IMG/VR virus record: IMGVR_UViG_3300027754_000037
DNA from: a virus
Lineage: Duplodnaviria > Caudoviricetes
Length of the DNA stretch: 64,000 nucleotides
Direction: 5' to 3' (one strand)
In this document: in pieces, positions 1 through 64,000 of the stretch
Position numbering within the stretch: the stretch's first letter is position 1
Layout: each line of letters opens with the position of its first letter
The notes under the pieces: model-generated
Told to the model about the DNA's origin: nothing
The model's input: only the letters and a program-made list of their open reading frames with translations
The model's database searches: none
Position numbers and translations under genes: made by a program

Positions 1-564
1 TGTTCTTTTGTTAATCAACTGGCGCAAAATCAAGGTTTCGGCAACCTGCAAAACCCTGTTGAAAAATTCAAATGTGAATTCCTTGAAACACATGATTCCC
101 CCCAAGGGGACCCAATTTTTTAAGTAATATTCTTTGTTGTTTGGCATCACTTCCCAAAAATCGCCCGCCATTTTTTCTGCGTTTTGGAATGTAAAAGTAG
201 CGTCAGGAGCGAAGATGCAGGCTCTGAATTGATTTTCAGGAAATGGCTGAAAACCTTGTTGACTTATCAAGACATGAGGATCGATAATCGTAAATTCATT
301 TTTGATCTTGTTATTTTGTATGCAATGAATTAAAGAATATAATTGATTTAGTTTTACAAATCCCCTTTTATGGCCGATATTATTGTGTAAAAATTTATTG
401 TTGTGATTGTTGATGTTTACGGGGAAAAAATACCCCGGATCATCCGTTTCTGCCACGGATATAATAAGATTATTTGCTTCACCCTGAGCAATAAAACTCT
501 CTATCATCAATTCATATTGCCATTGATAATAGGTTGTGTTTTCGCTGCTGACAAAATACTCCAT
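1..564 (-). CDS. Partial CDS running off the left edge; weak resemblance to hydroxyproline O-arabinosyltransferase/serine galactosyltransferase (HPAT/SRGT1-like) GT fold
   Basis: Absent from the ORF track. Manual translation from ATG at 564 is open to base 1: MEYFVSSENTTYYQWQYELMIESF...KLNQLYSL...TIIDPHVL. This resembles the recalled HPAT pattern SVECxxYFDWQ...INKP...ILDADM. Confidence 0.5.
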   Translation of the reverse strand, partial: MEYFVSSENTTYYQWQYELMIESFIAQGEANNLIISVAETDDPGYFFPVNINNHNNKFLHNNIGHKRGFVKLNQLYSLIHCIQNNKIKNEFTIIDPHVLISQQGFQPFPENQFRACIFAPDATFTFQNAEKMAGDFWEVMPNNKEYYLKNWVPLGGIMCFKEFTFEFFNRVLQVAETLILRQLINKRT

Positions 565-583
565 GTTTTTATTGAGTAACAGC

Positions 584-591
584 TATAAATA
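584..591 (+). promoter_or_regulatory. T4-type late promoter element TATAAATA
   Basis: Exact T4 gp55 consensus 35 nt upstream of the ATG at 627, in a divergent intergenic gap. Confidence 0.55.
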
Positions 592-626
592 TTTCCGCTT
601 TTCCAAAGTGTTTTCAGGCGGCATGA

Positions 627-959
627 ATGTCATATGAAGCATACAAACAAGTAGTCGATATCCTAAAACAAAGATGCAAGCTTGCGTTTCCGGTAAGCAT
701 ACGCAGAACCAGTCTTAAAAATCTCGATGGGGATTGTTGCCTAAAAAACAAAAAATTCTACATTAGAATAGACAGCAACCTCAGCGAAGCTTCTGCAATA
801 GACACTATTTTGCATGAATTTGCCCATGCCCGTGCGTGGAATCATCTACACGACTCTCTCAACCCCCACGAATTTCAGGACCAAGTTCATGATGCCTCAT
901 GGGGAGTGGCATATAGCGAAGTTTATCAAATATACGAAAAGAATTTTTTAAAAAACTAG
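627..959 (+). CDS. Small HExxH zinc metallopeptidase-like protein (SprT/ImmA-like)
   Basis: DTILHEFAHA motif preceded by a beta-rich GDC...FYIRID segment. Confidence 0.6.
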   Translation: MSYEAYKQVVDILKQRCKLAFPVSIRRTSLKNLDGDCCLKNKKFYIRIDSNLSEASAIDTILHEFAHARAWNHLHDSLNPHEFQDQVHDASWGVAYSEVYQIYEKNFLKN

Positions 960-1567
960 TGCTCGTGCGACACATTATTTGGAATATCATTAATGACTAT
1001 TTTCTTAATATTAGGAAATTTCGTTTTAACCTCAGGAACAAATTCCTTAAATTTAAGTATTTGATCTGGTCTATCTTCGTGAATTTCAAGTGTTTTATAA
1101 TTTGGGTTCAAGAGACCCATAATAAAATTGAATTTAATTTCAAAAGTGCTGCTGCCAACAGTTCCCGGTTGGCCAGTCAGGAAATATCCGTCCATTTTGA
1201 GGTCAGCATGATCAAGAATCTGCGTAATCCTGCGACGAAACTGGTTGGGACGACCCGTCATCAACACAACGGTAGCTTCAGAATCACTTAGATCATTCTT
1301 ACAGCTTTCAACTGACTTGGTGATATACCATTCTGGTCCCGGCATTTCAGGAACCAAGGGAGGCGACAAAGTTTCTAGCCTGCCCCACCATCCACGATGA
1401 GGCCAAGGATATCCAGTTATATCTTTATATAAAACCTTACCAGTATCTGAGTCTGGGGAATGAAACAAAGTGCCATCGAAGTCGTAGATGATCAATCTAG
1501 ACACATTAACTGCGCTCTCGTTCAGTCTATTCTGGCAATATTCCTTAAATCTTGATATTTTAGCCAT
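956..1567 (-). CDS. HAD-superfamily phosphatase, Swiss-army-knife RNA repair-like (HAD_SAK type)
   Basis: IIYDFDGTLFHSP (DxD motif I), WW motif, LMTGR (motif II), IHEDR (motif IV). Confidence 0.8.
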   Translation of the reverse strand: MAKISRFKEYCQNRLNESAVNVSRLIIYDFDGTLFHSPDSDTGKVLYKDITGYPWPHRGWWGRLETLSPPLVPEMPGPEWYITKSVESCKNDLSDSEATVVLMTGRPNQFRRRITQILDHADLKMDGYFLTGQPGTVGSSTFEIKFNFIMGLLNPNYKTLEIHEDRPDQILKFKEFVPEVKTKFPNIKKIVINDIPNNVSHEH

Positions 1568-3038
1568 TTTGCTTGCTTCTTAAGTCATTCCAGCGGTTGG
1601 TCATCAAAGTGCGCTTAATGGCATCAAATTCGCCACCTACTGGGGTTCTGCCCATGAACTTGAGATAAAGAGGGTTGATCTTCCTTTTGCCGTCATCTTC
1701 GCTTTGATAGGGAGAAAGATCACCGCTGTCAAAACTGAGGAAGGTATCCACATCGGGATTGTGGGCCTTTGCCATCTGCATCCAATCCTTGATCTTGGAC
1801 CTAGTCAAACCGCTGTGGGTTTGAACCATATCATAAAACTGATCGGGATCAAACTTACCTTTCGACCATTGGAATAACTTAACCAAGTAAACCACATCGT
1901 TAGCTTCTTGTTTAGACCAACCGCCTTGCAATAGAATCTGACGAACATCGTCAGGATTGTTGTTGCGCATGGTCCAAGCAGCCGACATCCATCTGTCGTT
2001 CCTGAGTTCTTCCGGCAAGTCGTCTCCGCTAAATTCAATATTCGGGAAAATTAAATTCAACAAACCAGAATCTGAAGCTGTCTTCATATATTTTCTGGCA
2101 TCAGTATCTGGATTTTCTAAACCCTTGACAAACTCTGTCTTGGCACAGCCCGAGGGCAATTTCCAGTCTTTGTGAGCTTTGACGACACTCATATACTTGT
2201 CTGGAAGTGAATTGCCTTTTCCAAAACGATTGAAGTGGTTTAGCAAGCGAAATGCCGTCATGGGATCTTCCTTCATGCGATCACCAAACTTCTCTCCAAC
2301 AGCCTTGATCTCACCAGACTTCAAATGATTGGCACCGCCGAATGGATCAATCAGATCGCTGTTGGGACCATCTTCGTTGGTCAAGGGAATATACATGGAG
2401 TTGATGGTGAAGTCACGATTTGATGCATCTTCCTCGATGTTTGCTGCGCTCATGGCATCATCTGGTGTGAAGTTTTTGCTTTTGGGAGACTTAGAAAGTG
2501 TCGAAAGAATAAAGGGTTGGCCATTCACCTCAGCCGTAATCTCCATTTCCTTGCTTTTTTTGTCCCACTTGCTGGCATAGAAAACTTTGTTCTTATTGCC
2601 AGCAACAGGCAGGCTGGAATAATTCTTGATAGCTCCGTGGCTGGGTTTGACCTCTTTGAAACCATTTTGAGACAGAATCATTCTGATTTCGCTTGGTGTA
2701 GCATCTGTGACCAGATCATAGTTGTTGGGAGTTTTTCCCATGAGGTGGTCACGAACTGCACCTCCTGTCAAATACAGAGATTTCTTTTTGAGTTGAGGTT
2801 CAACTTCGCCTTTGTTTTTTTCAATCGTCGTGTAGCCAACAGTCACCTTGTTGGAATTTGTAAATGCCTTGACGACCTTGGCAAGATTGGCATGATTGGA
2901 CTTATCAATCATGAATGGCGTGAATTCCTTATCGCCACCTTCCTTCTTTTGGAGCTTGATTTTTGCGGTAACGCCTGTGACTGGCTCCGCTTCTTTTTCT
3001 TCTCTAAATTTCAAATAATCTGAGAAATAATGTGCCAT
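1560..3038 (-). CDS. Class II tRNA nucleotidyltransferase/poly(A) polymerase family protein with altered catalytic motifs
   Basis: LYLTGGAVRDHL, NYDLVTDA, EEDASNRDFTINSM, DPFGG, EDPMTAFR. Overlaps the downstream HAD gene by 8 nt. Confidence 0.85.
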   Translation of the reverse strand: MAHYFSDYLKFREEKEAEPVTGVTAKIKLQKKEGGDKEFTPFMIDKSNHANLAKVVKAFTNSNKVTVGYTTIEKNKGEVEPQLKKKSLYLTGGAVRDHLMGKTPNNYDLVTDATPSEIRMILSQNGFKEVKPSHGAIKNYSSLPVAGNKNKVFYASKWDKKSKEMEITAEVNGQPFILSTLSKSPKSKNFTPDDAMSAANIEEDASNRDFTINSMYIPLTNEDGPNSDLIDPFGGANHLKSGEIKAVGEKFGDRMKEDPMTAFRLLNHFNRFGKGNSLPDKYMSVVKAHKDWKLPSGCAKTEFVKGLENPDTDARKYMKTASDSGLLNLIFPNIEFSGDDLPEELRNDRWMSAAWTMRNNNPDDVRQILLQGGWSKQEANDVVYLVKLFQWSKGKFDPDQFYDMVQTHSGLTRSKIKDWMQMAKAHNPDVDTFLSFDSGDLSPYQSEDDGKRKINPLYLKFMGRTPVGGEFDAIKRTLMTNRWNDLRSKQNG

Positions 3039-3092
3039 GTGACATCCCTAGCTGTAAGATTGTAAATTATTTAGCCGTTTATCCTGTATTTT

Positions 3093-3401
3093 TCAATCAT
3101 TCGGAGGACTTTGTAAATTCAAGAAGTAAAGTATCGTGCCTCCTATTACCATCAAGGCAATTTTCCATAGACTATCGAAAATTCTGCCCCAAATACCATC
3201 GACAGCTTCTAATTTTTTTTGCATCACATCTAAACTATGTTTAATGTCCTTGATTTCATTATTAATAATGAGAATATCTTTGTCAATACTCTCGTTTTTT
3301 TCAGTATGATTTTCTAAAGACTTAACGATGGTTGTGATGCGTTCATCGTGCCTTGTCACTATGTCAGAAACATCTGAAGTTGTTTTCTTGGCTGGTGGCA
3401 T
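3093..3401 (-). CDS. Coiled-coil protein with one C-terminal TM helix (holin/XhlA-like architecture)
   Basis: Heptad-rich N-terminal part, then IALMVIGGTILYFLNL. Confidence 0.55.
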   Translation of the reverse strand: MPPAKKTTSDVSDIVTRHDERITTIVKSLENHTEKNESIDKDILIINNEIKDIKHSLDVMQKKLEAVDGIWGRIFDSLWKIALMVIGGTILYFLNLQSPPND

Positions 3402-3441
3402 AATTTTCCATTTCTATTAACCCGACCCTATATATTTAGTG

Positions 3442-3951
3442 ATGAGTAATACAACAAAAATTGAAGAAAAAACAGAAGTTGTCATCATCGAAGAGTCCGA
3501 ATCTTCGTTTGAGCAACGAGTTGATTCCATGCTGCCAAAAATGAATGTGAGCATCCCAGAGAACTCAGGGCCACCGGCAGATGCTTTGATCAGCGACCAG
3601 CATTATTTAACGGTGTTGGACGAGATCATGAACAACATCCGTGACGACCGCAAGCAGGTTGATGATTTTTTGTCAACTTTCGCAAATATGGTCATAAATG
3701 ACGGCGATGCCACCACATCCAGCAAGGAGGCGATGGTCAATCTCGTGAAAACCAAGGTTGATCTTCAGGACAAGATGCTGAAGGCAGCGGACTTGATGAC
3801 AAGGCTGAAATTGAAAAACACTTATGCTTATTCTGGACCACATTTGAACGCCCTTCAGCAAAACAACATAAATATTGGTACGGATAACACAACTTTCAAT
3901 CGAAAAGAGCTTATTAGAGCCATCAATCAAGCGAAGAAGAAAAAGGATTAA
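3442..3951 (+). CDS. Helical hypothetical protein; possible terminase small subunit
   Basis: Helical-hairpin core (NIRDDRKQVDDFL...KEAMVNLVKTK) and an NNINI tail, loosely like TerS architecture. The product call is weak. Confidence 0.4.
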   Translation: MSNTTKIEEKTEVVIIEESESSFEQRVDSMLPKMNVSIPENSGPPADALISDQHYLTVLDEIMNNIRDDRKQVDDFLSTFANMVINDGDATTSSKEAMVNLVKTKVDLQDKMLKAADLMTRLKLKNTYAYSGPHLNALQQNNINIGTDNTTFNRKELIRAINQAKKKKD

Positions 3952-3953
3952 TT

Positions 3954-5276
3954 ATGTCAAGGCACGCACTCGAAGAATGGCTGGTAGAAGCAAGTGGCGA
4001 TGTTCCGGGCGGTCAATCTCCTATGGGACAGCCAGATTTCCCTCCTATGGGTGGTCCTCCTCCCGGCGACCCAAATGCCGCCAATCCTCCTGCTCCCAAT
4101 ATGGCTCCACCCGGTGCTGCACCCCAGCAGAATTCTCCAGATGCTGAGAAAAAAGCAGCAGAAATGCCCGATGTCAGCAAGGACCCCCAATCTCCCGACA
4201 TGCCCGAAAAAGCATCCGATCAGGATTTTGAAACTTGGAAAAACGAATTTTTCAAAGAAAGCGTCAAGGGAGATGTCGGCAAGCTAATCGAAATGGTCCA
4301 GCAAATTAGGGATGCGGAATTGGAAGCCTATCCCCGCAAATTCGTGGAAGATAACCTTCAAATTTGCTTTCTGCGCCAAAATGCCAACATTGAAAAGGCA
4401 GGAAAGGCTATTCGCAACAACATCAAGCAGAATCTCGACCAGAATAATCCCTCTGTTTCCCTTGTGAACCACCTACTAAGCGCTCTTCAAGTGACTCCAG
4501 AATTGAACAATGTATTCATCAAGCTGAAAGGTCTTCTGGGAATGAAGGGCGACCTTCACCGCAAGTACATGGCGAGCCTTCTTGGAGCAGTACAGGTCGG
4601 TACTGGTGGCAACAACGAAGACATCATTTATAACGAGCGTGATTATTCAATTCGCATTTCGACCCGCTTCAATGATAAGTGGGGAAGAGTCGATATCGGT
4701 AAATGGAGCCTAAAAGAAGACGATCCCGAGCGTTATCTCACCGAGCCTGAGCAAAAGAGAATGGAAGAAGGCAGTCCTGAGGAGAAAGATGTTCTTCGAC
4801 GCAGAGTGGTGATGGAGTCGATTGCCGAGGGTTTCAAGAAAAGAAGCTTTATGATTCATGTTGTAGGACAGGATGGTACTGTTGCCACACTTGGTTGGGA
4901 TTTATCTGGTAGCTTGAAGAGTGCTTATACCTCAGGAAAGCTGGTTGTAAAAACAATTCAGAGTGATAATTCCGAAGCCATGATTGATGATGACGGCGAA
5001 ATCATCCCTTACATGGACATCAAGATCAAATATGTGAAAGATGCCGATGGTGGCGTTGACGAAGATGGCAAGCCAGCCAAGGAAGATCATGATTTCATGG
5101 AGCGGATTGACGGAATGCTATTCCTGACCGCTCAATACAAAATTCTGAAGGAAGCTGCTTCAAGCTTCAGCGGTATTGTCCTGAAGGAAACGCCCTATAC
5201 CGGCAATCCGAGCGACCTGAAGACCATCATGCGCTGTGTTCCAAGTGCTCCTGAGCTTTTAATGAGGAATTGCTGA
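3954..5276 (+). CDS. Hypothetical protein with Pro-rich disordered N-terminus
   Basis: 440-aa ORF tightly packed between its neighbours; no motif recognised. Confidence 0.75.
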   Translation: MSRHALEEWLVEASGDVPGGQSPMGQPDFPPMGGPPPGDPNAANPPAPNMAPPGAAPQQNSPDAEKKAAEMPDVSKDPQSPDMPEKASDQDFETWKNEFFKESVKGDVGKLIEMVQQIRDAELEAYPRKFVEDNLQICFLRQNANIEKAGKAIRNNIKQNLDQNNPSVSLVNHLLSALQVTPELNNVFIKLKGLLGMKGDLHRKYMASLLGAVQVGTGGNNEDIIYNERDYSIRISTRFNDKWGRVDIGKWSLKEDDPERYLTEPEQKRMEEGSPEEKDVLRRRVVMESIAEGFKKRSFMIHVVGQDGTVATLGWDLSGSLKSAYTSGKLVVKTIQSDNSEAMIDDDGEIIPYMDIKIKYVKDADGGVDEDGKPAKEDHDFMERIDGMLFLTAQYKILKEAASSFSGIVLKETPYTGNPSDLKTIMRCVPSAPELLMRNC

Positions 5277-5277
5277 T

Positions 5278-5754
5278 ATGCGACAATTTTTAGAATTCGT
5301 AGACCGCAAACAGCGTGAGACCAAACGACAATTGAAATTGGTCGAGAAGGCTTTGCGTAAAGGCAACTTCCATGTTTACTCCCATCTTGAAGATGATGAT
5401 CCTTATCTTTTCGTGAGGAGCCCTTCAAAAAAGCTTAGCTTTGAAGGAATCCGTGTTTACACGATTGGAGATCAAGTTGCCTATCGTGTTCAAAAAATGG
5501 AAAAAACCGAGCCTTATGGCAAATCTTATTCCTTGAATATCGAAGACATGTTCAATGACTACATGGGAGAGGACATGGACGAGGAAGAGGCTGGGAAAAA
5601 GGTTGTTGAGAGCATGGTCTCTGAATTGAAGAAGTTTTTTAGCAAGAGCGAGGAAGCTGAAGAGGAAATGAGATCGAAGACCGGAGATGGAGTTGGTCTG
5701 ATTGTTAAGACTGGCGGCAGCGATTACAGCAGTACGGTACTAAATAGGTTGTAA
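5278..5754 (+). CDS. Hypothetical protein (possible head-packaged protein)
   Basis: 158-aa ORF with N-terminus MRQFLEFVDRKQRE. Confidence 0.75.
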   Translation: MRQFLEFVDRKQRETKRQLKLVEKALRKGNFHVYSHLEDDDPYLFVRSPSKKLSFEGIRVYTIGDQVAYRVQKMEKTEPYGKSYSLNIEDMFNDYMGEDMDEEEAGKKVVESMVSELKKFFSKSEEAEEEMRSKTGDGVGLIVKTGGSDYSSTVLNRL

Positions 5755-5762
5755 GGAGGACC

Positions 5763-5948
5763 ATGAGCGAAGAGCAACAGAAGAGTGATTCAGAGCTTTT
5801 GGCTGTTATTTTGGCTATCTTTTTGCCTCCACTTGGAGTTTTTCTCAAGAGAGGTTTGGACGCACAGTTCGTTATCAACATTTTATTGACTTTGTTTGGA
5901 TGGTTGCCGGGTATTATTCACGCACTTTATGTTATTCTGAAAAAGTAA
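5763..5948 (+). CDS. yqaE: Pmp3/YqaE (UPF0057) family membrane proteolipid
   Basis: ILAIFLPPLGVF...INILLTLFGWLPGIIHALYVI signature; AAGGAG RBS. Confidence 0.9.
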   Translation: MSEEQQKSDSELLAVILAIFLPPLGVFLKRGLDAQFVINILLTLFGWLPGIIHALYVILKK

Positions 5949-5970
5949 TAAGGCCGGTTGCAACAAACAT

Positions 5971-6000
5971 AAAAAAGTCCCGTTTCGACGGGGCTTTTTT
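5971..6000. terminator. Bidirectional intrinsic terminator
   Basis: AAAAAAGTCCCGT-TTCG-ACGGGGCTTTTTT hairpin with a UUCG loop and A/T tails. Confidence 0.85.
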
Positions 6001-6024
6001 GTTTTATGGTCCTGTAGATAAGGT

Positions 6025-6540
6025 ATGGCAGTACCATTTGTCGATGCTGTGATTCCCGGCGGTCTTCTCAATACCACGAGTACGAGTTCTGCGATCAATC
6101 GTGGAAGTTTAGTTACATTCAATTATCTTTTTCATAAACCGGGACACGATCCTGCTCCGATGGTTTTAATCACAGACATTTGGCCACAGTATATTCGTGG
6201 GATTAATTTACACTATTTAACTTTTCCTGTGATTAAAAAACTTGCTTTTCCTTCACCGGGGAGAAGCGTGTGTGACAGCCCAATTTTTACCTATCAATAT
6301 ATAAAAGGCAACAACTATATAGTTTCATCTTTCCGTCAGTATAAACGCAACGGAATCGAGCGTCTGAAGAAGCTGGATTGTGCGTTTATAGTGAATGCTC
6401 TCGCCGTATCTCGGTCATTTGACCCCAACGAGATAGAAGCGATTCGCAAGTCTGTGCGAGAGCAAATTCGTCGCATGGTTAACCAACCAGCAGCACCCAC
6501 AGGCGAAATGACATTTGGACAGGCTCCACCAACAACATAA
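6025..6540 (+). CDS. DNA end protector protein (T4 gp2-like)
   Basis: LVTFNY...DPAPMVL...GINLHYL motif; located next to tail genes. Confidence 0.7.
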   Translation: MAVPFVDAVIPGGLLNTTSTSSAINRGSLVTFNYLFHKPGHDPAPMVLITDIWPQYIRGINLHYLTFPVIKKLAFPSPGRSVCDSPIFTYQYIKGNNYIVSSFRQYKRNGIERLKKLDCAFIVNALAVSRSFDPNEIEAIRKSVREQIRRMVNQPAAPTGEMTFGQAPPTT

Positions 6541-6609
6541 TTGTCGATAGGAGTCCTAAATATGTCAACTAATTTCTCATATAAAAATAAGTCGAAATCA
6601 TAGGATATC

Positions 6610-9600
6610 ATGGCAGACAATGTAGGTCGTAGCATAGACGCACTAAATTTGACAATAGGTCAATTAAAAGACTTGTTAAATACGAAGTGTAGCACTCCCA
6701 CGCCTATGGGTGGAGGCAGTTCTGGAAGTTTAGGAGAATTAGCTCAAGTTCTAGAGAAATTTACCAAAGATTTTAAAAAGGAAATGGAAGATCAAACCAA
6801 ACATCTAAAAGATGTCTTGGGCGCAAAATCAAGCGTAGATGGTAAAAGGGCCGCAAATAAGAAAACAAAACCAGTTGCTGACAATGCTGACTCTCTCGGA
6901 TCAGATGATTACTTGGATGATGTTAGTGACAATTACAAATTCATGAATGCACTCGAGTCATCTTTACAAAAGAACAAATTAAAGTTTGATAGGCAGTATT
7001 TGGCCACAGCGACCCAAAATATACGCACAAGACATACTGAACTCAGCCATTTAGACGAAAAAGCATTCTTGGCAAAATTAGAAAGTGAAACCTACTATAA
7101 AAAAGCTCTTGCAGATGAAACCTTAGCTCTGAAACAAAATATTAGTGCTGCACGCCAGCTTCGTGATCAGTTTAGCGAAATTCAAAGTATGTTGGGTTCC
7201 TTTGAGCAAAGTCTTGGACTCAAGACCACAGAGACTTTGTTTGGTGGAATAGTTGAACAAGAAATGAAGTTCACTCAGGAAATTCGTGCCACAGCATACG
7301 AGACAGCAGGTGCTACCAAGGAAGCTCGTGGACTTCAAAGAGCATTCGAGGATATTGGCAAGTCTGTAGCACAGACTGGTGTCAACAGAACTGAATTCCA
7401 AAAATCTTATCAGCAAGCTCTGCGAAGCGGTGTCAAAGACCTTAAGCAGGCAGGCAATCTCACCACAGCGCAACTGAATACCGAAAAACAGTTGGGGATG
7501 GAAGCAGGTTCTTTGCAAGACACATTCCAAGATTTGGCGATGTCTGGTCGCATGAATTCTGGACAGATAGCCGACATGGGTCGTGGCATGAGAGATGTAG
7601 CCAAAGCTACAGGCTTAACAGGCGAAGCTCTTAGAGGGGCTATCGACAGCAGTAAAGAGTTAATTCGTGATTTAAGAAACGCATCACAGTTGACGGCAGC
7701 TTCTGCCAAGAATGTCATCGAAATTTCGGCAAATGCCAAAAAACTTGGAGTTGAATCAGAGGTCAATAATTTGATGAAAGGTTTGGTTTCATCGAATAAT
7801 CTTATCCTTGATGCCTCGAACGAAACAAGAACATTGATTCTTCAAGCTGCCAGCAAAGTAGGCAGAGTTGAAGATGCTATGAATGGCACAATAACAAGAT
7901 CAAAGGAAGGCATCAAAGACTTGGCCAAGGGTATGGAGAAAATCCTTAAAGATTTTGGAGTCAATGGTGTTGAAGAAATCGACAATCTTTCAGACACAGC
8001 AAAAAGAGATTTAAATCTTAGAATCAAAGCTGTTTATGGTATGGAGCTTGGACAATTTAGATCAACTCTTGAAAGTATGAAGGAAAGCGGTAAGGGTCTG
8101 GGAGACAGACTGGAAGACATCAATAAAAAACTGCAACAAAATGCAACAACTGAAGAAAAAAAGGTATTGATGGAGCAGCAACGCCAGTTGAAAACATCCA
8201 AGCAATTAGAGGTTTTGACTGCGTTAGATGAAGCTGCCAAGGGTGCTAAGGACATGGGTCAAGCCCTGTCTAAATTTGGAGATCGCAAAAAAGACTTTGA
8301 AAAAGACATGCAAGCCTTGGGCACTTCTTGGACAAGCGAAACCCAAGTTGCTAGAGATGCGATCAAGGGATCTTTGGAAAGCGTTAATGAAGGTCTCAAG
8401 AAAGCTGGCAAGGAAGAGATCAAGATCAGCAGCGACGAAATTGAAAAAGCCATCAAAGACCCGACTGCTCTGCGTGAATTGACTGCCAAGATCACAAAGG
8501 GTGAACAACAGTTGGCAACAGCGCAAAAAGCACAACTTGATCCTGTCACAGAAACAAATCAGAAGCTGACTGAGATTAATGACACTTTGAGAAATATGTC
8601 TCAAAATGTTATCTCTAAACTGTTCAATAGTTTCTTGGGCAAAATAATCATGATAGGAGGTGTTCTTTCTGGTATCGGAGCGGCAGTTATAGGTCTTGGA
8701 GTGACTGGAAAAAATGCTTATGACACGCTCGGTAAGTTAATAAAGGGTGGGCAAGATTTATACGGAGGCAAGCAAGAAAGCTTCGTAAGTAATATCAAAA
8801 AGTATTTTGGAATAGGTGGCAAGAAGAATGCTACTCCTGAAGGTGGAGCGTCTTCTCCAACGGAGGCAGCAGCAGCAGCGGCAGCAGCGGCAGCAGCAAC
8901 AGCGCCTAAGGAAACAGCACCTAAGTCAGCAGAAGCGGTCACCAAGGCTACGACAGAGGGAAAGGGAGGAAGATATGTAAAAATTCTGGAAGAGTCTCTG
9001 AAAGAGCTTAATTCTATTTCAAACACTATGTCGCAATCAAGTCTCTTCCTTCAAAAAATATCAGAATGCATTTGCAGACCCAGAAAAGCAGCGGCAGCGG
9101 GCACCCCACCCGGTGCTGGAGGAACTAGTGCTGATTCTGCTGCTCGAGTAGCCCTCCAGAGAGAACAAAAAACCAATGTCAAAACGGATGCCAAACTCAA
9201 CGAAAAGCAGTTAAAAGAGCAAAATAAAGAAATTAAAAGAGGAAAAAGAGAAGACATAATTCAGAGAGCGGAGACAAAGGGAGCCAAAGCTGCTGCTAAA
9301 GAAAGCAAGGGAGGAAAAGTAGATTGTCCTCCAACAGCAGAAGCAGGTTGTTTAGAACCCAGCGTGATGGAAAATATGGGAGCAGAGATGAAAAAGGCCG
9401 CTCCTGCTATTCTCATGTTTGCTGCTGGAGCACTTTTGTTGGGTATTGCGCTGATGTGGCTTGCCAACAAGTTGCTTGCGGCCTTGAATCTTGATGCTGC
9501 AAAAATTGCAGAGACTGCCGAGTCGTTAATTGTGATTGTCGGAGTAACGGCAGCTATCGCCGCTGCTGCTTATGCAGCGGGCAAAGTCTTGATGTCTGAA

Positions 9601-12600
9601 GAGATGCAAGATTTTGTTAAATCTTACAAAGAAGACAAAGCAAAAATCATAGAGGCAGCTAAGGTTTTGATGATAATGGGTCCTGCCCTACTTTTGTTGG
9701 GTGCTGGATTGGTAGCTTTTGCAGGCTACTTGATTAAGACTCTTGGCATCGACATGAGTATGGGCATCGAAATTGCCGGGGGAGTAGTGGTCATAGCCGG
9801 TGTAACTGCCGGAATTGCAATTGCAGTAAAAGAATTCGTAGAAGCTTATGAAGAATTGTCCGCAAATGCCACATGGCAAAAAATACTTAACAATAAAAAG
9901 AAAATAGCAATGGAAATTGCTAAAGGAGCTTTAGCCCTTATAGTGCTTGGCGCAGTAATTTTGACAGTAGCAATAGCAGTAGTCAAATTTGCAGATTTAC
10001 TCATGGGAGCATTCGGAATAAGCCCGCAAAAGGCTGCTGAAGTGGCAACAGGCGTGGCTGCACTTCTACTTGCAACTGGCGTAATCGCCTTAGGTGTTTA
10101 TGCCGGATATCGTGGTCTGCAATTATTGTCAACTTTAGGAGCGGAAATATACGCAAGTTTTGGTGCTAGTTTAGCTGCTGTTGGATTAGGCGCATATGCC
10201 TTGCTAATTTTGGGGCCGATTATTTTAGGTGTAGCAGTTGCAGTCACTAAATTTTGCCAGCTTCTTTTGGGAGCATTTGGGCTTGATGCAGCTACAGCCA
10301 CCAAAGTTGCTTATGATGTTGGCGCTCTTCTTTTGGCTACTGGCATAATAGCTGCTGGAATACTTGCTGCTACATATGGACTAAAATATCTTTCGACTTT
10401 GTACAAAGAATTGAGCGACATTATCAAGAAAATGTTAAAGGGAGCCTTTGTGCTCTTTGCTTTGGGAGCGCCAGTCTTGTTGTTGGCTGCTGCTGTAATT
10501 GGAATTACAAAATTATTCTTAGCACTTACTGGGCTCGATTCAGCTAAAACTGCTAAAGCAGCAGAAGATTTGGCAACTCTTTTGGTTTCTGCTGGTATGA
10601 TTGCATTAGCTGTTATAGGCGCATCTTATGGCATTTCATATTTGGGTGCAAATGCAGGCGCATTAATGGCTTTGATTTGGCCAATGTTTGTAGGCGCAGG
10701 AGTATTGATTTTATTGTCGCTTGCGGTCGGAGTTCTGGCGGCAGCAATTAACTATATGGCTTCTGCAATTATCAAAGGTACAAATCCTAAGAAGGCAGCA
10801 GAAACATCAGAAGCGCTTGGTAGTCTGTTGACATCCTCTGGCAAAATCGCTCTGGCTATAATTGGAGCTTCTGCTTCTTCTGCATTACTTGCCGGGATGC
10901 TTCTTTATGTGCCTTATTTAATAGTTGCTATGTTTGTGGCTGCTGTAGTTCTCGCCCTTTTGTCAGTTGCATTAACTGCTTTCGTCAGATCAGTAATTGG
11001 AATTGCAGACCAGATGATGCTGCTTGGCAGTCCTAAAGCTTTAAGCAAGAAAGCAGAAACTGTTGCAGGAATTCTGAAAGCAGCGGGTGATGTTGCGCAA
11101 AATATCATGGATGCCAAAGACAAAGTTAAAGCTCTATACGAGTCCGTTTCATATTGGGATTATTTTTTTGGCATTAGGCGACCTTTGATTAAAGGCACAA
11201 AAGTTCTTGAAGAAATCAAATGGCCACTAGTTCTTTTTGCAATCGAAATGATGAACTTCCATTGGCTTTTGACTCGTTTTGTGAGTGCGCCCAAAGCCAT
11301 AGCTGCTGGCAAACAAGTTGCCGCTATTTTAGGAGCTATGGGCGATGTAGCGCAAAATATGGTAAAGACTAAAGATGCTGTTGCTGCTCTTGCGCCTTCT
11401 TATTTAGGTTCCTGTTGGCCTAAAATGCTTACTTTTGCGCCAACTATGGAAGATGGTGTCAAGGCTCTTGAAACTATCAAACAACCTCTGATTGATTTTG
11501 TCATTTCGATGATAGATTTCCACACGAATCTACTCAGTCAAACTGGGAGTAGCGCACCCAAGATAATAGCAGCAGGAAGACAGGTTGCCCAAATATTCAA
11601 AGCAACTGGTGAAATAGCTGAAGGCATAATGAAAACCAAAGATGCTGTTGCTGCTCTTGCGCCTTCTAAATTAGGTGCCCATTGGCCTGCATGTCTTACT
11701 TTGACACCAACTTTGGCAGATGGAACAGAAGCTCTAAAAACTATGGAAGAACCTCTGATTGATTTTATCAAAGAAGTCAAGGTATTTGCAGACAAGCTTG
11801 AGGGTGTGGTAAATCCAGCAGAAGTGAAGAAATATAGTGGCATCATTAGAAATGCCACAAGCCTTATTTCTCAAGTTGTCAGAATGCTTGATATCTTGTC
11901 TAAGAAGTTGGTCCCCTTGACTACCGGTGGGTGGTTTTCAGAATCTCCTATTAAACAAATAGGAAATGCTACCGTAGAAATATCAGCTTGGTTTGGAACC
12001 ATAGCCGTGCTTTTGAAAACTGGAATCATCGAGCCAATCAAAGAAAATTTCCCAGCCGAGGAGGAGCTCAAGATAGTGACGGGAAAACTTAACAACATGG
12101 TTAAAGTTTTGGACGCTCTGCCTCCGGTTTTGGACAAATTAGGCAGTCTTGTGGGTCAATATGCTGTTGGTGGATGGTTTACTGTCTCTCCCATAGCAGC
12201 CATAGGCAAATTTACTGATATTTTCGCTAAATGGTTTACATCCATAGCAATGATGTTGAGAACGGGAATTGTCAATCCAGTTATGGATTACTTCCCCGGA
12301 GAAGATGAAATTGAAGATGCGGCTCTTAGATTGGACGGGATGGTCACTATTTTAAATAAAATACCTCCTGTTCTTGATACTTTGGGTGATTTGCTGAACA
12401 CCTATACAGCCGGAAACTGGTTTGAACTTTCGCCCATCGGATCTTTGATGGTTCTTGGAATCAGATTTGGAGGTTGGTTCAACGGTGTTGGAATGATGTT
12501 AAGGGATGGCGTAATTAATCCTGTCCTCAAATACTTCCCCGCTGAAGACGAAGTCACAGAGATAGTCAGCAGACTTGAAGGAATGGTGGTTGTTCTCAAC

Positions 12601-13296
12601 AAGCTGGGTGTTGTTCTGGGCGAGTTAGGATTTGTTATGAGTGCTCTGAGTTCCATATCCATGCCCTTTGGATTCATGAATCTCTTCCCGATGGCAAGTC
12701 TTGGAGGCATGTTGACGGGTCTTGCTGGCGCTACCTCAGGAATAGGTTCCTTGTTCTCGGGAGGCGGGAAAACAAGTGTTGGAACTCCCAGCGATAATGC
12801 AATAGATAAAAGAGTTGAACAACAAAGTGCAGAAGCTGCCCAAATGCAAGCTGGACTGCTGGCAAAATTGGTAGATCAAGCGATTTATGGCGATGGTATC
12901 AATGTTCAGAGCGCCGGAAATGCTGCGGTCACTAGTAAAACAACAGCATCAACGATTGGCGCAAACATGGCAGATATACAGTCGAAGGTTGCAGCGCAAA
13001 AAGCAGGCAATCAACTTCCTTCCAGCAAGGTTTCAAGCGATGAGTTGGCAGACATTGCTACAGAAAGCGAGACCCAAACAGAATTGCAGAAGAAGCTTGT
13101 TGGTTTGTTTGAGGATATGCTTAAGGCGCTTAAGCCTGCTGATCAAGCGATTGTTGGTCAAGCAGGAGCAGGTCCCGCCGACACTTCTGGCGAAAAAGTA
13201 GGTGGAAAACCGCCAAATTACTTTCGATCCAGCCAAGGCATGGTAAACAGCGGCCCCGGCAAGCAAACGCTGAACATGGGTCCACAAAAAGCGTAA
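6610..13296 (+). CDS. Tail tape measure protein
   Basis: 2228 aa, Ala/Lys/Gly-rich helical composition, many hydrophobic segments and internal repeats, directly upstream of baseplate genes. Confidence 0.85.
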   Translation: MADNVGRSIDALNLTIGQLKDLLNTKCSTPTPMGGGSSGSLGELAQVLEKFTKDFKKEMEDQTKHLKDVLGAKSSVDGKRAANKKTKPVADNADSLGSDDYLDDVSDNYKFMNALESSLQKNKLKFDRQYLATATQNIRTRHTELSHLDEKAFLAKLESETYYKKALADETLALKQNISAARQLRDQFSEIQSMLGSFEQSLGLKTTETLFGGIVEQEMKFTQEIRATAYETAGATKEARGLQRAFEDIGKSVAQTGVNRTEFQKSYQQALRSGVKDLKQAGNLTTAQLNTEKQLGMEAGSLQDTFQDLAMSGRMNSGQIADMGRGMRDVAKATGLTGEALRGAIDSSKELIRDLRNASQLTAASAKNVIEISANAKKLGVESEVNNLMKGLVSSNNLILDASNETRTLILQAASKVGRVEDAMNGTITRSKEGIKDLAKGMEKILKDFGVNGVEEIDNLSDTAKRDLNLRIKAVYGMELGQFRSTLESMKESGKGLGDRLEDINKKLQQNATTEEKKVLMEQQRQLKTSKQLEVLTALDEAAKGAKDMGQALSKFGDRKKDFEKDMQALGTSWTSETQVARDAIKGSLESVNEGLKKAGKEEIKISSDEIEKAIKDPTALRELTAKITKGEQQLATAQKAQLDPVTETNQKLTEINDTLRNMSQNVISKLFNSFLGKIIMIGGVLSGIGAAVIGLGVTGKNAYDTLGKLIKGGQDLYGGKQESFVSNIKKYFGIGGKKNATPEGGASSPTEAAAAAAAAAAATAPKETAPKSAEAVTKATTEGKGGRYVKILEESLKELNSISNTMSQSSLFLQKISECICRPRKAAAAGTPPGAGGTSADSAARVALQREQKTNVKTDAKLNEKQLKEQNKEIKRGKREDIIQRAETKGAKAAAKESKGGKVDCPPTAEAGCLEPSVMENMGAEMKKAAPAILMFAAGALLLGIALMWLANKLLAALNLDAAKIAETAESLIVIVGVTAAIAAAAYAAGKVLMSEEMQDFVKSYKEDKAKIIEAAKVLMIMGPALLLLGAGLVAFAGYLIKTLGIDMSMGIEIAGGVVVIAGVTAGIAIAVKEFVEAYEELSANATWQKILNNKKKIAMEIAKGALALIVLGAVILTVAIAVVKFADLLMGAFGISPQKAAEVATGVAALLLATGVIALGVYAGYRGLQLLSTLGAEIYASFGASLAAVGLGAYALLILGPIILGVAVAVTKFCQLLLGAFGLDAATATKVAYDVGALLLATGIIAAGILAATYGLKYLSTLYKELSDIIKKMLKGAFVLFALGAPVLLLAAAVIGITKLFLALTGLDSAKTAKAAEDLATLLVSAGMIALAVIGASYGISYLGANAGALMALIWPMFVGAGVLILLSLAVGVLAAAINYMASAIIKGTNPKKAAETSEALGSLLTSSGKIALAIIGASASSALLAGMLLYVPYLIVAMFVAAVVLALLSVALTAFVRSVIGIADQMMLLGSPKALSKKAETVAGILKAAGDVAQNIMDAKDKVKALYESVSYWDYFFGIRRPLIKGTKVLEEIKWPLVLFAIEMMNFHWLLTRFVSAPKAIAAGKQVAAILGAMGDVAQNMVKTKDAVAALAPSYLGSCWPKMLTFAPTMEDGVKALETIKQPLIDFVISMIDFHTNLLSQTGSSAPKIIAAGRQVAQIFKATGEIAEGIMKTKDAVAALAPSKLGAHWPACLTLTPTLADGTEALKTMEEPLIDFIKEVKVFADKLEGVVNPAEVKKYSGIIRNATSLISQVVRMLDILSKKLVPLTTGGWFSESPIKQIGNATVEISAWFGTIAVLLKTGIIEPIKENFPAEEELKIVTGKLNNMVKVLDALPPVLDKLGSLVGQYAVGGWFTVSPIAAIGKFTDIFAKWFTSIAMMLRTGIVNPVMDYFPGEDEIEDAALRLDGMVTILNKIPPVLDTLGDLLNTYTAGNWFELSPIGSLMVLGIRFGGWFNGVGMMLRDGVINPVLKYFPAEDEVTEIVSRLEGMVVVLNKLGVVLGELGFVMSALSSISMPFGFMNLFPMASLGGMLTGLAGATSGIGSLFSGGGKTSVGTPSDNAIDKRVEQQSAEAAQMQAGLLAKLVDQAIYGDGINVQSAGNAAVTSKTTASTIGANMADIQSKVAAQKAGNQLPSSKVSSDELADIATESETQTELQKKLVGLFEDMLKALKPADQAIVGQAGAGPADTSGEKVGGKPPNYFRSSQGMVNSGPGKQTLNMGPQKA
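11371..11667 (+). repeat. Exact 30-nt direct repeat pair in the TMP (11371-11400 and 11638-11667) marking an 89-aa internal duplication
   Basis: AAAGATGCTGTTGCTGCTCTTGCGCCTTCT occurs twice, 267 nt apart (KDAVAALAPS). Confidence 0.9.
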
Positions 13297-13308
13297 TGGG
13301 GTGATTGA

Positions 13309-13845
13309 ATGAAGGCGACACTAGAGTCAGGAGCACTTAGAGACATAGACAAATGCTATGTCTATATACAAAATTACGGAAAAATTGTCATGACAATTTT
13401 GCCCGACATTGGCGATCAAAAGAACGCCAACTATACAGATGAAAACTCCATTGGTCGTTCGATGCCATTTAAGACATATCAAAACTCGGACAATAGGACT
13501 ATCAGTTGGACTTGTCACTTCGTAGTATGCAAGCAAACTGATATTCCATTGTTTTTACAGTACATAAAAGCCTTCCAGTCTGCTGTCTATCCATCGACAG
13601 ACGATAACTGGAGCCCTGCACCTTGGAGTCCACCTCCTATCTGCAAGATCAAATGCGGTGATTTACTGGGCTCTGAAGAGGTCTGTGTGATTATGAAGAG
13701 TTACAGCCTAAAATGGGACACGGGTGTGGTATGGGATGAAGAAACTTATTTGCCCTATAAATTCGATGTCGATCTTAGCTTTGATGTTGTATACAACCAA
13801 AGCAATTTGCCGGGATCAGAAAGAATCTTAATGGTAGGTTATTAA
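13309..13845 (+). CDS. Tail tube initiator/baseplate protein (gp48/gp54-like, CIS tube-like)
   Basis: Follows the TMP; IGRSMPFKTYQNSDNRTISW and PPICKIKCG pattern typical of tube-fold initiators. Confidence 0.65.
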   Translation: MKATLESGALRDIDKCYVYIQNYGKIVMTILPDIGDQKNANYTDENSIGRSMPFKTYQNSDNRTISWTCHFVVCKQTDIPLFLQYIKAFQSAVYPSTDDNWSPAPWSPPPICKIKCGDLLGSEEVCVIMKSYSLKWDTGVVWDEETYLPYKFDVDLSFDVVYNQSNLPGSERILMVGY

Positions 13846-13848
13846 AAT

Positions 13849-14175
13849 ATGGCCAATTATGTAGAAAAAACCAAGATCACCGCTAAAAAATTTGTTCCAG
13901 TCAGTAGTCGATATGCTGAGTCTGAAGTCATTTATTACACCGAAAACAAATTACTTACCTTTAAAACATATAAAAAAAAGGAAATTGCACTCACACAAAA
14001 TGATAAATACTTTGTTGTTACTCCGGGTACTGAATTCAGGCCGGATTTGGTTTCAAAATCAGCATATGGCTCTGTAGATTTCTGGTGGAAAATTATGGAG
14101 GCAAACAACATCAAGGACATTTACGATTTTAGGGCTGGATTAAACATACGATTACCGGACAAGGTTTTAGGATAA
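13849..14175 (+). CDS. Baseplate wedge LysM-like protein (gp53/gpX-like)
   Basis: RPDLVSKSAYGSVDFWWKIMEANNIKDIYDFRAGLNIRLP. Confidence 0.85.
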   Translation: MANYVEKTKITAKKFVPVSSRYAESEVIYYTENKLLTFKTYKKKEIALTQNDKYFVVTPGTEFRPDLVSKSAYGSVDFWWKIMEANNIKDIYDFRAGLNIRLPDKVLG

Positions 14176-14176
14176 A

Positions 14177-15652
14177 ATGGCGTGTACATTACCAATAGAA
14201 GCATCGAACTATAGTTGCGATGGCAAGCCCAAAACTCCTCCTGAAGGGGCTGTTTATACTCCTTATGTTAGATTGGAGTTTGGCGATGGCAATGTGCTTA
14301 CTGGTGGTAACAATTCATCTCCAGCTACAAATTTAGCAGCTATTACAAGTTTTGAATATGGATTTGGCTCTGGTACTCAAGGGTGGGGAGTAAACATTGA
14401 AGCCATCGACAATGGCGGTGCCATGTATCGTAAAATTCTTCGTTCTATCAACAAAACCATTGTTAAAATTCCAGATGAAGTTGCAAATGTTGAAATTGAT
14501 TTTGGTTGGATCATAAAAAATTGTGATGGTTCTGTTACCACGGATTTTGCAAGCAGAATTCATAGTCTTTACGGCATTTTCTTTAAATGCGATATGACAT
14601 TTGAAAGTGGAAATGTCAAAATGAAAATTGAAATTAGGGCTCCAAGCGTAAAAAGCGCTGATACAAGACATGCAGAGGCTTTTGGTACAGAAGATGGAAA
14701 AGTTTACTTGAGAGACGCTCTCATTGAACTTTTTACAGAAAGACATCCTAGATTTCAAGAAGTGAAATTTATAGACCAATATGGTTTTCGAGATTTTGAA
14801 TTTTTAAATTTTGGCGTGGACGGTCCTCCAAATGTTTGGCCATGTGATCAAGAGGATTCATTTGCAATTGCGAGAAAGTGGTTAAATGGAATTGTTACTC
14901 AAGACAATAGAGGCATCGTCATAGGCTATGAGTCGGATTCTGTCTCTGTAATTATTCAAGAAGACCCTGAAGATGGATGTTGTCCAAAGTCCAGATATCT
15001 AGGAACTTATGTAGTAAACGGTGGCAATTGCAGTCCGGTAATTAGTTTTAATCCCACAATTGCTTGGGACAAAGGCTATATTCCGGGTGGTGGTGGCGCT
15101 ACAGGTGGAGCCTCAACGGGTGATTTTGGCGAGTTTGCAGAACCAGAAGTTAATATCGAAAAAGCAGGCACACAAACTTCAATTGCAACCGAGCAAAATC
15201 AATGGAATTTCAGAAATCCAGAAGATCAACCCGATGAAGCAAACAATGCACTTTCTGCACACGAACATGCAGAGGCTAAAACAATTAATGGACCAGTAAA
15301 AGGTTGGGAAGCTGATTTGAAAATAATTGGCGATCCTACATTTATTGACCTGCCGGAAATGATGGGAGCTACTCTGGGAATTGTTTTCATCAATCCTTTC
15401 TATATTGATGAGTGTGTTTGGATTCAGAGACCTGTGGTCAACTCGATGTTGAGCAACAAAAACTATATGGTTGTAGGAGTCACACATCAGATCAGCGCAG
15501 GTTCTTTCACAACCAATTTAAAACTCAGACTTACAATCCCCAATGTCGATCTCGACTTCGACGCACCTTTGGGCGAGTGTGGTACGGAGACGATGGACGG
15601 TGAAGGTGGCTTGGGCGAATCTACAACTGGCGACGCTAACGGTAATGAATAA
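14177..15652 (+). CDS. Baseplate hub protein (gp27/gpD-like)
   Basis: Sits between the LysM and spike genes; C-terminal ADLKIIGDP...YMVVGVTHQISAGSFTTNLKL hub pattern. Confidence 0.65.
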   Translation: MACTLPIEASNYSCDGKPKTPPEGAVYTPYVRLEFGDGNVLTGGNNSSPATNLAAITSFEYGFGSGTQGWGVNIEAIDNGGAMYRKILRSINKTIVKIPDEVANVEIDFGWIIKNCDGSVTTDFASRIHSLYGIFFKCDMTFESGNVKMKIEIRAPSVKSADTRHAEAFGTEDGKVYLRDALIELFTERHPRFQEVKFIDQYGFRDFEFLNFGVDGPPNVWPCDQEDSFAIARKWLNGIVTQDNRGIVIGYESDSVSVIIQEDPEDGCCPKSRYLGTYVVNGGNCSPVISFNPTIAWDKGYIPGGGGATGGASTGDFGEFAEPEVNIEKAGTQTSIATEQNQWNFRNPEDQPDEANNALSAHEHAEAKTINGPVKGWEADLKIIGDPTFIDLPEMMGATLGIVFINPFYIDECVWIQRPVVNSMLSNKNYMVVGVTHQISAGSFTTNLKLRLTIPNVDLDFDAPLGECGTETMDGEGGLGESTTGDANGNE

Positions 15653-15660
15653 GGAAAAAT

Positions 15661-17886
15661 ATGGCAGTAGCATTTGAAAAAGACATCAAAAATCTCGAAG
15701 GCAGGCTTTCAGCCATTGAGAACAGATTTGGTGGCATCAATTACGAAATGAAATCTGTGGTGACCAGCGAAATCTCAGATCGCTCACGAGTAGTAGAGCA
15801 GTCGCAAATGCAGTATGGTCTTTATACTGCACTCTGTATGGAAACGGTGGATGTATGGAAACAAAATAGGATTCGCTGGTACTCGCCAATTTTTCACAAA
15901 AAGAATACACCTCTGAAAGAACTTCCTTGGGCTAATGCAGTAAGTGCATTGGGGGGATTCGATGACTGCGGGGCAACATGGGTGCCACCAGCAGGTTCGA
16001 CGGTTTGTATTCTTTTCGAGAATGGAAATAGAGGTTCTCCATATTACATCGGCACTTCATGGCACAGAAACCGTGGAAAAGATGGACAGCACAATTGGCG
16101 AATTGATATTCCAGAATATTCTGAAGTTTGGGATGGCAAAAGAGGTGGTTACTTAGTAGGACCAGATGATGGTTCTCAGAATTTTCCACCGTGGAATACT
16201 GAAAACTACAATGGCTTTGATCTTAGTTCTCTTGTGGATTTTGCATTCAATACAGATGCACAAAAACTCATAACTGTGCCTAATATTTACGGTTTTAAAA
16301 CACCTGAAAAACATATGATCAAAATGGTCGATGGCGATCCCCATTGTGATCGAAAATGGAAGCGTCTTGAGATCATGTCCAGTTGTGGAAACTGGATCAT
16401 GATGAAAGATGACCATATTCACTATGCTGGCCAATGGGCTCACAAGGACTGTGGTGGAGTGGTAAAAGAAGGTGAAGTGTCTTGCTTTGAAGACGCATAC
16501 ACTCAGAGTCAAATCGACAAACTCTTGGGTGGTTTTCTAAATAATCCAATTGATCCAGACATTAATGTTGAAGACCAGATAGACGCAGCATATGGTGATG
16601 AATTTCAACTAAAGAATGTTTTGGATCAAACTCCGAAAAAAGGCAAAAAATACGAAAAATTAGAATGCGAAGGCAAAAAGAGCAACAAGAAAATTGTTAT
16701 TGGACACCCTTGGACTGGAGCTCCGGGAACAAAATATTATTCAAAGGGAAGTGGCGATATACAAAAGGGCGACAATCCTTTCTTCAAGCACAAACAAGAA
16801 TGTAGGCCATACAGGGGTGCTGCTACTCCTCAGAACAATCAAGTTGACTTGCCTCAATCCGGCATTCAAATACAGAGCATTTCTGGCCATTGTTTTGTGA
16901 TGGACGACAGCGTTGAGGAACCTTCGGGAGCTCCACGATGGGATAGAGAATTTGATTTTGGTTGCAACAACCACTATGTCGGTAGAAGCTACTGGAAATC
17001 AGCAACAGGCCACACTATTGAATTGAGCGATGTTGAAAGTCCTCAGGGTGAAGATGGTGCCAATCTCAGGGGCAGTAGTAACTATATCAAATTGCTTACT
17101 GCTACTGGCAACAAAATTGAACTTAACGATCATACAGAATCTCAACCAGATTGCGTTGGATGCCCTCCAAATATTGCAGGATCAGAGCGTGGCATTCATC
17201 TCCAAAGCACCAGTAATCACACGATTGATATGGTCGATGAAGGCAATGAACAATGCGGAAATTGCCGTATGGAAGGTGGTGTTCCTGTACCCAAGGCCAA
17301 AAAGGCCTTTGTAAGAATTAGAACCGGTTACGGACTAGAAATATCCATGAACGACGATGCAAGTCAAGAAGACACGCAGCAACAAAATATTCAACTATTC
17401 TGCCCTCAAAAAGACAACACAGAAAGAGGTCCACATATCACCCGTTGGCAAGAAGCTCCTACAGGACCGGGATTGGTATTTTTGAGGGCTGGAGGCAACT
17501 ATGTGACTTACACTTATGACAACCATTACACGGTAGTTGGCGACGAAGAGCAGAATCCTTCCAATAAAATCGACTATGTAACAAAAATGAACTTAGTATA
17601 CACCAAAAAGGAATACATAAACATATCGGATAAATTGCATCTTTTTTACGCAAAAGACATGATTTTGTTGCTTGCGGGTCAAGATAATCCTACTGATCCA
17701 GATTCGACTACTGCCTGTGGTTGCGGTGGTGAAGCTCCAAATATTGGTGCTGTACTTGTCTATGACTTTTGTACTGGCTGCGTAAGAATTAGTGATCGTG
17801 TATTTGCAAGCTCCTCGGGTGATGCTCAACCACTTTCAATATTCCAGCTTAAACCTTTTGCAAAACAATGTGTGGGATGTAACTAA
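15661..17886 (+). CDS. Baseplate central spike (gp5/VgrG-like OB-fold), Cys-rich
   Basis: RIRWYSP...LPWANAV...VPPAGSTVCILFENGNRGSPYYIG OB-fold; repeated TATGHTIEL/TATGNKIEL beta-helix turns. Confidence 0.85.
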   Translation: MAVAFEKDIKNLEGRLSAIENRFGGINYEMKSVVTSEISDRSRVVEQSQMQYGLYTALCMETVDVWKQNRIRWYSPIFHKKNTPLKELPWANAVSALGGFDDCGATWVPPAGSTVCILFENGNRGSPYYIGTSWHRNRGKDGQHNWRIDIPEYSEVWDGKRGGYLVGPDDGSQNFPPWNTENYNGFDLSSLVDFAFNTDAQKLITVPNIYGFKTPEKHMIKMVDGDPHCDRKWKRLEIMSSCGNWIMMKDDHIHYAGQWAHKDCGGVVKEGEVSCFEDAYTQSQIDKLLGGFLNNPIDPDINVEDQIDAAYGDEFQLKNVLDQTPKKGKKYEKLECEGKKSNKKIVIGHPWTGAPGTKYYSKGSGDIQKGDNPFFKHKQECRPYRGAATPQNNQVDLPQSGIQIQSISGHCFVMDDSVEEPSGAPRWDREFDFGCNNHYVGRSYWKSATGHTIELSDVESPQGEDGANLRGSSNYIKLLTATGNKIELNDHTESQPDCVGCPPNIAGSERGIHLQSTSNHTIDMVDEGNEQCGNCRMEGGVPVPKAKKAFVRIRTGYGLEISMNDDASQEDTQQQNIQLFCPQKDNTERGPHITRWQEAPTGPGLVFLRAGGNYVTYTYDNHYTVVGDEEQNPSNKIDYVTKMNLVYTKKEYINISDKLHLFYAKDMILLLAGQDNPTDPDSTTACGCGGEAPNIGAVLVYDFCTGCVRISDRVFASSSGDAQPLSIFQLKPFAKQCVGCN

Positions 17887-18305
17887 TGAAAACTTTTCTC
17901 GGTGTTCCGTATCCAACCAGACCCAATCCTAGAGGTTATTGGTATTCGCAAGACGGAACCAATCAGATCAAATCTGATTTGCTCAGTCTTTTACTTACAA
18001 ATCCCGGCGAAAGAGTCATGTTGCCAGAGTTTGGAACACCGCTGAAAAAGTTGGTTTTTGAGCCCAATGACACTACTTTAAGTACGCAGGCAATCAATAT
18101 GATTGCCTCTTCGATTAAAAGATGGGAGCCCAGACTTGTCGTACAAAAAATTGAGGCCTCTGCAAATGTTGACAAGACATCATTAAATAAACTAGACGAC
18201 AAAAGCGAACTAGATCAAATCCTGTTTATACGAATCATATTCGTTGATCCCCAAAAGATCAAAGATGTTCAGGAGTTAACGCTACAGGTGCCATTGTCGG
18301 CGTAA
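17886..18305 (+). CDS. Baseplate wedge subunit gp25-like
   Basis: IKSDLLSLLLTNPGERVMLPEFGTPLKKLVFEP...IKRWEPRL. Confidence 0.92.
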   Translation: MKTFLGVPYPTRPNPRGYWYSQDGTNQIKSDLLSLLLTNPGERVMLPEFGTPLKKLVFEPNDTTLSTQAINMIASSIKRWEPRLVVQKIEASANVDKTSLNKLDDKSELDQILFIRIIFVDPQKIKDVQELTLQVPLSA

Positions 18306-18317
18306 AAAGGAGAAAAA

Positions 18318-19877
18318 ATGGCAATAAACAACAACTGTCCCTTCGACTTAGCGCCTTATACTCAGTCGCAGGTGATCACTACTCCTAATATTTTTAATTT
18401 AAATTATACAAACCAAGACTTCTGGAGTATGAAGACGAGGTTAATTGAATTTATTCAACAAAAATTCAGCACAGATTTTTCTGATTTTGTCGAATCCTCT
18501 CTTGCCATGATGCTGATTGAAAACTGGTCGTTTTTGGCTGATACTTTAAGCTTCAAAATGGATCAGATAGCCAATGAAATTTTTATAGACACAGTTACTG
18601 AAACAGAGAATGCATTTAGATTGGCCAAGTTGGTGGGTTTCAATCCGCAACCGCCAATTGGAGCCCGTGCTATGTTCACGGCAACTCTTAACAATCCTCT
18701 TAGCTACGATGTGGTTGTCCCAAGCCCATTTCAAATTAAATTACCTGCTGCTGGGGCAGTAGCATATATTGAATTATATCAAGCAGATTCAGAGAATAAT
18801 CCCCTATTCGATGAAGATATCATAATTCCATCTGGAAATATTGTTAACGCCAGCGTCATCGGAATAGAAGGCAGAACAAGAACTTTATCTGCTGGTGGAA
18901 CAGGAGCAGTTGGACAAACTTTGCAACTTGGTACTTCACCAGTAATCTTCGATTCAATCAGAGTTTATGTTGATGGCGTTCTGTGGGACCAAGTTGAATA
19001 CTTCACAGACTCACAACCAAGGCGTGAATATAGAATCGAATATGATAGCAATTATGTCGCTTATATAATATTTGGAAATAATAGAACTGGTCTAATTCCA
19101 AGTATTGGAAGTTCAATAGAAGCGGTTTACCGCACGGGTGGTGGTCCTATCGGCAATATAGTCAGCGGTTCAGTCAATTCTCAGACCGTGATAACCGTAC
19201 CCGGATTGCAATATCCTGTTCCAGTCTCATTTAGAAATTACACAAAAGGTGAGTTTGGATTTTCTGGAGATACGATTGATGATATTCGTTTAAAATTACC
19301 TGCTTGGCAAAGAGCTCAGAATCGTGCTGTAACAGGATTGGATTACAAAACACTAACAGATCAATTTGCAACGCCATACCAAGGACAAATTGGCAAATCT
19401 ACGGCTGTTCTTAGGAATTATGGTTGTGCTGGCAATATTGTCGATTTATATATTTTGGCTTTAGATGGGCAAAGCAATCTTCAACTTGCTTCAGACGACC
19501 TTAAGAATAGCTTGCAGGTTTACATCAACGATAAAAAAATGCTGACAGATTTCGTTTGTATTCGTGATGGTCATGTGCTTTCGGTTGACATGGCGCTTGA
19601 TGTTGTACTTGATCGATTATACAGAAAATTTGAAGATGAAATTAGAACAAAGATACAAAGAAGACTGGATACTTATTTTACTATCCAAAATTGGGAATTT
19701 AATGAAAATCTTAAAGATACCGAAATTGCCAAGGTGATTTCAGACATCAAAGAAATAAGCAGACTTGATATTACTTTCACTACAAACGATCCAAACAACG
19801 GCGGTAATTTGGTTACGACGCAATTTTTCGAGATCATAAGACCAGATGTCACTACTATTGGATTCACATACGAATAA
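18318..19877 (+). CDS. Baseplate wedge subunit gp6/baseplate J-like
   Basis: DFWSMKTRLIEFI...DFVESSLAMMLIE; YRTGGGPIGN; QNRAVTGLDYK. Confidence 0.9.
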   Translation: MAINNNCPFDLAPYTQSQVITTPNIFNLNYTNQDFWSMKTRLIEFIQQKFSTDFSDFVESSLAMMLIENWSFLADTLSFKMDQIANEIFIDTVTETENAFRLAKLVGFNPQPPIGARAMFTATLNNPLSYDVVVPSPFQIKLPAAGAVAYIELYQADSENNPLFDEDIIIPSGNIVNASVIGIEGRTRTLSAGGTGAVGQTLQLGTSPVIFDSIRVYVDGVLWDQVEYFTDSQPRREYRIEYDSNYVAYIIFGNNRTGLIPSIGSSIEAVYRTGGGPIGNIVSGSVNSQTVITVPGLQYPVPVSFRNYTKGEFGFSGDTIDDIRLKLPAWQRAQNRAVTGLDYKTLTDQFATPYQGQIGKSTAVLRNYGCAGNIVDLYILALDGQSNLQLASDDLKNSLQVYINDKKMLTDFVCIRDGHVLSVDMALDVVLDRLYRKFEDEIRTKIQRRLDTYFTIQNWEFNENLKDTEIAKVISDIKEISRLDITFTTNDPNNGGNLVTTQFFEIIRPDVTTIGFTYE

Positions 19878-19886
19878 GGAGCATTT

Positions 19887-22800
19887 GTGACACAGGTTTT
19901 TTACAACGAAAATCCAACTATTACTGATTCTGTTGTTCTAAGGTTCTTAACACCGGACAGCAGCGGTTGCTTGCTGCAAATGCCTTACAAAGTTGATAAT
20001 TTAACAATTTACTTTGTTGAAAGGGATTTTAGTTCAGGCAAAACCAGCACATACGATGAAAAAAAATACAATCCTGCAAAATTGGTATTGGCTGAAGCAG
20101 CAGAAGTTGTTGCGTGCAATAGTCCTACATCGGAAAATATTACTAATGCCAAATTAGCCAGAGCTACGGCTGAAGCAAGCGTCACATCAAACAACTTTTA
20201 TTTCAACGATGCTGTTCCAATCAAAATTGTTGGCAACTCGAACTTCCCTGCATGGCTTGGATACAAGATTACCGGTATCACAGCAGCAAATCCTGTCGAA
20301 ATAACCACAGACGATCCTCATAATCTTACAACCGGCGATACAGTTTACTTGTATGCCACCGATTGCATCCCGCCGATTGATGATGCTTATAAAGTTACCG
20401 TGACAGGAGCTAATACATTTGCTATTGATTACGACCTTAGTGGTGGAACAGCAGGTTCTAATGGAGTTTGGATTTCTGCTCAAATCAATAGCGACAATGC
20501 CTTAAAGCCTGTGGTCACGGATAATCAAACGACAATAGGACTATTTGAATATGTTTGGGAACCACTTGGAGCTCGTGAAGGCGATTACTTTGTATGCTGG
20601 ACATGGACTTCCTTAGTAGCTGGCACATCGCTTTCATCGCATTTGAAATTCAGCTTGGGTGGCAACACTCAGGTAACAACCAGCATCCCCACTCACTTTA
20701 CAGACCCAAAGAAATACGACACGCTTCTGGAAAGATACACTCCAGAAATGTTCAAGATGTACATGACTTCGGATGATGTCACGCCATCTGTAATCGATAG
20801 ATTTAATCAATCGATAGCCTTGGGATTCACAACTCTTGAAAATTTGGCAAATCAAATTGTTGACTTGCAAGACGCAAATAGCATTCACGAATCTCTGTTG
20901 CCCTACCTGTCTAATATTTTTAACTTAAAGTTGAAGACTGCCGATCCAACGAGATGGAGAGGGCAAATCAAAAGAGCAATCCCTCAATTCAAAAGAAAAG
21001 GCACCAAAGGTGGTCTTGAGGAAGGCTTAGAACATGCGAGCATGAAGCTTGTAAATATAAGAAGACTTTGGCAAATTAAATCAAAGTATACTTGGCAAGA
21101 ATCCTTTTTATGCACCGGAAGCAAAGAATTTATTCTTGAAAAACAACTGTATGTGTCTCCAGATCCAGACAATATAGAGTTGTATATTAATACTGAGCAT
21201 TTAGTTACATCAATCGAAGTTTATATTCCAGACACCACAAAAACCAAGATTTTTTGTTTCAGTAATCACGGTTTGAATACTGATGATGAAATATACATCT
21301 ATAAATCAAACAGCGTCCCAAAAATTGATGGAGTTTACAAGGTAAATGTTGATTCTAATAGCACTTTCATAATCGATTTTGATTTAAGCACAGGCACAGA
21401 AGGAACATATGCTTTATGGCATCAAACGGTTCTTGATCAAGCTTATCAAGTTTTGACACCATACAGCAGCTATGTAAGTTTCAGCACCGTAGACGGTGTC
21501 ACCACGATGACATGGACTTCAACTAGTACGCCTCTCAGAAACGGTGATATAGTAAGGATATTGTATCAGACCGATGCTGTTCCATCTCCTACGGAACAAC
21601 TTTATGAGATGTATTTAAGAAGCTTGCCTATGATTGATCAAAGAGACGAATCTCAACAAATTTATCCGCTCAAAAACTGGAATGTGCGAGGCTTGTCCGA
21701 AGATGATCCTTTTTTTGACACTTTGATTTCAGTACGACATCCATTTCATGAATTTCTTGTATACGGAAAGATCAGAACTGAATTTCCTTACAGCGAAAAC
21801 ATCTACAACATGGAAGAATACAACGGCAGTATTCGCAACTCTAAAAGCCCTTGTGATATTGACCGACAATTCATTGATCCATGCCAATACTGCATCAGCA
21901 GCAGCTACAATATTGATGTTGAAGTAGACAACATTTGCGACGATAGAATCAATGAATTTTTTGAAGTCATAAAAGAAAACACTCCGTTTCATGCCGTACT
22001 TCACACCGTGAATTTTTACGGTACATTCAATGATTTTATCATGCCTCCTGCTGAAACCATCGAGTGTTATGTGAAAATTAAAGGCTCTGAATTCGCATTG
22101 GCAGGTGAAGGTCAGATGTATTTCAACAGGAACATGAGCCTTAGCAATTTAAATGATTTAAATAACACAGAATGCATTTTCAGAGGCTCGGCAAATCCTT
22201 ATGGGAAGCAATATCTTGTAGATATTGAAGCAAATTTGGTGCTTTCTGGAGCCAGCGGTACAGTCTACAACGATGATATAGTTTTGTACAACAACAAATC
22301 AATGGAAAGAATTAGAATATCGCCTAACGGAAACGGATTCATCAAGGTTTTGGATGGAACTTATTACGGAACATATCAGATTATTTTAATAGATAAACAT
22401 GTTTTAAAGATCGATCCTGTTCCAACAGAACCAATTGAAGACTGCAATGACATTTTCCAAATGAGCGGAGAATTGAATACATGTACTTTTCCGTTCAGAG
22501 TTTTCAACATTGTTATCGATATAAGTCCTTACAGTTCATTGTGTAACATTTTTCAAGATAATTATTTGTCTTTGGCAGATGCAACTCAAGATTGGGGTGT
22601 TCTGGGCGTACAAACCGTGGCTGATGTCGCTAGGGGAACAGCCACAGGAACTTGGACGATTGAGATTACAGGCTACGGCAATCATGATATTCTTGATATT
22701 ACACCACAAGGTGAATTGTTAATTGAATATGGTGGAAGTCTATCATCTTTAGCATCTGGCAATTACAATTACGAACTATACGACGAAAACTCCACTTTGG

Positions 22801-24188
22801 TGATCCCACAAACAGGCACCATAAGTGGAAATTTAACTGTAGTTCTCAGAGCAAAGGTGGAAGTTCTAAACACATCCTTGAAACCCATCAGCAATAACAT
22901 CAGAAATGATAATTTCTATCAAAAAATATCTGGTGTTGAATATAAAATCATTGAAGTTTTAGACACCGATGGCACATATGATTACTTCTGGATCGAAGGA
23001 TACAACGGTGGTGATGTTGCTGGTGCCAATTTAGTTGTATATGAGAGAATTCTTGACAATCAAATCGGCTACATGAGTCATCGTGGTCTAAATCTTGTGT
23101 TACCATCAACTAATGTTGAATATGATAAATACATCCAAAATGGATTTAATCAATATCGATGGGATGGTGATGGTACTCCAAACATGAGTGCCGATCCAAT
23201 TAGGCCAACTGCTAGTACAACTGAGCCATTTTCTTTGAAAGAAAATTTCATTGTGGTTGTAAATGATGGCACGAACCAAGATTCTTACTGGATGGAATCA
23301 ATTAACGGCGATGATGGAGGTGACACGCTAATCACGCTTTCCGGCAATGACCATTACTGGCAAGCATTGACAGCGGGAGGCACAGCAGCAACTGTCAATA
23401 TTTACAGATATGTGCCAAAAGGTGCGGATATCATGGGTCAAGTATTTGACCAGCCAAATCACAGCTTCAACTACATCACTCGATCTGGGAGTCCTAATGT
23501 GACTGCCTATGAAGGCGCTTACTACACATGGAATGCTTCCAATAGAGATCAAATAGAAACTGCTGTTCCTTATTCTCTAAATACTGCAAAAACCTTGGTG
23601 ACAACCAAGAGCCTTCATAGTTTGTCAAACAATAACAAAATCGTAATTTATGATTCCAATCCATCAATTGATGGAGAATTCATTGTTACGGTTGTTGATG
23701 AAAAAAAGTTTCTGATTAATTTTGATATGACAGCCCTGACCACCGTAGAGACAGGGTTTTGGCACTTGGTTCCAAAAAATGGGGGAGCATTCTCTCGACC
23801 AGACATGCCAAATGCCACCAAATTGTTTATGAGTTTCTATGAAACTGGTGGCAGAAATCAATATACAATGCTCACCAACTGGACTACATCGGGATATCTA
23901 CATTTTGTTAACAGTTCTGGCACCGTGGTCTGTGTGATGCAGATCGACAACTCCAAAATTCCTTATGCAAAATACTATGAAATTCCTGTTGTTTTCGTCA
24001 GCGGAGATGACTTAACTGAAGGGCAACAATACAGAGTGTTTTATAACTCTGCAATATTGACTTCTTCTGTTGTCCAGTCTTTGGCAGCAAAAGAACACAA
24101 CGGTCCAGAAGACTTTATAAAACAAAAAGAAGCTATCTCATATAAAATTGACTACATAAATGGTGCAGAAGAAAAAGGAGAACTGTGA
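19887..24188 (+). CDS. Large baseplate wedge protein (gp7/P2 gpI-like) with three FCCH-like beta domains
   Basis: LLPYLSNIFNL...RGQIKRAIPQFKRKGTKGGLE tail-protein-I motif; follows gp6; GTG start. Confidence 0.75.
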   Translation: MTQVFYNENPTITDSVVLRFLTPDSSGCLLQMPYKVDNLTIYFVERDFSSGKTSTYDEKKYNPAKLVLAEAAEVVACNSPTSENITNAKLARATAEASVTSNNFYFNDAVPIKIVGNSNFPAWLGYKITGITAANPVEITTDDPHNLTTGDTVYLYATDCIPPIDDAYKVTVTGANTFAIDYDLSGGTAGSNGVWISAQINSDNALKPVVTDNQTTIGLFEYVWEPLGAREGDYFVCWTWTSLVAGTSLSSHLKFSLGGNTQVTTSIPTHFTDPKKYDTLLERYTPEMFKMYMTSDDVTPSVIDRFNQSIALGFTTLENLANQIVDLQDANSIHESLLPYLSNIFNLKLKTADPTRWRGQIKRAIPQFKRKGTKGGLEEGLEHASMKLVNIRRLWQIKSKYTWQESFLCTGSKEFILEKQLYVSPDPDNIELYINTEHLVTSIEVYIPDTTKTKIFCFSNHGLNTDDEIYIYKSNSVPKIDGVYKVNVDSNSTFIIDFDLSTGTEGTYALWHQTVLDQAYQVLTPYSSYVSFSTVDGVTTMTWTSTSTPLRNGDIVRILYQTDAVPSPTEQLYEMYLRSLPMIDQRDESQQIYPLKNWNVRGLSEDDPFFDTLISVRHPFHEFLVYGKIRTEFPYSENIYNMEEYNGSIRNSKSPCDIDRQFIDPCQYCISSSYNIDVEVDNICDDRINEFFEVIKENTPFHAVLHTVNFYGTFNDFIMPPAETIECYVKIKGSEFALAGEGQMYFNRNMSLSNLNDLNNTECIFRGSANPYGKQYLVDIEANLVLSGASGTVYNDDIVLYNNKSMERIRISPNGNGFIKVLDGTYYGTYQIILIDKHVLKIDPVPTEPIEDCNDIFQMSGELNTCTFPFRVFNIVIDISPYSSLCNIFQDNYLSLADATQDWGVLGVQTVADVARGTATGTWTIEITGYGNHDILDITPQGELLIEYGGSLSSLASGNYNYELYDENSTLVIPQTGTISGNLTVVLRAKVEVLNTSLKPISNNIRNDNFYQKISGVEYKIIEVLDTDGTYDYFWIEGYNGGDVAGANLVVYERILDNQIGYMSHRGLNLVLPSTNVEYDKYIQNGFNQYRWDGDGTPNMSADPIRPTASTTEPFSLKENFIVVVNDGTNQDSYWMESINGDDGGDTLITLSGNDHYWQALTAGGTAATVNIYRYVPKGADIMGQVFDQPNHSFNYITRSGSPNVTAYEGAYYTWNASNRDQIETAVPYSLNTAKTLVTTKSLHSLSNNNKIVIYDSNPSIDGEFIVTVVDEKKFLINFDMTALTTVETGFWHLVPKNGGAFSRPDMPNATKLFMSFYETGGRNQYTMLTNWTTSGYLHFVNSSGTVVCVMQIDNSKIPYAKYYEIPVVFVSGDDLTEGQQYRVFYNSAILTSSVVQSLAAKEHNGPEDFIKQKEAISYKIDYINGAEEKGEL

Positions 24189-24667
24189 TGGAAATGTTTT
24201 CTGGGCTGAAAGCTAGGGGCGATGTTCAAGCCGTGATTGAACATCTTTCTGGTCGTGTTGATGTGATTGAATTTCCCAACACAGTTCTTGGAGATGGACG
24301 CAAGGCTCTGGCTGCGAGTTTGGCTAACAAATTTATTGGCACTTATCCGTACTACATCAGCAGAATGGTGTTTGGAGATGGAGGAACATCGAACGGAAGT
24401 CCTAAATTTATCAGCACAGACAGAATGGCTTTGTATTGTGGGACTCCTGTAGTCAGCAAGCCAGTAGTATCAACAGTCGATCCCAATGTTGCATCGCAAA
24501 TCATTATTACTTCAATTTTGACTGTGAATGACGCTAATGGATATAGCCTAAATGAAATGGCCCTGCAAATGTCAAATGATCAACTTTACAGCATGGTGAC
24601 ATTCCCAGACTTGAACAAGACAAATCAGATGCAAATCACATGGTCATGGAGACTATCATTCGTCTGA
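24185..24667 (+). CDS. Tail-collar/fibre attachment protein (DUF3751-like)
   Basis: GRKALAASLA...ISRMVFGDGG...LNEMAL...TFPDLNKT...WRLSF pattern. Confidence 0.65.
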   Translation: MMEMFSGLKARGDVQAVIEHLSGRVDVIEFPNTVLGDGRKALAASLANKFIGTYPYYISRMVFGDGGTSNGSPKFISTDRMALYCGTPVVSKPVVSTVDPNVASQIIITSILTVNDANGYSLNEMALQMSNDQLYSMVTFPDLNKTNQMQITWSWRLSFV

Positions 24668-24686
24668 TGTAAAATAAGGAGAAAAA

Positions 24687-25571
24687 ATGCCCGATTTAGA
24701 CAAATTACCAGTCCCCCAATATGCAGCGGAACAGCCTTATCATTTCAATTATGATAATCTGCCCCTGAAAACTTTGGCAGAACGGGATATTTTAATTAAC
24801 AACGCCGTTGATAACATGGATTTGATATTGGCAGATGCTGCCGGAAGCACAGCAAGTTTAGCAGACAGGCTTGATGTAACCCTGAATGCAGACGGCACAA
24901 TCAGCACAGTTGTATTTGATGATGCAATGCACAACATTGCAAAGCACGAGGACGGCTACAGCAGCACCGTGGCTGGCGCTGGCACCACCACAGTTGATGG
25001 TACAGAACTTCTTGCATATCAAGGTTTAGGATATCCCTCTCTTACCAATCCTGTCTCTTTTGTTCGTATGTTGGATGTGGAAAGAAATAAACTCACAAAT
25101 ATTCAAGCAGATGCAACCAAGCTCACAGTTGAATTTCCTGACGCAACCGCAGCCATTTTTGGCGACACTAATCCCACTTTGATCGTTAGCGATTCTCCCA
25201 GCATTGCGTGGACTTGGGACGGATCAAGCATCAGCGCAGGAGTGGTTGGTTCTTTCACCAACCCTCACGGGCATTACTACAATTTAGTGCCTTATAATCC
25301 ATCGGTCGATTATCAGACATATTTTACAAATAATGTGTCCACGCCATTTGTGGAAGGTAGTTTAAGAGTTTATGTGAATGGCATCCGTCTTCCTGAATAT
25401 GATTCAATGAATACCATATATGCATATGTTCCTACCTTCTCAGGGGGTTCGCCATCTAGTTGGAGTCAAAATTATTTTACTCCTGATTATACGAGTGGAA
25501 CATTTGACTTATATGTTCCTATTACAAGCAACGATGTGATCGTAATAGATTTTGATATTGATCTGAGCTAA
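24687..25571 (+). CDS. Tail fibre-associated structural protein
   Basis: DNLPLKTLAERD and GSTASLADRLD fibre motifs; C-terminal LRVYVNGIRL. Confidence 0.6.
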   Translation: MPDLDKLPVPQYAAEQPYHFNYDNLPLKTLAERDILINNAVDNMDLILADAAGSTASLADRLDVTLNADGTISTVVFDDAMHNIAKHEDGYSSTVAGAGTTTVDGTELLAYQGLGYPSLTNPVSFVRMLDVERNKLTNIQADATKLTVEFPDATAAIFGDTNPTLIVSDSPSIAWTWDGSSISAGVVGSFTNPHGHYYNLVPYNPSVDYQTYFTNNVSTPFVEGSLRVYVNGIRLPEYDSMNTIYAYVPTFSGGSPSSWSQNYFTPDYTSGTFDLYVPITSNDVIVIDFDIDLS

Positions 25572-25625
25572 AAAATTTAAGTTTTTCTCTGTTATTTGTG
25601 AACCTACAGAAAGACAGGGAAAAAC

Positions 25626-26162
25626 TTGGAAATATATCAAGAAAAAGAAATAAAATACGGATTTGTGATTCTGTGTCCAGATCATTCGATCAGCATGGTA
25701 AAAACCACCGTATTTTCCGTCCAATCAAAATACGAAAATGCTTCCTGCATTTGCGTTGTTGACAATCAAGCGACCAAGGAAGATGTCGCTTTAATTAAGG
25801 AAATTTGCCCTGTTTATAAAGGCGGTTCGACCGTAACCTCCTTAATCAATGTCGGCATGAGACACTCTCCTACTGAATGGGCATTTCTTGTATTTGCAGG
25901 AACAACCGTCAGAAGTAAAATGAACCAAAAATATTCATTTTTCATGAATAGCGAAAAAGATGTCGTATATCCAGTTGCAAACAACAAAAGTAATTTCATC
26001 GATGCTACCTTGAACGGACTCTTGATCAACAAGAAATTTTTCAAGGAAGTTGGAGATCTCCAAGACGAAGGCAGTTTGGAAGAAATCAAATGTGAATGGG
26101 CTTGCAGAGCTATGGCGCATGAATGCAAGTTCAAATCAATTGTTGGCGCAAAACTTTGTTAA
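25626..26162 (+). CDS. Divergent GT-A (family 2-like) fold protein
   Basis: GFVILCPD...ICVVDN...SLINVGMRHSPTEWAFLVFAG; the expected DxD is absent. Confidence 0.45.
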   Translation: MEIYQEKEIKYGFVILCPDHSISMVKTTVFSVQSKYENASCICVVDNQATKEDVALIKEICPVYKGGSTVTSLINVGMRHSPTEWAFLVFAGTTVRSKMNQKYSFFMNSEKDVVYPVANNKSNFIDATLNGLLINKKFFKEVGDLQDEGSLEEIKCEWACRAMAHECKFKSIVGAKLC

Positions 26163-26677
26163 ACATCTCCGTACATGAGACTCCATCTGTCATCGTGGCG
26201 ATGCAGACCTTCGTCAACTTGGGAAAGATACAAATAAAGTTCGTCCCATGAAGCAAACATGTATCGAGTAGGCACAAATCCAAAATACCATAATGGAATA
26301 TATTTGATGTGATTTTTGTTGGTAACCAAGAGAGTAGGCTTTTTGGCGTTATTGCTGTTGATGATTTCATGTACCGTGCCTACAGTTTGCACACCATAGG
26401 GAACATACGCAATTATGAAATCGCAACGGTCTATTATACCTAAATCTTTACGAACAAAACCTTTAGCTACTGCAACCATCTGTTCAATATCATCTTTTTT
26501 TTGAGCATTTCTGATTTTTTCATGAGCATTTTGTTTTAAATCTTTGAATGGATCAAACAAATTTATGTTGAATTTTTCAGTCAAAACCGCAGTCGGACAT
26601 CCACGCCACTTGTCTTCGGTTGCAAACTGTATGGGTCCACTAAGATAAGCTCGCTTGGATGATAGGAATCCTAACAT
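26159..26677 (-). CDS. Nucleoside 2-deoxyribosyltransferase/DNPH1-like protein
   Basis: AYLSGPI, LFDPF, DLGIIDRCDFIIAY, GTVHE with the catalytic Glu. Confidence 0.8.
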   Translation of the reverse strand: MLGFLSSKRAYLSGPIQFATEDKWRGCPTAVLTEKFNINLFDPFKDLKQNAHEKIRNAQKKDDIEQMVAVAKGFVRKDLGIIDRCDFIIAYVPYGVQTVGTVHEIINSNNAKKPTLLVTNKNHIKYIPLWYFGFVPTRYMFASWDELYLYLSQVDEGLHRHDDRWSLMYGDV

Positions 26678-26717
26678 TTATAATTTCCTGTAAACTCATT
26701 TAACAAGGGGAAACAAC

Positions 26718-27425
26718 ATGAATTCAAATGATCAGATTCTAAGCGAAATGAATGAACTTTTGCAACACGAACCAACGCAAAGACACAGCTATTTTCAGCT
26801 TAAATATTTTCTAATTGGCAAAGAGCCAACCATTCAGTCCAAAATGTGGCAATGTCTTCGAGAATTGAAAAATCGCAAAGACTCGCTGCAATCGATGGAT
26901 TTGGAAATCTCTGAAACAAATGATAAACTTTTATTGCTAGATATAAACATACAAAAGTTGGAACACAATATCAAAGAATTTTCGGCCCAGCCAGTCACGA
27001 CGATGAATGAGTTGTCGATGCAAGAATGGAAAATCAATATTCGACAACTTGAAAGGCAAAAAACCGCATACCTAGAATCCTTGAATCAAATTGAAGAAAG
27101 AAAAAAGTGGACCGCTGAAGAGTCAAGGTTCTTCATCGAGACATTTAAAAGCTTGATCAAAATCGAGGACTTGAAGCATTTTGACGACTTCGAGTCGCAA
27201 ATGAATTACTGGAATGAAAAGCTTACTCAGAAAATTAATTTGAAGATGCTGACCAGCGGTCATATCGATTCTGAGTTGATCGAAACTGTGGTTGCTCTGC
27301 CAGAAGAAACTCCCATTAAAAAACAAACTCTTCAAACACTTAATATGAAACAAGCTCAGATATTACAGCAGTTTAAAGAAATGGCGCAAAAAATAGACAA
27401 GAAAGAAAGCCGTGAGGAGAATTGA
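26718..27425 (+). CDS. Coiled-coil hypothetical protein
   Basis: RHSYFQLKYFLIG...MWQCLREL followed by long heptads. Confidence 0.7.
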   Translation: MNSNDQILSEMNELLQHEPTQRHSYFQLKYFLIGKEPTIQSKMWQCLRELKNRKDSLQSMDLEISETNDKLLLLDINIQKLEHNIKEFSAQPVTTMNELSMQEWKINIRQLERQKTAYLESLNQIEERKKWTAEESRFFIETFKSLIKIEDLKHFDDFESQMNYWNEKLTQKINLKMLTSGHIDSELIETVVALPEETPIKKQTLQTLNMKQAQILQQFKEMAQKIDKKESREEN

Positions 27426-28501
27426 TGGCTATTACGAGAATTTCATCGCAAGATGGTGGTTATACTGTTGGGAGTCTATCGGTTTTTCCAAATGCGATTG
27501 ACTCTCGATATCAGCTTTATGAGGCCAAAAATAACGCTGAAACCAAACTTGTTCAAACTCTGACATATTCCGCAAAATATATAGTAGTTGACAACAATGA
27601 CCTTTTCCCGTCAACAGGTATTCTGAGGGTGGGACCTCCTCCGGGGCAACCCGGAGCGGCGGAAATGATTTACTACGAAAGTAAGACAAATGGTGCTTTT
27701 AAAAATCTGATCAGAGCTTTTGCTGGTTCTAGACAGAATTATTGGCCTGTTGGCAGTTTTGTGACAAATAGCGTTTTTGCAGAGCACCATAATTCCTGTA
27801 AAGACGCCATCCTGAACATAGAACAGGATTTGGGGATAGAAGTCTTTCCAACTACAGGATCGCTGAATCAAATTCTCAAAGCTCAAGAAAACAAATTTTT
27901 GGCACCAAGGGCAGTCTTCCGTGCTCAACCCATCAAAGGTCCTCCCGGCACTAAAATACGCTTTCAAAACTTCAGTACAGGACCATTAGTCCGCAACCTC
28001 TGGGATTTTGGCGACGGCACGACATCTGTCGATAGATCGCCTGTGCACACCTATCAAAAAGAAGGAAACTACACAGTCAAATTAAATATCATCAGCACCC
28101 TTGGAGCTCAAGGCATTGCAGAGAAAGCTGGATACATAACAATCAACGAATCTGAAAGACAGCCGTTTTTTTATGTTTTGCCAACCACCGACACGATCAT
28201 ACCCGGATATTCTCTCAAATATGCAACCGAAACTCTTGGAGATCCTGATCTTGCCACAACATTTACATACATGGACCAAACCGATGGCAATATCGTTCAA
28301 CGATTCTGGGTATTCGACGGTGCTGGCAAACATAATGGCGAACAGGTAGAGGGCAATTCAATTACCGAATATGATCCGAATATTCACATGACGACCTATG
28401 TTTATGACAAACCGGGAGAATACAGGCCTTCTCTTCTGACTTTGTTCGAGAATCAAAAACTACAAAGAGCCTTCCTAACAGACAAAATCGTGGTGATATA
28501 A
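27422..28501 (+). CDS. PKD-domain virion/fibre protein (paralog 1)
   Basis: AEHHN..DAI..IE motif; PKD pattern PRAVF...FQNFSTG...WDFGDG...HTYQKEGNYTVKL. Confidence 0.8.
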   Translation: MMAITRISSQDGGYTVGSLSVFPNAIDSRYQLYEAKNNAETKLVQTLTYSAKYIVVDNNDLFPSTGILRVGPPPGQPGAAEMIYYESKTNGAFKNLIRAFAGSRQNYWPVGSFVTNSVFAEHHNSCKDAILNIEQDLGIEVFPTTGSLNQILKAQENKFLAPRAVFRAQPIKGPPGTKIRFQNFSTGPLVRNLWDFGDGTTSVDRSPVHTYQKEGNYTVKLNIISTLGAQGIAEKAGYITINESERQPFFYVLPTTDTIIPGYSLKYATETLGDPDLATTFTYMDQTDGNIVQRFWVFDGAGKHNGEQVEGNSITEYDPNIHMTTYVYDKPGEYRPSLLTLFENQKLQRAFLTDKIVVI

Positions 28502-30822
28502 TGGCAGATTTAAGTAATTTTCCTGCAATTCTTGACACCAATGTTGAACTCTATCATGTAAGTGATGGACTTCGTGTTGTGCTTGCCGAAGATTATAATC
28601 CCGGCGATACATCAATTACCGTGCTAGGCGACGAAGAAATGATGAGGCGGTTTACACCAACCGGCATCATCACGCTCACGGAACAATGCAGCGAACCAGA
28701 ACTCAGAGCAATCAGTTTTTCCTACACATCCAGAACACTAACCACATTTGATGGATTGATTCTTCTGGATGGTTTTACAGATGTAGGCAAACCAAAATCC
28801 ATCACAAATGTCACCCAAAATGTGATGGCCCAACATCACAACAGTCTCAAAGATGCACTAATAAATATCGAAGAATTTGCAGGGATAAAGGGCGAGGTTG
28901 GACCTCGTCCTCTTGAGGGAACGATGGAAGAACGCATCAACTATCTGAGGAGCATAGTTTTACAACCCAAGGCTTGGTTTTCCAGCAATAAACAAATCGG
29001 TTTGGCTCCTCTAACTGTCGAATTCACCAACAAGAGTTTTCGTTTGGGAACAGACGGCAATTCGCAAACCGTTAGCTATATTTGGGATTTTGAGTATGAT
29101 CCCAGCGTTACCCCAACAACAATCTGTAACGCCACTTCGGTTGTACCATCGACAATCAGCCATGTTCTGATAAGAGATTTGGATGGAGGTGCGATCACAA
29201 AAACCTATTATGACCCCGGAATTTTCAGCGTTAAACTCACCGTGACAAATAATTTTGGCTCTGATAGCGTTATTTTCGACGACTACATTCAAGCTCGTTT
29301 TCCTGCGCCACTTGATGCTTGCATTGAATTCACGCAGCGTGCGAATCAAGTTGTCATACTGGGCACAAATCCTACCGGTGGTCCCTATATTCAGACGAAC
29401 TCAACCACTCCAGTCATTAGAAGTCCTGTCAATAATATCATTGACATGTACATTAACCCCGGAGAAAACACTACAAACGCACCCGGATACACTTTTGCTG
29501 GCGAAGAATTAGATGGAGCTTCTCCTATTGATCCAATTATTCAATACACTTGGTCTTTATCAGATGATATTCCACACAGCAACGCAAGCACAGCAAGAGC
29601 GGTGTATAGCGTTGGTGGTTTTTATGATCTAATTTTGAGGTGCGACACTCAATTTGGTGCATATAAAATTACAAAATATCCCAAGGCTTTTGATATTGTA
29701 GAAAAATTAAATTTATGGCTATGGCTGTCTAATCCCTTGGACTCTTCTGATGTATCTGTATCTGAATTCGGTTTATTAAGCGAAACTTTCAAAACCGCTA
29801 CTGCCAACACCACAATTGCCAGAAATTATACATTTCTAGAAGACAATTCCCCATCTTATGTCGTGCCAAATGAAATTCAACAACAAAGAGAATTTAGAAA
29901 TAATGTAGGTTTTGCCCGCAATACCACCGCATCTTCTGGCAACAATGGTACAGGATATTTGTATTGGGCAACAGGCAGAAGTCCTTTGGACAGTAAATCG
30001 AGTGAAAAAATTCAATCGCTTACTTTTAACGGTTTTACACAATCTTATATTGCCGGTTTTTCAGATGTTTATAGACCTTGGAACTGGGTCGATCTGTATT
30101 CTAGCAGTAAGCTTTGGTTTATTTTGGGAGGTGTCACGACTCTTGATATCAATATTCCTCAAGACACATCTCCAACAAATCAAGTAAAATCTGTAGTTTC
30201 ACTTGGTACTGGAAATGTAGATTCAAGCGTCTCATTTGTACAAACTAATTACAAAAATGGCGCAGATAATTTGCTTAATAATGCAGTTTCATATCCTATA
30301 GGTGGAGGAGACACTCTTCAGGGTCACATGAGTGTTTACCGGTCATGTTGGTTTGATGATGCTGGATATATCCTCAGAAATGAAGGTGTCGGTTCCTTTT
30401 TTAGAATCAAAACTTTCTACAAGACTAGTGGAACATCAGCAGACTATGTGCAGGACATACGAAAATTGCCAGACATGAGCGGCGCAAGCCGTGTTGAGGG
30501 CAAACTTGTTCCACTCAGCTTGGGTGTTTATTTCTTCAGCAACGCTGGTGCTGTTAGTGCATACAGCCCAAGCTCGGGTGTTTGGGGTACGGGTGGTCCC
30601 GGCATCAATAGTCCAGCCTTCCGTGTGCTTCAAGATACAAGCGTGGTCGGCTACGACGATCCAGATCAAACTCTACTCTGCGCTTCGGATGGAGATAAAA
30701 TTGCATATCTCAGTTTTGATTATAGTCAAAAATCTTTTGTAAAGTTCAACGAAACCGACACTACTTTCACCAGCGTCACAGCAAGACCAATTGGAGATCA
30801 GTTTCACATGACGATTTTCTAA
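28501..30822 (+). CDS. PKD-domain virion/fibre protein (paralog 2)
   Basis: AQHHNSLKDALINIE motif; PKAWF...APLTVEFTNKS...WDFE...YYDPGIFSVKLTVTN. Confidence 0.8.
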   Translation: MADLSNFPAILDTNVELYHVSDGLRVVLAEDYNPGDTSITVLGDEEMMRRFTPTGIITLTEQCSEPELRAISFSYTSRTLTTFDGLILLDGFTDVGKPKSITNVTQNVMAQHHNSLKDALINIEEFAGIKGEVGPRPLEGTMEERINYLRSIVLQPKAWFSSNKQIGLAPLTVEFTNKSFRLGTDGNSQTVSYIWDFEYDPSVTPTTICNATSVVPSTISHVLIRDLDGGAITKTYYDPGIFSVKLTVTNNFGSDSVIFDDYIQARFPAPLDACIEFTQRANQVVILGTNPTGGPYIQTNSTTPVIRSPVNNIIDMYINPGENTTNAPGYTFAGEELDGASPIDPIIQYTWSLSDDIPHSNASTARAVYSVGGFYDLILRCDTQFGAYKITKYPKAFDIVEKLNLWLWLSNPLDSSDVSVSEFGLLSETFKTATANTTIARNYTFLEDNSPSYVVPNEIQQQREFRNNVGFARNTTASSGNNGTGYLYWATGRSPLDSKSSEKIQSLTFNGFTQSYIAGFSDVYRPWNWVDLYSSSKLWFILGGVTTLDINIPQDTSPTNQVKSVVSLGTGNVDSSVSFVQTNYKNGADNLLNNAVSYPIGGGDTLQGHMSVYRSCWFDDAGYILRNEGVGSFFRIKTFYKTSGTSADYVQDIRKLPDMSGASRVEGKLVPLSLGVYFFSNAGAVSAYSPSSGVWGTGGPGINSPAFRVLQDTSVVGYDDPDQTLLCASDGDKIAYLSFDYSQKSFVKFNETDTTFTSVTARPIGDQFHMTIF

Positions 30823-30865
30823 GTGTAATTCTACATACTTTTATTACAAAAAGGGATCATTTTAA

Positions 30866-33490
30866 GTGCCATATTTATTTCCACCAGCACCTGTCTACCC
30901 AAACGACTACGATAGTGATCAAACACTATTTGTAGTTTATAACACTTCGGAAACCGTCACCACAGCAGAGAATCAGCCTTGGTCTGATGAAATCTCCATC
31001 AAGCCTGTAGCTGCCGACAAAGATGAAATGTGGTCAGACAACGGATTTGCCAACATAGATGGTGAATTGTTTTACTATGGATCTGTTGAGTACGATGGCA
31101 ATAGCAAAATAAATAAATTCAAACAATGTTGCCGTAATATTGGTGGAACACATACCAAAAGAACCTTAGCGGGTGCTGAAGTTCGTGGTTTCGTAATCGC
31201 AGAACATCACAACCAGATTGTTGATGCCATTGTTAAAATCGAAAACTTCGTTGGATACAACTTCACTCCTGACACAGCTTCTTTGGACTGGAGAATTAGA
31301 AATCTTCAAAATCTTGAAGTAATTTTTGACGACTTTTCCTGCCCTGATGTTGTCTTTGATTTTTTTGTGATTGAAAACAACCCCACTACAGGCATTTTGG
31401 CCCAATATAACATTACAATCACAGGAATTTTCACAAGTTATCGGTTAGATTTTGGAGATGGAACATACACGACTACCTCTCAGAATGGCACACACAGGTA
31501 TGCTCCTAACGCCTCAATTGATCCTGCGCTGACCGTAGCAAACAACAAATGTACTCTTGTTCAAACTCCAATTGAAAGATTGAATGTAACTGAACCTACA
31601 GCACAAAAACCAACCACAGCTTTTGAAATCCCTATTCCTGCTTTGCCTACTATTCCTCAATTCACGGTGCCAACAATTACGGTGCCATCTTTGGTTCCGC
31701 AATTGCCTCCTATTGTGTTTCCGTGTTTGAATGTTGGGCCTATTGGGCCAATCAACATACCATCGGTAATTAGCGTAATTCCCGGCATCAACATACCCTC
31801 ATTGGTGTCAATCACACCTGTGAGCTTGCCGTCTAAGATTACCATAACTCCTGTAACTATTCCAGATAAAATTACTTTTAATCAACCTAAAATTCCTGAC
31901 ACAATCACGATCAGTCCAGCACCAACTATTCCAAACATCAAAATTGATCCTGTTCCTACAATTCCCAATATTAAATTTGACACATTTCCAACATTTCCGA
32001 CTACAATTGGTTTTGGTCCGTTCCCGACTTTCCCAACTAAATTCACATTTGGTAGCTTCCCGACTTTCCCAACTAAGTTTACATTTGGTCCGTTCCCGAC
32101 TTATCCAACTCAATTTAGTTTCGGTGATTTTCCAAGCTTTCCAACAAATATCGGATTCGATCCACTTTTCATTCCAACAAGCATTGGTTTTGATAATGTT
32201 CCGAACTTTCCGACTTCTATTCCTATTTCTTTTCCTAAAATACCAACTATTCCTGTTGCTCCAATCAATGTGCCAGAGATTAAGGTTGATTTTGGACCTG
32301 CACCAAAATTTGATCCAATCGAAATCACCAGCAAAATTACAATACCAACTATAGAATTCGGTCCAGCGCCAACATTCCCGGCATCGATTCCCTTCGTAAA
32401 TCCTCCGTGTTTGCCTGCCGTGATCGTTATCACGGCTGCTGGTATTCCTACTATTCCAGACACTATTACAATTACAGGACCTAATATTCCAAATAGTATC
32501 AAATTTGAAAATCCACCGGCATTTCCGAAGATCAAATTTGACAATCCTCCGGTATTTCCGAAAATTCAATTCGATAATGCTCCAAAAATTCCAGACAAGA
32601 TCACATTCGATAATGCTCCAAAAATTCCTACTACTATCGGCTTCGGACCCGCTCCTAAGTTTCCAGATACAATTAACTTCGGGCCGAATCCTTTACCTAG
32701 TCAAATTACCTTTGGTCCCAACCCTCTGCCTACTACAATCGGTTTTGGCCCAGCGCCAAAACTTGGTCCTGTAGAATTTGGTCCACACAACTTACCAGCA
32801 CAGATCAACTTTGGAACCGCTCCAACCATTTCGGTTTCATGGGGTACGCCTCCTACTGTATCATGTGTCGTATCGGTGCAATGTCCGTCCAACACTCCTT
32901 TCTACAAGCCTGCAAGTTTGTTTGAGGAGGAGAAAGCATATGCTCCTCTTGAACCTCTTGAAGTTCAAATGTCAGATTTGGGAATCCCTTCAGAAATATT
33001 GGTCAAGGTTCCAGAAATACCGGACATCAAAATTCTGCACGATATGCCTGCTGTCATTCGTATAGAAATTCCAAATATTCCAGATATCAGAATTATCGGT
33101 CCTGCGACTCCAATTCCAAGTATTATCAGGATTGACGCAGAAGGACTGCCCTTGGCCATAGAGCTAATTGCAATCAATCTTCCTTCAGCAATCAAGCTGG
33201 ACACTACAGGATTGCCATCTACGATTAAATTGGATATCCCAGATCAATTTCCGATGATTAAATTGGACACATCTGGGATTCCAGACAAAATTCAAGTTGT
33301 TGGAATTCCATCGGTAATCGAATTGATTGGCGCACCAAGTGAAATCAAGTTGGTCCTGCCCGACAAGCCAGAAATTGAACTGGTTTACAGGGGAGCTCCG
33401 ATTGATGTGAAAATCAATCTTGATATCAGCAAACTTACTGGCGAAAACTCCAACGCCCAATGCGTGGCTATCGTGCCCTGCTCAAATTAA
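30866..33490 (+). CDS. Fibre-like protein (paralog 3) with PKD remnant and a long Pro-rich repeat domain
   Basis: AEHHNQIVDAIVKIE; LDFGDG; then about 580 aa of Pro/Ile/Phe/Thr-rich repeats; GTG start. Confidence 0.8.
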   Translation: MPYLFPPAPVYPNDYDSDQTLFVVYNTSETVTTAENQPWSDEISIKPVAADKDEMWSDNGFANIDGELFYYGSVEYDGNSKINKFKQCCRNIGGTHTKRTLAGAEVRGFVIAEHHNQIVDAIVKIENFVGYNFTPDTASLDWRIRNLQNLEVIFDDFSCPDVVFDFFVIENNPTTGILAQYNITITGIFTSYRLDFGDGTYTTTSQNGTHRYAPNASIDPALTVANNKCTLVQTPIERLNVTEPTAQKPTTAFEIPIPALPTIPQFTVPTITVPSLVPQLPPIVFPCLNVGPIGPINIPSVISVIPGINIPSLVSITPVSLPSKITITPVTIPDKITFNQPKIPDTITISPAPTIPNIKIDPVPTIPNIKFDTFPTFPTTIGFGPFPTFPTKFTFGSFPTFPTKFTFGPFPTYPTQFSFGDFPSFPTNIGFDPLFIPTSIGFDNVPNFPTSIPISFPKIPTIPVAPINVPEIKVDFGPAPKFDPIEITSKITIPTIEFGPAPTFPASIPFVNPPCLPAVIVITAAGIPTIPDTITITGPNIPNSIKFENPPAFPKIKFDNPPVFPKIQFDNAPKIPDKITFDNAPKIPTTIGFGPAPKFPDTINFGPNPLPSQITFGPNPLPTTIGFGPAPKLGPVEFGPHNLPAQINFGTAPTISVSWGTPPTVSCVVSVQCPSNTPFYKPASLFEEEKAYAPLEPLEVQMSDLGIPSEILVKVPEIPDIKILHDMPAVIRIEIPNIPDIRIIGPATPIPSIIRIDAEGLPLAIELIAINLPSAIKLDTTGLPSTIKLDIPDQFPMIKLDTSGIPDKIQVVGIPSVIELIGAPSEIKLVLPDKPEIELVYRGAPIDVKINLDISKLTGENSNAQCVAIVPCSN
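31980..32830 (+). repeat. Tandem 33-36 nt coding repeats (FGPFPTFPTKFT, FDNAPKIPDKIT, FGPNPLPSQIT)
   Basis: Visible near-identical units such as TTCCCGACTTTCCCAACTAA at 36-nt spacing. Confidence 0.85.
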
Positions 33491-33591
33491 TCTACAAAGT
33501 AAATCATAGCAACAAATTGCTAGTTTACTCGGAGTTAGTCTGAGCGCAATTTATATGACTAAGACAAATAAGTTTTAAACTATGATATTTC

Positions 33592-34455
33592 ATGGAACCA
33601 ATTATCAAGAAAACGAATGATGGCAACCAATATTATTTGACTCCCCAGAATCTGTGGGTCAGAAATTTCTGTTTGGAGCAAGTGCCATTTGTTGACATCA
33701 ACAAGACAATCAGACCAGAAGATCATTTTACTTTTCTTGAAAATGAAGTGAGAAACGCACAGAACAAATATGTTTGGATTGATACAGAAGAATTCAGTAT
33801 GACGAATGTCGTCATCGTGTCGGACGGATATGAATTTGAAAAAAAACAACAACTGTTGGCCAAATTGCCAAAAGATGTAACGATCATAGCTGTTAACGGA
33901 GCTTTGTCGAAATGGAATCTGCCGAATAGAATTCCATCTTGGTACATAGCCAACAATCCTTACGAAGAATGTATGAGATTTTTTCCCAGAAGGCTTAGAA
34001 TTCTGCCTAGGGTTGTCGCATCAATTAGAACTAATCACAAATTCATGACCCTTTATCGTGGACAAAAATTCAGATACTATCCAGTCAATGAAAAACAATA
34101 TGCGAGTATTGGCCAAAAAGATGTTGCTTGGCAGGTTGATGATTATAGAAATCCAATTTGTGCAGCAATACATATCGCTGTCAAATTTGGAGCATTAAAT
34201 ATTCTTTTGTTTTGTTGCGATAACAGCTTTGAACTTGAAAGGCCGGGTGCGGAAAAGCTCGAAAACGGTTTGTATCAGTATCCTCAGCAAAACATAGTAA
34301 ATGGTTTAATTGACGGTCAATTTTTCTGGTTGAAAAGCCACCCTTATTTTGATTATGAGATCGGCAATTGTTCAAGTGGTAAAGATTATGAGTTTGCTGA
34401 ATATATATCTGAGGAAAAAATGTTTTCCTTTTTTCAACAAGGCGGTGAAAAATGA
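33592..34455 (+). CDS. Maf/DUF115 (MptE-like) family protein, divergent
   Basis: VVIVSDG, TIIAVNGAL, PSWYIANNP, AAIHIAVKFGALNILLFCCDNSF. Confidence 0.6.
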   Translation: MEPIIKKTNDGNQYYLTPQNLWVRNFCLEQVPFVDINKTIRPEDHFTFLENEVRNAQNKYVWIDTEEFSMTNVVIVSDGYEFEKKQQLLAKLPKDVTIIAVNGALSKWNLPNRIPSWYIANNPYEECMRFFPRRLRILPRVVASIRTNHKFMTLYRGQKFRYYPVNEKQYASIGQKDVAWQVDDYRNPICAAIHIAVKFGALNILLFCCDNSFELERPGAEKLENGLYQYPQQNIVNGLIDGQFFWLKSHPYFDYEIGNCSSGKDYEFAEYISEEKMFSFFQQGGEK

Positions 34456-34757
34456 ACACAAGGAATGACACGGACCCATTTGGTCCTTTTAATTTTAGTG
34501 ATTTCAAAAAATGGATGTCTCACCAAAACGATGCTCGCAAGAACAGCATGATTGGTGTAAAAGTCGAATCCAAAATACCCATCAAAAAACTTCTTTCAAG
34601 AATTGAAGCACAAGAAGGGGATATCACAGAAGTTGCCAAAGACTTCAAAAAACATGGTGGTACTATAACAGAAGAAAATGGGTATTACATGTATGTCTCT
34701 GTCGATAGTGGAAACTTCATGATCCATAAAATGCACATCAAGCGTGCAGACGACTAG
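34452..34757 (+). CDS. Hypothetical protein
   Basis: ATGA overlap with the upstream gene. Confidence 0.7.
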   Translation: MNTRNDTDPFGPFNFSDFKKWMSHQNDARKNSMIGVKVESKIPIKKLLSRIEAQEGDITEVAKDFKKHGGTITEENGYYMYVSVDSGNFMIHKMHIKRADD

Positions 34758-35119
34758 CCCTTCTGAACCATAATTATTCTGGTTGGAAGATTCGCAACAT
34801 TAACGACTGGCGTAGGAAAATTGCTTGCCACAAACTCAGGCTGTTCGCTCATGGGCAGATTGGAATAACCTCTGTTCCTGAGCGATGCCTTAAGCAAATC
34901 ATAGGTATCAGCAGCTTCCAGCCATAATTCCCAAAGCATCCTGTTATCGTAAACAATTTGTTTGATTTCACTCGTCCAGTTAACTGGCAGATTCAAAATA
35001 TCCAGATTTTCAACACGACTAGCCAAAATGGGCCTGCCGAATAACTTTGCAAAAATACGAATTCCAGCCTTGTCTCTTCGTCCCAAATATAGGTAAAGAT
35101 TCACATTCGTAGTAGCCAC
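34754..35119 (-). CDS. Hypothetical protein
   Basis: 121-aa ORF whose GTG start overlaps the upstream TAG. Confidence 0.65.
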   Translation of the reverse strand: MATTNVNLYLYLGRRDKAGIRIFAKLFGRPILASRVENLDILNLPVNWTSEIKQIVYDNRMLWELWLEAADTYDLLKASLRNRGYSNLPMSEQPEFVASNFPTPVVNVANLPTRIIMVQKG

Positions 35120-35280
35120 TATTGTTTCTCACTCTTATAATTTTCTGGGTTCTGATTGAAAAGTTCTTCAAGAACTATTTCCATTACTAAGCGAGTAAAA
35201 GAATCGTCAGAACCAAACTGCGATGCAAAAGCTTGCAAAGCCTCTACTCCTGAGTTTGCGTCATCTTGGTGTTTTTTCAT
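35119..35280 (-). CDS. Small hypothetical protein (53 aa)
   Basis: TAG/GTG coupling to the next gene; TACATA element 16 nt upstream on the minus strand. Confidence 0.45.
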   Translation of the reverse strand: MKKHQDDANSGVEALQAFASQFGSDDSFTRLVMEIVLEELFNQNPENYKSEKQ

Positions 35281-35902
35281 GATTCCACTTCCTGAATATG
35301 TAAAAATCAAAGACAATTATTGCATTGTTTACTTTGGAAATTGCAAAGAATATATCGTGCAACTTCGTTTGCTGCGACCAATCATGGAAAAGACCTTTGC
35401 AGGATTGCAAGTTTATCTAGCCTGCAAAGATGAATATATGTACTTGCTGAACAATGAGTCAAAAACTCTCTCGGCATCGTCTCTCAAGACACAGAAACAA
35501 AAATTCGCTTATATTCGTGAAATTTATACGGAAATCAACAAACATCCAGTTGAAGAACTGATGTTGGAATCTGAAATAACTTTTCAACCAATTTGCAATA
35601 ACATAATCCATCCTGAACTCATTAAGGGGTCGTGCCTGTTGTTAACTACAGCTAATCTTCCGACAAGAAGTCTGAATGCAAATCAAATCACACACGCTTT
35701 GGATTACATCAGAAAACAAGGTTGTCAGGCGCACTTCAATAAAAAAATAGATGATTTTGATTGGGTTGTTGGTGTCGAGAACGAAAATCTTTACGAGGCT
35801 GCGTCTCAGGGCAAAAAAGTTACTCTTATTCCCACAGGATTTGGTGAAAATCTTTTTAAGAAGATGTTTCCTGCTTCTGGAATTCTTCGCATTCCTGCCT
35901 GA
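35279..35902 (+). CDS. Divergent GT-B (family 9 heptosyltransferase-like) protein
   Basis: IVQLRLLRPIMEKTF..., FDWVVGVENENLYEAASQGKKVTLI resembles GT9 vigvDSGplHlAaalgkp. Start reassigned from 35156. Confidence 0.5.
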   Translation: MIPLPEYVKIKDNYCIVYFGNCKEYIVQLRLLRPIMEKTFAGLQVYLACKDEYMYLLNNESKTLSASSLKTQKQKFAYIREIYTEINKHPVEELMLESEITFQPICNNIIHPELIKGSCLLLTTANLPTRSLNANQITHALDYIRKQGCQAHFNKKIDDFDWVVGVENENLYEAASQGKKVTLIPTGFGENLFKKMFPASGILRIPA

Positions 35903-35962
35903 ACTGCATAAATACACTTGTGAGGTAGCAATTTTTGCTTATAAAAAACTCCAAGGAGAAAA

Positions 35963-36541
35963 ATGAGCGTATTTACAGTAAAGTTAAACAACAGCACTCA
36001 AGGTGGCTTGGATATGAATCCCCAATCTTTGGGCCAGTTTACTACAAGCGTCCAGCGCACTATTTTCGTGACTGGACCAAAAAGAATTTATCGCAAACTT
36101 TTCGATGGCGAAACATTCACGGACTGCAATTACTGGAAGAAATTTGCGGTGCCTAATCTTCCCGCCGATCAAGCTTTCATCGAAGTAACTACCGATGATG
36201 GTTCCATTTACAGCGAAGTGGATGAAGAAAATAACTATCCTAAGGTCTATTCTTTGACCGTGGACGATGGATCGGATTTTGTCGATAATGTATGCGATAT
36301 TGTTGGAGATACAGGTTCCACAGCAAATTTTGTACAGATCAACTCCACCAATTCTTCTGGCGGCGATGTGAGAGTAAAACTCAACGGCATGACCGGAGCG
36401 ATTTTTGACCTCAAAGCTGGTGATACTCAAGTTTTCAACTATGGCGACCTTGCCGTAACCAAGTTGGCATTCGACAACTCCAGCGGAACCGATGCCGAAA
36501 TTCAAGTCATCGTATCCGTCAAGAGTTCCTGCCTTAGCTAA
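35963..36541 (+). CDS. Probable abundant virion structural protein
   Basis: Own CATAAATA element (35907-35914), GGAG RBS, beta-rich sequence and its own terminator. Confidence 0.6.
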   Translation: MSVFTVKLNNSTQGGLDMNPQSLGQFTTSVQRTIFVTGPKRIYRKLFDGETFTDCNYWKKFAVPNLPADQAFIEVTTDDGSIYSEVDEENNYPKVYSLTVDDGSDFVDNVCDIVGDTGSTANFVQINSTNSSGGDVRVKLNGMTGAIFDLKAGDTQVFNYGDLAVTKLAFDNSSGTDAEIQVIVSVKSSCLS

Positions 36542-36559
36542 ATTAAAAATCAATTAAAG

Positions 36560-36588
36560 AAACCCAGCCTTTATTGGCTGGGTTTTTT
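36560..36588 (+). terminator. Intrinsic terminator
   Basis: AAACCCAGCC-TTTATT-GGCTGGGTTT followed by a T-tract. Confidence 0.85.
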
Positions 36589-36670
36589 ATTTTGTCGAGA
36601 AAAATAGCGCTATTTTTAATATTGTAGAACTAACTATATTGAATGTGGAGCAAGTATTTCAGGTGTAAAT

Positions 36671-36907
36671 TTGGCAAATTTAATCAGACCAAACAGCGTC
36701 AAAGTTGTGACTCAGGATGGTGAAGTTCAAGTAACTATTGCACTTGAACTTACTATCAACCTGAACGCAAACGGTCTTGATGTATCTGCAAATACACAAG
36801 ATACAAATTATGTCCCTACGGTCAAAAAACCAAAAGAGGACAAGGTTGAGTGGGAAATTCCAGATTTTAGCGCATTTCCCAAGGTGGATTTTGGGAAAAA
36901 AGAGTGA
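36671..36907 (+). CDS. Small hypothetical protein upstream of the actin-like gene
   Basis: 78-aa ORF with a TTG start. Confidence 0.6.
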   Translation: MANLIRPNSVKVVTQDGEVQVTIALELTINLNANGLDVSANTQDTNYVPTVKKPKEDKVEWEIPDFSAFPKVDFGKKE

Positions 36908-36951
36908 TGTGAAATGATTGGTATATACAGCATAAAAAAAGGAGAGTCCAA

Positions 36952-37956
36952 ATGTTAGGTTTCGATTGCGGGACTTACAACTTGGTTTGTTGTTCCAGAG
37001 ACAAAGAAAGAAATTTTTCCTACAAGAGGGAAGTCAATGCCTTCTTGGAGCTTCCTTTGGAAAACCGATTTGTTTTCAACATGATGAAAACCGCTGGTGT
37101 TCCTTTGATTGAAAGGGAAAAAGTAGCTTATGCCCTAGGTGAGGCGGCGGTTAATATGACCTACACCATGAGCGCACTCGAACTTAAGCGCCCTATGATT
37201 CACGGCTGTGTAAATCCCAAGGAAAAAGACGCTTTCCAGATCATGAGCATCATGATGCATAGTTTGATCGACAATGTCAAAAAAGACGGTGAAGTCCTAT
37301 ATTATTGCGTTCCATCCAACGCCATCAATCAAGACACAGACGCAGACTATCACCAAAGAATCCTCGATGCCATTTTCAAGGCGTATAGGAACGAGACTGG
37401 TTACAAGGTTGATGCGCATCCAATCAATGAAGCTCTTGCTTTGGTCTATGCAGAATTGGCTCAAAAAGCATTTACTGGAATCGCCATGTCATTTGGTGGT
37501 GGCATGATCAATGTCTGCTACGCCATGTATGGCAATCCTGCCTTTAAGTTTGCAATCGTGAATTCCGGCGACTGGATTGATCGTCAAGCTGCCAAGGCTA
37601 CTGGCGAAAGTATCAGCTTTATCAATAAAGAAAAAACAAAGATTGATCTTACAAAGCAACCTACAAACCTTGTTGAAAGAGCAATCCACACGCAATACAG
37701 GCTTATGATTGAACACACCGTGACTGGGCTCAAGCAAGGATTCTCAGATGTTACCAAGACCGTCAGAACTGACGCTCCAGTTGATGTCGTAATTGCAGGA
37801 GGCACAAGCTCTCCTAACGGTTTCGGAGAACTGTTTAGGGAGACAATTTCTCAGGCAGACCTACCAATCAAAATTGGCACAATCATTAAACCATCAGACC
37901 CTCTGTACTCTGTAAGCCGTGGGTGCCTTTTGGCAGCAGAAGCTGCTGTTGGATAA
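36952..37956 (+). CDS. Actin-like ATPase (volactin/MreB/MamK superfamily)
   Basis: Phosphate-1 GFDCGTYN, connect-1 PINEALA, phosphate-2 SFGGGMIN, adenosine IAGGTS, connect-2 SRGCLLAA; GGAG RBS. Confidence 0.9.
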   Translation: MLGFDCGTYNLVCCSRDKERNFSYKREVNAFLELPLENRFVFNMMKTAGVPLIEREKVAYALGEAAVNMTYTMSALELKRPMIHGCVNPKEKDAFQIMSIMMHSLIDNVKKDGEVLYYCVPSNAINQDTDADYHQRILDAIFKAYRNETGYKVDAHPINEALALVYAELAQKAFTGIAMSFGGGMINVCYAMYGNPAFKFAIVNSGDWIDRQAAKATGESISFINKEKTKIDLTKQPTNLVERAIHTQYRLMIEHTVTGLKQGFSDVTKTVRTDAPVDVVIAGGTSSPNGFGELFRETISQADLPIKIGTIIKPSDPLYSVSRGCLLAAEAAVG

Positions 37957-37978
37957 CACAAAGAAAGAAGGAAAAAGA

Positions 37979-38437
37979 ATGAAGTGTAATCAAAAAAGCG
38001 TCAGCGACCTAGGGGCTGCTGCATATCTTCTCATGCATGATATAAAAGTCACAGGGAGAAAAAGTAAAGAAATTTATTTTTTACTTAATGCAAATTGCAC
38101 TTCAGAACAGTTTGATCAATTGACTCTTGATTATCTTTCCAGCGAATTTCATAGATTTGATGCCTGCATCATGAGCCTCAAGAAAATCGGTGAATACTCC
38201 TTCCAAGCCAAAAATTTCAGGTTTGTAACCGATCTGGGAGCAGCAGCATATCTGCTCATGCACAAGTACAAAGTGGTTGGCAAAAGAGGTAAATCGATCT
38301 ATTTCGAGGTTGATAACACAGCTTCGGACAGGTTTGATGAGACCGCTCTTGAATACATTTCCAGCGATTTTCACCGTTTCGACTCGTGTCTGATGTCTTT
38401 GAAAAAGATTGGCGAATACATCAGCGAACAATATTGA
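37979..38437 (+). CDS. Tandem two-domain protein (DUF5659-like x2)
   Basis: SDLGAAAYLLMH...IYF...FHRFD twice with a 75-aa (225 nt) period. Confidence 0.65.
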   Translation: MKCNQKSVSDLGAAAYLLMHDIKVTGRKSKEIYFLLNANCTSEQFDQLTLDYLSSEFHRFDACIMSLKKIGEYSFQAKNFRFVTDLGAAAYLLMHKYKVVGKRGKSIYFEVDNTASDRFDETALEYISSDFHRFDSCLMSLKKIGEYISEQY

Positions 38438-38468
38438 AAAAATCAATATATAATCACAAGGAGATTAT

Positions 38469-39950
38469 ATGTTGAGATTTAGAGATTATCGCAACAACTC
38501 GAGGGGCGTTGAGCTCTACGAGGCAGAAGTCGCTTCTGATCCGGCAATAAATGCAGCAATTGAAAAAATTGTTGATGACTGGATCGGTGAATTAAAGAGC
38601 GAACTTCTAAGTGGAGAAGGACTTAAAACACCCGGATTGTGGGATCGTTTCAAAAATTCTCTTGCCAATTTCTGGCATGGTGCCTATAGCGACAAAAATC
38701 CCTACCGTCATAGGAATATGTACGGCAATCTCGGTGCAACTACGGAATCTGTTGACAATAGGCTGTCTCTGGATGAATATAAAATTCTAAGAGAATGCTG
38801 TGATCTGCTCGAAGAGGAAGTCAAAACAGCAGCGCCAGCAACAGACCAGAATTCAAAGCTGAAGCTTGTTCAGATCATTAACAAACACGCCAAAAACTTG
38901 AAAGACAGATTGATCAAGGTTTTGACGGGAGCATATGTTCCTGCTCTAAAAAAATTCCATATGCCTTCTTTGAGCTCCTTCCCCCGAAAGATAGAACCCA
39001 TCACTCCTCCCTCAGATACAGTAGACCCAAGCGCAAAGCCCGACACAGAGGTAGAAAAAGAACCTACTGAAGAACCAAAAGAATTTAGTTACACCGAACC
39101 ACCAACCCAAGGAATTGCATGGGCTTCTTTAAATGCTCGTCAAAAAATGGCTTGGAATAAATATGGTGGTGGTGCAGTATCAAGAAGTGAACGCCATAAA
39201 GGAAAATTCCCGTTGCAAGGAAGATTCCCGTTGCCTTGGATTCTTCGTCTAGGAGATCCTAGAAAAGATATGCTTTCTTTGAATACTTCAAGATCGCTTA
39301 TTCGAGATAAGAGACTCGAACTCGATTCGGATTTGATTAACTCCAAAGAAAAACTAGAATCTCGTGTTGAACATTCCAAGACTATTTTTGCAAATAGGAA
39401 GAAGCGTTCTGCCAAGCCAGATGCAGAAATGCCTTCAGAGCCACTTGCTGACACGCCCTCTCCAGAAAACAAAAAGCGTAAACAGCCTCGTCCAGATGTT
39501 GAAACCCCATCTTCCGATGCTGAAAAAATATCTGCTGATTTAGGTCGCCCAGAAGACTCAGAATCAGAAGCTCCCGATGTTGCTACGACTTCTGATTTCA
39601 GAGATGAATCTGAAGAGACCGAAGAAGATAAAGCAACAAATACGCTAAATCGTCTTGTAACCGACTGGTCTGTTGAAGAAGAAAGAAAAAAATTAATCGA
39701 GACTGCAAGAAAAATGAATCTTGACAATTTAAAGGATGAAATAATTAAAATGCTTCAAGCCCATGTTGATGCAGAGCCAGAAGGCGACAGTAAAACTTAT
39801 CATCAAAATGAATTAGATAAAGTAAAAGTACAAAATATTGGAAAAATTGAGGAATTAGACAAGACAGCACGCCTTCTTCTTGGCATTCTGCCTACTTTTG
39901 AAGCCAGAAAGTATTTTGTCAATAAATTCAGACAATTAGTTCATGGCTGA
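38469..39950 (+). CDS. Hypothetical protein (possible head-packaged protein)
   Basis: 493 aa, GGAG RBS, N-terminus MLRFRDY...LYE, acidic Pro-rich linkers. Confidence 0.75.
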   Translation: MLRFRDYRNNSRGVELYEAEVASDPAINAAIEKIVDDWIGELKSELLSGEGLKTPGLWDRFKNSLANFWHGAYSDKNPYRHRNMYGNLGATTESVDNRLSLDEYKILRECCDLLEEEVKTAAPATDQNSKLKLVQIINKHAKNLKDRLIKVLTGAYVPALKKFHMPSLSSFPRKIEPITPPSDTVDPSAKPDTEVEKEPTEEPKEFSYTEPPTQGIAWASLNARQKMAWNKYGGGAVSRSERHKGKFPLQGRFPLPWILRLGDPRKDMLSLNTSRSLIRDKRLELDSDLINSKEKLESRVEHSKTIFANRKKRSAKPDAEMPSEPLADTPSPENKKRKQPRPDVETPSSDAEKISADLGRPEDSESEAPDVATTSDFRDESEETEEDKATNTLNRLVTDWSVEEERKKLIETARKMNLDNLKDEIIKMLQAHVDAEPEGDSKTYHQNELDKVKVQNIGKIEELDKTARLLLGILPTFEARKYFVNKFRQLVHG

Positions 39951-40351
39951 TTTTTTTGAAGCATTTTCCCCATGTTTTGCTGTGCCTGCTTTTGTAAAGC
40001 AGCAAGCATGGAAGGATCAACAAACTGCATCGGTGGTTGCGCTGCTGGAGCAGGAGCTTGTTGAGGAGCCTTCTTCACCTCTTCAATAATTTTCTGGTAA
40101 TTAGGATCATCTTCAGTAATCATTTGTTCTTCTACGATTCCAACAATGTATTGCATGGAATAAAAGTTTTTACAATTTGTTAAGTGATGTTTCGTGAAAA
40201 CACCATCTTGGTCAATTGCTTCAACAATTCCTGTGAAGAACTCAGCAAATTGTTGGTCAGGAAAACCTCCCTTGTTAACGCCAACCGTTAATATTGTGCA
40301 AATTTTACCCACAAATGTGCTACGAAGATTTTCCAATGATGAAGAAAGCAT
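39941..40351 (-). CDS. Hypothetical protein
   Basis: 136-aa ORF with a Gln/Pro-rich tail. Confidence 0.7.
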   Translation of the reverse strand: MLSSSLENLRSTFVGKICTILTVGVNKGGFPDQQFAEFFTGIVEAIDQDGVFTKHHLTNCKNFYSMQYIVGIVEEQMITEDDPNYQKIIEEVKKAPQQAPAPAAQPPMQFVDPSMLAALQKQAQQNMGKMLQKNQP

Positions 40352-40398
40352 TTTATACCTCGGGACATAAATATTGAGTCATTTTAAAGGAGCGATGG

Positions 40399-40614
40399 AT
40401 GTCTAGCAATTATAGTGAAGTTGCGCCTCCCGGTTGGAGCGGTACTGTCAAGGCCATGAAAAAAAATAAAGAGATCGATAATCCCTACGCTCTCGCATGG
40501 TACATGAAGAACAAAGGCTACAAGCACCATCACAAACCAGAGAAGAAGAAAAAAGACGAGAGCGTTTTTCAGCACAAGTCTTTCATCGAATGGATTAGCG
40601 CCAAATATCGCTGA
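40399..40614 (+). CDS. Small basic hypothetical protein (APPGW...NPYALAWYMK)
   Basis: AAGGAG RBS and CATAAATA at 40366-40373. Confidence 0.7.
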   Translation: MSSNYSEVAPPGWSGTVKAMKKNKEIDNPYALAWYMKNKGYKHHHKPEKKKKDESVFQHKSFIEWISAKYR

Positions 40615-41659
40615 ATCCGAAAAAATCACCAACTGTGCCGTGTGGGCCTGAATAGTCCAACGGACTTTGGTTTTTTTTGATGTAATAATGCAGCATAACT
40701 GCTGAGTTCTTTTGTAAAAACTCGTTCCAGTCGTTGTAGCCTTTTGGTGGCACAACATACATCAATTTTTCGCCTGTCTTTTTACTTGTCTCTAGCGCAG
40801 CAATCATACTGCTCATTTTTGTGGTTCCGGCTTTTCCAGCCTTATCTCTGTCAAGACAAATGCATATTCTATAATCCGACAACAGAATGGCCTGTTTTTC
40901 ACCCATGTTTTTGCCACCGCAGGCAGCAGCATTCAGTTCCGCCTGCTTAAGACTCATGGCGTTGAACTCGCCTTCACAAACATAAACCAAGTCGCCTGAA
41001 TCTGGCCATCTTCCAGCCATAAAAATCACATCTTCTTTTCCAACGCCAACTTCTTTTTCTGGACCTCGGTACTTCATTTTGCTCTGACCAAGAGCTCTAC
41101 CATTGAAATAAATTAATTTACCATGACGGTCATAGTAAGGAATGATGATTCTATTTTTATATTTCATCCCATCTGTGCAAATGTAAAGCCCATCTATCGG
41201 AATCTTTCTTTCATTAAGGTATAATTCAGCCCTCTTTCTCCACCAGTTATTTGTGCCTAAATCCGAAATTAAAAGACAATCAGCAGGCAAACTTAAATCA
41301 GACTTGGGCTGCTCAACCACAACCTCTTCGTCTTGGGCTGCAAATATTTTCTCAAGCTGTCTTTCCAATTCACGAATGCTTGTATGCCCTTGCAACTTGG
41401 CAAGGGCATCATCACGGGAACAAAAATCCACCAGCATAATCAATTTGACAAGTGAGCCTTTTTTGTCTGTTTTCCAACAATGATATGTGCCAAATTTTCT
41501 TTGCTTTTTCCCCCCGGATGGATTGCACCACAGGTGAAAACCATTATCATCAGGCTCAAATATGCTATTTATTTTAACTTCTTTGCCAGCAACAACTACA
41601 TTGTCATCACCAAAACGGCCTTTTGCCCACTTTACAAAATTTTTGAACGAAACTGCCAT
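40595..41659 (-). CDS. DNA primase (DnaG/T4 gp61-like, TOPRIM)
   Basis: RIIIPYYD..GKLIYFNGRAL, YVCEGEFNA, CLDRDKAG; degenerate N-terminal Zn-binding region. Confidence 0.88.
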   Translation of the reverse strand: MAVSFKNFVKWAKGRFGDDNVVVAGKEVKINSIFEPDDNGFHLWCNPSGGKKQRKFGTYHCWKTDKKGSLVKLIMLVDFCSRDDALAKLQGHTSIRELERQLEKIFAAQDEEVVVEQPKSDLSLPADCLLISDLGTNNWWRKRAELYLNERKIPIDGLYICTDGMKYKNRIIIPYYDRHGKLIYFNGRALGQSKMKYRGPEKEVGVGKEDVIFMAGRWPDSGDLVYVCEGEFNAMSLKQAELNAAACGGKNMGEKQAILLSDYRICICLDRDKAGKAGTTKMSSMIAALETSKKTGEKLMYVVPPKGYNDWNEFLQKNSAVMLHYYIKKNQSPLDYSGPHGTVGDFFGFSDIWR

Positions 41660-41718
41660 TTCGTAATACCTTTTGTTAAATAAACTCTTTAGAATAGCAT
41701 AACATAATTTGGTGAAAA

Positions 41719-42495
41719 ATGGAACAAGACAGACTTATTTGCGAACACATATCTGTTTCCAGAAAGCAGACATGGAACGAATGTCAACAAAAGTATAAAT
41801 TTAGATATCATTTAAAAATGATTCCAGAAGGTCCTGAACAACCCTACTTCACCTACGGAAAAGTTGTTCATAAAATAGCAGAAGTTTTTGTGCAGGAACA
41901 AGGTCAAAGAACAATTGATGAAATCGCATCAGATGTGCTTGCCGGAAGAATTGAATATCAAGAAGGTATTGGCAAACCAAGTCTTGGTCGTGAATACATG
42001 AGTAAATTGCCTAGCCACATCAGAAACATCAAAGAAATTACTGAAAAAATCGGTTTCGATGGAGAAACAGAATGGCAATTCAAGTTTGACTTACAACCTC
42101 CTGACAACCATATTATCACAGGTTTCATAGACCGTTTGATTGTTCGGGGCGAAAAATATTTCATTCTCGACTACAAAACCACCAAAAAAGGCGGATGGCG
42201 AAAAAACGCCAACACCATCAAGAAAGACCTGCAACTCAGGTGTTATGCAAGGGTTGTACAAAAAAAATTCGGTGCTAAAGCAGAAAATATCAACTGCGCC
42301 CTGTATTATCTTGAAGGTGGTGATCTTGTAAGTGCGAAGTTTTCAGAAGAATCCTTAATTGCAGCAGAGCAAGAAATGCACGATACCTATAAGCACATCA
42401 TTTCCACGCATCCAGATGATGTTTACGGCATGGTTGGCAATCATTGCCACCGATGTGACTATATGCAAGTTTGTCCATCACGCAAGCTTATTTGA
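41719..42495 (+). CDS. PD-(D/E)XK nuclease, RecB/AddB/Cas4-like with Fe-S staple cysteines
   Basis: SVSR..TW.EC, GKVVH, GFIDRL, ILDYKT, QLRCYA, CHRCDYMQVC. Confidence 0.88.
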   Translation: MEQDRLICEHISVSRKQTWNECQQKYKFRYHLKMIPEGPEQPYFTYGKVVHKIAEVFVQEQGQRTIDEIASDVLAGRIEYQEGIGKPSLGREYMSKLPSHIRNIKEITEKIGFDGETEWQFKFDLQPPDNHIITGFIDRLIVRGEKYFILDYKTTKKGGWRKNANTIKKDLQLRCYARVVQKKFGAKAENINCALYYLEGGDLVSAKFSEESLIAAEQEMHDTYKHIISTHPDDVYGMVGNHCHRCDYMQVCPSRKLI

Positions 42496-43384
42496 TAGGA
42501 AATAAAATCAAACCCTGAGTAGGCAAATCTGTTCCTCTGTTGATAATCGGCAGTTTATCTGCAATTCCAATCAACACCTTTTGCTCTAACAAAAAGACAT
42601 AGTCTTTTTGTTTCTTCCAGAAACTGTGAATTGCAAATAGAGGTGTGAAAAATCCCTTACCAGTACCATCACGATATTGAGTTCCCCAACAAGTACCGAT
42701 ATACTGACCTTCGTCGTTCATCAAACCGCCACCAGACCTGCCGGGACGAGGGCTATTCTTGATGGTGACCAAATCATTACCAATGATACCAACCATTTCG
42801 ATGTCATAGTGAGCGACTTCAGAACCGGCATCACATCCGCATGAATGAGAGTGCTGTCTACGCACATACTCATAATTTTCAGGACCAATAGGAAAACAAT
42901 TTGGAACCCAATCTGGAGTGAATGTCACGAGCCCAGTATCTTCCTCTGCCCCTTCAATAAACCTGTAGAATATGACATTTGCATCGTAACTTCTTGGAGC
43001 ATCAAGTTTTAGGTCATTGTGATACCAAACAATTATCTTACATTTCAATTTCTTTTTTTTACCCTCTTCTGCGGTCATCACACCATTCCAAAGGTGGCCA
43101 CAAGTTGCAACATACGCAAGATTCTTCTTTGCATCGTAGTGGACTATGGTTCCAGAGCCTGAACCAGCAGCTACTGCTATTTTGACCGAAGGGGCGAGGA
43201 ATTTCCGAAACTCTATGCCACGCTTGGCTATAGGTGCGGGACTTTCGTTGCCGACTGGAATACTCTCCAGAATCGGCATGTTGTCTAGCGGGTCTTTGTC
43301 CAAAAACTTCAAAGTGTTCTGAGAATTCAAGTTTCCTGTCAGGCACAGGCAGGCAAAAAGACTGTAAATAAGTTTTTTTAACAT
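42488..43384 (-). CDS. Secreted trypsin-like (S1) serine protease
   Basis: Signal peptide; GSGTIV, ATCGHL (His), DTGLV (Asp), GRSGGGL (Ser). Confidence 0.85.
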   Translation of the reverse strand: MLKKLIYSLFACLCLTGNLNSQNTLKFLDKDPLDNMPILESIPVGNESPAPIAKRGIEFRKFLAPSVKIAVAAGSGSGTIVHYDAKKNLAYVATCGHLWNGVMTAEEGKKKKLKCKIIVWYHNDLKLDAPRSYDANVIFYRFIEGAEEDTGLVTFTPDWVPNCFPIGPENYEYVRRQHSHSCGCDAGSEVAHYDIEMVGIIGNDLVTIKNSPRPGRSGGGLMNDEGQYIGTCWGTQYRDGTGKGFFTPLFAIHSFWKKQKDYVFLLEQKVLIGIADKLPIINRGTDLPTQGLILFPIK

Positions 43385-43415
43385 ATAAGCCCCAAAAATT
43401 AACTATAATTTATGT

Positions 43416-43883
43416 ATGTCTAAGGAAAAAAGAATCATGCCCACACTCACGGTTTGTCACTATTTGTATTTGACTCGTGAACAAAGATATGCGCTGCATG
43501 AAGGGCAGGAGCTTGAAGTCACAGGCATCACAGTTCCTGTCTGGTTTCATAAAGGAAACACCTCAGAACCCGCTCAGGAAATTTTCTGCAAATACAAGCT
43601 CACAAATGACAGACAAGGCACACGAGTTCTCAATAATGCCGAAGGCTATGAAATCAATATGCCTTCAGTAGAAGTTAAAAGCGAAGATATTGATTCTGAA
43701 CTAATTAAAAGCGTTCAAAACAAGCTAGGAACAACCGAAAGGCTGCTGGACCAAGAGGATGGTGGACTGGAATGGTGTGAATTTAAATTTTTTCAAAAAA
43801 TGCAAATCGAAAACAAACAATACTATAACATTCATTTCGTAGAAATTAAACCCTTGCAGATTTTAACCGACACTCTCGGTTAA
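43416..43883 (+). CDS. Hypothetical protein
   Basis: 155-aa ORF filling the gap between its neighbours. Confidence 0.7.
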   Translation: MSKEKRIMPTLTVCHYLYLTREQRYALHEGQELEVTGITVPVWFHKGNTSEPAQEIFCKYKLTNDRQGTRVLNNAEGYEINMPSVEVKSEDIDSELIKSVQNKLGTTERLLDQEDGGLEWCEFKFFQKMQIENKQYYNIHFVEIKPLQILTDTLG

Positions 43884-44401
43884 ACATCGTGTAACTGGAC
43901 TGACATCTTCACATTGATGGAATCTCCGCTGACCAAGCTCAGCGCCTGCGTCAAAGGAACAGATGCAATAAGAATACCAGAACCCGCAACAGAACTGGTA
44001 CACATGAAAAGATTTAAAACCGTCAATCCAAAGTTGCCTGTCGCCGTAAATGTGATGACTTGACTATTCGCACGATAAATGGATGGGGAAGTGCCAGTAG
44101 TTTCAAAAACAAAACCGTTCTCAGAACTTACGGCCTGCCTTGCATAACCACCAGAGTTGGGTTCCTGACCACTTAAACTATTGACAGTATCAGCATAGGC
44201 TAAAGTGGACCTACCATCCAAGCCGAAATAGTAACTTCCGGGGGGAGTATCCAGCGTTCCTTTGGCAAAAGCGCATTTCAGAATAAACTGTTCACCTAAT
44301 GTGTGAAGCATATTGGTGAGATTCTCTGCTTTCCAAATCACCTCGCCGTTACGAACATGATTTACTTCCAAGATTTTTAGAATGCCGTGCCAGTCGCTCA
44401 T
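43880..44401 (-). CDS. Phage tail-fibre-type beta-sandwich structural protein
   Basis: YYFGL...EPNSGGYARQAV...ITFTATG...L..GDSINV pattern. Confidence 0.6.
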   Translation of the reverse strand: MSDWHGILKILEVNHVRNGEVIWKAENLTNMLHTLGEQFILKCAFAKGTLDTPPGSYYFGLDGRSTLAYADTVNSLSGQEPNSGGYARQAVSSENGFVFETTGTSPSIYRANSQVITFTATGNFGLTVLNLFMCTSSVAGSGILIASVPLTQALSLVSGDSINVKMSVQLHDV

Positions 44402-44928
44402 GTTTTCCCCAGCTTATATTTGTTTTTTTGTCCTGTTTTAATGGAGTATACCAGCGCATCAATTGGAAATTTGCGCCCACAAAATTGCTGATTTTCCACA
44501 AATTCTTTACCGCAACCTTTTTTCAAATAAGCAATTGTGATATGAGGAATATACTTTGGAAAATCTGGTTTATTTATGATATTTTTAAAAAGTTGTTTAT
44601 TCAAATTAAGAATTTCATCATCAACAACCTCTATCATCAATACATCAAATTTTGAATTCTGAGTAAATAATTTTATTTTACCAAGTTGACAGGATGTATT
44701 TTTACAACTCGATATCGTTTCCGATACATTTTTTTCAGTATCTTCTATGCAACCCAAAACTGTTAAATGCACATATTCTTCACGACCAAATGAATGGTCT
44801 TCAGAATCGTAGTAAATATCACTTTCCTGCACATAGTCATAACACCATGATATTATGTCATCTGCAAGTGTTTCTGACACTTCTGCTATGATGTAAGATT
44901 TTTCAAATATTGGCTTACCCGAACACAT
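44398..44928 (-). CDS. 2H phosphoesterase, anti-CBASS Acb1 (T4 gp57B)-like
   Basis: Two HxT motifs: GREEYVHLTVL and YIPHITIAYLKKG. Start reassigned to the ATG at 44928. Confidence 0.75.
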   Translation of the reverse strand: MCSGKPIFEKSYIIAEVSETLADDIISWCYDYVQESDIYYDSEDHSFGREEYVHLTVLGCIEDTEKNVSETISSCKNTSCQLGKIKLFTQNSKFDVLMIEVVDDEILNLNKQLFKNIINKPDFPKYIPHITIAYLKKGCGKEFVENQQFCGRKFPIDALVYSIKTGQKNKYKLGKT

Positions 44929-45244
44929 TTTGCATCTCTTGGTTATCAGGCAAATCAAAACTCTGTGACTTTTTCTTCTGAATATCTTCAAGTTTGCGCT
45001 TTTCGTTCATGAGCTCATTTTCGATATTCTGTAATACATTTACAGAGCTTTGCGAAGATACAAGCTTGTTTTCTTTTCTCTCCAGCCTTTGCTTTTGCCT
45101 GCTGCCTCTCTTGCTCTCCACATTTTCGACAACCTGCAAAGCCTTGCTCAATAAACCTCTGACTTCTTGCAAAGCAAAATCTTCAGGGATGTTTTTTAAG
45201 GCTTGTAAAATACAAATTTTTAATCCAGCCGTGTTATTTTTCAT
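44915..45244 (-). CDS. Coiled-coil hypothetical protein
   Basis: Overlap-coupled to both neighbours. Confidence 0.65.
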   Translation of the reverse strand: MKNNTAGLKICILQALKNIPEDFALQEVRGLLSKALQVVENVESKRGSRQKQRLERKENKLVSSQSSVNVLQNIENELMNEKRKLEDIQKKKSQSFDLPDNQEMQNVFG

Positions 45245-46214
45245 TTTGCCCTTTCTTAACCAGTTCAAGCCAACGAACTGGTGCATCTTCTACTAAATGA
45301 TAACTCAACATATCGCCTTCGTGTAACGAACTGATGAGATACTCCTTAGGCAATTTAACACGCCAATAGTCAATATTTTCATCAATAATCATATTGGTCA
45401 GAGTAGTTCCTTCTGGGAGCATGGTTTTATATCCCAAAGCTATTTCCTTCTTTTTTTGCTCAAACAATCTTCTCTTTGCAGTAGGTTGAGGCATGTACAA
45501 AGAAATAATTTGTTTATAGTTTGGATTTTCCTGCAATTTTTTCATCAAAATTTGGTACTGAGTGCTGACTCTATCGGGTAAATTATTGCTTACAAAATTC
45601 TCAGCTTTAAATCCTTGATGCGTATGAGTTAATGTAAAAAGGGCAGGATAAATTCCATTAATTTTGACCAACATGGAATCTACAATCAAGCCATCCTCTG
45701 GCAGAATTGCTTCTAACTCAATTGAATTGCTTAATTCCAATTGCTCGGTAATCATTTCGAGCTTTGCCACAACCTGATTAAAAAGAATATTGCATTCTGT
45801 AACAAGACTGTTTACCACTATATCGACATCTATAGGACCAAAACTTTCTCCGAGATGTTTGGCTTCAAAGTTTTGAATCAACTCTTCAACTACAGCTAAA
45901 TTTGCTGAATTTATTCCATGAATTTTGACCCATGATCTACAACGAGTCATATTCTTCTCTAAACTGTTTATGCTTCCAGATTTAGCAGCTATGCAAAATG
46001 CTTCTATATACGGATAGGCAATTGATTCAAGGTTTTTCTTGATTTTATTTACATCGAGAATATTTTTGACCATATCCGTTGCATCTTGGTTCTTAAGAAT
46101 CAAGGACGAAAAGTTTGCCAAAATGTTTTCTCGATAATTTTGACAACAGCATCTTATTTTGCACCGAGATTCTTGTTTTTCACGAAGGAAATCTGCAAGT
46201 TTTTTTATTGGCAT
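45234..46214 (-). CDS. Hypothetical protein
   Basis: ATG 1 nt after the TerL stop; about 326 aa. Confidence 0.7.
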   Translation of the reverse strand: MPIKKLADFLREKQESRCKIRCCCQNYRENILANFSSLILKNQDATDMVKNILDVNKIKKNLESIAYPYIEAFCIAAKSGSINSLEKNMTRCRSWVKIHGINSANLAVVEELIQNFEAKHLGESFGPIDVDIVVNSLVTECNILFNQVVAKLEMITEQLELSNSIELEAILPEDGLIVDSMLVKINGIYPALFTLTHTHQGFKAENFVSNNLPDRVSTQYQILMKKLQENPNYKQIISLYMPQPTAKRRLFEQKKKEIALGYKTMLPEGTTLTNMIIDENIDYWRVKLPKEYLISSLHEGDMLSYHLVEDAPVRWLELVKKGQNEK

Positions 46215-46215
46215 T

Positions 46216-48066
46216 TTACCACCCGAACTCTTTGAGTATTTTATGAGCACGCCTCTGTTGAGTCATAACGACCCCAGACATATAGTTTTCATTATCTGGT
46301 GCTAAAATATCTAACTCGCTATCCATTAAAATTTCCTCTGGCCTACCTTCAAGCAATTCTCTTTTTATATCTTCATACACCTGAGCTTTGACTATCGGCA
46401 TAGGCAATGTAGCTTGACCTCCCACGGGCAAATCTCTCAACATAGAATCACGAACAAACAATCCAATGCACATCGCCATGATAGCATCATCGTGCTTGCC
46501 CTTTTGTGCCTGAGCTTTTCTTGCAACCTTATTGAATTCAAAGGTTTGCAACTCGGTCACAAATCTCATGCTATTGATGCGAAGAGTGCCATTCAAAAGT
46601 CTGCTTTGCAAACTTTCCAAATACAAAGAGCGATTTACCTGACCAATTTTTACTCCGGGTTTAGCATTTGCTTTATTTGATTCAAAATAAAGATTGTCAT
46701 ATTGTAAGCTATGCTGCAAAGCACTTAGGACTGCACCTCCGGGACCCATATTCTCTACAACAACTAGAGAATTGTAGTAGTAAATTGCAACTTCTTTTAC
46801 TACCTGAGCAAATTCATAAGGCACAATTATATTGCTGTAAAATTCAGCAACCTGCTCTAGAGTTGCCGTATCAACTATGTGAAATACGCTGCTATCATTA
46901 TTTTCGCCCTGACCTTCAGCGCAGTCGGCACTCAAGATATATTCGTGTCCATCAACTGGTTCTTTCCAAACCCACAAAGCGCCTTTATTTAAATCATCGT
47001 CCAACTGTGAAATACGACCTATTGGATTGCTCCATTTGGCAAACATCTTTCTGCTGGGATTATTGCTCCTACATTGTTCAGTCAAAGATGTGATTACACT
47101 TGTGGGAAAATATGTTTCACCCGAACCTTGAAACTCACGCAAAACCTCTTGACGAAAACCCTTCTCGCCAAGCTGCGCCTTTTGTTCTGCTACCCAATCT
47201 TCATCGTTGTAGTCTGGATGTTGCCAATAATCCAAATCAATAATATTGAAACGATTGTTGCCTTCTCTTGCATCGTGATATGTTTGTTCATACCAGTTTC
47301 CCAAACCATTGACCGTCGAAACCAAGGTGCAAGAACCACCTGTTGACAGGATAGGCCACATAGCCTTCCAATGCTTCTCCATGTCGTCGATGAACGCTGC
47401 TTCATCAACTATAAGAAATGTAACGGACTTACCACGAGCAGCTTCGGGTGAATAAAACTTGCAGACAGAACCAGTATCCGTAAACATTTTCAAGTGGTCG
47501 TTCCACTTGGCATCTTTTCTAGGCTTCAGCCATTCGGGCATGTTTTCACATGATCTGTCAACCATCATGCCAATATCTGTAGCTTCACGGTCGGTCTTTG
47601 AGATCAACATGATCTGCTGATCTAACTGAAACATGCAACGCCACAAACCCCACAACAAAGTAACTGTTGTCAGACCTCCCTGCCGGAATTTAGAAATGAT
47701 GTTGAACCTATTTTTCTCATAATCATGAATGGTTTTTTTCTGATATTTGAATAAAATAAATGGAATCAAACCCCGCATGGGATGCAAAATCTTGACATAC
47801 TTATGACAAAAATATGAAAAACTTTCAGTACACTTGATGATTTCCTTTTTTCTGCGTGCTGTATCATAATTTTCAACGGCATCCATCGGCTCATCTGGAT
47901 CGATTTCAAGCTCACATTTGTTGAATTCGTAGTATCGTGGATCAAATTCATAACGACCAGTATTTGGGTACATGTTTCCACCCAACTGGTAATATTCTTT
48001 CAAAGATTTGAAATTGCCACGCCAAACTGATTCCTTGACGCTTTTAAAAAATGTTGGCTGATCCAC
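46216..48066 (-). CDS. terL: Terminase large subunit (T4 gp17-like)
   Basis: FCHKYVKI.HP, YQ Q-motif, KFRQGGLTT Walker A variant, LIVDEAAF Walker B, STVNG, SADCAEG and HDDAIMA nuclease motifs. The exact start is uncertain. Confidence 0.95.
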   Translation of the reverse strand: MDQPTFFKSVKESVWRGNFKSLKEYYQLGGNMYPNTGRYEFDPRYYEFNKCELEIDPDEPMDAVENYDTARRKKEIIKCTESFSYFCHKYVKILHPMRGLIPFILFKYQKKTIHDYEKNRFNIISKFRQGGLTTVTLLWGLWRCMFQLDQQIMLISKTDREATDIGMMVDRSCENMPEWLKPRKDAKWNDHLKMFTDTGSVCKFYSPEAARGKSVTFLIVDEAAFIDDMEKHWKAMWPILSTGGSCTLVSTVNGLGNWYEQTYHDAREGNNRFNIIDLDYWQHPDYNDEDWVAEQKAQLGEKGFRQEVLREFQGSGETYFPTSVITSLTEQCRSNNPSRKMFAKWSNPIGRISQLDDDLNKGALWVWKEPVDGHEYILSADCAEGQGENNDSSVFHIVDTATLEQVAEFYSNIIVPYEFAQVVKEVAIYYYNSLVVVENMGPGGAVLSALQHSLQYDNLYFESNKANAKPGVKIGQVNRSLYLESLQSRLLNGTLRINSMRFVTELQTFEFNKVARKAQAQKGKHDDAIMAMCIGLFVRDSMLRDLPVGGQATLPMPIVKAQVYEDIKRELLEGRPEEILMDSELDILAPDNENYMSGVVMTQQRRAHKILKEFGW

Positions 48067-48119
48067 GGTCCACCTTACTCTATATAAAGAGCCATCTTAT
48101 ATATCAAAACGGGAGCAAT

Positions 48120-49253
48120 ATGCGCAAATTACAGATAACCGCCCTTGTTTTAGCAATAGTATTTCTTGTTGTTTTACTAAGTAAACCAAGCAACAAGCAT
48201 GAGCCAGTCGAGCGGATTCAAAAGCCAGAAACCAAAAAAGAACTACCTCCAGAGGAGAAAAAGCCTCCAGTTGCCACCGTTGAGGAAGCTGTAAAAAAAA
48301 TTGAAAGACAACCTTTAAAAGAGAATGTTGAACTTCTAGCATCGGATAAATTTGAAGGCAGAATGTCTGGCAAGAATGGTAATAAGCTGGCAGCATCACA
48401 TGTCAAAAAGAATTTTGAATCAATAGGACTGCCCACAGAATATCACAAATTCCCAATTCGCAGAACTAACCCCGGACCCAATAACGAAGTTGGCGATGCG
48501 TTCTCACAAAATGTATATGCTTGGATCGAAGGAAATGATGAGAATCTAAAAGATGAAGTTGTGGTTGTTGGTGCGCACATGGATCACATCGGTTATGGAC
48601 CATCCATGAGCCGTTGGGGAGGAGGCAAAATACATCCCGGTGCCGACGACAACGCAACCGGAACAGCAGCACTCGTGGAAATTGCCCGTGCCTTCAAATA
48701 TCTTGAAGGACAAAACAAGAGAACTGTGGTTTTTATGGCTTTTTCTGGTGAAGAAATGGGCTTGTTAGGCAGTTATCACTATGTCAACAATCCCCTTTTC
48801 CCCAAGGGAAATCCAGATATTACTAAGCATGTATTTATGCTGAACATGGATATGATTGGATATTTAAATCAAGGTAAAACAGTTGCTTTTGAATCAAATG
48901 AAAGTTCACCGGATATCGGTTCAGCAATAAATGAATTGTCAAAAAAATATGCGTTTGCAAAAACCGTAACACTTAGAGGCGCAAGTGGAAGTGATCATGC
49001 GCCTTTCTATAATAAAAAAGTACCAGTAGCTTTCTTACACACAGGACTTCACCCTTACTACCACACTCCCAAAGATACACCGGATAAAATTAACTACGAA
49101 GGTCTTGAGAAAGTTGCAAAATATGGCTTTGAATTGGCTTGGAATGTTTCTAATGCCGATAAAAAACCAGCATTTGACTACGGTTCATTCAAAGAAATGG
49201 ACTACAGTCACGACCACGGCCAGAAAGACATGCAATTTGGAGATAAGCCATGA
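48120..49253 (+). CDS. Membrane-anchored/secreted M28 family aminopeptidase
   Basis: N-terminal hydrophobic anchor; GAHMDH, GADDNATG, FSGEEMGLLGS, NMDMIG, SDHAPF, YHTPKD. Confidence 0.92.
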   Translation: MRKLQITALVLAIVFLVVLLSKPSNKHEPVERIQKPETKKELPPEEKKPPVATVEEAVKKIERQPLKENVELLASDKFEGRMSGKNGNKLAASHVKKNFESIGLPTEYHKFPIRRTNPGPNNEVGDAFSQNVYAWIEGNDENLKDEVVVVGAHMDHIGYGPSMSRWGGGKIHPGADDNATGTAALVEIARAFKYLEGQNKRTVVFMAFSGEEMGLLGSYHYVNNPLFPKGNPDITKHVFMLNMDMIGYLNQGKTVAFESNESSPDIGSAINELSKKYAFAKTVTLRGASGSDHAPFYNKKVPVAFLHTGLHPYYHTPKDTPDKINYEGLEKVAKYGFELAWNVSNADKKPAFDYGSFKEMDYSHDHGQKDMQFGDKP

Positions 49254-49684
49254 ACCTTGAAACTATGCTCAAACTTATGAATGAAGACCTCCATCGTGAA
49301 TGGTCACACATGAGGTTTTACTTGTATCACGCCAGCAAGGTTGTGGGATTGCATTGCCATGAATACAAGGAACTTTTCCTTAAAGAATCGGCAAACGAAA
49401 TGGGCCATGTCACAGAATTTTCAGATATGATTGTCGGTTTAGGCGGTTCAATCGTTAATGGTTGGGGAGATGAGCAAATTCCTGACCTTGCTACTGCCAA
49501 AGATATTATTCAGCACGCTCTGAAGATGGAATCTGAAGTTGTTGACAATTATGTCAAAAGAATGGATCAGGCTGTTGAGTTGGGTGGCACGGATGGCACT
49601 TGGATTGAAATATTTTATGAAAAGCAGGTTGAACACAGCAGGGAAGATGTCGATCACTTCCGGCAAATATTGCGTGGCGTTTGA
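49250..49684 (+). CDS. Ferritin-like (bacterioferritin-type) four-helix protein
   Basis: EDLHREW, ESANEMGH, IVGLGG, ALKMESEVVDNY, HSREDVDH; ATGA overlap with the M28 gene. Confidence 0.75.
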   Translation: MNLETMLKLMNEDLHREWSHMRFYLYHASKVVGLHCHEYKELFLKESANEMGHVTEFSDMIVGLGGSIVNGWGDEQIPDLATAKDIIQHALKMESEVVDNYVKRMDQAVELGGTDGTWIEIFYEKQVEHSREDVDHFRQILRGV

Positions 49685-49739
49685 CCTTATTCAGATACGA
49701 TCTTAAAATAACTTGTTCATTTAAATTAACAAGAAAGGA

Positions 49740-50048
49740 TTGACTATGAACCGTAAGATCGTTTCTAATTTGCCGGTTGCCCGTTTCTGGTACAAAGGCA
49801 CCCATACTCATCCTGTGCGTAGGACTGTGATCATCACGGCTCAAACCGATGAATCATTCACAGGTTATGAGTTGCGTGAGGGCAATGCTGTCCGTACAGA
49901 AAACACCGCTCCTCTAAAGACTTACTGCCGTAAGAAGATTGCCCGAACCCATAGCCTCAGACTCGACAATCCTCTTCGTAAAAGTAAGACTAACCGCAGC
50001 ACTCTTGTGAGGCGTTCCTATAACGACCTTACCAAGAGCGGAATCTAA
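49740..50048 (+). CDS. Basic hypothetical protein (possible WYL/SH3-like fold)
   Basis: FWYKG...RRTV...FTGYEL...KTY pattern; ATG also at 49746. Confidence 0.55.
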   Translation: MTMNRKIVSNLPVARFWYKGTHTHPVRRTVIITAQTDESFTGYELREGNAVRTENTAPLKTYCRKKIARTHSLRLDNPLRKSKTNRSTLVRRSYNDLTKSGI

Positions 50049-50064
50049 GTCAATAAATTTGACA

Positions 50065-50110
50065 AAAAAGCCTATTCACACGCTACATAAAATGTGTGAA
50101 TAGGCTTTTT
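50065..50110. terminator. Perfect 17-bp inverted repeat hairpin (terminator) with CTACATA in the loop
   Basis: AAAAAGCCTATTCACAC-12 nt-GTGTGAATAGGCTTTTT. Confidence 0.8.
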
Positions 50111-50133
50111 GCATTAAGAATGGAAGGCAAAAA

Positions 50134-51159
50134 ATGGCATTTTATCAAAATCTTTTCAACGAATATCTCGGCAACTATGTTGTGGGCGATTCCAGAGCTT
50201 TCACGCTGACCTTTAAGGTTCCGCAAAATCGCAACCACGGTGAGTTTTTTATCTGCTGGAATTCTGGTCCTTTTGACTTATCAAGCGTAGGCCCCGATTT
50301 AACCTTTAATTACGCTTTTGGGCCAGACTTTAAAAATTGGTCTAGCTTTACCGTAAGTTTAGGCACAATGTCTTCTGTTACAGCCTATGATCTGGTTGCA
50401 GCTTTAAACAGCGATACTGTATTTGAACAATTCTTTTCGGCATCTCTCTACAACGGCAAACAAATTGGAATTCGACAGTTAAAACCAGCTTCTGTCATGA
50501 AAAGCTATGTTTCAAACAGTAATACGGAATTAGTCTTCGGATTCAACAAGTATGCTGGATATGCTGATATACCCTCTTACTTTGACAAAGATACAATCAA
50601 TAACAGATTTGCAACGCCTGAATCTAACGGACAACTCGTCAGAATCGGCAAAAATATTGTTGGAAATAATGTAGACAACCCAACTGAGGTATTGTGTCCG
50701 GGGCATGGTTTTGCTAATGGAGATGAAGTATACTTTGCCAATAGCAACTCAACTCCATCATTGGATGGATTGCAAATCGTAACGGTAGTTGATGATGATG
50801 CTTTTACTGTAGCTGTCAATGTCACAATCGCTGGAAATACTGGCGATGTTTTCACAGATAGTGAAGTTACAGTTCTTGCCAACGCCGGTTTGAACTACGA
50901 AGATGTTAAACAAGATTATAAACACCTCGGTGGACGCTGCGGAGCTTTTCTTTGCACCATCAACATCGTTGACGGCTCTGATCGTATCACAAACCAATTG
51001 ATTTATCAGACAGGTGCAAAAACAGGCATGTTGGGTACAAAAATTTGCTACACTTACACCAATTCAAACAAAAATCCCGATTCAATATTCTCGCAGCCTT
51101 ATGTTCTTACTGAAAATGATCTGCTAGGCCCGTGCACCGAGCTTGAGCCTGAGCTTTAG
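50134..51159 (+). CDS. Virion structural protein with an FCCH-like beta domain
   Basis: NPTEVLCPGHGFANGDEVYF...SLDGLQIVTVVDDDAFTV, paralogous to domains in 19887..24188. Confidence 0.65.
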   Translation: MAFYQNLFNEYLGNYVVGDSRAFTLTFKVPQNRNHGEFFICWNSGPFDLSSVGPDLTFNYAFGPDFKNWSSFTVSLGTMSSVTAYDLVAALNSDTVFEQFFSASLYNGKQIGIRQLKPASVMKSYVSNSNTELVFGFNKYAGYADIPSYFDKDTINNRFATPESNGQLVRIGKNIVGNNVDNPTEVLCPGHGFANGDEVYFANSNSTPSLDGLQIVTVVDDDAFTVAVNVTIAGNTGDVFTDSEVTVLANAGLNYEDVKQDYKHLGGRCGAFLCTINIVDGSDRITNQLIYQTGAKTGMLGTKICYTYTNSNKNPDSIFSQPYVLTENDLLGPCTELEPEL

Positions 51160-51334
51160 CCTGCTTAAAATCAAAATAACTCCAAGTTTCTGCTGATAAA
51201 CCCATATCATACACAGGAACAACAATTGTAGATTTAAACGAAAAAGGCAAGTTGTGTATCTTTACACAGCTTGCCCAATCGTTTGATAGTAATTTTTTCC
51301 ATGCTTCATATGAGGGCATGACATTCCTCTTGTA

Positions 51335-51853
51335 TTACATGAAAAAGAGAATATAGCCCAAACCAATAATTTGAGCAGCAATAACAACCAAAAGCAATTT
51401 GTCCATCATGGACATACCATCCTTTTGTGGTTTTGTCATGTTTTCAAGTTCCTCCGCTAAACCTAAACTTTTAACAACTTTTTTGGGAGATTCAGTTTTA
51501 GCTGCTGCCAAAACTTTGACTTCCTCCTTGTTCTTAAAGGAGCCCAAAACTGCAAGGAGCTCTTCTTTGGTCACAAAGTTGCTCTCTCCACCCTTGGTTC
51601 CAACAAGTGCTTCAATCTTTTCCTCCACGACATTGCCGCTCACAGGGTCAACGACCTCAATCTTGCGCTCATACAACATCGGCTTGGTGCGCTCGATGAT
51701 GCGTTGTTGCAATTTCAAAGGACGCTCGTCCTCAACATGCAACTCAACAATTTTTTCTCCTTGCCCATCGGCATTTTTGATCTCAACGACTCTGCGCTCG
51801 GCTCTTCTGCCGTCTTCCAAAGTCCACTTTTCTACCTTCAGATTATCATCCAT
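51335..51853 (-). CDS. C-terminally membrane-anchored hypothetical protein
   Basis: GGAG RBS; terminal TM LLLVVIAAQIIGLGYILFFM. Confidence 0.75.
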   Translation of the reverse strand: MDDNLKVEKWTLEDGRRAERRVVEIKNADGQGEKIVELHVEDERPLKLQQRIIERTKPMLYERKIEVVDPVSGNVVEEKIEALVGTKGGESNFVTKEELLAVLGSFKNKEEVKVLAAAKTESPKKVVKSLGLAEELENMTKPQKDGMSMMDKLLLVVIAAQIIGLGYILFFM

Positions 51854-51887
51854 TTTTACTCCCTTTGACTCGTAGGATGTGCTACAC

Positions 51888-52265
51888 TTATTTATCCCGC
51901 TTGTCGTCAATTTTGGGTTGTACTTTCACACCAGAAATCATGACTTTTTGCTTATTAAAATGATTTTCCGCTAAAATTTCAGCATTTTGCAAAGCAATTT
52001 CTTTTGATGAAGCAATTACATCACTTAAATTCTTATATTCTACACCAAGTCCACGGTTGTAACGCACAGTCACAGCCCAAGTTGCTTCTCTGGGAGTCTT
52101 CAATAGTTGCGAAGCCAACTCTATGGCCTCTGCATATGAATCACACTCATGAGGTTCTATTCGATAATGACTCGATGGAACTGATTCCTTTTTTACTATA
52201 AACTTTCCAGCAGAAGGATAAATCATGAAACCGCTTAATAAGAGGTCTCGAATTTCGTTGCCCAT
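51888..52265 (-). CDS. Hypothetical protein
   Basis: GGAG RBS upstream of the ATG at 52265. Confidence 0.65.
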   Translation of the reverse strand: MGNEIRDLLLSGFMIYPSAGKFIVKKESVPSSHYRIEPHECDSYAEAIELASQLLKTPREATWAVTVRYNRGLGVEYKNLSDVIASSKEIALQNAEILAENHFNKQKVMISGVKVQPKIDDKRDK

Positions 52266-52294
52266 ATAACACTCCTTCGATGGTTTCCTACATT

Positions 52295-52816
52295 TTAAGT
52301 AAGTCCCCATTTAGATTTGAATTCATCAAAAATTTCCTTTCTTTTCTTATCTGCTTCTTCAATCATTTTCTTGCGTTCAAGTGGTTTCTGCCGCCTCTCA
52401 ATCAACTTGGCCGACTTGTAAAACGATTCTGCGCTTTCTTCCCAGACACCCGGAGCAAATCTCTCCAGTTCTCCAGCGATTTCTCGATATACTTTTCTCC
52501 CTTCAAATTCTACTACAATTTCTTTGTTGTAATGATGAACAAATATGGAAAGATTCGTTCCACGAGATAACCCGTCAAAATGCAAACCTATCTCATAACT
52601 GTTGTCGTCCTCCTCTAAAGTCGGTAAACTTTCATCCATAAATTCGGCAGCAAAAGGGTCTTCCAAAAAAGTTTGTTTATAACAACTACTGCCCTGCTGC
52701 AACACAGACTCTCCCAATCTTCGTGCTATGGCTGAAAACTTGCCCTCCATGCCCGTGTAGCCCTTCTTCATGGCTTCGGTAGTCCTCGCCTCTCTCAACC
52801 TGTCTTCACGATTCAT
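52295..52816 (-). CDS. Hypothetical protein
   Basis: 173-aa ORF. Confidence 0.7.
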   Translation of the reverse strand: MNREDRLREARTTEAMKKGYTGMEGKFSAIARRLGESVLQQGSSCYKQTFLEDPFAAEFMDESLPTLEEDDNSYEIGLHFDGLSRGTNLSIFVHHYNKEIVVEFEGRKVYREIAGELERFAPGVWEESAESFYKSAKLIERRQKPLERKKMIEEADKKRKEIFDEFKSKWGLT

Positions 52817-52872
52817 GTTTCAACCTCTGACCACTATATACATATGCGTCTTTCACTTTATAAAGGAGCAAT

Positions 52873-54573
52873 ATGATAAAAGGATTGATCAATTGGCTGA
52901 TAAGAAAAAAAGACCAAGTAGTGCAAGGATTGGCAATCGCTACGCCCAAAGCGTCTCCAAAACCAGTTGTAGCAACAAATAAAACATACCTTGTTGATGC
53001 ATCAGAGCCTCTATATGTAATCAACGAAACGATTACCGCAAACATTCTCCCTATGCGTGCCATTGGCGAAACTACAGGTGGACAAACCTTGGGCAGCATA
53101 CCCCAGCAGGCTTTGGCACTTCGTCAAATTGTCAACAATGCACTTTCCTACATGAAGTCCAAAAGCCCAAAAACAATCAATAAATGGGCTTCAACTTCCG
53201 CATTAAATCTCTATCCCAGAGCAGGCCAAGACATCAACGCATACTACGACAGAAGCTCACTCAAATTCTTTTATTTTAAAGACACAGTCAGAAATAAAAA
53301 TATTTTCGCATGTGATTCCAGAAGCGTTGTCGCCCACGAATTTGGCCACGCTTTTCTCGATATTATAAGACCAGACCTGTGGAGCCTCGCAGCACCAGAA
53401 GTCTGGGCTTTTCATGAGGCTTTTGGTGACATCACAGCACTTATTAGCGGCTTGCAATTTCCACAACTCATAGACAAGGCACTTGCCGACACAGGTTCTG
53501 ATCTCACTAAATCGAATGTGATCAGTAAATTGGCCATAGACATGGGTGTAGGGCTCTACAACCTCACCAATGGCACAGATGGCGAACTCAGCAACTGTCT
53601 TCGTGATCTTTCCATCAAGTTTAAATATGTAAAGCCAGAAACCCTTCCTACACATGGACCTGACAATATTCTCATCAACGAATCACACAACTTTAGCCGT
53701 GTTTTCAGCAGCATGTTTTACGATCTGCTTCTACGCATAATGAACAAAAACATCACCACAGGACAAACTGCTAAAGTTGCCCTTACAGCAGCCCGTGACA
53801 CAATCACGAGCTACTTCCTGCAAGCTTGCACAAAAGCAGCGGCTTCAACAAGATTTTTCAAATCTGTCTGCCAAGAAATGCTTCTCGCAGATCAAAGAAA
53901 TGGCAACAAATATCAGCAAATTATGACTCAATGTTTTACCGATAGCAAAATTACTACCGCTCCAATAGCCATGCTCAGAACCATGTCTCTTGAAGATGTT
54001 TTGAACAACATTAAAGACGAATATGAAATCGATGACGAAGATATGATCGTTGTCAGAACCACTTCTTCAAAAACAATCAAACTTGTTGATGAAGCAGGAA
54101 TTTTAGCCCTTCACTACAATCCTCTTCTCAGCGTTGAAGTCGAAATTGCTGCACAATCAGCCTACTTTTTTTCTCCCGAAGGACAGCTTGAGCATGTAGA
54201 AGAAACAACACATGCTGAAGTTGTTGAAGCGGCACTCAACTGTCTCAATCAACTGAATATAAAAAATTTGGTTGGAAATCACGACAAGGCTATTTTTGAA
54301 GTGATCAACAACAAACTTGTTCGCAAACAAATAGCATGTAGTTGCAACAAACCAAATTACTGCATTCCCGGTTCACCTGAATACCAAAAACCTTGGAAAC
54401 CCAAGAACAACTCAGGCTGCATCAAGTGCGGAAAAGGATGCGAACCCAAACCCTGTGACTGCGCTTCTCCTCCTGCTCCAACCCCTCCTAAAATTGGCTG
54501 TTACACCAAGGTAAGCACAGGGGGAATTACAAAATATTCAGTCGGAAGCAGCATTTCGAGGAAGGTCTGCTGA
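52873..54573 (+). CDS. Gluzincin metallopeptidase (M4/M36-like) with a Cys-rich tail
   Basis: NAYYD, VVAHEFGHAFLD (HExxH), AFHEAFGDI (third ligand), ESHNFSRV; AAGGAG RBS. Confidence 0.85.
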   Translation: MIKGLINWLIRKKDQVVQGLAIATPKASPKPVVATNKTYLVDASEPLYVINETITANILPMRAIGETTGGQTLGSIPQQALALRQIVNNALSYMKSKSPKTINKWASTSALNLYPRAGQDINAYYDRSSLKFFYFKDTVRNKNIFACDSRSVVAHEFGHAFLDIIRPDLWSLAAPEVWAFHEAFGDITALISGLQFPQLIDKALADTGSDLTKSNVISKLAIDMGVGLYNLTNGTDGELSNCLRDLSIKFKYVKPETLPTHGPDNILINESHNFSRVFSSMFYDLLLRIMNKNITTGQTAKVALTAARDTITSYFLQACTKAAASTRFFKSVCQEMLLADQRNGNKYQQIMTQCFTDSKITTAPIAMLRTMSLEDVLNNIKDEYEIDDEDMIVVRTTSSKTIKLVDEAGILALHYNPLLSVEVEIAAQSAYFFSPEGQLEHVEETTHAEVVEAALNCLNQLNIKNLVGNHDKAIFEVINNKLVRKQIACSCNKPNYCIPGSPEYQKPWKPKNNSGCIKCGKGCEPKPCDCASPPAPTPPKIGCYTKVSTGGITKYSVGSSISRKVC

Positions 54574-55005
54574 TTTGCGAAGCCTGTTCTTTAGACGAAC
54601 AGGCCTGCCCTCATCGTCATAATTAATTGTGTTTGTATTCGCATCAATCTGATGGTAGATAAGTTCTGCATAAGGCTTGTTACCCATAAAATTGATGCGG
54701 ATTTTTACTTCCGTGATGTGTGGTTTGGCTTCTCTAATCCTGATTTTAAATTTATCACCATCGCCAGCAACTATGTAATATCCATATGATGTTTCTTCTT
54801 CTTTCACAATCGGATAATTCAGTTCCTTTAGTGAATTCTTTGTGGCTCGATACATATTTTTAACTTCTTCGTTGTAATACTTGTGAGCCTCGCCATCTTT
54901 CCACATGATATATCCAGTTACTATTGGACCATAGATAAAAGAAGCGAAACTACAACCTGTTAAAGAAATAATTAAAAAATATAAAAATAAAACTATTTTT
55001 TTCAT
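54538..55005 (-). CDS. DUF3568-like lipoprotein
   Basis: Lipobox-like SLTGC; YRATKNSLKEL...ITEVKIRINFMGNK. Confidence 0.65.
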   Translation of the reverse strand: MKKIVLFLYFLIISLTGCSFASFIYGPIVTGYIMWKDGEAHKYYNEEVKNMYRATKNSLKELNYPIVKEEETSYGYYIVAGDGDKFKIRIREAKPHITEVKIRINFMGNKPYAELIYHQIDANTNTINYDDEGRPVRLKNRLRKSADLPRNAASD

Positions 55006-55057
55006 GACATCCTCCTATATTATTTATTATTCATCCCGTAACAAAAGGAGAATATCC

Positions 55058-55342
<285 letters not shown>

Positions 55343-55363
55343 TTTTCGTCATTATTTTCATCA

Positions 55364-55392
55364 AAGCCCAGCTTTTCGCTGGGCTTATTTTT
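55364..55392 (+). terminator. Intrinsic terminator
   Basis: AAGCCCAGC-TTTTC-GCTGGGCTT followed by ATTTTTT. Confidence 0.8.
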
Positions 55393-55489
55393 TCGATATT
55401 CAAAAATCAACTCATATATATTTTAGTATTATATCAAGATAAATATTATGACAACATCGAACAATACTCTTAACATGACAAGGAGGTTC

Positions 55490-56206
55490 ATGAAAAGATT
55501 TTTTGCGTTTTTTGCTGCTGTTGCGACAGTTTTGCCTGCAATAGCACAAGCGCCATCAGTTGACGATATAAGAAATCGTCAATACCCAAATGTTTATCTG
55601 GCAGCAGACACTAATCCCATCGCAGCCATCGAAGGCGCTGTCGATGAAGATCTTGCTGATGTCATGGTCCCAGTTCCCATAAAGGATAGGGTCTTCAATA
55701 AAACCGGCATTCAATGCGTCTGGGCTTCTACAGAACTACTCGGCAGATATGCCGAAGAGCCTAAACTGATCGGACTTACCAACGATTCTGAATGCAAAAG
55801 CTACGCAAACACATACAGTTTTTCACGCAAAATGAAACAACTCAATGTCAAATTTGAAACAACCACGGACCCCCGTGACCGTAGCCTTATCATCAAAAGC
55901 GTTGTCAAAGAACGCCGTGGTTGCCTGTTCTGCATCCCCGGCCACGCTATGGTCTTAGTCCACTATGATGAAAAAAAAGGCATCGTTAAATATATCAACA
56001 ACAGCGATAGAAGCCTCGCTATCAGAACTTGGACTATGGCAGAATTCAACCGCCACTTCGATGGATGGGTTTCAGCAGTTTACGCTGATAACGACATCGT
56101 CCCCTTAAAATACACTCCTAAAATTCCAGACCTACCCATCATCGACCGTGGACAGGAAAAACAAGCTTACGACAAGGAATACATCCTGCAACCTTTGAAG
56201 CAATAA
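55490..56206 (+). CDS. Secreted papain-like (C39-like) cysteine peptidase
   Basis: AGGAGG RBS, AQA signal peptide, QCVWAS (Cys), GHAMVL (His), YINNSD. Confidence 0.7.
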   Translation: MKRFFAFFAAVATVLPAIAQAPSVDDIRNRQYPNVYLAADTNPIAAIEGAVDEDLADVMVPVPIKDRVFNKTGIQCVWASTELLGRYAEEPKLIGLTNDSECKSYANTYSFSRKMKQLNVKFETTTDPRDRSLIIKSVVKERRGCLFCIPGHAMVLVHYDEKKGIVKYINNSDRSLAIRTWTMAEFNRHFDGWVSAVYADNDIVPLKYTPKIPDLPIIDRGQEKQAYDKEYILQPLKQ

Positions 56207-56209
56207 ACT

Positions 56210-56240
56210 AAACCCGCCCTAAAAAGGCGGGTTTTTATTT
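56210..56240. terminator. Terminator between convergent genes
   Basis: AAACCCGCC-CTAAAAA-GGCGGGTTT followed by a T-rich tract. Confidence 0.8.
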
Positions 56241-56468
56241 TTTCTTGTCGCAATTACAGTCTTTTTTCATATAGCGAATCTTGTTTTTGCGGTTTTTTGC
56301 TGTAATTGGGAGTTCATTGTCCGAATATGTGGGAAATGCTCCCGGTGCAATCATTCTCTTGGCAACTCCATCGCCACCATCGCCCTCGTCCTCCACACTA
56401 GAAGGATCGTTGGCGCTCCCGCCAAACCACTCTTTTTTGTTCAGATAATCAAGGAAAGATTGCTTCAT
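56235..56468 (-). CDS. Small hypothetical protein (possible head-packaged protein)
   Basis: N-terminus MKQSFLDYLNKKE; CTATATA 6 nt upstream. Confidence 0.7.
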   Translation of the reverse strand: MKQSFLDYLNKKEWFGGSANDPSSVEDEGDGGDGVAKRMIAPGAFPTYSDNELPITAKNRKNKIRYMKKDCNCDKKK

Positions 56469-56509
56469 AATGAATATATAGTTTGCCGACATATTTTACA
56501 AGGAGGGTC

Positions 56510-57580
56510 ATGAAAAACGATTTTTCAAAACTGATGCTGATTGGAATCTTATCCCTTGCCTTAGTCTTAATATTTAATCTAAAAACAAAGTCTTACCCTG
56601 AGCCTAAAGTTGCTCAGGTTCCAAAAAAAATAGTTCCTGAAGCAGGACCGCAAACATATCCAGAACCAAAATCTCCACAGATTTCCAACCCTATTCCAAA
56701 ACACCTCTCCTATCCTCAAACCGTCGAACAACTTAAAAATTGGAATAAAGAAGCTCCAGAACTCACAGAAGTTGGCATATACGGCCAATCTAAAAAGGGC
56801 ACAGACCTGTTTTATATTCGAGTCAATAATAAATTAGATAAAAATACCAAACCAGTCATTCTTATTACAGCTTGCATTCACGGAAATGAATCATGGAGCG
56901 CAGGTATCACTATGGGATACTTGGGCAATTTACTCAAGAATTATTCTACCGATCCCAAAATAAAAGCACTCATAAATTCTCGTGATATTTATTTTATTCC
57001 AGTTGTTTCTCCCGACAGTTATACCCAGCAGAGATTTGTTGATGGAGTTGATCCCAACCGTGACTTCCCCACTCCTAAAAACAAAACACACCAAAGCACT
57101 CCCAGCGTTGCTGCACTCCGTGAATTCTACTGGAAAATTAAACCACACGCAGTTTTGTCAGGACACACATACGGCAGGCTTTTTCTCATTCCTTACGGCG
57201 ATCAATATGGGAAAAATTCCAACCAATCTGATTATGATGCGATTGTTGGCAAAATGGCTAAAATGGCCAATTACAAAATGATTCATTGCGTTGAACTTTA
57301 CAAATCACCAATCGACGGTACTGAAGTTGACTGGTTCTATCGAAACGGCAGCTTTGCTGCTGTTATCGAATACGGCACCCACCAACACAAACCCAGTCTG
57401 CAAGAAATTAAAGACGAACTTAAGTGCACCCAAGATGCAATTACATATTTCATAGAAAAATCACCAGATATCAAAATTACTACGGTAGATAATGAAATTG
57501 ACTTTAGCCAGAACACAGGAATTGCAAAAGAATATCACCGCAACTCCGATGGTGCTCTAAAATCAATTAATCCTCACTAA
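56510..57580 (+). CDS. Membrane-anchored/secreted M14 zinc carboxypeptidase
   Basis: AGGAGG RBS, TM anchor; ACIHGNE (HxxE), VDPNRDF, SGHTYG, VIEYG. Confidence 0.9.
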   Translation: MKNDFSKLMLIGILSLALVLIFNLKTKSYPEPKVAQVPKKIVPEAGPQTYPEPKSPQISNPIPKHLSYPQTVEQLKNWNKEAPELTEVGIYGQSKKGTDLFYIRVNNKLDKNTKPVILITACIHGNESWSAGITMGYLGNLLKNYSTDPKIKALINSRDIYFIPVVSPDSYTQQRFVDGVDPNRDFPTPKNKTHQSTPSVAALREFYWKIKPHAVLSGHTYGRLFLIPYGDQYGKNSNQSDYDAIVGKMAKMANYKMIHCVELYKSPIDGTEVDWFYRNGSFAAVIEYGTHQHKPSLQEIKDELKCTQDAITYFIEKSPDIKITTVDNEIDFSQNTGIAKEYHRNSDGALKSINPH

Positions 57581-58165
57581 ATTCTGAGTCATAAGATAAA
57601 GATAACGCTCATAGGAATCCCTCAAAACATTCATCTCCTTGGGCGTTATCGCATCTAAATTGAATGTTCTCTGAAAAGGAATCAATAAATTTGGATCAAA
57701 ATTGATACTTGTTTTTAGTCCTAAATATTTCTCAAGCAAACCAATACCACGACTACTTGCCAAATCATCATATGTCAATAACAATGACCCCGATGATTTT
57801 TTTGACATTTCATAAAGTCTGCGTAACCTAAAACTGTAATACCTGCAAGCAAATGATGGATTTCTTTTTTCGTTGCCAATCATATAGCCCATCACAGCTT
57901 CCGGTTCTCTCAACACAAATATTAACTTGCAGTAATCATAAGCCGATTTGGTACTAATTTGATGATTCCTTACAACCTCGTCCAAAAAAATTGCTGATTT
58001 ATTGCCTAATTTATGATGATTTTTTGTTAGATAATAGAAATTCAAGGGGCTTTCATATCTGTTTTTGTTTCTAAAACCCTGAATCCTAATATGATCATTC
58101 AACGACTCATATAAGGCTGTCGATCCTGAATACTCATGACTGCAAATTAAAACTATTTTTTTCAT
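57563..58165 (-). CDS. Sulfotransferase-fold protein, divergent
   Basis: IVLICSHEYSGSTALYESLNDH, IFVLREP, LLLTYDDL, LEKYLGL. Confidence 0.6.
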   Translation of the reverse strand: MKKIVLICSHEYSGSTALYESLNDHIRIQGFRNKNRYESPLNFYYLTKNHHKLGNKSAIFLDEVVRNHQISTKSAYDYCKLIFVLREPEAVMGYMIGNEKRNPSFACRYYSFRLRRLYEMSKKSSGSLLLTYDDLASSRGIGLLEKYLGLKTSINFDPNLLIPFQRTFNLDAITPKEMNVLRDSYERYLYLMTQNLVRIN

Positions 58166-58236
58166 AATGTCCTTTGGAAGAAAAATACCTTTACTTTGAT
58201 AACTAAAACAAGCGTGATTATGCAAGGGAACTAAAA

Positions 58237-61200
58237 ATGGCTCCGTTATGGTCTGATTTTTTCAAGCTTTTTTCCTACTCCAGCGAAGCCGATCCGCTCG
58301 CTCGCCGTAAAGATCCCCGTCAATTCAGTTCCGCAGGCATCAGCCAACCAGAAGCTATCGGCGCAGATATCAACAATCCGCAGAATGTAAGCGGAGGACT
58401 CAGCAGCTACCGCCAAACAAATGACATGATTGACACCACTACGCTGTCAAATCGTGCTATGCGTTATAAAGAGTATGAAAGACTTCGTAATGTTCCAGAA
58501 ATCGAAGCTGCCATGACCGTCTTTGCAGACGAATCTTGTGTTGCCGGTAACACTAAAATTGCCACTCCCTTTGGATTTATCACCATCAAGGAGCTCACAG
58601 AAAAAAGAGCCGACGAAAGATTTCTTGTTTATTGCTATGATTTTGAGAAAAAAGACTACACCTTGGGCTGGGCATACTCTCCACGAATCGTAAAGCGTGC
58701 CCCCACCATCACAGTCGTCCTCGATGATGGATCAACATTCACAGCCACAGAAGACCACCGTGTTCTGAAAAAAGACGGTACTTGGTGCGAAACAGGAGAC
58801 CTTGAAGTCGAAGATGAACTCATGCCCTTTTACCGTGTGAAAGCCAGCCAAAATCACACCAGACTGAGAACAGCACAATACCCCAGAATCTACACCAAAA
58901 ATAAAGGCTGGATTCACGAAAGACAATTTGTAGACGACTGGAGAACAGGCAAAATAACTCCAAAAATGCAAGCCGTAAATCTGGGATGTAGACTATACGC
59001 AGATGGACTTAAAACTGTACAAGTCGCTGAAAGACTTGGACACGATTGGAGAACAGTTGGAGAATGGCTCGCACGAGAGGGATTTACTACCAAGGAAATT
59101 AAAAGACTCAATCGATTTGAAAAAGAAAGAAGAATCATAGGCATCGAACCCGGACCAGTTCAGGATGTCTACGACCTCTCCGTCGAAAAACACATGTGCT
59201 TTGCCACCGATAGCGTCATTCTCCACAACTGCCAGAAAGACGAAAATGGCAATATTATCAAAATTACCACGGAAAACCAAGATATAAAAGATGAGATTGA
59301 TTTTCTGCTCATGAACCGCAAAATGCTCAACCTCAACAGAAATGCATGGGTTTGGTTCAAAAATCTCTGCATTTCAGGTGACTATTTTGTTGAACTCGTA
59401 ATCAATCCAGAAAATCCCAAAGAAGGCATATACAGAACCATGCCTCTCCCATGCGAAACAATGTATCGCATCGAAACAGTCAAAGGCAAAATTATTGAAT
59501 ATCAACAAAGCAAAGAAGGACCAGATTATCAAGCCATCGTGCGTGGCTCCGTAAACGATATGACCGATACAGAACTCAACCAAACAACAGCTATACGCTT
59601 TGCACCAAGCCAAATCGTTCACTTCCGAATCGGTGATGATCGCAAAACCTTCTATCCCTACGGCCAATCCCTAATCGAACCAGCCCGTGGACCAGCACAT
59701 AGTCTCAGAATGCTAGAAGATGCTATGGTTGTGTATCGACTTTGCCTTGTTGGCGATACAGTCATAAGTTTACAAAACGGAACAAAAAATATTCGTGATA
59801 TCAAGGTTGGCGACACAGTCCTATCCTACGATTGCGACGGAAAATTGATTCCAACCAAAGTCGTTTGTCATGTTAACAACGGAATTCAAAATGTTTTCTC
59901 AGTCAATAGCAAGCACATTGAAATCGTTGGAACAGCAACACATCCCTTACTCGTTAATCGTCAAGGCGTATTGCAATATGTCGATATTCAAGATTTGATT
60001 CCAAAAACCGACAAGCTCATTTGCGTTACAAGAAATGACAATGTATTGACGCAAATACCCAAGTCTACTAAAGAACCTTGGGCCAAACTTTCCTCAGAAA
60101 TGCGAACCGCATTTAGAAATGGAAATTATGAAAATATTTCCAAACTTCTCAAAAATTGCAAAGTAAAAGATAACAGAGCCAAACAGTTTTTGTATGCCGA
60201 AAGCAAAGCCTTGCCTATCAATTTAGCCAAAAATGTTTGCGATATTTTTGAACTCGATCACTCAAAACTCATCATCACTAAAAAAAGTCAAGTTTATTCT
60301 GAAAAAATCAATCTTCCAAAATTTGTTGATGAAGAATTTGCAAGATTGTTTGGATTCTTGATTGGGGATGGTTCCATTTCAAGAAAATTATGCAGAATTG
60401 TTTTTTCTGCTGGCGAAAAGCAAGAAGTCAATCAAAAGTATGCAGGCCTGCTGCAAAAGTATTTTGGTAAGGTATCATACAACCCAGATAAACGAGGAAA
60501 ATTTGGTAATTACTGCGTCTCATCCGCAAGAGGCGCTGAAATTTTCTTGGAATTGGGCTACATCCCCGGAGCAAAAAACAAAAGAATTCCACAATGGGTG
60601 TTTACATCCAACCCCGAAATTCGCAAAGCTTTTGTAGAAGGAATTAGTGATGCTCATGGTTGCCAAAGAACAACATTCAAGGGAACTTGGTTTTCCACGA
60701 TTGAAATTTGCAACAAAGAACTTGTGAAAGACATCAAAAGCGTTTGGGCATCAATCGGTCTTTCTTCTGGTAAAATTAAAGAAAGACAAAGAAAAGGTGG
60801 TCACGAAATCACCAAAAATAGTTTGATGAAATCTACCACATCACATTCCATAACAATAAGCGAAAAAGAATTGCCTCAGTATGAAAATGTTTGTAGCATC
60901 ACGCCCTGTGGTCAAGAAGAAGTTTATGACATCACGGTAGACAATGAACTACACAATTTCATAGCAAACGGTACACCTACCCATAACACACGGGCACCTG
61001 AAAGAAGGGTTTTTTATATTGATGTTGGCCAATTGCCTCCTTTCAAAGCTGAAGCTTTTATGGACCGCATCAAGGATCAATTCCGCAAAAGAAAAGTCAC
61101 TAGCAACAGCGGAAGTCCCGGAGCAAACCAAGTTGAAGAAAAATGGATGCCTCCAGCACAAGACGAAGACTACTGGTTGCCAATTCGTCCAAATAGCAAC

Positions 61201-62013
61201 ACAAGAATCGATACACTACCCGGTGCTGAAAATCTGGGAGAAATCGATGATGCAGTTTATTTCCGAAATAAACTCCTCACGGCTCTCAACTTTCCCAAGA
61301 ATTACTTCAACAATGAAGACCCCGGCGCTACAAGAATTACCCTCTCAGCACAAGATGTTAAATTTGCTCGCATGATCGAGAGACTTCAAAGCTACTTTGA
61401 AGACGGAATCATGGAAATAGCAGAAAGACACCTTCAACTCAGAGGATACCCAGAAGATAGCTACAAGGACCTCCGTATCAAAATGACCCCTCCAAGCGAT
61501 TGGAGAGAACTCTCAAGAGCAGAAGTTGTAAATGCCCGATACGGCAATGCCGGAACACTCAAAGGCAGTCAGTTAATGTCAGATTTTGACATCATGACAA
61601 AAATCCTCAAATATAACCAAGATGATGCCGACGAAATGCTGGCACGCCTCAAAATCCAAAAGCTTGAAGACCTCAAACTGCAAGTATTGGCCCAAAATCC
61701 ACAACTTCTGGGTGTTGGAATCCCAAGTGCCGAAGGCCAAGACCAAGAACTTGGTGCAGAAGCAGGTGGACCTAACTCTATGCCAGAACCCGGAGGCGAA
61801 GGAACTCCACCTGAAGGAGAACTTCCTCCTGAAGCACCGCCCGAGGGCTTGCCAGTACCATCCGAAGGACCGCCATCAGAAAAGGCTGGTACGGCAGAAC
61901 CAGTCAGCATCGCTGAACCCACAGATGATGATATCAAGAAATATGATCTGGAATTACAAGGTTTCGATATTGAATCCGACCTTGAAGACATCGACTTCAG
62001 CGTGAGGAGCTAA
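58237..62013 (+). CDS. Portal protein (T4 gp20-like) carrying two inteins; mature size about 612 aa
   Basis: LRMLEDAMVVYRL|TRAPERRVFYIDVG, QDEDYWLPIR, GAENLGEIDDAVYFRNKLLTALNFP. Confidence 0.96.
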   Translation: MAPLWSDFFKLFSYSSEADPLARRKDPRQFSSAGISQPEAIGADINNPQNVSGGLSSYRQTNDMIDTTTLSNRAMRYKEYERLRNVPEIEAAMTVFADESCVAGNTKIATPFGFITIKELTEKRADERFLVYCYDFEKKDYTLGWAYSPRIVKRAPTITVVLDDGSTFTATEDHRVLKKDGTWCETGDLEVEDELMPFYRVKASQNHTRLRTAQYPRIYTKNKGWIHERQFVDDWRTGKITPKMQAVNLGCRLYADGLKTVQVAERLGHDWRTVGEWLAREGFTTKEIKRLNRFEKERRIIGIEPGPVQDVYDLSVEKHMCFATDSVILHNCQKDENGNIIKITTENQDIKDEIDFLLMNRKMLNLNRNAWVWFKNLCISGDYFVELVINPENPKEGIYRTMPLPCETMYRIETVKGKIIEYQQSKEGPDYQAIVRGSVNDMTDTELNQTTAIRFAPSQIVHFRIGDDRKTFYPYGQSLIEPARGPAHSLRMLEDAMVVYRLCLVGDTVISLQNGTKNIRDIKVGDTVLSYDCDGKLIPTKVVCHVNNGIQNVFSVNSKHIEIVGTATHPLLVNRQGVLQYVDIQDLIPKTDKLICVTRNDNVLTQIPKSTKEPWAKLSSEMRTAFRNGNYENISKLLKNCKVKDNRAKQFLYAESKALPINLAKNVCDIFELDHSKLIITKKSQVYSEKINLPKFVDEEFARLFGFLIGDGSISRKLCRIVFSAGEKQEVNQKYAGLLQKYFGKVSYNPDKRGKFGNYCVSSARGAEIFLELGYIPGAKNKRIPQWVFTSNPEIRKAFVEGISDAHGCQRTTFKGTWFSTIEICNKELVKDIKSVWASIGLSSGKIKERQRKGGHEITKNSLMKSTTSHSITISEKELPQYENVCSITPCGQEEVYDITVDNELHNFIANGTPTHNTRAPERRVFYIDVGQLPPFKAEAFMDRIKDQFRKRKVTSNSGSPGANQVEEKWMPPAQDEDYWLPIRPNSNTRIDTLPGAENLGEIDDAVYFRNKLLTALNFPKNYFNNEDPGATRITLSAQDVKFARMIERLQSYFEDGIMEIAERHLQLRGYPEDSYKDLRIKMTPPSDWRELSRAEVVNARYGNAGTLKGSQLMSDFDIMTKILKYNQDDADEMLARLKIQKLEDLKLQVLAQNPQLLGVGIPSAEGQDQELGAEAGGPNSMPEPGGEGTPPEGELPPEAPPEGLPVPSEGPPSEKAGTAEPVSIAEPTDDDIKKYDLELQGFDIESDLEDIDFSVRS
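58537..59229 (+). mobile_element. Intein 1 (231 aa) with no intact homing endonuclease; HTH-like insert
   Basis: Starts CVAGNTKI, has a TATEDHRVL block B, ends VYDLSV...ILHN; the +1 residue is Cys. Confidence 0.93.
59743..60987 (+). mobile_element. Intein 2 (415 aa) with a LAGLIDADG homing endonuclease domain
   Basis: Starts CLVGDTVI, TATHPLL block B, LFGFLIGDG and FVEGISDAHG motifs, ends VYDITV...PTHN; the +1 residue is Thr. Confidence 0.95.
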
Positions 62014-62267
62014 TGGATCAGACACCCTTGCAACAACTCATGAGCCTTGTATTTAAAAACAAAAGACTCGTCCAGCAGTCAACACAAGCTGGATGTATCT
62101 TTTGTTGCAAGGTATACGAAAGCAAAGACATCACAAAATACACGGATAATGATCAAACATGCCTATGTCCAAACTGCGGTACTGATGCCGTGCTGGGAGA
62201 CATGGGAGGCTACACAATCAACGAGGAAAATCTAAAAAAAGCCAATCAATACTGGTTCAAATACTAA
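62013..62267 (+). CDS. Small zinc-finger protein
   Basis: AGCIFCCKVY...CLCPNCGTDAVLG. Confidence 0.75.
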   Translation: MDQTPLQQLMSLVFKNKRLVQQSTQAGCIFCCKVYESKDITKYTDNDQTCLCPNCGTDAVLGDMGGYTINEENLKKANQYWFKY

Positions 62268-62623
62268 TTTGTATCGCTAGAGTAACCGTCCGCTGAATGA
62301 GGGGCCAAAGCATCAGGCTCCTGACCAGTCTTGTCTCCAAGTCCCTTCTCCGTGAAGTGAGGATTCATTTTTGGACGCATATCCTGAAAACTATCCAACT
62401 TGTGACGAGTCAATATGGCCTTGATATCGGGATCGTTGCGGTATTGGTTCAGAAAACTTATAATAATTTCAGGCCTTGTGTCGATAATTCTTTTCAAAGC
62501 ATCCATAGCTATATCTAAGTTCTGTTTCGACTGAGGATCATAACCATTGTGGTCCTTGGAGCTTGACTCACCGTCATATGCTGCCACTTCCTTCTGGACA
62601 ACAAACTCCTCAAATGTTTTCAT
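62264..62623 (-). CDS. Hypothetical protein (possible internal head protein)
   Basis: N-terminus MKTFEEFVVQKE closely matches the T4 internal-protein capsid-targeting sequence. Confidence 0.75.
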   Translation of the reverse strand: MKTFEEFVVQKEVAAYDGESSSKDHNGYDPQSKQNLDIAMDALKRIIDTRPEIIISFLNQYRNDPDIKAILTRHKLDSFQDMRPKMNPHFTEKGLGDKTGQEPDALAPHSADGYSSDTN

Positions 62624-62823
62624 ATTTTTCCTCAAATTTAAGTCCAATTGCATACTTATATACTAGAAGGATTTAAAAATAACGATTATTGGTGCGAATT
62701 TGACTCTTGAGGTATACATACTGTCATTAAGAAAGCAATTGTGTTTCTTTGGAACATAAGCAAGTAAGCGCCGTAACGCATGAGTATTCAGACTTTAACA
62801 AGCATAGAGGGAGTCAATTGATT

Positions 62824-64000
62824 ATGAAAAGAACACTAATCAGCTTCGATAACTTCAAGAAAATCGAAGAAAATTCACTAACAAAAGCTCAACAGGAATT
62901 GATTGAAGCAGCAGAAACGCTTGCAAAAACCTTGGGACTCGAAAGTCTCGAACTTCATACATTCGGTGAGTCTGATGTTACCTACCAGTCCAACGATGGT
63001 AATTTTATCCACGCCACATACACCATGACTGACAACGAAGTTTTTCTGGAAAACATCCAGATGCTCGTTATCGAAGAGGAGTCCGAGAAGAGCTTCGCTC
63101 GTGAAACAATCAGTAATATGATCGACAATATCCTTGAAAATAAGGATCACGAAGCAAATAGCATGTTCGAGACCTACATGAGTATGCCCTTCGTTCGTCG
63201 TGAATTGATGGTCAACGAGGCATTCAAGGTCACAATTTCCAAGCCAACAGGCAAGAAGTCTCCCCTCAAGGGTCGCAAGCAAGACCGCTCACTCGTTGCA
63301 AAGCGTGCCCGTGCTCGCAAAGCAACCATTGCTGCAATGAGCCCAAGCGAGCGCAAGAAGCTTGGCCGTCACCGTGATCAAGCTTCCGGCAAACTTAGCG
63401 GTAGCACTAACCCCCGCTGGAGAGTCTACGCTCGCAAGATCAAGCCAAAGACCATGAAAGAATGGTGCACGATGTGCGAGAATGTACTCGGATACATCGA
63501 CTTCAAGACCACAGGCGCTGTCTTGAACGAGTCCGCTATCAAAACCGACGAGCGTGGAAATGTCGTAGCAATCGCCCTGCCCACCCAAAACAAGCGCAAC
63601 GAGGGCAAGATTATCTCCATGAACTTCAAGACGATGGACACCGAACTCAAAGTCCTTCGCTCCAGCATGAAGAAAATCAGCGAAGACCAAATTTTCGTCA
63701 AGGCTATGGCCGACCTCAAGCGTTATAACAACATCTCTGACAACACCGCTCTTGAGGAAACCCTCGAAGCTATCGTTAGCCGTTGGCCCAACCTGCTGTA
63801 CATAACCGAGACAGAACTGGCCGAGCAAATCACACTCGCACTCGAGTCCGCAAGCCTCAGCAACTATGACGATGCAACCTGCTCCTTCATGGCCGAAGCC
63901 ATCCTCCGCACGGCCCACAACGCCTTCACAGACAAGGTCCGCAAGATCGGACAACTCGCTGGAGCCCAAAGCGATGTGAGCTCCGAATGCAGAGATTGCG
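62824..64000 (+). CDS. Partial CDS running off the right edge; probable prohead core/scaffold protein
   Basis: Absent from the ORF track. Manual translation MKRTLISFDNFKKIEE... is open to the window end, with a basic KRARARK segment, strong C-ending codon bias, GGGAG RBS and a post-portal position. Confidence 0.65.
   Translation, partial: MKRTLISFDNFKKIEENSLTKAQQELIEAAETLAKTLGLESLELHTFGESDVTYQSNDGNFIHATYTMTDNEVFLENIQMLVIEEESEKSFARETISNMIDNILENKDHEANSMFETYMSMPFVRRELMVNEAFKVTISKPTGKKSPLKGRKQDRSLVAKRARARKATIAAMSPSERKKLGRHRDQASGKLSGSTNPRWRVYARKIKPKTMKEWCTMCENVLGYIDFKTTGAVLNESAIKTDERGNVVAIALPTQNKRNEGKIISMNFKTMDTELKVLRSSMKKISEDQIFVKAMADLKRYNNISDNTALEETLEAIVSRWPNLLYITETELAEQITLALESASLSNYDDATCSFMAEAILRTAHNAFTDKVRKIGQLAGAQSDVSSECRDC

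Follow-up and report, generated by a model that had tools for sequence, protein, structure and literature searches.

The protein encoded on the minus strand at positions 1560-3038 of the window (the whole stretch of 64,000 nucleotides of phage DNA analysed here) appears to be a conserved, non-polymerising pseudo-CCA enzyme, that is, a functional pseudoenzyme which most likely binds the acceptor or 3' end of tRNA, alongside a HAD phosphatase resembling RNA 3'-phosphatases (probability about 0.6). Its catalytic and nucleotide-binding motifs have been lost, and these losses are conserved across a clade in which the gene is under purifying selection, the fold is retained and synteny is kept; the motifs of the adjacent HAD are intact. 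Because the residues for nucleotide binding and polymerisation are gone and selection is strong, the product is most likely a non-catalytic tRNA-binding protein, and the motif losses in a core gene of fixed position, with the fold kept and purifying selection acting, point to a functional pseudoenzyme. The two genes are arranged as follows.

956-1567, minus strand: 203-aa HAD phosphatase of the HAD_SAK_1 (Swiss-army-knife RNA repair) family (PF10307), catalytic motifs intact
1560-1567, minus strand: 8-nt overlap of the two genes, ATGGCTAA, read directly (NTase stop TAA at 1560-1562, HAD start ATG at 1565-1567)
[quoted passage not shown]

An earlier, sequence-only reading of this DNA had described two genes overlapping by 8 nt, and both open reading frames indeed lie on the minus strand as listed. 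The NTase matches the PF01743 PolyA_pol head above the gathering score (E = 8e-22, 78.4 bits, cut-off 23). Its AF2 model (pLDDT 87.6) aligns with solved CCA enzymes over 330-370 residues, in the model range of about 24-486 (VIA-align, Z 20-25), and the tRNA complexes 8cbm (8cbm_E) and 5hc9 (5hc9_B) are among the matches at these Z values; Foldseek comparison of the model with CCA enzymes gave E = 2e-11. The complete head-neck-body-tail ('seahorse') fold is thus predicted to be retained. Scores against the NCBIfam CCA and PcnB equivalogs fall far short of every cut-off (at best 63 bits where 305.65 are required, and 60 bits where 290 are), but canonical phage relatives likewise remain under them, and hence the shortfall reflects the divergence of the whole phage family. 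A nucleotide search of phage records with the window sequence gave no match, and relatives were found there at the protein level only. No tRNA genes were detected within the 64-kb window.

The altered positions of the NTase are listed below.

2256-2270, minus strand: motif D, E257-D-P-M-T261 replacing EDxxR (codons GAA GAT CCC ATG ACG)
2412-2420, minus strand: motif B, N207-R208-D209 replacing RRD (codons AAT CGT GAC)
2493-2495, minus strand: S182, replacing the conserved Arg of the TFR strand
2508-2510, minus strand: I177 at the third catalytic carboxylate (E of FEIATFR in canonical relatives), from alignments
2541-2543, minus strand: E166, a clade-specific gain (Val in the canonical sister group), aligned to T of HGTV in 6ibp
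2715-2723, minus strand: motif A, N106-Y107-D108 replacing DxD (codons AAC TAT GAT)

The motifs were assigned through HMMER alignment to the Planococcus CCA enzyme 6ibp, in which HDVDV corresponds to NNYDL, RRRDFTINAM to SNRDFTINSM and EEDALRMLR to KEDPMTAFR of the NTase. The NYD, NRD and EDPMT motifs of the sequence-only reading were therefore borne out, both in their codons and in their register. Two losses come in addition, I177 and S182, since the canonical FEIATFR reads FILSTLS in the NTase when it is aligned to canonical relatives. This brings the changed positions that are catalytic or NTP-binding to five (N106, I177, S182, N207 and T261). Both aspartates of motif A are catalytically essential in CCA enzymes, and in a saturation library of the human CCA enzyme, Thr included, no substitute for the Asp or Arg of EDxxR survived selection for A- or CCA-repair (PMC11784652).

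Of 57 homologues (46-97% identity), about 50 show the degenerate states, as do 37 distinct viral loci, and full-length homologues over this identity range share the motif states. Asn, which is able to ligate Mg, occupies position 106 in 51 of the 57, with G in five and D in one, while T261 is present in 50 (the remainder having I, V, G or M, never R) against R in all 12 canonical sister sequences. NxD and EDxxT are hence conserved in the clade, and the isolated mutation or sequencing error that the sequence-only reading had considered is excluded. Position 108 is D in 51 homologues and N in six (D108 is retained in about 88%); five members read NYN, a motif A without any carboxylate. Position 177 varies freely within the clade (E, I, S, R, P, N, D or T). 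The first Arg of RRD is gone in 57/57 (N 50, G 5, T 1, S 1), with R208 and D209 invariant. Among 35 distinct viral-locus sequences compared with the 12 canonical ones, D106N, R182S, R207N and R261T are group-specific; for instance, position 182 is S in 32/35 against R in 12/12, and position 166 is E in 33/35 against V in 11/12. Two clade-specific gains, E166 and R/K157, are each at least 86% conserved, and GGAVRDHL, RDFTIN and D258-P259 are invariant or almost so.

In the phylogenetic tree, the NTase falls within a clade of 17 representatives, all of them degenerate (SH-aLRT 100), whose sister is the canonical LR756511/P0186 group. A nested sub-clade has eroded further (GPSLRK, GRC, MYPYL) and yet persists, and its member L046 keeps the common synteny. 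Among CCA-like proteins of phages, comparable losses occurred on several occasions. The degenerate NTase is carried by more than 100 clusters (90% identity), on contigs of up to 670 kb. Moreover, two relatives with the degenerate gene have a canonical CCA enzyme (DVD/FEIATFR/RRD/EDKLR) as well, encoded separately, so that the degenerate copy is not the CCA adder there. Catalytic residues have thus been lost from a protein that stays intact under purifying selection clade-wide, as is characteristic of pseudoenzymes, and its inactivity is suggested by these sequence comparisons.

The sequence-only reading had left the choice between a dead protein and an enzyme of new specificity. The five changed positions, the NYN variants, the variable third carboxylate and an EDxxR Arg that proved irreplaceable (PMC11784652) favour the former, and new specificity keeps some probability because the head domain is the most constrained part. 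A second explanation, which we consider unlikely, is accordingly that the NTase is still an enzyme, with a pocket rewired by the loss of D106 and three Arg and the gain of E166 and R/K157, and acts on another substrate or performs another chemistry at the tRNA 3' end, for instance removing a group from A76, transferring one onto it or adding a non-canonical nucleotide. In comparison with a 97%-identical homologue (L085), dN/dS amounts to 0.075 for the whole protein and to 0.038 for the head, where it is lowest, and within-clade identity is 61% in the head against 46% in body and tail. In a pure scaffold the head motifs should have relaxed, and yet they are kept (GGAVRD with the following HL, R208-D209, T211 and N213 within RDFTIN, and D258, followed by P259), which indicates that the pocket still does something. 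The gains at positions 166 and 157 could be compensatory, E164 and E166 persist even in NYN members, and D108 remains in most of the clade. However, the canonical triad is left without any invariant carboxylate, as the NYN members and the free variation at position 177 show, and E166 seems to lie on an outer strand and not beside motif A, as judged from the hairpin register of the 6ibp alignment and not from coordinates. The nested sub-clade has lost even GGxVRD, RD and EDP and nevertheless persists, and the selection experiments yielded no functional replacement of the EDxxR Arg (PMC11784652).

The partner gene shows no such erosion. The HAD matches PF10307 (HAD_SAK_1) with E = 4e-15 and 56.5 bits against a gathering score of 25.6, and its motifs I-IV are all present, in agreement with the first description of them as intact: none of D29-x-D31-x-T33, T104, K145 and D165 varies across 46 homologues, and E161 is almost invariant. 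A search of PDB sequences with the HAD profile gave nothing significant, and the structural leads came from fold search only. With the model (pLDDT 92.3), the best Foldseek matches were Pnkp1 of the Pnkp1/Rnl/Hen1 complex (E = 3.5e-4, a weak value) and the 3'-phosphatase of T4 Pnkp (TM 0.68 by target, rmsd 3.4), with other HAD phosphatases scoring close behind. HADs of the Swiss-army-knife type are predicted RNA 3'-phosphatases of jumbo phages (PMC7824862), and RNA is the probable substrate here.

The 8-nt overlap, as read in the sequence, suggests translational coupling. In HAD-bearing relatives the spacing mostly ranges from overlaps of 8-31 nt to short gaps of between 2 and about 95 nt, and reaches 1.3-2.8 kb in a few. 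The HAD lies downstream of the NTase at 14/37 degenerate loci against 9/12 canonical ones (Fisher p = 0.04); since it is found at only 14 of the 37, the phosphatase partnership cannot be the universal role of the NTase gene. The suggestion of an RNA end-healing pair, made from the sequence alone, therefore holds in part: it fits the HAD_SAK_1 membership of the HAD, with Pnkp phosphatase domains as its best model matches, and the canonical sister CCA enzyme that precedes a like HAD, but the coupling is looser than such a pair implies. A complex prediction for NTase and HAD, run without controls, scored 0.00 and weighs neither way.

Under the pseudoenzyme reading, the NTase would descend from a phage CCA-adding enzyme in a lineage that lost the Asp at position 106, stopped conserving the third carboxylate and lost three NTP-pocket arginines kept by canonical enzymes (now S182, N207 and T261), while the head-neck-body-tail architecture and a basic N-terminal extension would have been kept. 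Class II enzymes hold tRNA with this architecture. In the window phage the NTase would be co-translated with an intact polynucleotide-3'-phosphatase-like HAD. The latter may remove the 3'-phosphate left by RNase damage, and the dead CCA enzyme may recognise, hold or shield the tRNA end without extending it; CCA would then be re-synthesised by the host enzyme or, in some relatives, by the second, canonical phage CCA enzyme.

The genes around the pair are also shared among relatives.

627-959, plus strand: 110-aa SprT-like mini metalloprotease (HEFAH; PF10263, E = 2.5e-5, under the Pfam cut-off)
3093-3401, minus strand: 102-aa coiled-coil protein with a C-terminal TM segment, directly upstream of the NTase (phrog_937, E = 7e-7)
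3439-5754, plus strand: divergent block of three genes (170, 440 and 158 aa) without Pfam or PHROG family

The SprT-like gene adjoins the NTase in 18/37 degenerate and 8/12 canonical loci, and is convergent in the window and co-directional in most relatives. The gene of the 102-aa TM protein, separated from the NTase ATG by a 54-nt spacer, holds its upstream position in 21/37 degenerate and 6/12 canonical loci, and the two possibly belong to one transcription unit. The 170-, 440- and 158-aa genes of the divergent block were present in 50, 51 and 50 of 51 distinct loci, respectively. This block anchors the position of the NTase throughout a lineage of huge freshwater phages, in which the NTase is a core gene and syntenic. 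Among the L085 ORFs homologous to the region past the window's left edge, no Pfam or PHROG match to the 2H phosphoesterase family was found; a 127-aa ORF at 10795-11220 of L085 has two HxT motifs by eye.

Both proteins begin with similar short peptides.

1517-1567, minus strand: HAD N-terminal peptide MAKISRFKEYCQNRLNE, like the NTase motif and ending L-x-E
2997-3038, minus strand: NTase N-terminal peptide MAHYFSDYLKFREE, consensus x-F-x-x-[YF]-h-x-[LF]-[RK]-E-E

F5 and E13 of the NTase peptide are conserved in degenerate and canonical groups alike. The peptide is modelled as a detached helix with low confidence, and the helix at residues 3-16 ahead of the HAD core has a pLDDT of about 55. An ESM Atlas search with NTase residues 14-87 gave no usable lead on the N-terminal extension. 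With a PSSM trained on the peptides of NTase and HAD relatives (score threshold 8), the NTase peptide scored 26.6, its family having been in the training set. At or above the threshold, we found three further proteins of 62 in the window against 3/745 internal controls (p = 0.007), and 17/803 against 8/5140 in the flanks of related loci (p = 5e-10); most of the hits listed begin 1-3 residues downstream of a Met. Unrelated proteins of the window phage hence share a short N-terminal peptide, in the manner of a T4-type capsid targeting sequence. The endings of h-x-E form, LNE in the HAD and FRE in the NTase, are seen in sequence only. In aromatic spacing and terminal h-x-E, the two peptides presumably resemble the T4 targeting sequence MKTYQEFIAE.

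These peptides raise a further, rather speculative idea, to which we attach little probability: the pseudoenzyme and the RNA 3'-phosphatase, both with T4-like capsid-targeting peptides, might travel in the phage head and enter the cell together with the injected DNA, as a ready-made counter-defence, clamping or shielding tRNA acceptor ends or handing damaged ends to the phosphatase. The targets would be attackers of the tRNA 3' tail, e.g. the tRNA tail-cleaving Cas12a3 (PMC12851939) or acceptor-end modifying toxins. If true, huge phages, in which CCA enzymes were inactivated repeatedly and independently, would thereby have switched adaptively from the repair of tRNA ends to guarding them.

It is similarly doubtful that the NTase is a structural or morphogenetic protein of the virion or of head assembly with a non-RNA role, for which the CCA fold was exapted as a scaffold. 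In at least 49/51 distinct loci the gene keeps its place next to the 170/440/158-aa block, at the edge of a region with DNA-end-protector-like and baseplate genes and with a ClpP-like protease a few kb off on the other side, and its type of N-terminal peptide is common to several unrelated proteins of the window phage. However, the canonical sister group occupies the identical position with a fully intact active site, so position alone is no sign of a non-RNA role; moreover, the RNA-repair HAD is the commonest downstream neighbour of the NTase, and the nucleotide-pocket motifs are still conserved.

As to the reliability of the sequence, the motif codons are identical in the contig behind L085 and L086, which was assembled from two additional runs, and in contigs of four freshwater runs (four studies), none of which shows a variant at these codons. 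That the gene is a decaying pseudogene, or its odd codons assembly or sequencing errors, has nothing in its favour beyond the motif losses themselves and is refuted by the intact 492-aa frame, the clade-wide conservation (full-length homologues at 46-97% identity with identical states), the dN/dS of 0.075 and the agreement of the codons between independent assemblies and across the contigs of the four freshwater runs.

Universal and essential, CCA-adding enzymes are routinely annotated in phages as tRNA repair enzymes. As catalytic and NTP-binding residues have been lost in a large, well-sampled lineage, automatic labels of 'tRNA nucleotidyltransferase' are wrong for such genes. A literature search for inactive or pseudo CCA enzymes in phages returned no description. 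The pseudoenzyme reading points to an unexplored, non-catalytic use of a tRNA-end-binding scaffold in the conflict between phage and host over tRNAs.

Compared with class II CCA-adding enzymes (Planococcus 6ibp/6q52, Geobacillus 1miv, human TRNT1 4x4w/8cbm and Thermotoga 5hc9), the NTase shares the PF01743 head and the full fold, and keeps GGAVRD, the RD of motif B and the ED of motif D. It differs from them in the replaced first Asp of motif A, third carboxylate, first Arg of RRD, Arg of EDxxR and Arg of the TFR strand, as well as in an additional N-terminal stretch, basic and some 87 aa long, and an inserted hairpin of some 40 aa within the head. The HAD resembles the phosphatase domains of RNA-repair Pnkp enzymes (T4 Pnkp 5uj0/2ia5; Pnkp1 4xrp) and the stand-alone Swiss-army-knife HADs of jumbo phages (PMC7824862) in its DxDxT core and four motifs. 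Unlike the Pnkp enzymes it stands alone, without a kinase domain, and the structural E-values are weak (3.5e-4); moreover, motifs I and II are separated by a cap segment that is conserved and specific to its family (GWWGRLETLSPPxVP). The T4 internal proteins with a capsid targeting sequence (PMC3012670) are like the window phage in carrying a short N-terminal peptide on otherwise unrelated proteins, but the window peptides are known from sequence alone, and their cleavage and a location of the proteins in the virion are hypothetical.

The closest comparison is offered by the canonical CCA enzymes of huge phages (uncultured phage LR756511.1, L001 3989-5515; IMG/VR L034, L036, L043 and L054), which are about 41% identical to the NTase over the full length and share its N-terminal extension, head insertion and N-terminal peptide. 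Their neighbours are those of the window (102-aa TM protein, 170/440-aa block, HAD_SAK_1 and SprT-like). In contrast to the NTase, they keep DYD, FEIATFR, RRD and EDxxR and have the HAD downstream more often. The canonical and degenerate sister groups, in a common genomic setting, therefore form a natural matched pair for experiments.

A sequence-only reading had described a HAD phosphatase coupled to a CCA-type nucleotidyltransferase (NTase), with the two genes overlapping by 8 nt. This overlap is present, as the NTase stop and the HAD start both lie within ATGGCTAA:

1560-3038, minus strand: NTase ORF, 492 aa, with a PF01743 PolyA_pol head of class II nucleotidyltransferases (Pfam, E 8e-22)
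956-1567, minus strand: HAD ORF, 203 aa, directly downstream of the NTase ORF

PHROGs labels the 492-aa ORF as a tRNA nucleotidyltransferase. No tRNA genes were found within the 64-kb window, and no phage record matched it at the nucleotide level. The stretch recurs in freshwater metagenomes from several studies and viral contigs with protein relatives reach 670 kb; the source is a huge uncultured freshwater phage.

The altered motifs claimed for the NTase are confirmed at the codon level, i.e. AAC TAT GAT (N106-Y-D108) in motif A, AAT CGT GAC (N207-R-D209) in motif B and GAA GAT CCC ATG ACG (E257-D-P-M-T261) in motif D. The HMMER alignment gives the same register, with DVD, RRD and EDALR of the solved Planococcus CCA enzyme as exact counterparts of NYD, NRD and EDPMT. 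Two further losses emerge from alignment to canonical relatives: their FEIATFR strand is replaced by FILSTLS, and hence I177 stands at the third catalytic carboxylate and S182 at the conserved Arg. Both motif A aspartates are described as catalytically essential, AxA variants being inactive, and a human-enzyme library randomised at each of the three template positions of EDxxR, with a codon set including Thr, yielded no substitute for the Asp or the Arg under selection for A- or CCA-repair (PMC11784652).

As the sequence-only reading had proposed to check, the NxD and EDxxT states are conserved in the clade. Among 57 aligned homologues (46-97% identity; drawn from 288 family hits), position 106 is N in 51, G in 5 and D in 1, position 207 is N in 50, and position 261 is T in 50 and R in none. 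D108 is replaced by N in six, so that some members read NYN and have a motif A without any carboxylate; none of the triad carboxylates is invariant across the degenerate clade. The split between degenerate and canonical forms is likewise seen across 80 IMG/VR loci. Comparison of 35 distinct degenerate with 12 canonical sister sequences identifies D106N, R182S, R207N and R261T as group-specific changes and E166, R/K157 and K415 as gains of the degenerate group. The uncultured phage LR756511.1, a member of the canonical sister group (41% identity), has DYD, FEIATFR, RRD and EDxxR and the same neighbours. The motif codons are also covered by contigs of four freshwater sequencing runs, each from a different study, and none shows a variant in them.

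A rapid maximum-likelihood tree, with SH-aLRT values as its only branch support, puts the window NTase in a clade of 17 representatives that is degenerate throughout (support 100) and is sister to the canonical group of LR756511 and representative P0186 (enclosing clade, 98). Among phage CCA-like proteins more broadly, well-supported branches force at least seven state changes, and the catalytic motifs have therefore been lost repeatedly. Nested in the degenerate clade, a sub-clade (representatives P0189, P0195, P0196, P0198, P0199, P0202 and P0214, and locus L046) has GGxVRD, RD and EDP eroded to GPSLRK, GRC and MYPYL and retains full length; synteny at L046 is unchanged.

We read the NTase as dead for CCA addition because one motif A aspartate, the third carboxylate, the template Arg and two more arginines are gone, because two relatives with the degenerate gene possess, at a different site, a second CCA enzyme that is fully canonical, and because the eroded sub-clade persists. 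A 533-kb record rated complete carries the degenerate copy alone. A conserved, non-polymerising pseudo-CCA enzyme is our main reading (probability about 0.6). Between the dead decoy and the new specificity offered originally, the motif losses favour the dead protein, a possible tRNA-binding decoy. What speaks for a rewired enzyme with new chemistry, which we consider doubtful, is that no region is better conserved than the head: within the clade, identity is 61% there and 46% in body and tail, and dN/dS is also lowest in the head (0.038, against 0.075 overall and 0.094 in the C-terminal half, from comparison with a 97%-identical relative in another assembly). Furthermore, GGAVRDHL, RDFTIN and D258-P259 are invariant or almost so, and the gained E166 and R/K157 are conserved. 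Since the head is constrained and these motifs and gains are kept, the pocket still matters, whether it serves to bind a 3' end or ligand or to carry out some new chemistry. E166 would lie on the outer strand and not beside motif A, judging from the hairpin register of the alignment to 6ibp. The weight of evidence favours the pseudo-CCA enzyme over the rewired one. We found no description of such degenerate phage CCA-like proteins in the literature.

The AlphaFold2 model of the NTase (pLDDT 87.6) matches class II CCA-adding enzymes in head, neck, body and tail (VIA-align Z 20-25; 330-370 residues aligned over model residues about 24-486); among the structures matched are 8cbm_E and 5hc9_B, both complexes with bound tRNA. 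Residues 1 to ~87 form a basic extension specific to the family, with a net charge of about +7 in the degenerate group versus +2.6 in the canonical group; an ESM Atlas search with residues 14-87 gave no leads. A structural role unrelated to RNA is improbable. A decaying pseudogene or error can practically be dismissed; clade conservation of the motif states rules out an error.

The HAD motifs are all present, as claimed, with D29, D31, T33, T104, K145 and D165 unchanged throughout 46 homologues. The best matches of its model (pLDDT 92.3) are the phosphatase domains of Pnkp1, from the Pnkp1/Rnl/Hen1 RNA repair complex, and of T4 Pnkp, with weak E-values and with other HAD phosphatases scoring nearly as well. 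A jumbo-phage survey (PMC7824862) predicts that stand-alone SAK-type HADs act as the linear 3'-phosphatases in phage RNA repair, presents CCA-adding enzymes as restoring tRNA ends and makes no mention of degenerate forms. The HAD follows the NTase in 9/12 canonical versus 14/37 degenerate loci (Fisher p = 0.04), mostly with overlap or less than ~100 nt between them and in a few with up to 2.8 kb. One relative has the HAD ~7 kb downstream. Hence the link to the phosphatase is ancestral and recurrent, but the pseudoenzyme does not require it.

The position of the NTase is fixed: across 51 distinct loci, whether canonical or degenerate, it lies divergently beside a three-gene block, each gene of which was found in at least 49 of them. 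In the window, the block and other genes of the neighbourhood lie as follows:

3439-5754, plus strand: block of 170-, 440- and 158-aa genes, without Pfam or PHROG family
6025-6540, plus strand: DNA-end-protector-like gene (phrog_429, weak match)
6610-13296, plus strand: 2228-aa ORF, no family match
17886-19877, plus strand: T4-like baseplate wedge genes
627-959, plus strand: SprT-like zinc metalloprotease, 110 aa, HEFAH (also at 6929-7240 of the LR756511.1 locus)

The block likely represents core genes of the lineage; its 440-aa protein has a Pro/Gly-rich stretch at the N-terminus. As the block adjoins the DNA-end-protector-like gene and then the baseplate genes, the RNA-repair pair lies at the edge of a virion module. 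The SprT-like mini metalloprotease often occurs as a third gene beside NTase and HAD, in roughly half of the loci; it is convergent in the closest relatives of the window and co-directional in most others. In a close relative, a ClpP-like protease is encoded a few kb away, on the side opposite the block.

Several other neighbours were observed. After the ClpP-like gene of the 97% relative (L085), ~2 kb past the left edge of the window, a 127-aa ORF (10795-11220) has two HxT motifs (HHMT and KHIT) separated by ~55 residues, an arrangement like that of minimal 2H phosphoesterases, and is without supporting Pfam or PHROG family. In the LR756511.1 locus, a 230-aa ORF (5505-6197, minus) lies between canonical NTase and HAD on the opposite strand; its start resembles a signal peptide, and it has a His...Cys pattern (HGW...DTCHSG) similar to that of caspases. 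In the lineage of representative P0101 (670-kb JGI contig), the degenerate NTase is without adjacent HAD and is flanked by a UvrD-type helicase and, 3.7 kb beyond, by an RNA ligase (PF09414). Second canonical CCA enzymes lie at 2186-3421 of L083 (381-kb IMG/VR record G003) and 2148-3365 of L084 (G004), both with a degenerate NTase; that of G003 overlaps a 163-aa P-loop kinase (GVSSSGKST; L083 3418-3909).

The N-termini of NTase and HAD are modelled as a short, low-confidence helix apart from the fold. The NTase family consensus, x-F-x-x-[YF]-h-x-[LF]-[RK]-E-E, is kept in canonical and degenerate groups. With a PSSM trained on relatives of both proteins, three further window proteins have the motif just after Met (3/62 N-termini versus 3/745 internal controls, p = 0.007), and flanks of related loci give 17/803 N-termini versus 8/5140 internal windows (p = 5e-10). 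Like peptides occur at a first or internal Met in six unrelated window proteins:

5278-5754, plus strand: MRQFLEFVDRKQRE
56235-56492, minus strand: MKQSFLDYLNKKE
45234-46250, minus strand: MPIKKLADFLREKQE
62264-62653, minus strand: MKTFEEFVVQKE
38469-39950, plus strand: MLRFRDY
40595-41659, minus strand: MAVSFKNFVKW

Three of the six reach a PSSM score of at least 8; their true start is probably the Met preceding the motif, and the start annotated for the longer ORF is probably incorrect. By eye, the second CCA enzyme of L083 and its kinase neighbour have the same type of peptide (MNFKQWLLTEE and MNSFISWLENRDRKE).

A capsid targeting sequence is the sole feature shared by the internal proteins of T4 (PMC3012670). 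By analogy, the peptide-bearing proteins may be packaged and injected, which we offer only as a lead. The T4 capsid targeting sequence, MKTYQEFIAE, is cleaved after h-x-E, and the N-terminal peptide of NTase and HAD is similar to it.

Follow-up and report, generated by a model that had tools for sequence, protein, structure and literature searches.

Does the short peptide that recurs at the N-termini of otherwise unrelated proteins in this phage act, like the capsid-targeting sequence (CTS) of T4, as a tag for loading proteins into the head? Within the window (the whole stretch of 64,000 nucleotides that was analysed), which belongs to an uncultured 239-kb T4-like lake phage, we found at least seven unrelated proteins that share a short T4-CTS-like N-terminal peptide, with the leader consensus M-x(1-6)-[F/Y/L]-x-[D/E/K]-[F/Y/W]-[L/V/I]-x(1-5)-[K/R]-E. 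Judging from the comparisons below, we think it likely that these N-termini represent a form of the T4 CTS peculiar to this lineage, which would tag at least five proteins strongly and two more probably. Because the leader closely resembles the load-then-cut tag of T4, the tagged proteins are probably packed into the capsid.

The earlier note on this DNA listed eight such peptides, and all of them are present as claimed: at 62623 (−), 5278 (+), 56468 (−), 38469 (+), 46214 (−), 62824 (+), 3038 (−, a nucleotidyltransferase, NTase) and 1567 (−, a HAD phosphatase). All eight lie at plausible start codons; three are at internal ATGs of longer ORFs, with support for each of these starts. A degenerate pattern, [FYLW]-x-[DE]-[FYW]-[ILVCM], which was defined after the data had been seen and fitted to the window post hoc, occurs 25 times in the 20.5 k residues of the window, and 8 of the occurrences fall within the first 20 residues of a protein, where 1.1 are expected (approximately sevenfold, Poisson P = 2.5e−5). 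Enrichment of the N-terminal motif above a shuffled background was borne out, as 0 of 2000 shuffles of the window's N-termini reached 8. The same composition-preserving shuffling (2000 rounds) never reached the observed count in the relatives G001 (9 vs 1.9 expected) and G003 (25 vs 12.4 expected), and the real order of residue classes ranked first of 120 permutations in the window, G001 and G003. In T4, used as a control, the pattern is not enriched at N-termini (5 vs 4.2 expected), with two of the three internal proteins fitting the expression. A position-specific scoring matrix (PSSM) trained on the relatives only, with 17,806 internal positions as the null (99.9th percentile 4.3), gave scores of 7.8-16.3 to six N-termini of the window, one of them that of an ambiguous primase. 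The motif begins 3-7 residues from the Met in the six degenerate versions in the window.

Five proteins are strong members by sequence: the NTase, the HAD and three smaller proteins. The most T4-like is an internal-protein-like gene product of 119 aa (62264..62623, − strand), encoded between the portal and the head-core genes, whose leader MKTFEEFVVQKE (62588-62623, −) is nearly identical to the start of T4 IPI (MKTFKEF). Its orthologs start MKTFQQYLNIKE, MKTFEEYVSLKE and (TTG)KKFIDYVKLQE and begin exactly at MKTF, supporting the start; this family is fast-evolving, with only 3 homolog clusters among 5.8 billion proteins. The second is a 158-aa protein to which no function was assigned (5278..5754, + strand; leader MRQFLEFVDRKQRE at 5278-5319; PSSM 7.8), with orthologs beginning MEFFLEFIDRKQRE and MFMEFVDRQQRE. 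The third, of 77 aa (56235..56468, − strand; leader MKQSFLDYLNKKE at 56430-56468; PSSM 15.5), adjoins an M14 carboxypeptidase gene. Its start is supported by a TATATATT box 4 nt upstream of the ATG and by conservation of the N-terminus in the orthologs (MMTFREYLKMRE, MITSFAEYLKKRE and MEQRFTDWLLKRE). Looser TATA boxes were used only in support of this start; the T4 late-promoter consensus TATAAATA occurs once in the window, with 2.3 occurrences expected by chance.

Two further proteins are probable members. A 326-aa protein (45234..46214, − strand; leader MPIKKLADFLRE at 46179-46214) is encoded directly downstream of the large terminase subunit in every relative examined, and its start is supported by an ATG one base past the terminase stop codon, where the orthologs also start. 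One pattern at this start is shared by 14 distinct orthologs of 21-35% identity, drawn from more than 25 loci: a hydrophobic residue, which is F/Y in 12 of them, then two residues, F/Y, V/I/L/F/C and x-x-K/R. In an AF2 model of this protein (pLDDT 84) the leader is predicted as a helix at residues 6-16; comparison of the model with the PDB gave no significant fold match, the best being RnlA at TM 0.22. The other is a 440-aa protein which was missed by the earlier note (3954..5276, + strand), whose leader MSRHALEEWLVE (3954-3989) is followed by ASGD and a Pro/Gly-rich linker. With Leu in place of Phe, it does not reach a significant PSSM score. The hydrophobic-x-E then A junction is conserved in its orthologs (MSRHALDSWLTE|ASGD and ...NSWFKRKLLE|AGDP). 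The ESM Atlas returned nothing for these two proteins, and PHROGs and Pfam returned nothing for the 440-aa, 158-aa, 326-aa, 77-aa and 119-aa proteins or for a 611-aa head-core protein.

The remaining two members form a pair of putative RNA enzymes. The NTase (1560..3038, − strand, 492 aa) belongs to the class II nucleotidyltransferases (CCA-adding enzyme/poly(A) polymerase family; PF01743 at residues 88-244), and CCA-adding enzymes in the PDB match it at E = 3e−14, the phage protein having approximately 60 extra N-terminal residues. The leader MAHYFSDYLKFRE (3000-3038, −) is followed by a linker and then by the enzyme body. The leader is kept in 116 of 120 NTase homologs, while anything from 18 to 72 residues separate it from a conserved K-I-K-L-Q anchor. 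The HAD phosphatase (956..1567, − strand, 203 aa) is of the "Swiss Army Knife RNA repair" type (PF10307, HAD_SAK_1, E = 4.3e−15), and its gene overlaps the end of the NTase gene by 8 nt. Its leader MAKISRFKEYCQNRLNE (1517-1567, −) is immediately followed by HAD motif I, which is kept with the nucleophile Asp (YDFDGTLF at residues 28-35), and the protein is a predicted phosphatase. Leaders such as MITFEKFVTIKE and MKTFLDYLCMKE, among others, occur in HAD homologs, and there are also HAD homologs without one, which start 5-10 residues before DFDGTL. By these comparisons of linker length and of tagged and untagged homologs, the leader is modular. The pair is adjacent, with both members tagged, in G001 and G006 as well. 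The claim that the NTase and HAD carry the leader stands across the clade.

Membership of the eight-peptide set was upheld in part: a conserved, modular family is real, with five strong members and the 326-aa protein as a probable one, but the peptides at 38469 and 62824 do not belong to it. The former starts a 493-aa protein (MLRFRDY; 38469..39950, + strand) with a PSSM score of 2.7, which is not significant (per-position P = 0.002), and with inconsistent orthologs (MLTFDEFRG and MLGYKDYKS vs MLKFRKINEN and MLKSRKITEK). The latter (MKRTLISFDNF; MKRTLISFDNFKKIEE) starts the 611-aa protein in the head-core position (62824..63999, + strand, cut by the window end), which has a different conserved N-terminus, MKRKLISFDVFK..E, in at least 17 relatives. 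In an ortholog test, the FNEYL of the protein at 50134 proved to be a chance match inside a widely conserved N-terminus, MSFYQNxF. The primase (40595-41659) scores 13.7, but its N-terminus runs directly into the conserved domain and its status is ambiguous; as it scores highly while packaging is not expected, some calls made by pattern alone are false or ambiguous. Another ambiguous N-terminus is that of the protein at 52873 (MIKGLINWL, with a conserved L-x-N-W-F), and that of the portal, MAPLWSDFFKLF, is a borderline leader-like sequence (PSSM 3.4). The tagged genes are scattered through the window, at 956-5754, 45-46 kb, 56 kb and 62 kb, and one further tagged protein is encoded just past its end.

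The tagged proteins of the window are mutually unrelated: an all-against-all BLASTP with the first 20 residues removed found no pair at E < 0.1, and their Pfam families differ (PF01743, PF10307 or none). In G001, a cluster of 22 genes at 83-98 kb likewise has no mutual BLASTP matches, and at least 15 of these genes start like MITFKQFLEN.

In T4 (AF158101), IPII and IPIII start MKTYQEFIAE and IPI starts MKTFKEF. Mutagenesis in T4 assigned CTS targeting to residues 4 and 7 and processing to residues 8 and 10 (review, PMC9026906, section 2.6), and these positions (aromatic, aromatic, aliphatic and Glu) are those conserved in the window leaders. In both systems unrelated, fast-evolving proteins begin with 10-19 residues that form a propeptide, a putative one in the clade, with aromatics at 4 and 7, an aliphatic at 8 and a Glu nearby. 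The likeness to T4 put forward in the earlier note thus holds for the determinant residues, whereas literal T4 similarity singles out the 119-aa protein only: a BLOSUM scan of the window with the T4 sequence YQEFIAE gave weak enrichment, and no other protein stood out. It should also be noted that the Glu of the clade is usually shifted downstream by two or four residues (mostly at motif+8 or +10, vs +6 in T4), that at least seven proteins are tagged in this window as against three IPs in T4, that the clade is uncultured and that its cargo would include recognisable enzyme families.

A candidate cleavage site follows the motif. Position motif+8 is Glu in 14 of 38 leaders and acidic (Glu or Asp) in 28 of 50, with Lys/Arg preceding; this Glu was not used in defining the motif. 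In the NTase family it is present at motif+8, as [L/F/I]-[R/K]-E, in 115 of the 116 homologs with a leader. The junction is L-V-E then A in the 440-aa protein and L-R-E in the 326-aa protein, and the 158-aa, 77-aa and 119-aa proteins have Gln or Lys, not a hydrophobic residue, at P3 before the Glu.

The phage also encodes the T4-type machinery on which such a tag would act. A T4-type portal of the gp20 family (58237..62013, + strand) carries an intein with a LAGLIDADG endonuclease (PF07230, PF14890 and PF14528); its ortholog in G001 has 835 aa, lacks the intein and starts MPIWSDFFKIF. A longer contig of the same genome (JGI 3300009181, 239,391 bp; locus L135, which overlaps the window identically) has further head genes from approximately 2.4 kb past the window, the gene for the 611-aa protein being followed by those for an S77 prohead protease (PF03420), a gp22-like scaffold of 299 aa and a gp23 capsid protein (PF07068). 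As in T4, a gp21-type (S77) protease, a gp22-like scaffold, a gp20 portal and a gp23 capsid protein are therefore encoded together with the leaders, and T4-type head genes are present in relatives too. These relatives were fetched with the large terminase subunit (46216..48066, − strand; phrog_2, E = 2.5e−41), a search which gave 131 related IMG/VR loci, some of them on contigs of 250-570 kb. By terminase, the closest database phage is the unannotated, uncultured 595-kb LR756511, and a megablast of the baseplate segment against INPHARED gave no match.

From these parallels we infer core binding, cleavage after Glu and residence in the virion. The leader would be an N-terminal, probably helical peptide of 10-17 residues, in which two aromatics three positions apart and the next aliphatic would dock the nascent protein to the prohead scaffolding core; the S77 gp21-like prohead protease would then cut at the downstream hydrophobic-x-Glu, and the mature protein would stay inside the head with the DNA. 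A complex prediction for the gp22-like scaffold and an IP-like protein of G001 scored 0.00, with controls not run, and counts neither way.

The leader might instead be a shared amphipathic helix that serves another purpose, such as docking to a chaperone, a membrane or an assembly factory, or a tag for oligomerisation or stability, with no capsid packaging. The scatter of the tagged genes, which are not confined to the head module, fits this, as do the similar N-terminus of the primase, a replication protein, and a Glu register unlike that of T4. We nevertheless consider it rather unlikely, as the match to the T4 CTS at experimentally defined positions would then be a coincidence, and so would the co-occurring S77 protease, scaffold, portal and capsid protein, the near-invariant hydrophobic-K/R-Glu followed by a variable linker in the NTase and the location of the most canonical member, the 119-aa protein, within the head gene cluster.

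If the leader is a CTS-like packaging tag, precedents exist for what it might carry. Alt of T4 is an ADP-ribosyltransferase present in the head at approximately 40 copies; it is trimmed by gp21, ejected and acts on the host RNA polymerase. As a head-carried enzyme whose short N-terminal propeptide (MELITELFDE) has Glu as its last residue, it is a precedent for packaged catalytic cargo, but its leader sequence differs, and the tagged enzymes of the clade are of the tRNA nucleotidyltransferase and RNA-repair-type HAD families. Among large phages, phiKZ, 201phi2-1 and SPN3US are further examples: their prohead protease, which is related to that of T4, processes many internal head proteins and ejection proteins by cutting after Glu (PMC5694885). 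Most propeptides of these proteins are longer than 100 residues, however, cleavage follows an A/S/G-x-E motif and unrelated proteins have no short leader in common (PMC5694885), whereas the present clade keeps a short T4-style tag.

A second alternative accepts that the leader targets the prohead, but takes the tagged proteins to be assembly or structural parts, with the NTase and HAD as passengers or moonlighting proteins that have no role in early infection. It is consistent with the universal linkage of the 326-aa protein to the terminase, with the T4 core proteins gp67, gp68 and gp22, which are loaded and cut and are not effectors (PMC9026906), and with the loss of the first Asp of the catalytic DxD in the NTase family. 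Against it, the CTS-bearing IPs and Alt of T4 are ejected and act in the host (PMC9026906). Motif I is also intact in the HAD, and throughout the clade the NTase and HAD stay paired and both bear the leader, a sign that their function is under selection. We regard this alternative as improbable.

What the pair would do if packaged is a more speculative matter, as is ejection into the host with an early role for the NTase and HAD. The earlier note had proposed that they could act before phage expression against tRNA-cleaving defences. The model for this idea is T4 PseT (polynucleotide kinase/phosphatase) and RNA ligase 1, which repair tRNA against the PrrC anticodon nuclease and are made after infection, not packaged. 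The proposed role would likewise be that of phage RNA end-healing enzymes which counter a tRNA-cleaving defence, but the pair of the clade comes without a ligase or kinase, and its NTase has an altered active site. GGAVRD is present, but N-Y-D aligns to the D-F-D of E. coli poly(A) polymerase (3aqk); the class II signature is GGxVRD plus a catalytic DxD, of which the first Asp is replaced here, and of the 106 family members in which the motif is readable, 97 have N-x-D. The protein is an NTase homolog by sequence, and its catalytic competence is doubtful. The chemistry of the pair is uncertain because of this N-Y-D, which, together with the lack of a ligase or kinase partner bearing the tag in the window, weakens the proposed role against tRNA-cleaving defences and leaves it speculative. 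No tRNA genes were found in the window. Tentatively, and with a rather low probability, the clade may pre-load an RNA-directed pair by its CTS, the N-Y-D NTase possibly being a tRNA-end binder and not a polymerase. Ejected with the DNA, the pair may then, before expression begins, shield or repair the ends of tRNAs or else obstruct defences that target tRNA.

Should the leader function as its T4 counterpart does, then across a large group of huge uncultured phages the proteins carried in the capsid would be predictable from a sequence rule. The capsid-carried set would then appear several-fold larger than that of T4 and would include enzyme families never reported as virion cargo; since capsid-carried proteins are the first to meet host defences, the list of leader-bearing proteins would directly name candidates for early factors against those defences. 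The near-invariant leader and variable linker of the NTase would be a clean natural example of cargo recruitment by addition of a tag. Our literature search turned up no report of leaders of this kind in huge uncultured phages, and the new elements are the RNA-enzyme pair, the evidence for modularity and the N-Y-D substitution.

Unbiased pattern scans and codon usage bear on whether the leaders have a shared function at all. In a reduced-alphabet scan of the window, aromatic-x-acidic-aromatic-aliphatic ranked first (6 vs 0.7 expected), but the de novo P of 8e−5 from the window only fails Bonferroni correction over 2280 patterns; in G001, polar-aromatic-basic-x-aromatic ranked first (14 vs 1.2, P = 4e−11). 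Chance combined with the N-terminal composition of an A+T-leaning phage (A/U-rich unstructured 5′ coding regions or leaderless-mRNA preferences) would agree with that failed correction, with the two of eight listed examples and one regex match which failed closer inspection and with the lean of leader codons to A/T endings (Lys AAA 79% vs 47% genome-wide, Tyr TAT 80% vs 40%), but it is very improbable and has been largely refuted by the shuffle, permutation, ortholog and T4 controls, together with the G001 scan, the keeping of the motif in 116 of 120 NTase homologs and in orthologs down to 21% identity, and codon choice at the motif itself. Phe codons in the leaders are TTT 38% and TTC 62%, equal to the genome-wide values, Leu uses all six codons and the second aromatic position is often Trp (TGG). 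This mixture of synonymous codons at the motif positions indicates that selection acts on the peptide.

The recurrence of T4-like N-termini claimed in the earlier note was borne out: short N-terminal peptides resembling the T4 capsid targeting sequence (CTS), which we call leaders, were enriched above background relative to shuffled controls in the window and in two relatives, G001 and G003. All eight of the peptides which the note had listed are present in the sequence where it had placed them. Three of these start at internal ATGs of longer ORFs, and all three starts are supported: ortholog starts coincide exactly with MKTF in the 62264-62653 gene, the ATG at 56468 has a TATATATT box 4 nt upstream and an N-terminus common to its orthologs, and the ATG at 46214 lies one base past the terminase stop codon, an arrangement also found in relatives. 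The T4 consensus TATAAATA occurs once in the window. Boxes of CTATATATT were found at 3429-3444 and 56465-56480, 4-5 nt 5' of the ATGs at 3442 and 56468, neither of which has a Shine-Dalgarno sequence.

We used the regular expression [FYLW]-x-[DE]-[FYW]-[ILVCM], which was derived from that list and hence fitted to the window, where it matches 25 times in a total of 20.5 k residues. The first 20 residues of window genes contained 8 matches, where the internal rate predicts 1.1 (P = 2.5e-5); this number was never reached in 2000 shuffles of the N-terminal residues, and among 120 permutations of the residue classes the real order ranked first. Because of this fitting, we ran the same test on the whole sequences of two relatives, G001 (136 kb; 75% terminase identity) and G003 (533 kb; 66%), which gave 9 matches vs 1.9 expected and 25 vs 12.4 expected, respectively; in both genomes no shuffle attained the observed count and the real order again ranked first. 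T4, as a control, gave 5 vs 4.2 expected, with two of its three internal proteins fitting the expression. We also enumerated all reduced-alphabet 5-mers independently of the expression. The top pattern in the window was aromatic-x-acidic-aromatic-aliphatic (6 vs 0.7), a result which alone would fail correction for 2280 patterns. The statistics are carried by the relatives: polar-aromatic-basic-x-aromatic was the top pattern in G001 (14 vs 1.2, P = 4e-11) and second in G003, after signal-peptide-like patterns, with nothing comparable in T4. A PSSM trained on 50 leaders, all from G001 and G003, scored six window N-termini at 7.8-16.3, against a 99.9th percentile of 4.3 over 17,806 internal positions.

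From the first aromatic, which lies 2-8 residues past Met (most commonly 3), the leader consensus is F-[K/R/S]-[E/Q/D]-[F/W/Y]-[L/V/I]-x-x-[K/R]-[E/D]. Position motif+8 lies outside the defining pattern, yet 14 of 38 leaders have Glu there and 28 of 50 have an acidic residue (Glu or Asp). G001 contains a run of 22 consecutive genes (83-98 kb), at least 15 of which begin with variants of MITFKQFLEN, and these 22 genes share no similarity beyond the leader; the leader-bearing window proteins, compared minus their first 20 residues, were likewise unrelated. Synonymous codons at motif positions are mixed, with Phe using TTT and TTC as genome-wide and Leu using all six codons, and therefore the constraint acts on the peptide; leader codons show only the A/T lean usual in 5' coding regions.

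Support differed between the listed proteins. It was strong for the 62623 gene, which encodes a 119-aa internal-protein-like product (MKTFEEFVVQKE; orthologs MKTFQQYLNIKE, MKTFEEYVSLKE and KKFIDYVKLQE), for 56468 (MKQSFLDYLNKKE; orthologs MMTFREYLKMRE and others), for 5278 (MRQFLEFVDRKQRE; orthologs MEFFLEFIDRKQRE and MFMEFVDRQQRE) and for both proteins of the RNA pair, the nucleotidyltransferase homolog (NTase, MAHYFSDYLKFRE) and the HAD phosphatase (MAKISRFKEYCQNRLNE). We consider 46214 (MPIKKLADFLRE) a probable member: its first aromatic is replaced by Leu, its 14 distinct orthologs (21-35% identity) keep hydrophobic (F/Y in 12)-x-x-[F/Y]-[V/I/L/F/C]-x-x-[K/R], and the leader is helical in an AF2 model (pLDDT 84). 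The MLRFRDY start of 38469 is a weak candidate, both by PSSM and because its orthologs are inconsistent. The 62824 product does not belong to the set, as its N-terminus (MKRTLISFDNFKKIEE) is a different one, conserved in at least 17 relatives; lying between portal and protease, this 611-aa protein is by position a head-core protein. A probable member absent from the earlier list is 3954, starting MSRHALEEWLVE then ASGD, in whose orthologs W-[L/F] is conserved, as is a junction of hydrophobic-x-E followed by A that precedes a Pro/Gly-rich linker. The N-termini of 50134, 52873, the portal and the primase were judged false or ambiguous. The last, a DnaG/Toprim-type primase (40595-41659, minus strand), starts with MAVSFKNFVKWAK, a sequence that every ortholog keeps and that reaches leader-like scores, but that joins the conserved domain directly with neither linker nor Glu site; either this is a structural helix that only resembles the leader, or the primase is a replication protein that unexpectedly carries the tag.

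The NTase (492 aa; 1560-3038, minus strand) is a class II nucleotidyltransferase homolog (PF01743; PDB CCA-adding enzymes, E = 3e-14) with about 60 N-terminal residues more than the solved enzymes. A leader was found in 116 of 120 homolog clusters (47-97% identity), with the profile F (116/116)-x-x-[Y/F]-hydrophobic-x-[L/F/I]-[R/K]-E (115/116), and is followed by 18 to 72 low-complexity residues up to a conserved K-I-K-L-Q anchor. The arrangement is that expected of a removable leader: a conserved tag, then a probable hydrophobic-x-Glu cut site, then a free linker. Within the catalytic domain, GGAVRD (residues 92-97; 2748-2765) is followed by N-Y-D (residues 106-108; 2715-2723), which aligns with the catalytic D-F-D of E. 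coli poly(A) polymerase, where D-x-D is the class II norm. N-x-D was found in 97 of 106 family members, with a few N-Y-N, and some relatives (loci L129 and L131) carry canonical D-V-D paralogs. In Pol-beta-type nucleotidyltransferases, an enzyme that lacks the first carboxylate is usually crippled in catalysis, and therefore the NTase may bind RNA ends instead of extending them; the tagged family may consist of RNA-binding proteins whose catalysis is altered or lost. This substitution calls for caution on the idea in the earlier note that packaged RNA end-modifying proteins could act against tRNA-cleaving defences.

The HAD (203 aa; 956-1567, minus strand; PF10307, 'Swiss Army Knife RNA repair') overlaps the end of the NTase gene by 8 nt, and its leader directly precedes catalytic motif I. 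Roughly thirty of its 65 homologs carry a leader (MITFEKFVTIKE, MKTFLDYLCMKE, MSFKKFLLEQE and others) and many others start 5-10 residues ahead of DFDGTL; the tag is therefore an add-on outside the fold. The two genes are also adjacent and both tagged in G001 and in a further relative, G006. No tagged ligase or kinase and no tRNA gene was found within the window. Distant HAD_SAK_1 homologs (P0166-P0178) have a different 30-residue N-terminal extension (MRLHLRELRRIIREEIEG...), which may serve a different phage lineage as its targeting or processing leader. A gene at 44398-44928 (minus strand) gave weak 2H-phosphoesterase signals (Acb1 PF23474, 2_5_RNA_ligase2 and LigT), all under curated cut-offs; its product, which has no leader, is a possible cyclic-nucleotide or RNA-end phosphodiesterase.

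The 64-kb window lies within a metagenomic contig of 239,391 bp (JGI sample 3300009181, Ga0114969_10000002), and locus L135 of this genome, fetched via the portal protein, was identical base for base to window positions 48237-64000 where the two overlap. This uncultured phage belongs to the T4 superfamily and has more than 130 IMG/VR relatives, including contigs of 250-570 kb; no near relative was found among sequenced phage isolates. The window contains the large terminase (46216-48066), baseplate genes including a gp6-like wedge and a P2-I-like domain, many genes with no assigned function and a gp20-type portal (58237-62013). An intein some 420 residues long, which includes a LAGLIDADG homing endonuclease (PF14890, PF14528, PF05204), interrupts the portal; the G001 ortholog (835 aa) has no intein. 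Directly past the right edge, the contig encodes the remainder of the 611-aa protein, a prohead protease of the Peptidase_S77 (gp21) type at L135:16442-17101, a 299-aa gp22-like scaffold and the gp23 major capsid protein, the same order as the T4 head genes (20-67-68-21-22-23). Beside the capsid gene, about 6 kb past the window end, a 296-aa protein (L135:21645-22535, minus strand) starts with a canonical leader, MLNFKEWLYLIE; its G001 counterpart begins MEFRNFIENA.

The nearest known system is the T4 CTS. According to a review of T4 mutagenesis (PMC9026906), its main targeting determinants are Tyr and Phe at residues 4 and 7, while processing relies on Ile and Glu at residues 8 and 10; the same four positions are conserved in this clade. 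T4 internal proteins co-purify with the scaffold gp22, and the CTS is enough to load foreign proteins (PMC9026906; PMC3012670). As T4-type protease, scaffold, portal and capsid genes are present in the same genome, the most economical reading is that the leader would dock proteins to the prohead core, the S77 protease would then cut it off after a Glu, and the mature proteins would remain inside the head and may exit with the DNA, as T4 internal proteins and Alt do, the latter being a precedent for a packaged enzyme. Predicted cut sites include F-R-E in the NTase and L-V-E in 3954. Structure prediction of the scaffold with the internal-protein-like product gave no answer and counts neither way. 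We consider it unlikely that the same helix serves a different docking function; the primase look-alike and the shifted Glu register of the leaders favour this and are the main grounds for caution. Alternatively, the tag may load assembly components, not effectors. Resemblance by chance or N-terminal composition is largely excluded, and highly improbable, given the shuffles and permuted orders in three genomes, the T4 control, ortholog conservation and the codon analysis.

The phiKZ/SPN3US group differs in that its propeptides are long, carry A/S/G-x-E sites and do not include a short tag common to several proteins (PMC5694885), and we found no paper on such leaders in uncultured huge phages. 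Our analysis adds the NTase/HAD pair with large-sample support for a conserved tag and variable linker, the modularity of the HAD family, the N-Y-D substitution and a protein-by-protein triage of the listed N-termini.

An M28 aminopeptidase-like gene (48051-49253) has an N-terminal membrane anchor, an M14 carboxypeptidase (56483-57580) has a signal or anchor and, in G001 as in the window, adjoins the tagged 77-aa gene, and a weakly matched trypsin-like protein (42488-43384) has a signal peptide. Neither Pfam nor PHROGs gave a match for the 2228-aa protein at 6610-13296, which lies directly upstream of the baseplate genes and downstream of the tagged 3954 and 5278. The window also encodes an actin-like protein (36952-37956) with a full-length Pfam Volactin match (PF25216, E = 6e-64).

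What the first reader, a model, noticed from the sequence alone, without database searches (positions are those of the whole stretch)
25626..58165. A dispersed toolkit of divergent glycan-modifying folds associated with virion genes
GT2-like (25626), Maf-like (33592), GT9-like (35279), sulfotransferase-like (57563) and HPAT-like (left edge) proteins all sit in late-gene context. Each appears to have eroded canonical motifs. Together they suggest either a phage virion-glycosylation/sulfation pathway or systematic co-option of dead glyco-enzymes as carbohydrate-binding virion parts. All folds were called by eye.
Basis: inference. Interest (0 to 1): 0.7.

Follow-up and report, generated by a model that had tools for sequence, protein, structure and literature searches.

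The report
Sugar-transferase-like genes wired into phage fibre genes
A large uncultured lake phage and dozens of its relatives keep five small proteins shaped like sugar- or sulfate-adding enzymes at fixed places beside tail-fibre and portal genes, most likely to decorate the virus particle, but no activity has been tested.

Summary
All five fold calls made by eye hold up, with unequal strength.

- **GT2-like (25626-26162):** a confident GT-A fold that lacks the DxD metal site in every orthologue.
- **HPAT-like (1-564; full gene 286 aa):** a confident GT-A fold whose nearest predicted shapes include HPAT clusters.
- **Maf-like (33592-34455):** matches only Pfam DUF115/MptE, always below the curated cut-off, in 15 of 26 orthologues.
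- **GT9-like (35279-35902) and sulfotransferase-like (57563-58165):** rest on Atlas models plus motif-level matches.

Synteny is the strongest result. In about 40 viral contigs, the Maf-like gene directly follows a long Pro-rich fibre-like gene. The GT2-like gene keeps its slot after the baseplate genes, and the sulfotransferase-like gene usually sits head-to-head with the portal gene. The HPAT-like gene instead lies beside RNA-repair-like genes, so "late context" is only partly true.

"Eroded" fits two of the five: the GT2-like protein and the sulfotransferase-like PAPS loop. The other three keep conservative or variant motifs.

My best reading is fibre or virion glycosylation using host-supplied donors (about 0.4). 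The five genes do not look like one pathway. Other first-reader notes on this genome raise the same idea; none on other DNA was returned.

The parts
1..564 (-). HPAT-like GT-A protein, N-terminal 188 aa; the full gene is 286 aa (L015:11004-11864, P0040)
   Evidence: The AF2 model has pLDDT 95.5. It is a GT-A fold: Z 14.9 to glycogenin, and Atlas TM 0.74-0.76 to PF23452 HPAT clusters. The family has 211 representative clusters and no Pfam hit. The DxD site reads DPH.
17886..24667 (+). Baseplate genes: gp25-like, gp6-like wedge, a 1433-aa P2-I/gp7-like protein, and a 160-aa protein with a tail-collar-fibre N-terminal domain
   Evidence: Pfam PF04965, PF09684 and PF12571; PHROG baseplate wedge.
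24687..25571 (+). 294-aa protein of unknown family directly upstream of the GT2-like gene
   Evidence: This arrangement is conserved in L002, L004, L005 and L028. In L028 the GT2-like gene starts 3 nt after it.
25626..26162 (+). GT2-like, DxD-less GT-A protein (178 aa, TTG start)
   Evidence: AF2 pLDDT 92.3. Foldseek and VIA match GT2 enzymes. A91-G92-T93 replaces DxD, and G92 is invariant in 19 orthologues. dN/dS is 0.26.
26159..26677 (-). Nucleoside 2-deoxyribosyltransferase-like protein on the opposite strand; present in only some relatives
   Evidence: PF05014 at E 1.1e-5, below its cut-off. Present in L004, L005, L052 and L065; absent in L002 and L028.
27422..33490 (+). Three fibre-like genes with PKD domains (359, 773 and 874 aa); the third has a Pro-rich repeat region
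   Evidence: PKD hits. The order is conserved in 41 loci. Proline makes up 15.1% overall and up to 22.7% in a 300-aa stretch.
33592..34455 (+). Maf/DUF115 (MptE-like) domain protein, 287 aa
   Evidence: PF01973 at E 2.6e-6, below its cut-off. It is the only family hit in 15 of 26 orthologues. The gene always lies directly downstream of the third fibre-like gene.
34452..35119 (.). Two small conserved genes of unknown family between the Maf-like and mini-GT9 genes: 101 aa on the + strand and 121 aa on the - strand
   Evidence: Syntenic in most loci; no Pfam or NCBIfam hit.
35279..35902 (+). Mini GT9-like protein, 207 aa
   Evidence: The Atlas model has TM 0.72 to viral GT9 clusters. VGVENENLYEAA aligns with ISVDSAAFHFAG of a 339-aa phage GT9. 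The N-terminal half alone survives in several relatives.
35963..36541 (+). 192-aa conserved protein, the last gene of the + strand run
   Evidence: Syntenic in nearly all loci and duplicated in L004.
36557..36588 (.). Strong two-way intrinsic terminator that ends the structural gene run
   Evidence: 13-pair stem with a T-run.
57563..58165 (-). Sulfotransferase-like protein, 200 aa
   Evidence: The Atlas model has TM 0.78-0.80 to Sulfotransfer_3 clusters. The PSB loop reads SHEYSGST, and the 3'-PB motif REPE is conserved. Weak profile matches to CurM ST fall at both motifs. dN/dS is 0.15.
58237..62013 (+). T4-type portal gene with intein insertions, divergent from the sulfotransferase-like gene
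   Evidence: PF07230 at E 2.9e-66, with intein and LAGLIDADG domains. The head-to-head pairing recurs in L014, L071-L074 and the P0029 contig.

Best explanation
The five genes are real, conserved, stand-alone proteins with transferase folds. They belong to the near-core gene set of a clade of large to huge T4-like aquatic phages.

The most likely job of the three in the fibre module (the GT2-like GT-A, the Maf/DUF115-like protein and the mini-GT9) is to modify newly made fibre or baseplate proteins in the cytoplasm late in infection, using activated donors supplied by the host. The clearest pairing is the Maf-like protein with the Pro/Thr/Ser-rich fibre-like protein encoded just upstream. It parallels the way Maf enzymes put ulosonic acids on flagellin Ser/Thr.

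The sulfotransferase-like and HPAT-like proteins probably act on other virion or cell-surface acceptors. They are not steps of one linear pathway with the other three.

Shown here: the folds or family resemblance, the motif states, purifying selection and the conserved gene order. Inferred: catalysis, donor, acceptor and timing of expression.
For: - **Folds.** Supported (GT2-like; HPAT-like; Maf-like; GT9-like); and 21 and 40 (sulfotransferase-like).
- **Gene order.** The order PKD359, PKD773, Pro-rich fibre, Maf-like, p101, p121(-), mini-GT9, p192 recurs in about 40 viral contigs at 38-62% identity, on contigs up to 572 kb.
- **Coupling to the fibre gene.** The gene just upstream of the Maf-like gene is 640-1880 aa and Pro-rich in 22 of 24 loci. 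The gap to the Maf-like gene is mostly 0-50 nt, so the two are probably co-expressed.
- **GT2-like slot.** An orthologue at 46% identity sits in the same place after the gp25, gp6 and gp7-like genes, 3 nt after the p296 gene. The GT2-like gene is present in 3 of 3 near-complete relatives.
- **Sulfotransferase-like position.** It lies head-to-head with the portal gene in seven lineages.
- **Selection.** dN/dS is 0.26 for the GT2-like gene and 0.15 for the sulfotransferase-like gene, similar to neighbouring genes at 0.12-0.21.
- **Conserved polar residues.** Invariant or nearly invariant in the Maf-like family: N121, N122, D183, D184, R186, N187, D210 and R217. In the sulfotransferase-like family: H10, S13, S15, H51, K52, R86, R113, R115 and R116. 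Long mini-GT9 forms keep E/D24, a basic residue in P-x-[RK]-S-L, and the Glu of GVE.
- **Precedents.** Glycans sit on the capsid and tail-tube proteins of mycobacteriophages (Freeman et al. 2023, as described in PMC12619734). Maf enzymes glycosylate flagellin Ser/Thr with Neu5Ac or Kdo (bioRxiv 10.1101/2020.06.03.131540).
Against: - No activity, glycan, virion proteome or expression data exist for this phage or its relatives.
- The GT2-like family has no DxD, and the Asp after strand 2 is not conserved.
- The sulfotransferase-like PSB loop lacks the catalytic Lys/Arg.
- The mini-GT9 is reduced to its N-terminal half in G002, G009, G011, G012 and L067, and is absent in G007 and G008.
- The Maf-like protein has only the central DUF115 domain, and PF01973 also covers archaeal pterin pyrophosphokinases.
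- None of the five has its own T4-type late promoter box.
- Relatives do not consistently encode donor-synthesis genes.
- The HPAT-like gene is not among virion genes.
Confidence: 0.4

Rival explanations
1. The enzymes remodel the host envelope. They would alter host LPS, capsule or another surface glycan during infection, for example to stop further phages from infecting or to stop progeny from sticking to debris. The virion itself would not be modified.
For: GT9 enzymes are LPS-core heptosyltransferases, and GT2 enzymes and sulfotransferases commonly act on surface glycans (established knowledge). Large T4-like cyanophages carry up to 13 glycosyltransferases that their authors read as cell-wall modification genes (PMC12801897). 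The donors they would need (ADP-heptose, CMP-Kdo, UDP-sugars, PAPS) are host metabolites, which fits the lack of phage donor genes. There is a sigma-70-like match at 35113-35141 upstream of the mini-GT9 gene (a consensus match only).
Against: Accessory host-modifying genes in T4-like phages usually lie in variable regions. These genes hold fixed slots inside the fibre operon and beside the portal gene across relatives at 38-62% identity. None of the five has a signal peptide or membrane segment (read directly from the sequences). The mini-GT9 is too short to be a normal LPS heptosyltransferase.
Confidence: 0.2
2. At least the GT2-like protein and the mini-GT9 are pseudoenzymes. They would have lost catalysis and now serve as fibre or baseplate assembly factors, or as sugar- or nucleotide-binding virion parts.
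For: DxD is absent in all 19 GT2-like orthologues, with Gly invariant at its centre, yet dN/dS is 0.26. The gene is embedded in the baseplate operon. The donor-binding C-terminal half of the mini-GT9 is missing in five lineages while the N-terminal half is kept, and three of those five short forms also lack the acidic residue at position 24. Both genes are missing together in G007 and G008, though this is one lineage and so one event.
Against: Metal-independent GT-A enzymes exist, such as BoGT6a, whose title appears among the matches. The GT2-like family keeps invariant D112, N130 and K170 and nearly invariant K65, which could serve in catalysis. Long mini-GT9 forms keep conservative equivalents of the positions I could align with a canonical phage GT9. 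No virion proteome places either protein in the particle.
Confidence: 0.2
3. Some of the proteins modify DNA or nucleotides, glycosylating modified bases in phage DNA as the T4 glucosyltransferases do.
For: Phage glycosyltransferases that hypermodify DNA are diverse (Pyle et al. 2024, cited in PMC12619734). A nucleoside 2-deoxyribosyltransferase-like gene lies next to the GT2-like gene.
Against: The NDT-like neighbour is on the other strand, scores below its Pfam cut-off and is absent in L002 and L028. DNA-modification genes in T4-like phages normally sit with replication and nucleotide-metabolism genes and not in fibre operons (established knowledge of T4). Nothing here links the genes to a hydroxymethylase.
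Confidence: 0.07

Closest known systems
Mycobacteriophage virion glycosylation (Freeman et al. 2023, Cell Host Microbe; as described in PMC12619734)
   Same: Phage-encoded glycosyltransferase genes are placed with structural genes, and the proposed acceptors are virion proteins.
   Different: In the mycobacteriophages, glycans were shown by mass spectrometry on capsid and tail-tube C-termini, and the enzymes are canonical. Here nothing is shown biochemically, and the candidates are minimal, divergent proteins next to fibre and portal genes of T4-like huge phages.
Maf (motility-associated factor) flagellin glycosyltransferases, Pfam PF01973/DUF115 (PDB 5mu5; bioRxiv 10.1101/2020.06.03.131540)
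   Same: Both have the central DUF115 domain. The gene sits next to the gene for a long, surface-exposed, Ser/Thr-rich filament protein. Action in the cytoplasm before assembly is plausible in both cases.
   Different: The phage protein is 287 aa and has only the central domain. It scores below the Pfam cut-off and gave no sequence match to 5mu5. The usual GNGPS-type motif reads SDG. The donor and the catalytic residues are untested.
GT2 inverting GT-A glycosyltransferases (SpsA 1qg8, WrtF 9om*, Leptospira 6p61)
   Same: Same GT-A fold over the whole 178 aa (Z 14-17), and the N-x-G...W-x-F-(L/V) sequence leading into strand 4.
   Different: There is no Pfam or PDB sequence match. The DxD is replaced by A/S-G-T/S, and the ED-type C-terminal motif by K-x-x-W-A.
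GT9 heptosyltransferases (Pfam PF01075; WaaC/WaaF type)
   Same: Predicted shape (TM 0.72 over 198 residues), and motif-level alignment with a canonical 339-aa phage GT9 on a related contig (L004).
   Different: The protein is 207 aa, against about 320-350 for the family. DS-x-x-H-x-A reads EN-x-x-Y-x-A. Some relatives keep only the first 100 aa or so.
Bacterial and viral PAPS-dependent sulfotransferases (Pfam Sulfotransfer_3/_1; CurM ST 4gbm)
   Same: Predicted shape (TM 0.78-0.80). There is an S-G-S-T loop after strand 1 and an R-x-P motif after strand 4, in the places of the 5'-PSB and 3'-PB motifs.
   Different: The Lys/Arg of the PSB loop is Tyr, and an invariant His lies two residues earlier. 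The window protein has no significant Pfam or PDB sequence match.
HPAT hydroxyproline O-arabinosyltransferases (GT95, Pfam PF23452) and retaining GT8/GT6 GT-A enzymes (glycogenin, LgtC, BoGT6a)
   Same: GT-A fold over the whole length. The shape is as close to HPAT clusters (TM 0.74-0.76) as to any named family. Several of the nearest solved structures glycosylate proteins.
   Different: None of 42 family members has a PF23452 hit. The DxD site reads DPH here and x-P-D in most of the family. A prolyl-hydroxylase-type gene is found in only 1 of 5 large relatives, and the gene is not next to the Pro-rich fibre gene.

Membership tests
GT2 (Pfam PF00535, GT-A fold) | GT-A Rossmann-like fold | tested here: met
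   AF2 pLDDT 92.3; Foldseek E 1.8e-8; VIA Z 17.2, rmsd 3.1, 168 aligned.
GT2 (Pfam PF00535, GT-A fold) | Significant match to the family HMM | tested here: not met
   No Pfam family at E up to 1. The profile of 19 orthologues finds no GT2 in the PDB. The only support is Atlas feature similarity of 0.96.
GT2 (Pfam PF00535, GT-A fold) | DxD metal and diphosphate-binding motif after strand 4 | tested here: not met
   A91-G92-T93 follows strand 85-90. G92 is invariant, and 17 of 19 orthologues have no acidic residue there.
Maf / DUF115 (Pfam PF01973) | Match to PF01973 over the curated cut-off | tested here: not met
   27.7 bits against a cut-off of 34.6. All orthologue hits are also below the cut-off.
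Maf / DUF115 (Pfam PF01973) | Reproducible, specific homology to the domain | tested here: met
   E 2.6e-6 covering model positions 20-168 of 171. It is the only family hit in 15 of 26 orthologues, with a best E of 6.5e-7.
Maf / DUF115 (Pfam PF01973) | Multi-domain Maf architecture with flanking substrate-binding domains | tested here: not met
   The protein is 287 aa, with only about 65 aa before and 70 aa after the domain.
Maf / DUF115 (Pfam PF01973) | Catalytic acidic residues equivalent to E324/D415 of M. magneticum Maf | tested here: inconclusive
   D183 and D184 are invariant and D210 is nearly invariant.
GT9 heptosyltransferase (Pfam PF01075) | HMM match and two full Rossmann domains (about 320-350 aa) | tested here: not met
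   No Pfam or NCBIfam hit. The protein is 207 aa, and the profile finds no GT9 in the PDB.
GT9 heptosyltransferase (Pfam PF01075) | GT-B-like shape resembling GT9 | tested here: inconclusive
   The Atlas's own model (pTM 0.78) has TM 0.72 to viral GT9 clusters. I did not fold it myself.
GT9 heptosyltransferase (Pfam PF01075) | Conserved N-domain acid, basic residue and D-S-x-x-H motif | tested here: inconclusive
   All 17 long forms keep E/D24 and the Glu of G-V-E, and 14 of 17 keep R/K in P-x-[RK]-S-L. Equivalence to the residues of the solved enzymes rests on one alignment with a phage GT9.
PAPS-dependent sulfotransferase (Pfam Sulfotransfer_1/_3) | Sulfotransferase fold | tested here: inconclusive
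   The Atlas's own model (pTM 0.80) has TM 0.78-0.80 to Sulfotransfer_3 clusters. Profile matches to CurM ST and 5x2b have E of only 0.5-0.6. Two of 15 orthologues hit PF00685 weakly.
PAPS-dependent sulfotransferase (Pfam Sulfotransfer_1/_3) | 5'-PSB loop with catalytic Lys/Arg (x-[KR]-S/T-G-S/T-T) | tested here: not met
   The loop reads H10-E-Y-S13-G-S15-T. The Lys/Arg position is Tyr, His, Gly or Cys in all 15 orthologues.
PAPS-dependent sulfotransferase (Pfam Sulfotransfer_1/_3) | 3'-PB motif Arg | tested here: met
   R86 and P88 are nearly invariant in V-R-E-P-E, which aligns with V-R-H-P of CurM ST.
HPAT (GT95, Pfam PF23452) | Match to the family HMM | tested here: not met
   None of 42 family members hits PF23452 at E up to 0.1.
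HPAT (GT95, Pfam PF23452) | Shape resembling HPAT domains | tested here: met
   TM 0.74-0.76 over 258-270 residues to four PF23452 clusters. Scores are equally high to PF02709 and PF11397 clusters.
HPAT (GT95, Pfam PF23452) | A hydroxyproline-forming partner enzyme is available | tested here: not met
   PF13640 is found in 1 of 5 large relatives, and in neither of the two near-complete relatives that carry the HPAT-like gene. Other oxygenase families were not searched.
Phage virion glycosylation system (mycobacteriophage type) | Glycosyltransferase genes embedded among structural genes | tested here: met
Phage virion glycosylation system (mycobacteriophage type) | Glycans attached to virion proteins | not testable with these tools
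   This needs virion mass spectrometry, and no cultured relative was found.

The most novel reading that the evidence does not exclude
A clade of huge aquatic phages runs a phage counterpart of flagellin glycosylation. A minimal Maf-domain enzyme, translationally coupled to a Pro/Thr-rich tail-fibre gene, would decorate the fibre with host-derived ulosonic acids such as Kdo. Metal-independent mini-glycosyltransferases would extend the glycan, and a portal-linked sulfotransferase with a new PAPS loop would sulfate a virion component. The result would be negatively charged, mucin-like fibres.
Probability: 0.15. Interest if true: 0.75.

Novelty: new variant of a known kind. Interest (0 to 1): 0.5.

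Why it matters
Virion glycosylation has been demonstrated in very few tailed phages. If these genes act on fibres, a whole clade of huge freshwater phages would carry built-in machinery that changes how their receptor-binding fibres look to hosts and to the environment. That would affect host-range prediction and fibre structure models.

The genes are of interest whatever they do. They define several unannotated families:
- a GT-A family without DxD;
- a mini-GT9 of about 200 aa;
- a sulfotransferase-like family without the catalytic loop lysine;
- an HPAT-shaped family of more than 200 clusters with no Pfam model.

Their fixed gene neighbourhoods give clear candidate substrates for experiments.

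Tried and rejected
- **Sequence libraries.** PHROGs gave nothing for any of the five proteins. NCBIfam gave nothing useful.
- **PDB profile searches.** The GT2-like, Maf-like, HPAT-like and mini-GT9 alignments found no related solved structure.
- **Phage DNA and protein searches.** Megablast of 24 kb against phage records found no match. tblastn of the HPAT-like protein against phage records found none. The Maf-like protein hit only one uncultured 595-kb phage record, which carries no annotation.
- **HPAT-like homologue searches.** The search for homologous proteins with longer lengths found none, and the first viral scan found none. The exhaustive search and a two-sequence alignment then found the family.
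- **Whole genome.** It is not held, so other glyco-genes that first readers noted elsewhere in this genome could not be checked.
- **Complex prediction.** p294 with the GT2-like protein gave no verdict (score 0.00, below the mark). This is neither for nor against binding.
- **RNA runs.** No RNA holder was listed.
- **Capsid-targeting leader.** The GT2-like N-terminus (MEIYQEKE) loosely recalls MKTYQEFIAE. It lacks the hydrophobic-x-Glu cleavage context and differs from the MKTFEEF-type start seen in this window at 62264-62653(-), so I rejected this idea.
- **T4-type late promoter box.** None was found within 120 nt upstream of any of the five genes.

Full report
**What the window is.** Earlier notes on this genome call it an uncultured T4-like lake phage of about 239 kb. 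The contig behind the window is 239,391 bases long. Pfam and PHROGs show a long + strand structural gene run:
- an OB-fold baseplate hub protein at 15661;
- gp25 at 17886 and a gp6-like wedge protein at 18318;
- a 1433-aa P2-I/gp7-like protein at 19887;
- a protein with a tail-collar-fibre N-terminal domain at 24185;
- three PKD-bearing fibre-like proteins at 27422, 28501 and 30866.

The only strong terminator in 24-37 kb lies at 36557-36588, after the 192-aa gene. The T4-type portal gene, which contains inteins, is at 58237-62013.

**GT2-like, 25626-26162.** Pfam, PHROGs and NCBIfam find nothing. Twenty-two orthologues exist, none with a Pfam domain. An AF2 model built from 19 of them is confident, at pLDDT 92.3. 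It matches GT-A glycosyltransferases over its whole length. Foldseek gives E 1.8e-8 and TM 0.70 to 6p61. VIA gives Z 17.2 (rmsd 3.1, 168 aligned) to WrtF, followed by BcsA, ppGalNAcT2, SpsA and TarS.

In GT-A enzymes the DxD motif follows strand 4. Here strand 4 is residues 85-90 (WAFLVF), and A91-G92-T93 follows it. G92 is invariant, and 17 of 19 orthologues have no acidic residue there. The Asp after strand 2 (D47) is not conserved either. The fold call and the "eroded motif" call are therefore both right.

Loss of activity is not proven, for two reasons. Metal-independent GT-A enzymes exist. The family also keeps invariant D112, N130 and K170 and nearly invariant K65.

**HPAT-like, 1-564(-).** The full 286-aa gene was recovered from the source contig. 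An exhaustive search found 211 representative clusters, all stand-alone proteins of 250-300 aa. None of the 42 sampled members has any Pfam hit.

The AF2 model has pLDDT 95.5 and is a GT-A fold. VIA gives Z 14.9 (rmsd 3.5, 216 aligned) to glycogenin, then LgtC, a Skp1 galactosyltransferase, LARGE1, UGGT and GT6 enzymes. In the Atlas shape search, four clusters that carry PF23452 HPAT score TM 0.74-0.76. PF02709 and PF11397 clusters score equally high.

The DxD site (residues 95-97) reads DPH in the window protein. In the family it reads x-P/S-D, with Asp at position 97 in 31 of 42 members and His in 8. This is a variant motif and not an eroded one.

**Maf-like, 33592-34455.** PF01973 matches at E 2.6e-6, covering model positions 20-168 of 171, but below the curated cut-off. 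The same single family is hit by 15 of 26 orthologues (best E 6.5e-7) and by two orthologues in six-frame searches. The homology to the DUF115 domain is therefore real but distant.

The protein has only this central domain. The family also includes archaeal MptE pyrophosphokinases, so "Maf" describes a resemblance. Twenty-three positions are invariant across 26 orthologues, among them N121, N122, D183, D184, R186 and N187. D210 and R217 are nearly invariant.

**GT9-like, 35279-35902.** No HMM library hits it. The Atlas holds this exact sequence, and its model (pTM 0.78) aligns 198 residues to a viral GT9 cluster at TM 0.72. A related contig carries a canonical 339-aa GT9. VGVENENLYEAA of the mini form aligns with its ISVDSAAFHFAG.

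Across 22 orthologues, the 17 long forms (about 200 aa) keep three features: an acidic residue at position 24, a mostly basic residue in P-x-[RK]-S-L, and the Glu of G-V-E. Five lineages keep only the first 102-112 aa, and three of those five have also lost the acid at position 24. The gene is absent in G007, G008 and L060. This pattern fits a miniaturised enzyme that decays or changes role in some lineages.

**Sulfotransferase-like, 57563-58165(-).** The Atlas holds the exact sequence. Its model (pTM 0.80) scores TM 0.78-0.80 to Sulfotransfer_3 clusters. A profile of 15 orthologues gives only weak PDB matches (E 0.5-0.6), but they are to sulfotransferases. They fall on the two PAPS motifs: IVLICSHEYSGS against IIFILSSPRSGS, and FIYVVREPEAV against YIYLVRHPYSV, of CurM ST.

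The loop Lys/Arg is Tyr in most members, so that canonical residue is missing throughout the family. H10, S13, S15, H51, K52, R113, R115 and R116 are invariant, and R86 and R108 are nearly so.

**Conservation of position.** This is the strongest result.
- A profile scan found 43 viral loci with the Maf-like gene, on contigs up to 572 kb.
- The order PKD359, PKD773, Pro-rich fibre, Maf-like, p101, p121(-), mini-GT9, p192, volactin is kept almost everywhere, at 38-62% identity.
- In 22 of 24 loci examined, the gene just upstream of the Maf-like gene is 640-1880 aa long and Pro-rich (11-18% overall). The gap to the Maf-like gene is mostly 0-50 nt.
- A GT2-like orthologue at 46% identity lies in the same slot after gp25, gp6 and a 1546-aa protein, 3 nt after the p296 gene.
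- The sulfotransferase-like gene is head-to-head with the portal gene in L014, L071-L074 and the P0029 contig.
- The HPAT-like gene keeps its place beside the SprT-like, HAD and CCA-like genes, just outside the start of the structural run.

Among 14 larger records, the GT2-like family is present in 9 (3 of 3 near-complete ones), the sulfotransferase-like family in 12 and the HPAT-like family in 7. The patterns differ between families. G009 lacks the sulfotransferase-like gene, G010 lacks the HPAT-like gene, and G007 and G008 lack both the GT2-like gene and the mini-GT9. In G007 and G008 the sulfotransferase-like and HPAT-like genes lie 1.3 kb apart.

dN/dS against a 93% relative is 0.26 for the GT2-like gene and 0.15 for the sulfotransferase-like gene, similar to neighbouring genes.

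**What this does and does not show.** The genes are functional, old in this clade, and tied by position to fibre, baseplate and portal genes. This favours a role in building or decorating the particle over a freely exchangeable host-modifying role.

It does not show catalysis, donor, acceptor or timing of expression. None of the five has a T4-type late box nearby. Large relatives do not consistently carry donor-synthesis or prolyl-hydroxylase genes: APS kinase in 0 of 5, CTP_transf_3 in 1 of 5 and PF13640 in 1 of 5. Any chemistry would therefore run on host metabolites. A hydroxyproline acceptor for the HPAT-like protein has no support.

First-reader notes report more glyco-genes elsewhere in this genome, including KdsB, a second DUF115 protein, TPR-glycosyltransferases and further sulfotransferases. 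I could not check them because the genome is not held.

**Comparison with what is known.** Virion glycosylation by phage-encoded glycosyltransferases is established for mycobacteriophages (Freeman et al. 2023, as described in PMC12619734). Large T4-like cyanophages are known to carry many glycosyltransferases, which are read as cell-wall or DNA modifiers (PMC12801897). Maf enzymes glycosylate flagellin with Neu5Ac or Kdo, and the Maf domain is PF01973, with a GT-A variant fold (bioRxiv 10.1101/2020.06.03.131540).

The new elements here are the particular minimal, divergent families and their hard-wired positions, above all the pairing of the Pro-rich fibre gene with the Maf-like gene. I rate this a new variant of a known kind, of moderate interest, with the mechanism still inferred.

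Noticed in passing
L004:13425-18490: In one relative (60.8-kb viral contig), three fatty-acid beta-oxidation-like genes are inserted between the duplicated p192 genes and the volactin gene: a thiolase, a 652-aa FadB-like protein and a 639-aa acyl-CoA-dehydrogenase-like protein. A canonical 339-aa GT9 gene follows at 18570-19589.
   Followed up: no
L004:12094-13368: The 192-aa gene that ends the fibre gene run is tandemly duplicated in this relative.
   Followed up: no
window 36952-37956: A strong Pfam Volactin hit (PF25216, E 6e-64). The gene is syntenic with the fibre module in nearly all relatives, at 58-89% identity, making it the best-conserved gene in the neighbourhood.
   Followed up: partly
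window 58237-62013: The T4-type portal gene is interrupted by intein and homing-endonuclease domains (PF14890, PF14528, PF05204). A relative at 46% identity also has an intein in its portal gene.
   Followed up: partly
G012:C1:11005-11832 (111-kb viral contig): The HPAT-like orthologue there has an in-frame TAA stop, so it may be a pseudogene or a sequencing error.
   Followed up: no
window 62264-62653 (-): The ORF contains an internal MKTFEEFVVQKE that resembles the T4 capsid-targeting sequence. The real start may be this internal Met.
   Followed up: no
L079 (G008:C1:43000-51000): In the G007/G008 lineage the sulfotransferase-like and HPAT-like genes are 1.3 kb apart on opposite strands, with three or four small ORFs between them. 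There the sulfotransferase-like gene is not next to the portal gene.
   Followed up: partly
window 27422-33490: The three PKD-bearing fibre-like proteins share an N-terminal motif: AEHHNSCKDAILNIEQDLG, AQHHNSLKDALINIEEFAG and AEHHNQIVDAIVKIENFVG. This suggests paralogues with a common attachment domain.
   Followed up: no
window 35113-35141: A sigma-70-like match (TAGCCA, 17 nt spacer, TATAAT) lies upstream of the mini-GT9 gene, which follows a minus-strand gene and so needs its own promoter. This is only a consensus match.
   Followed up: no
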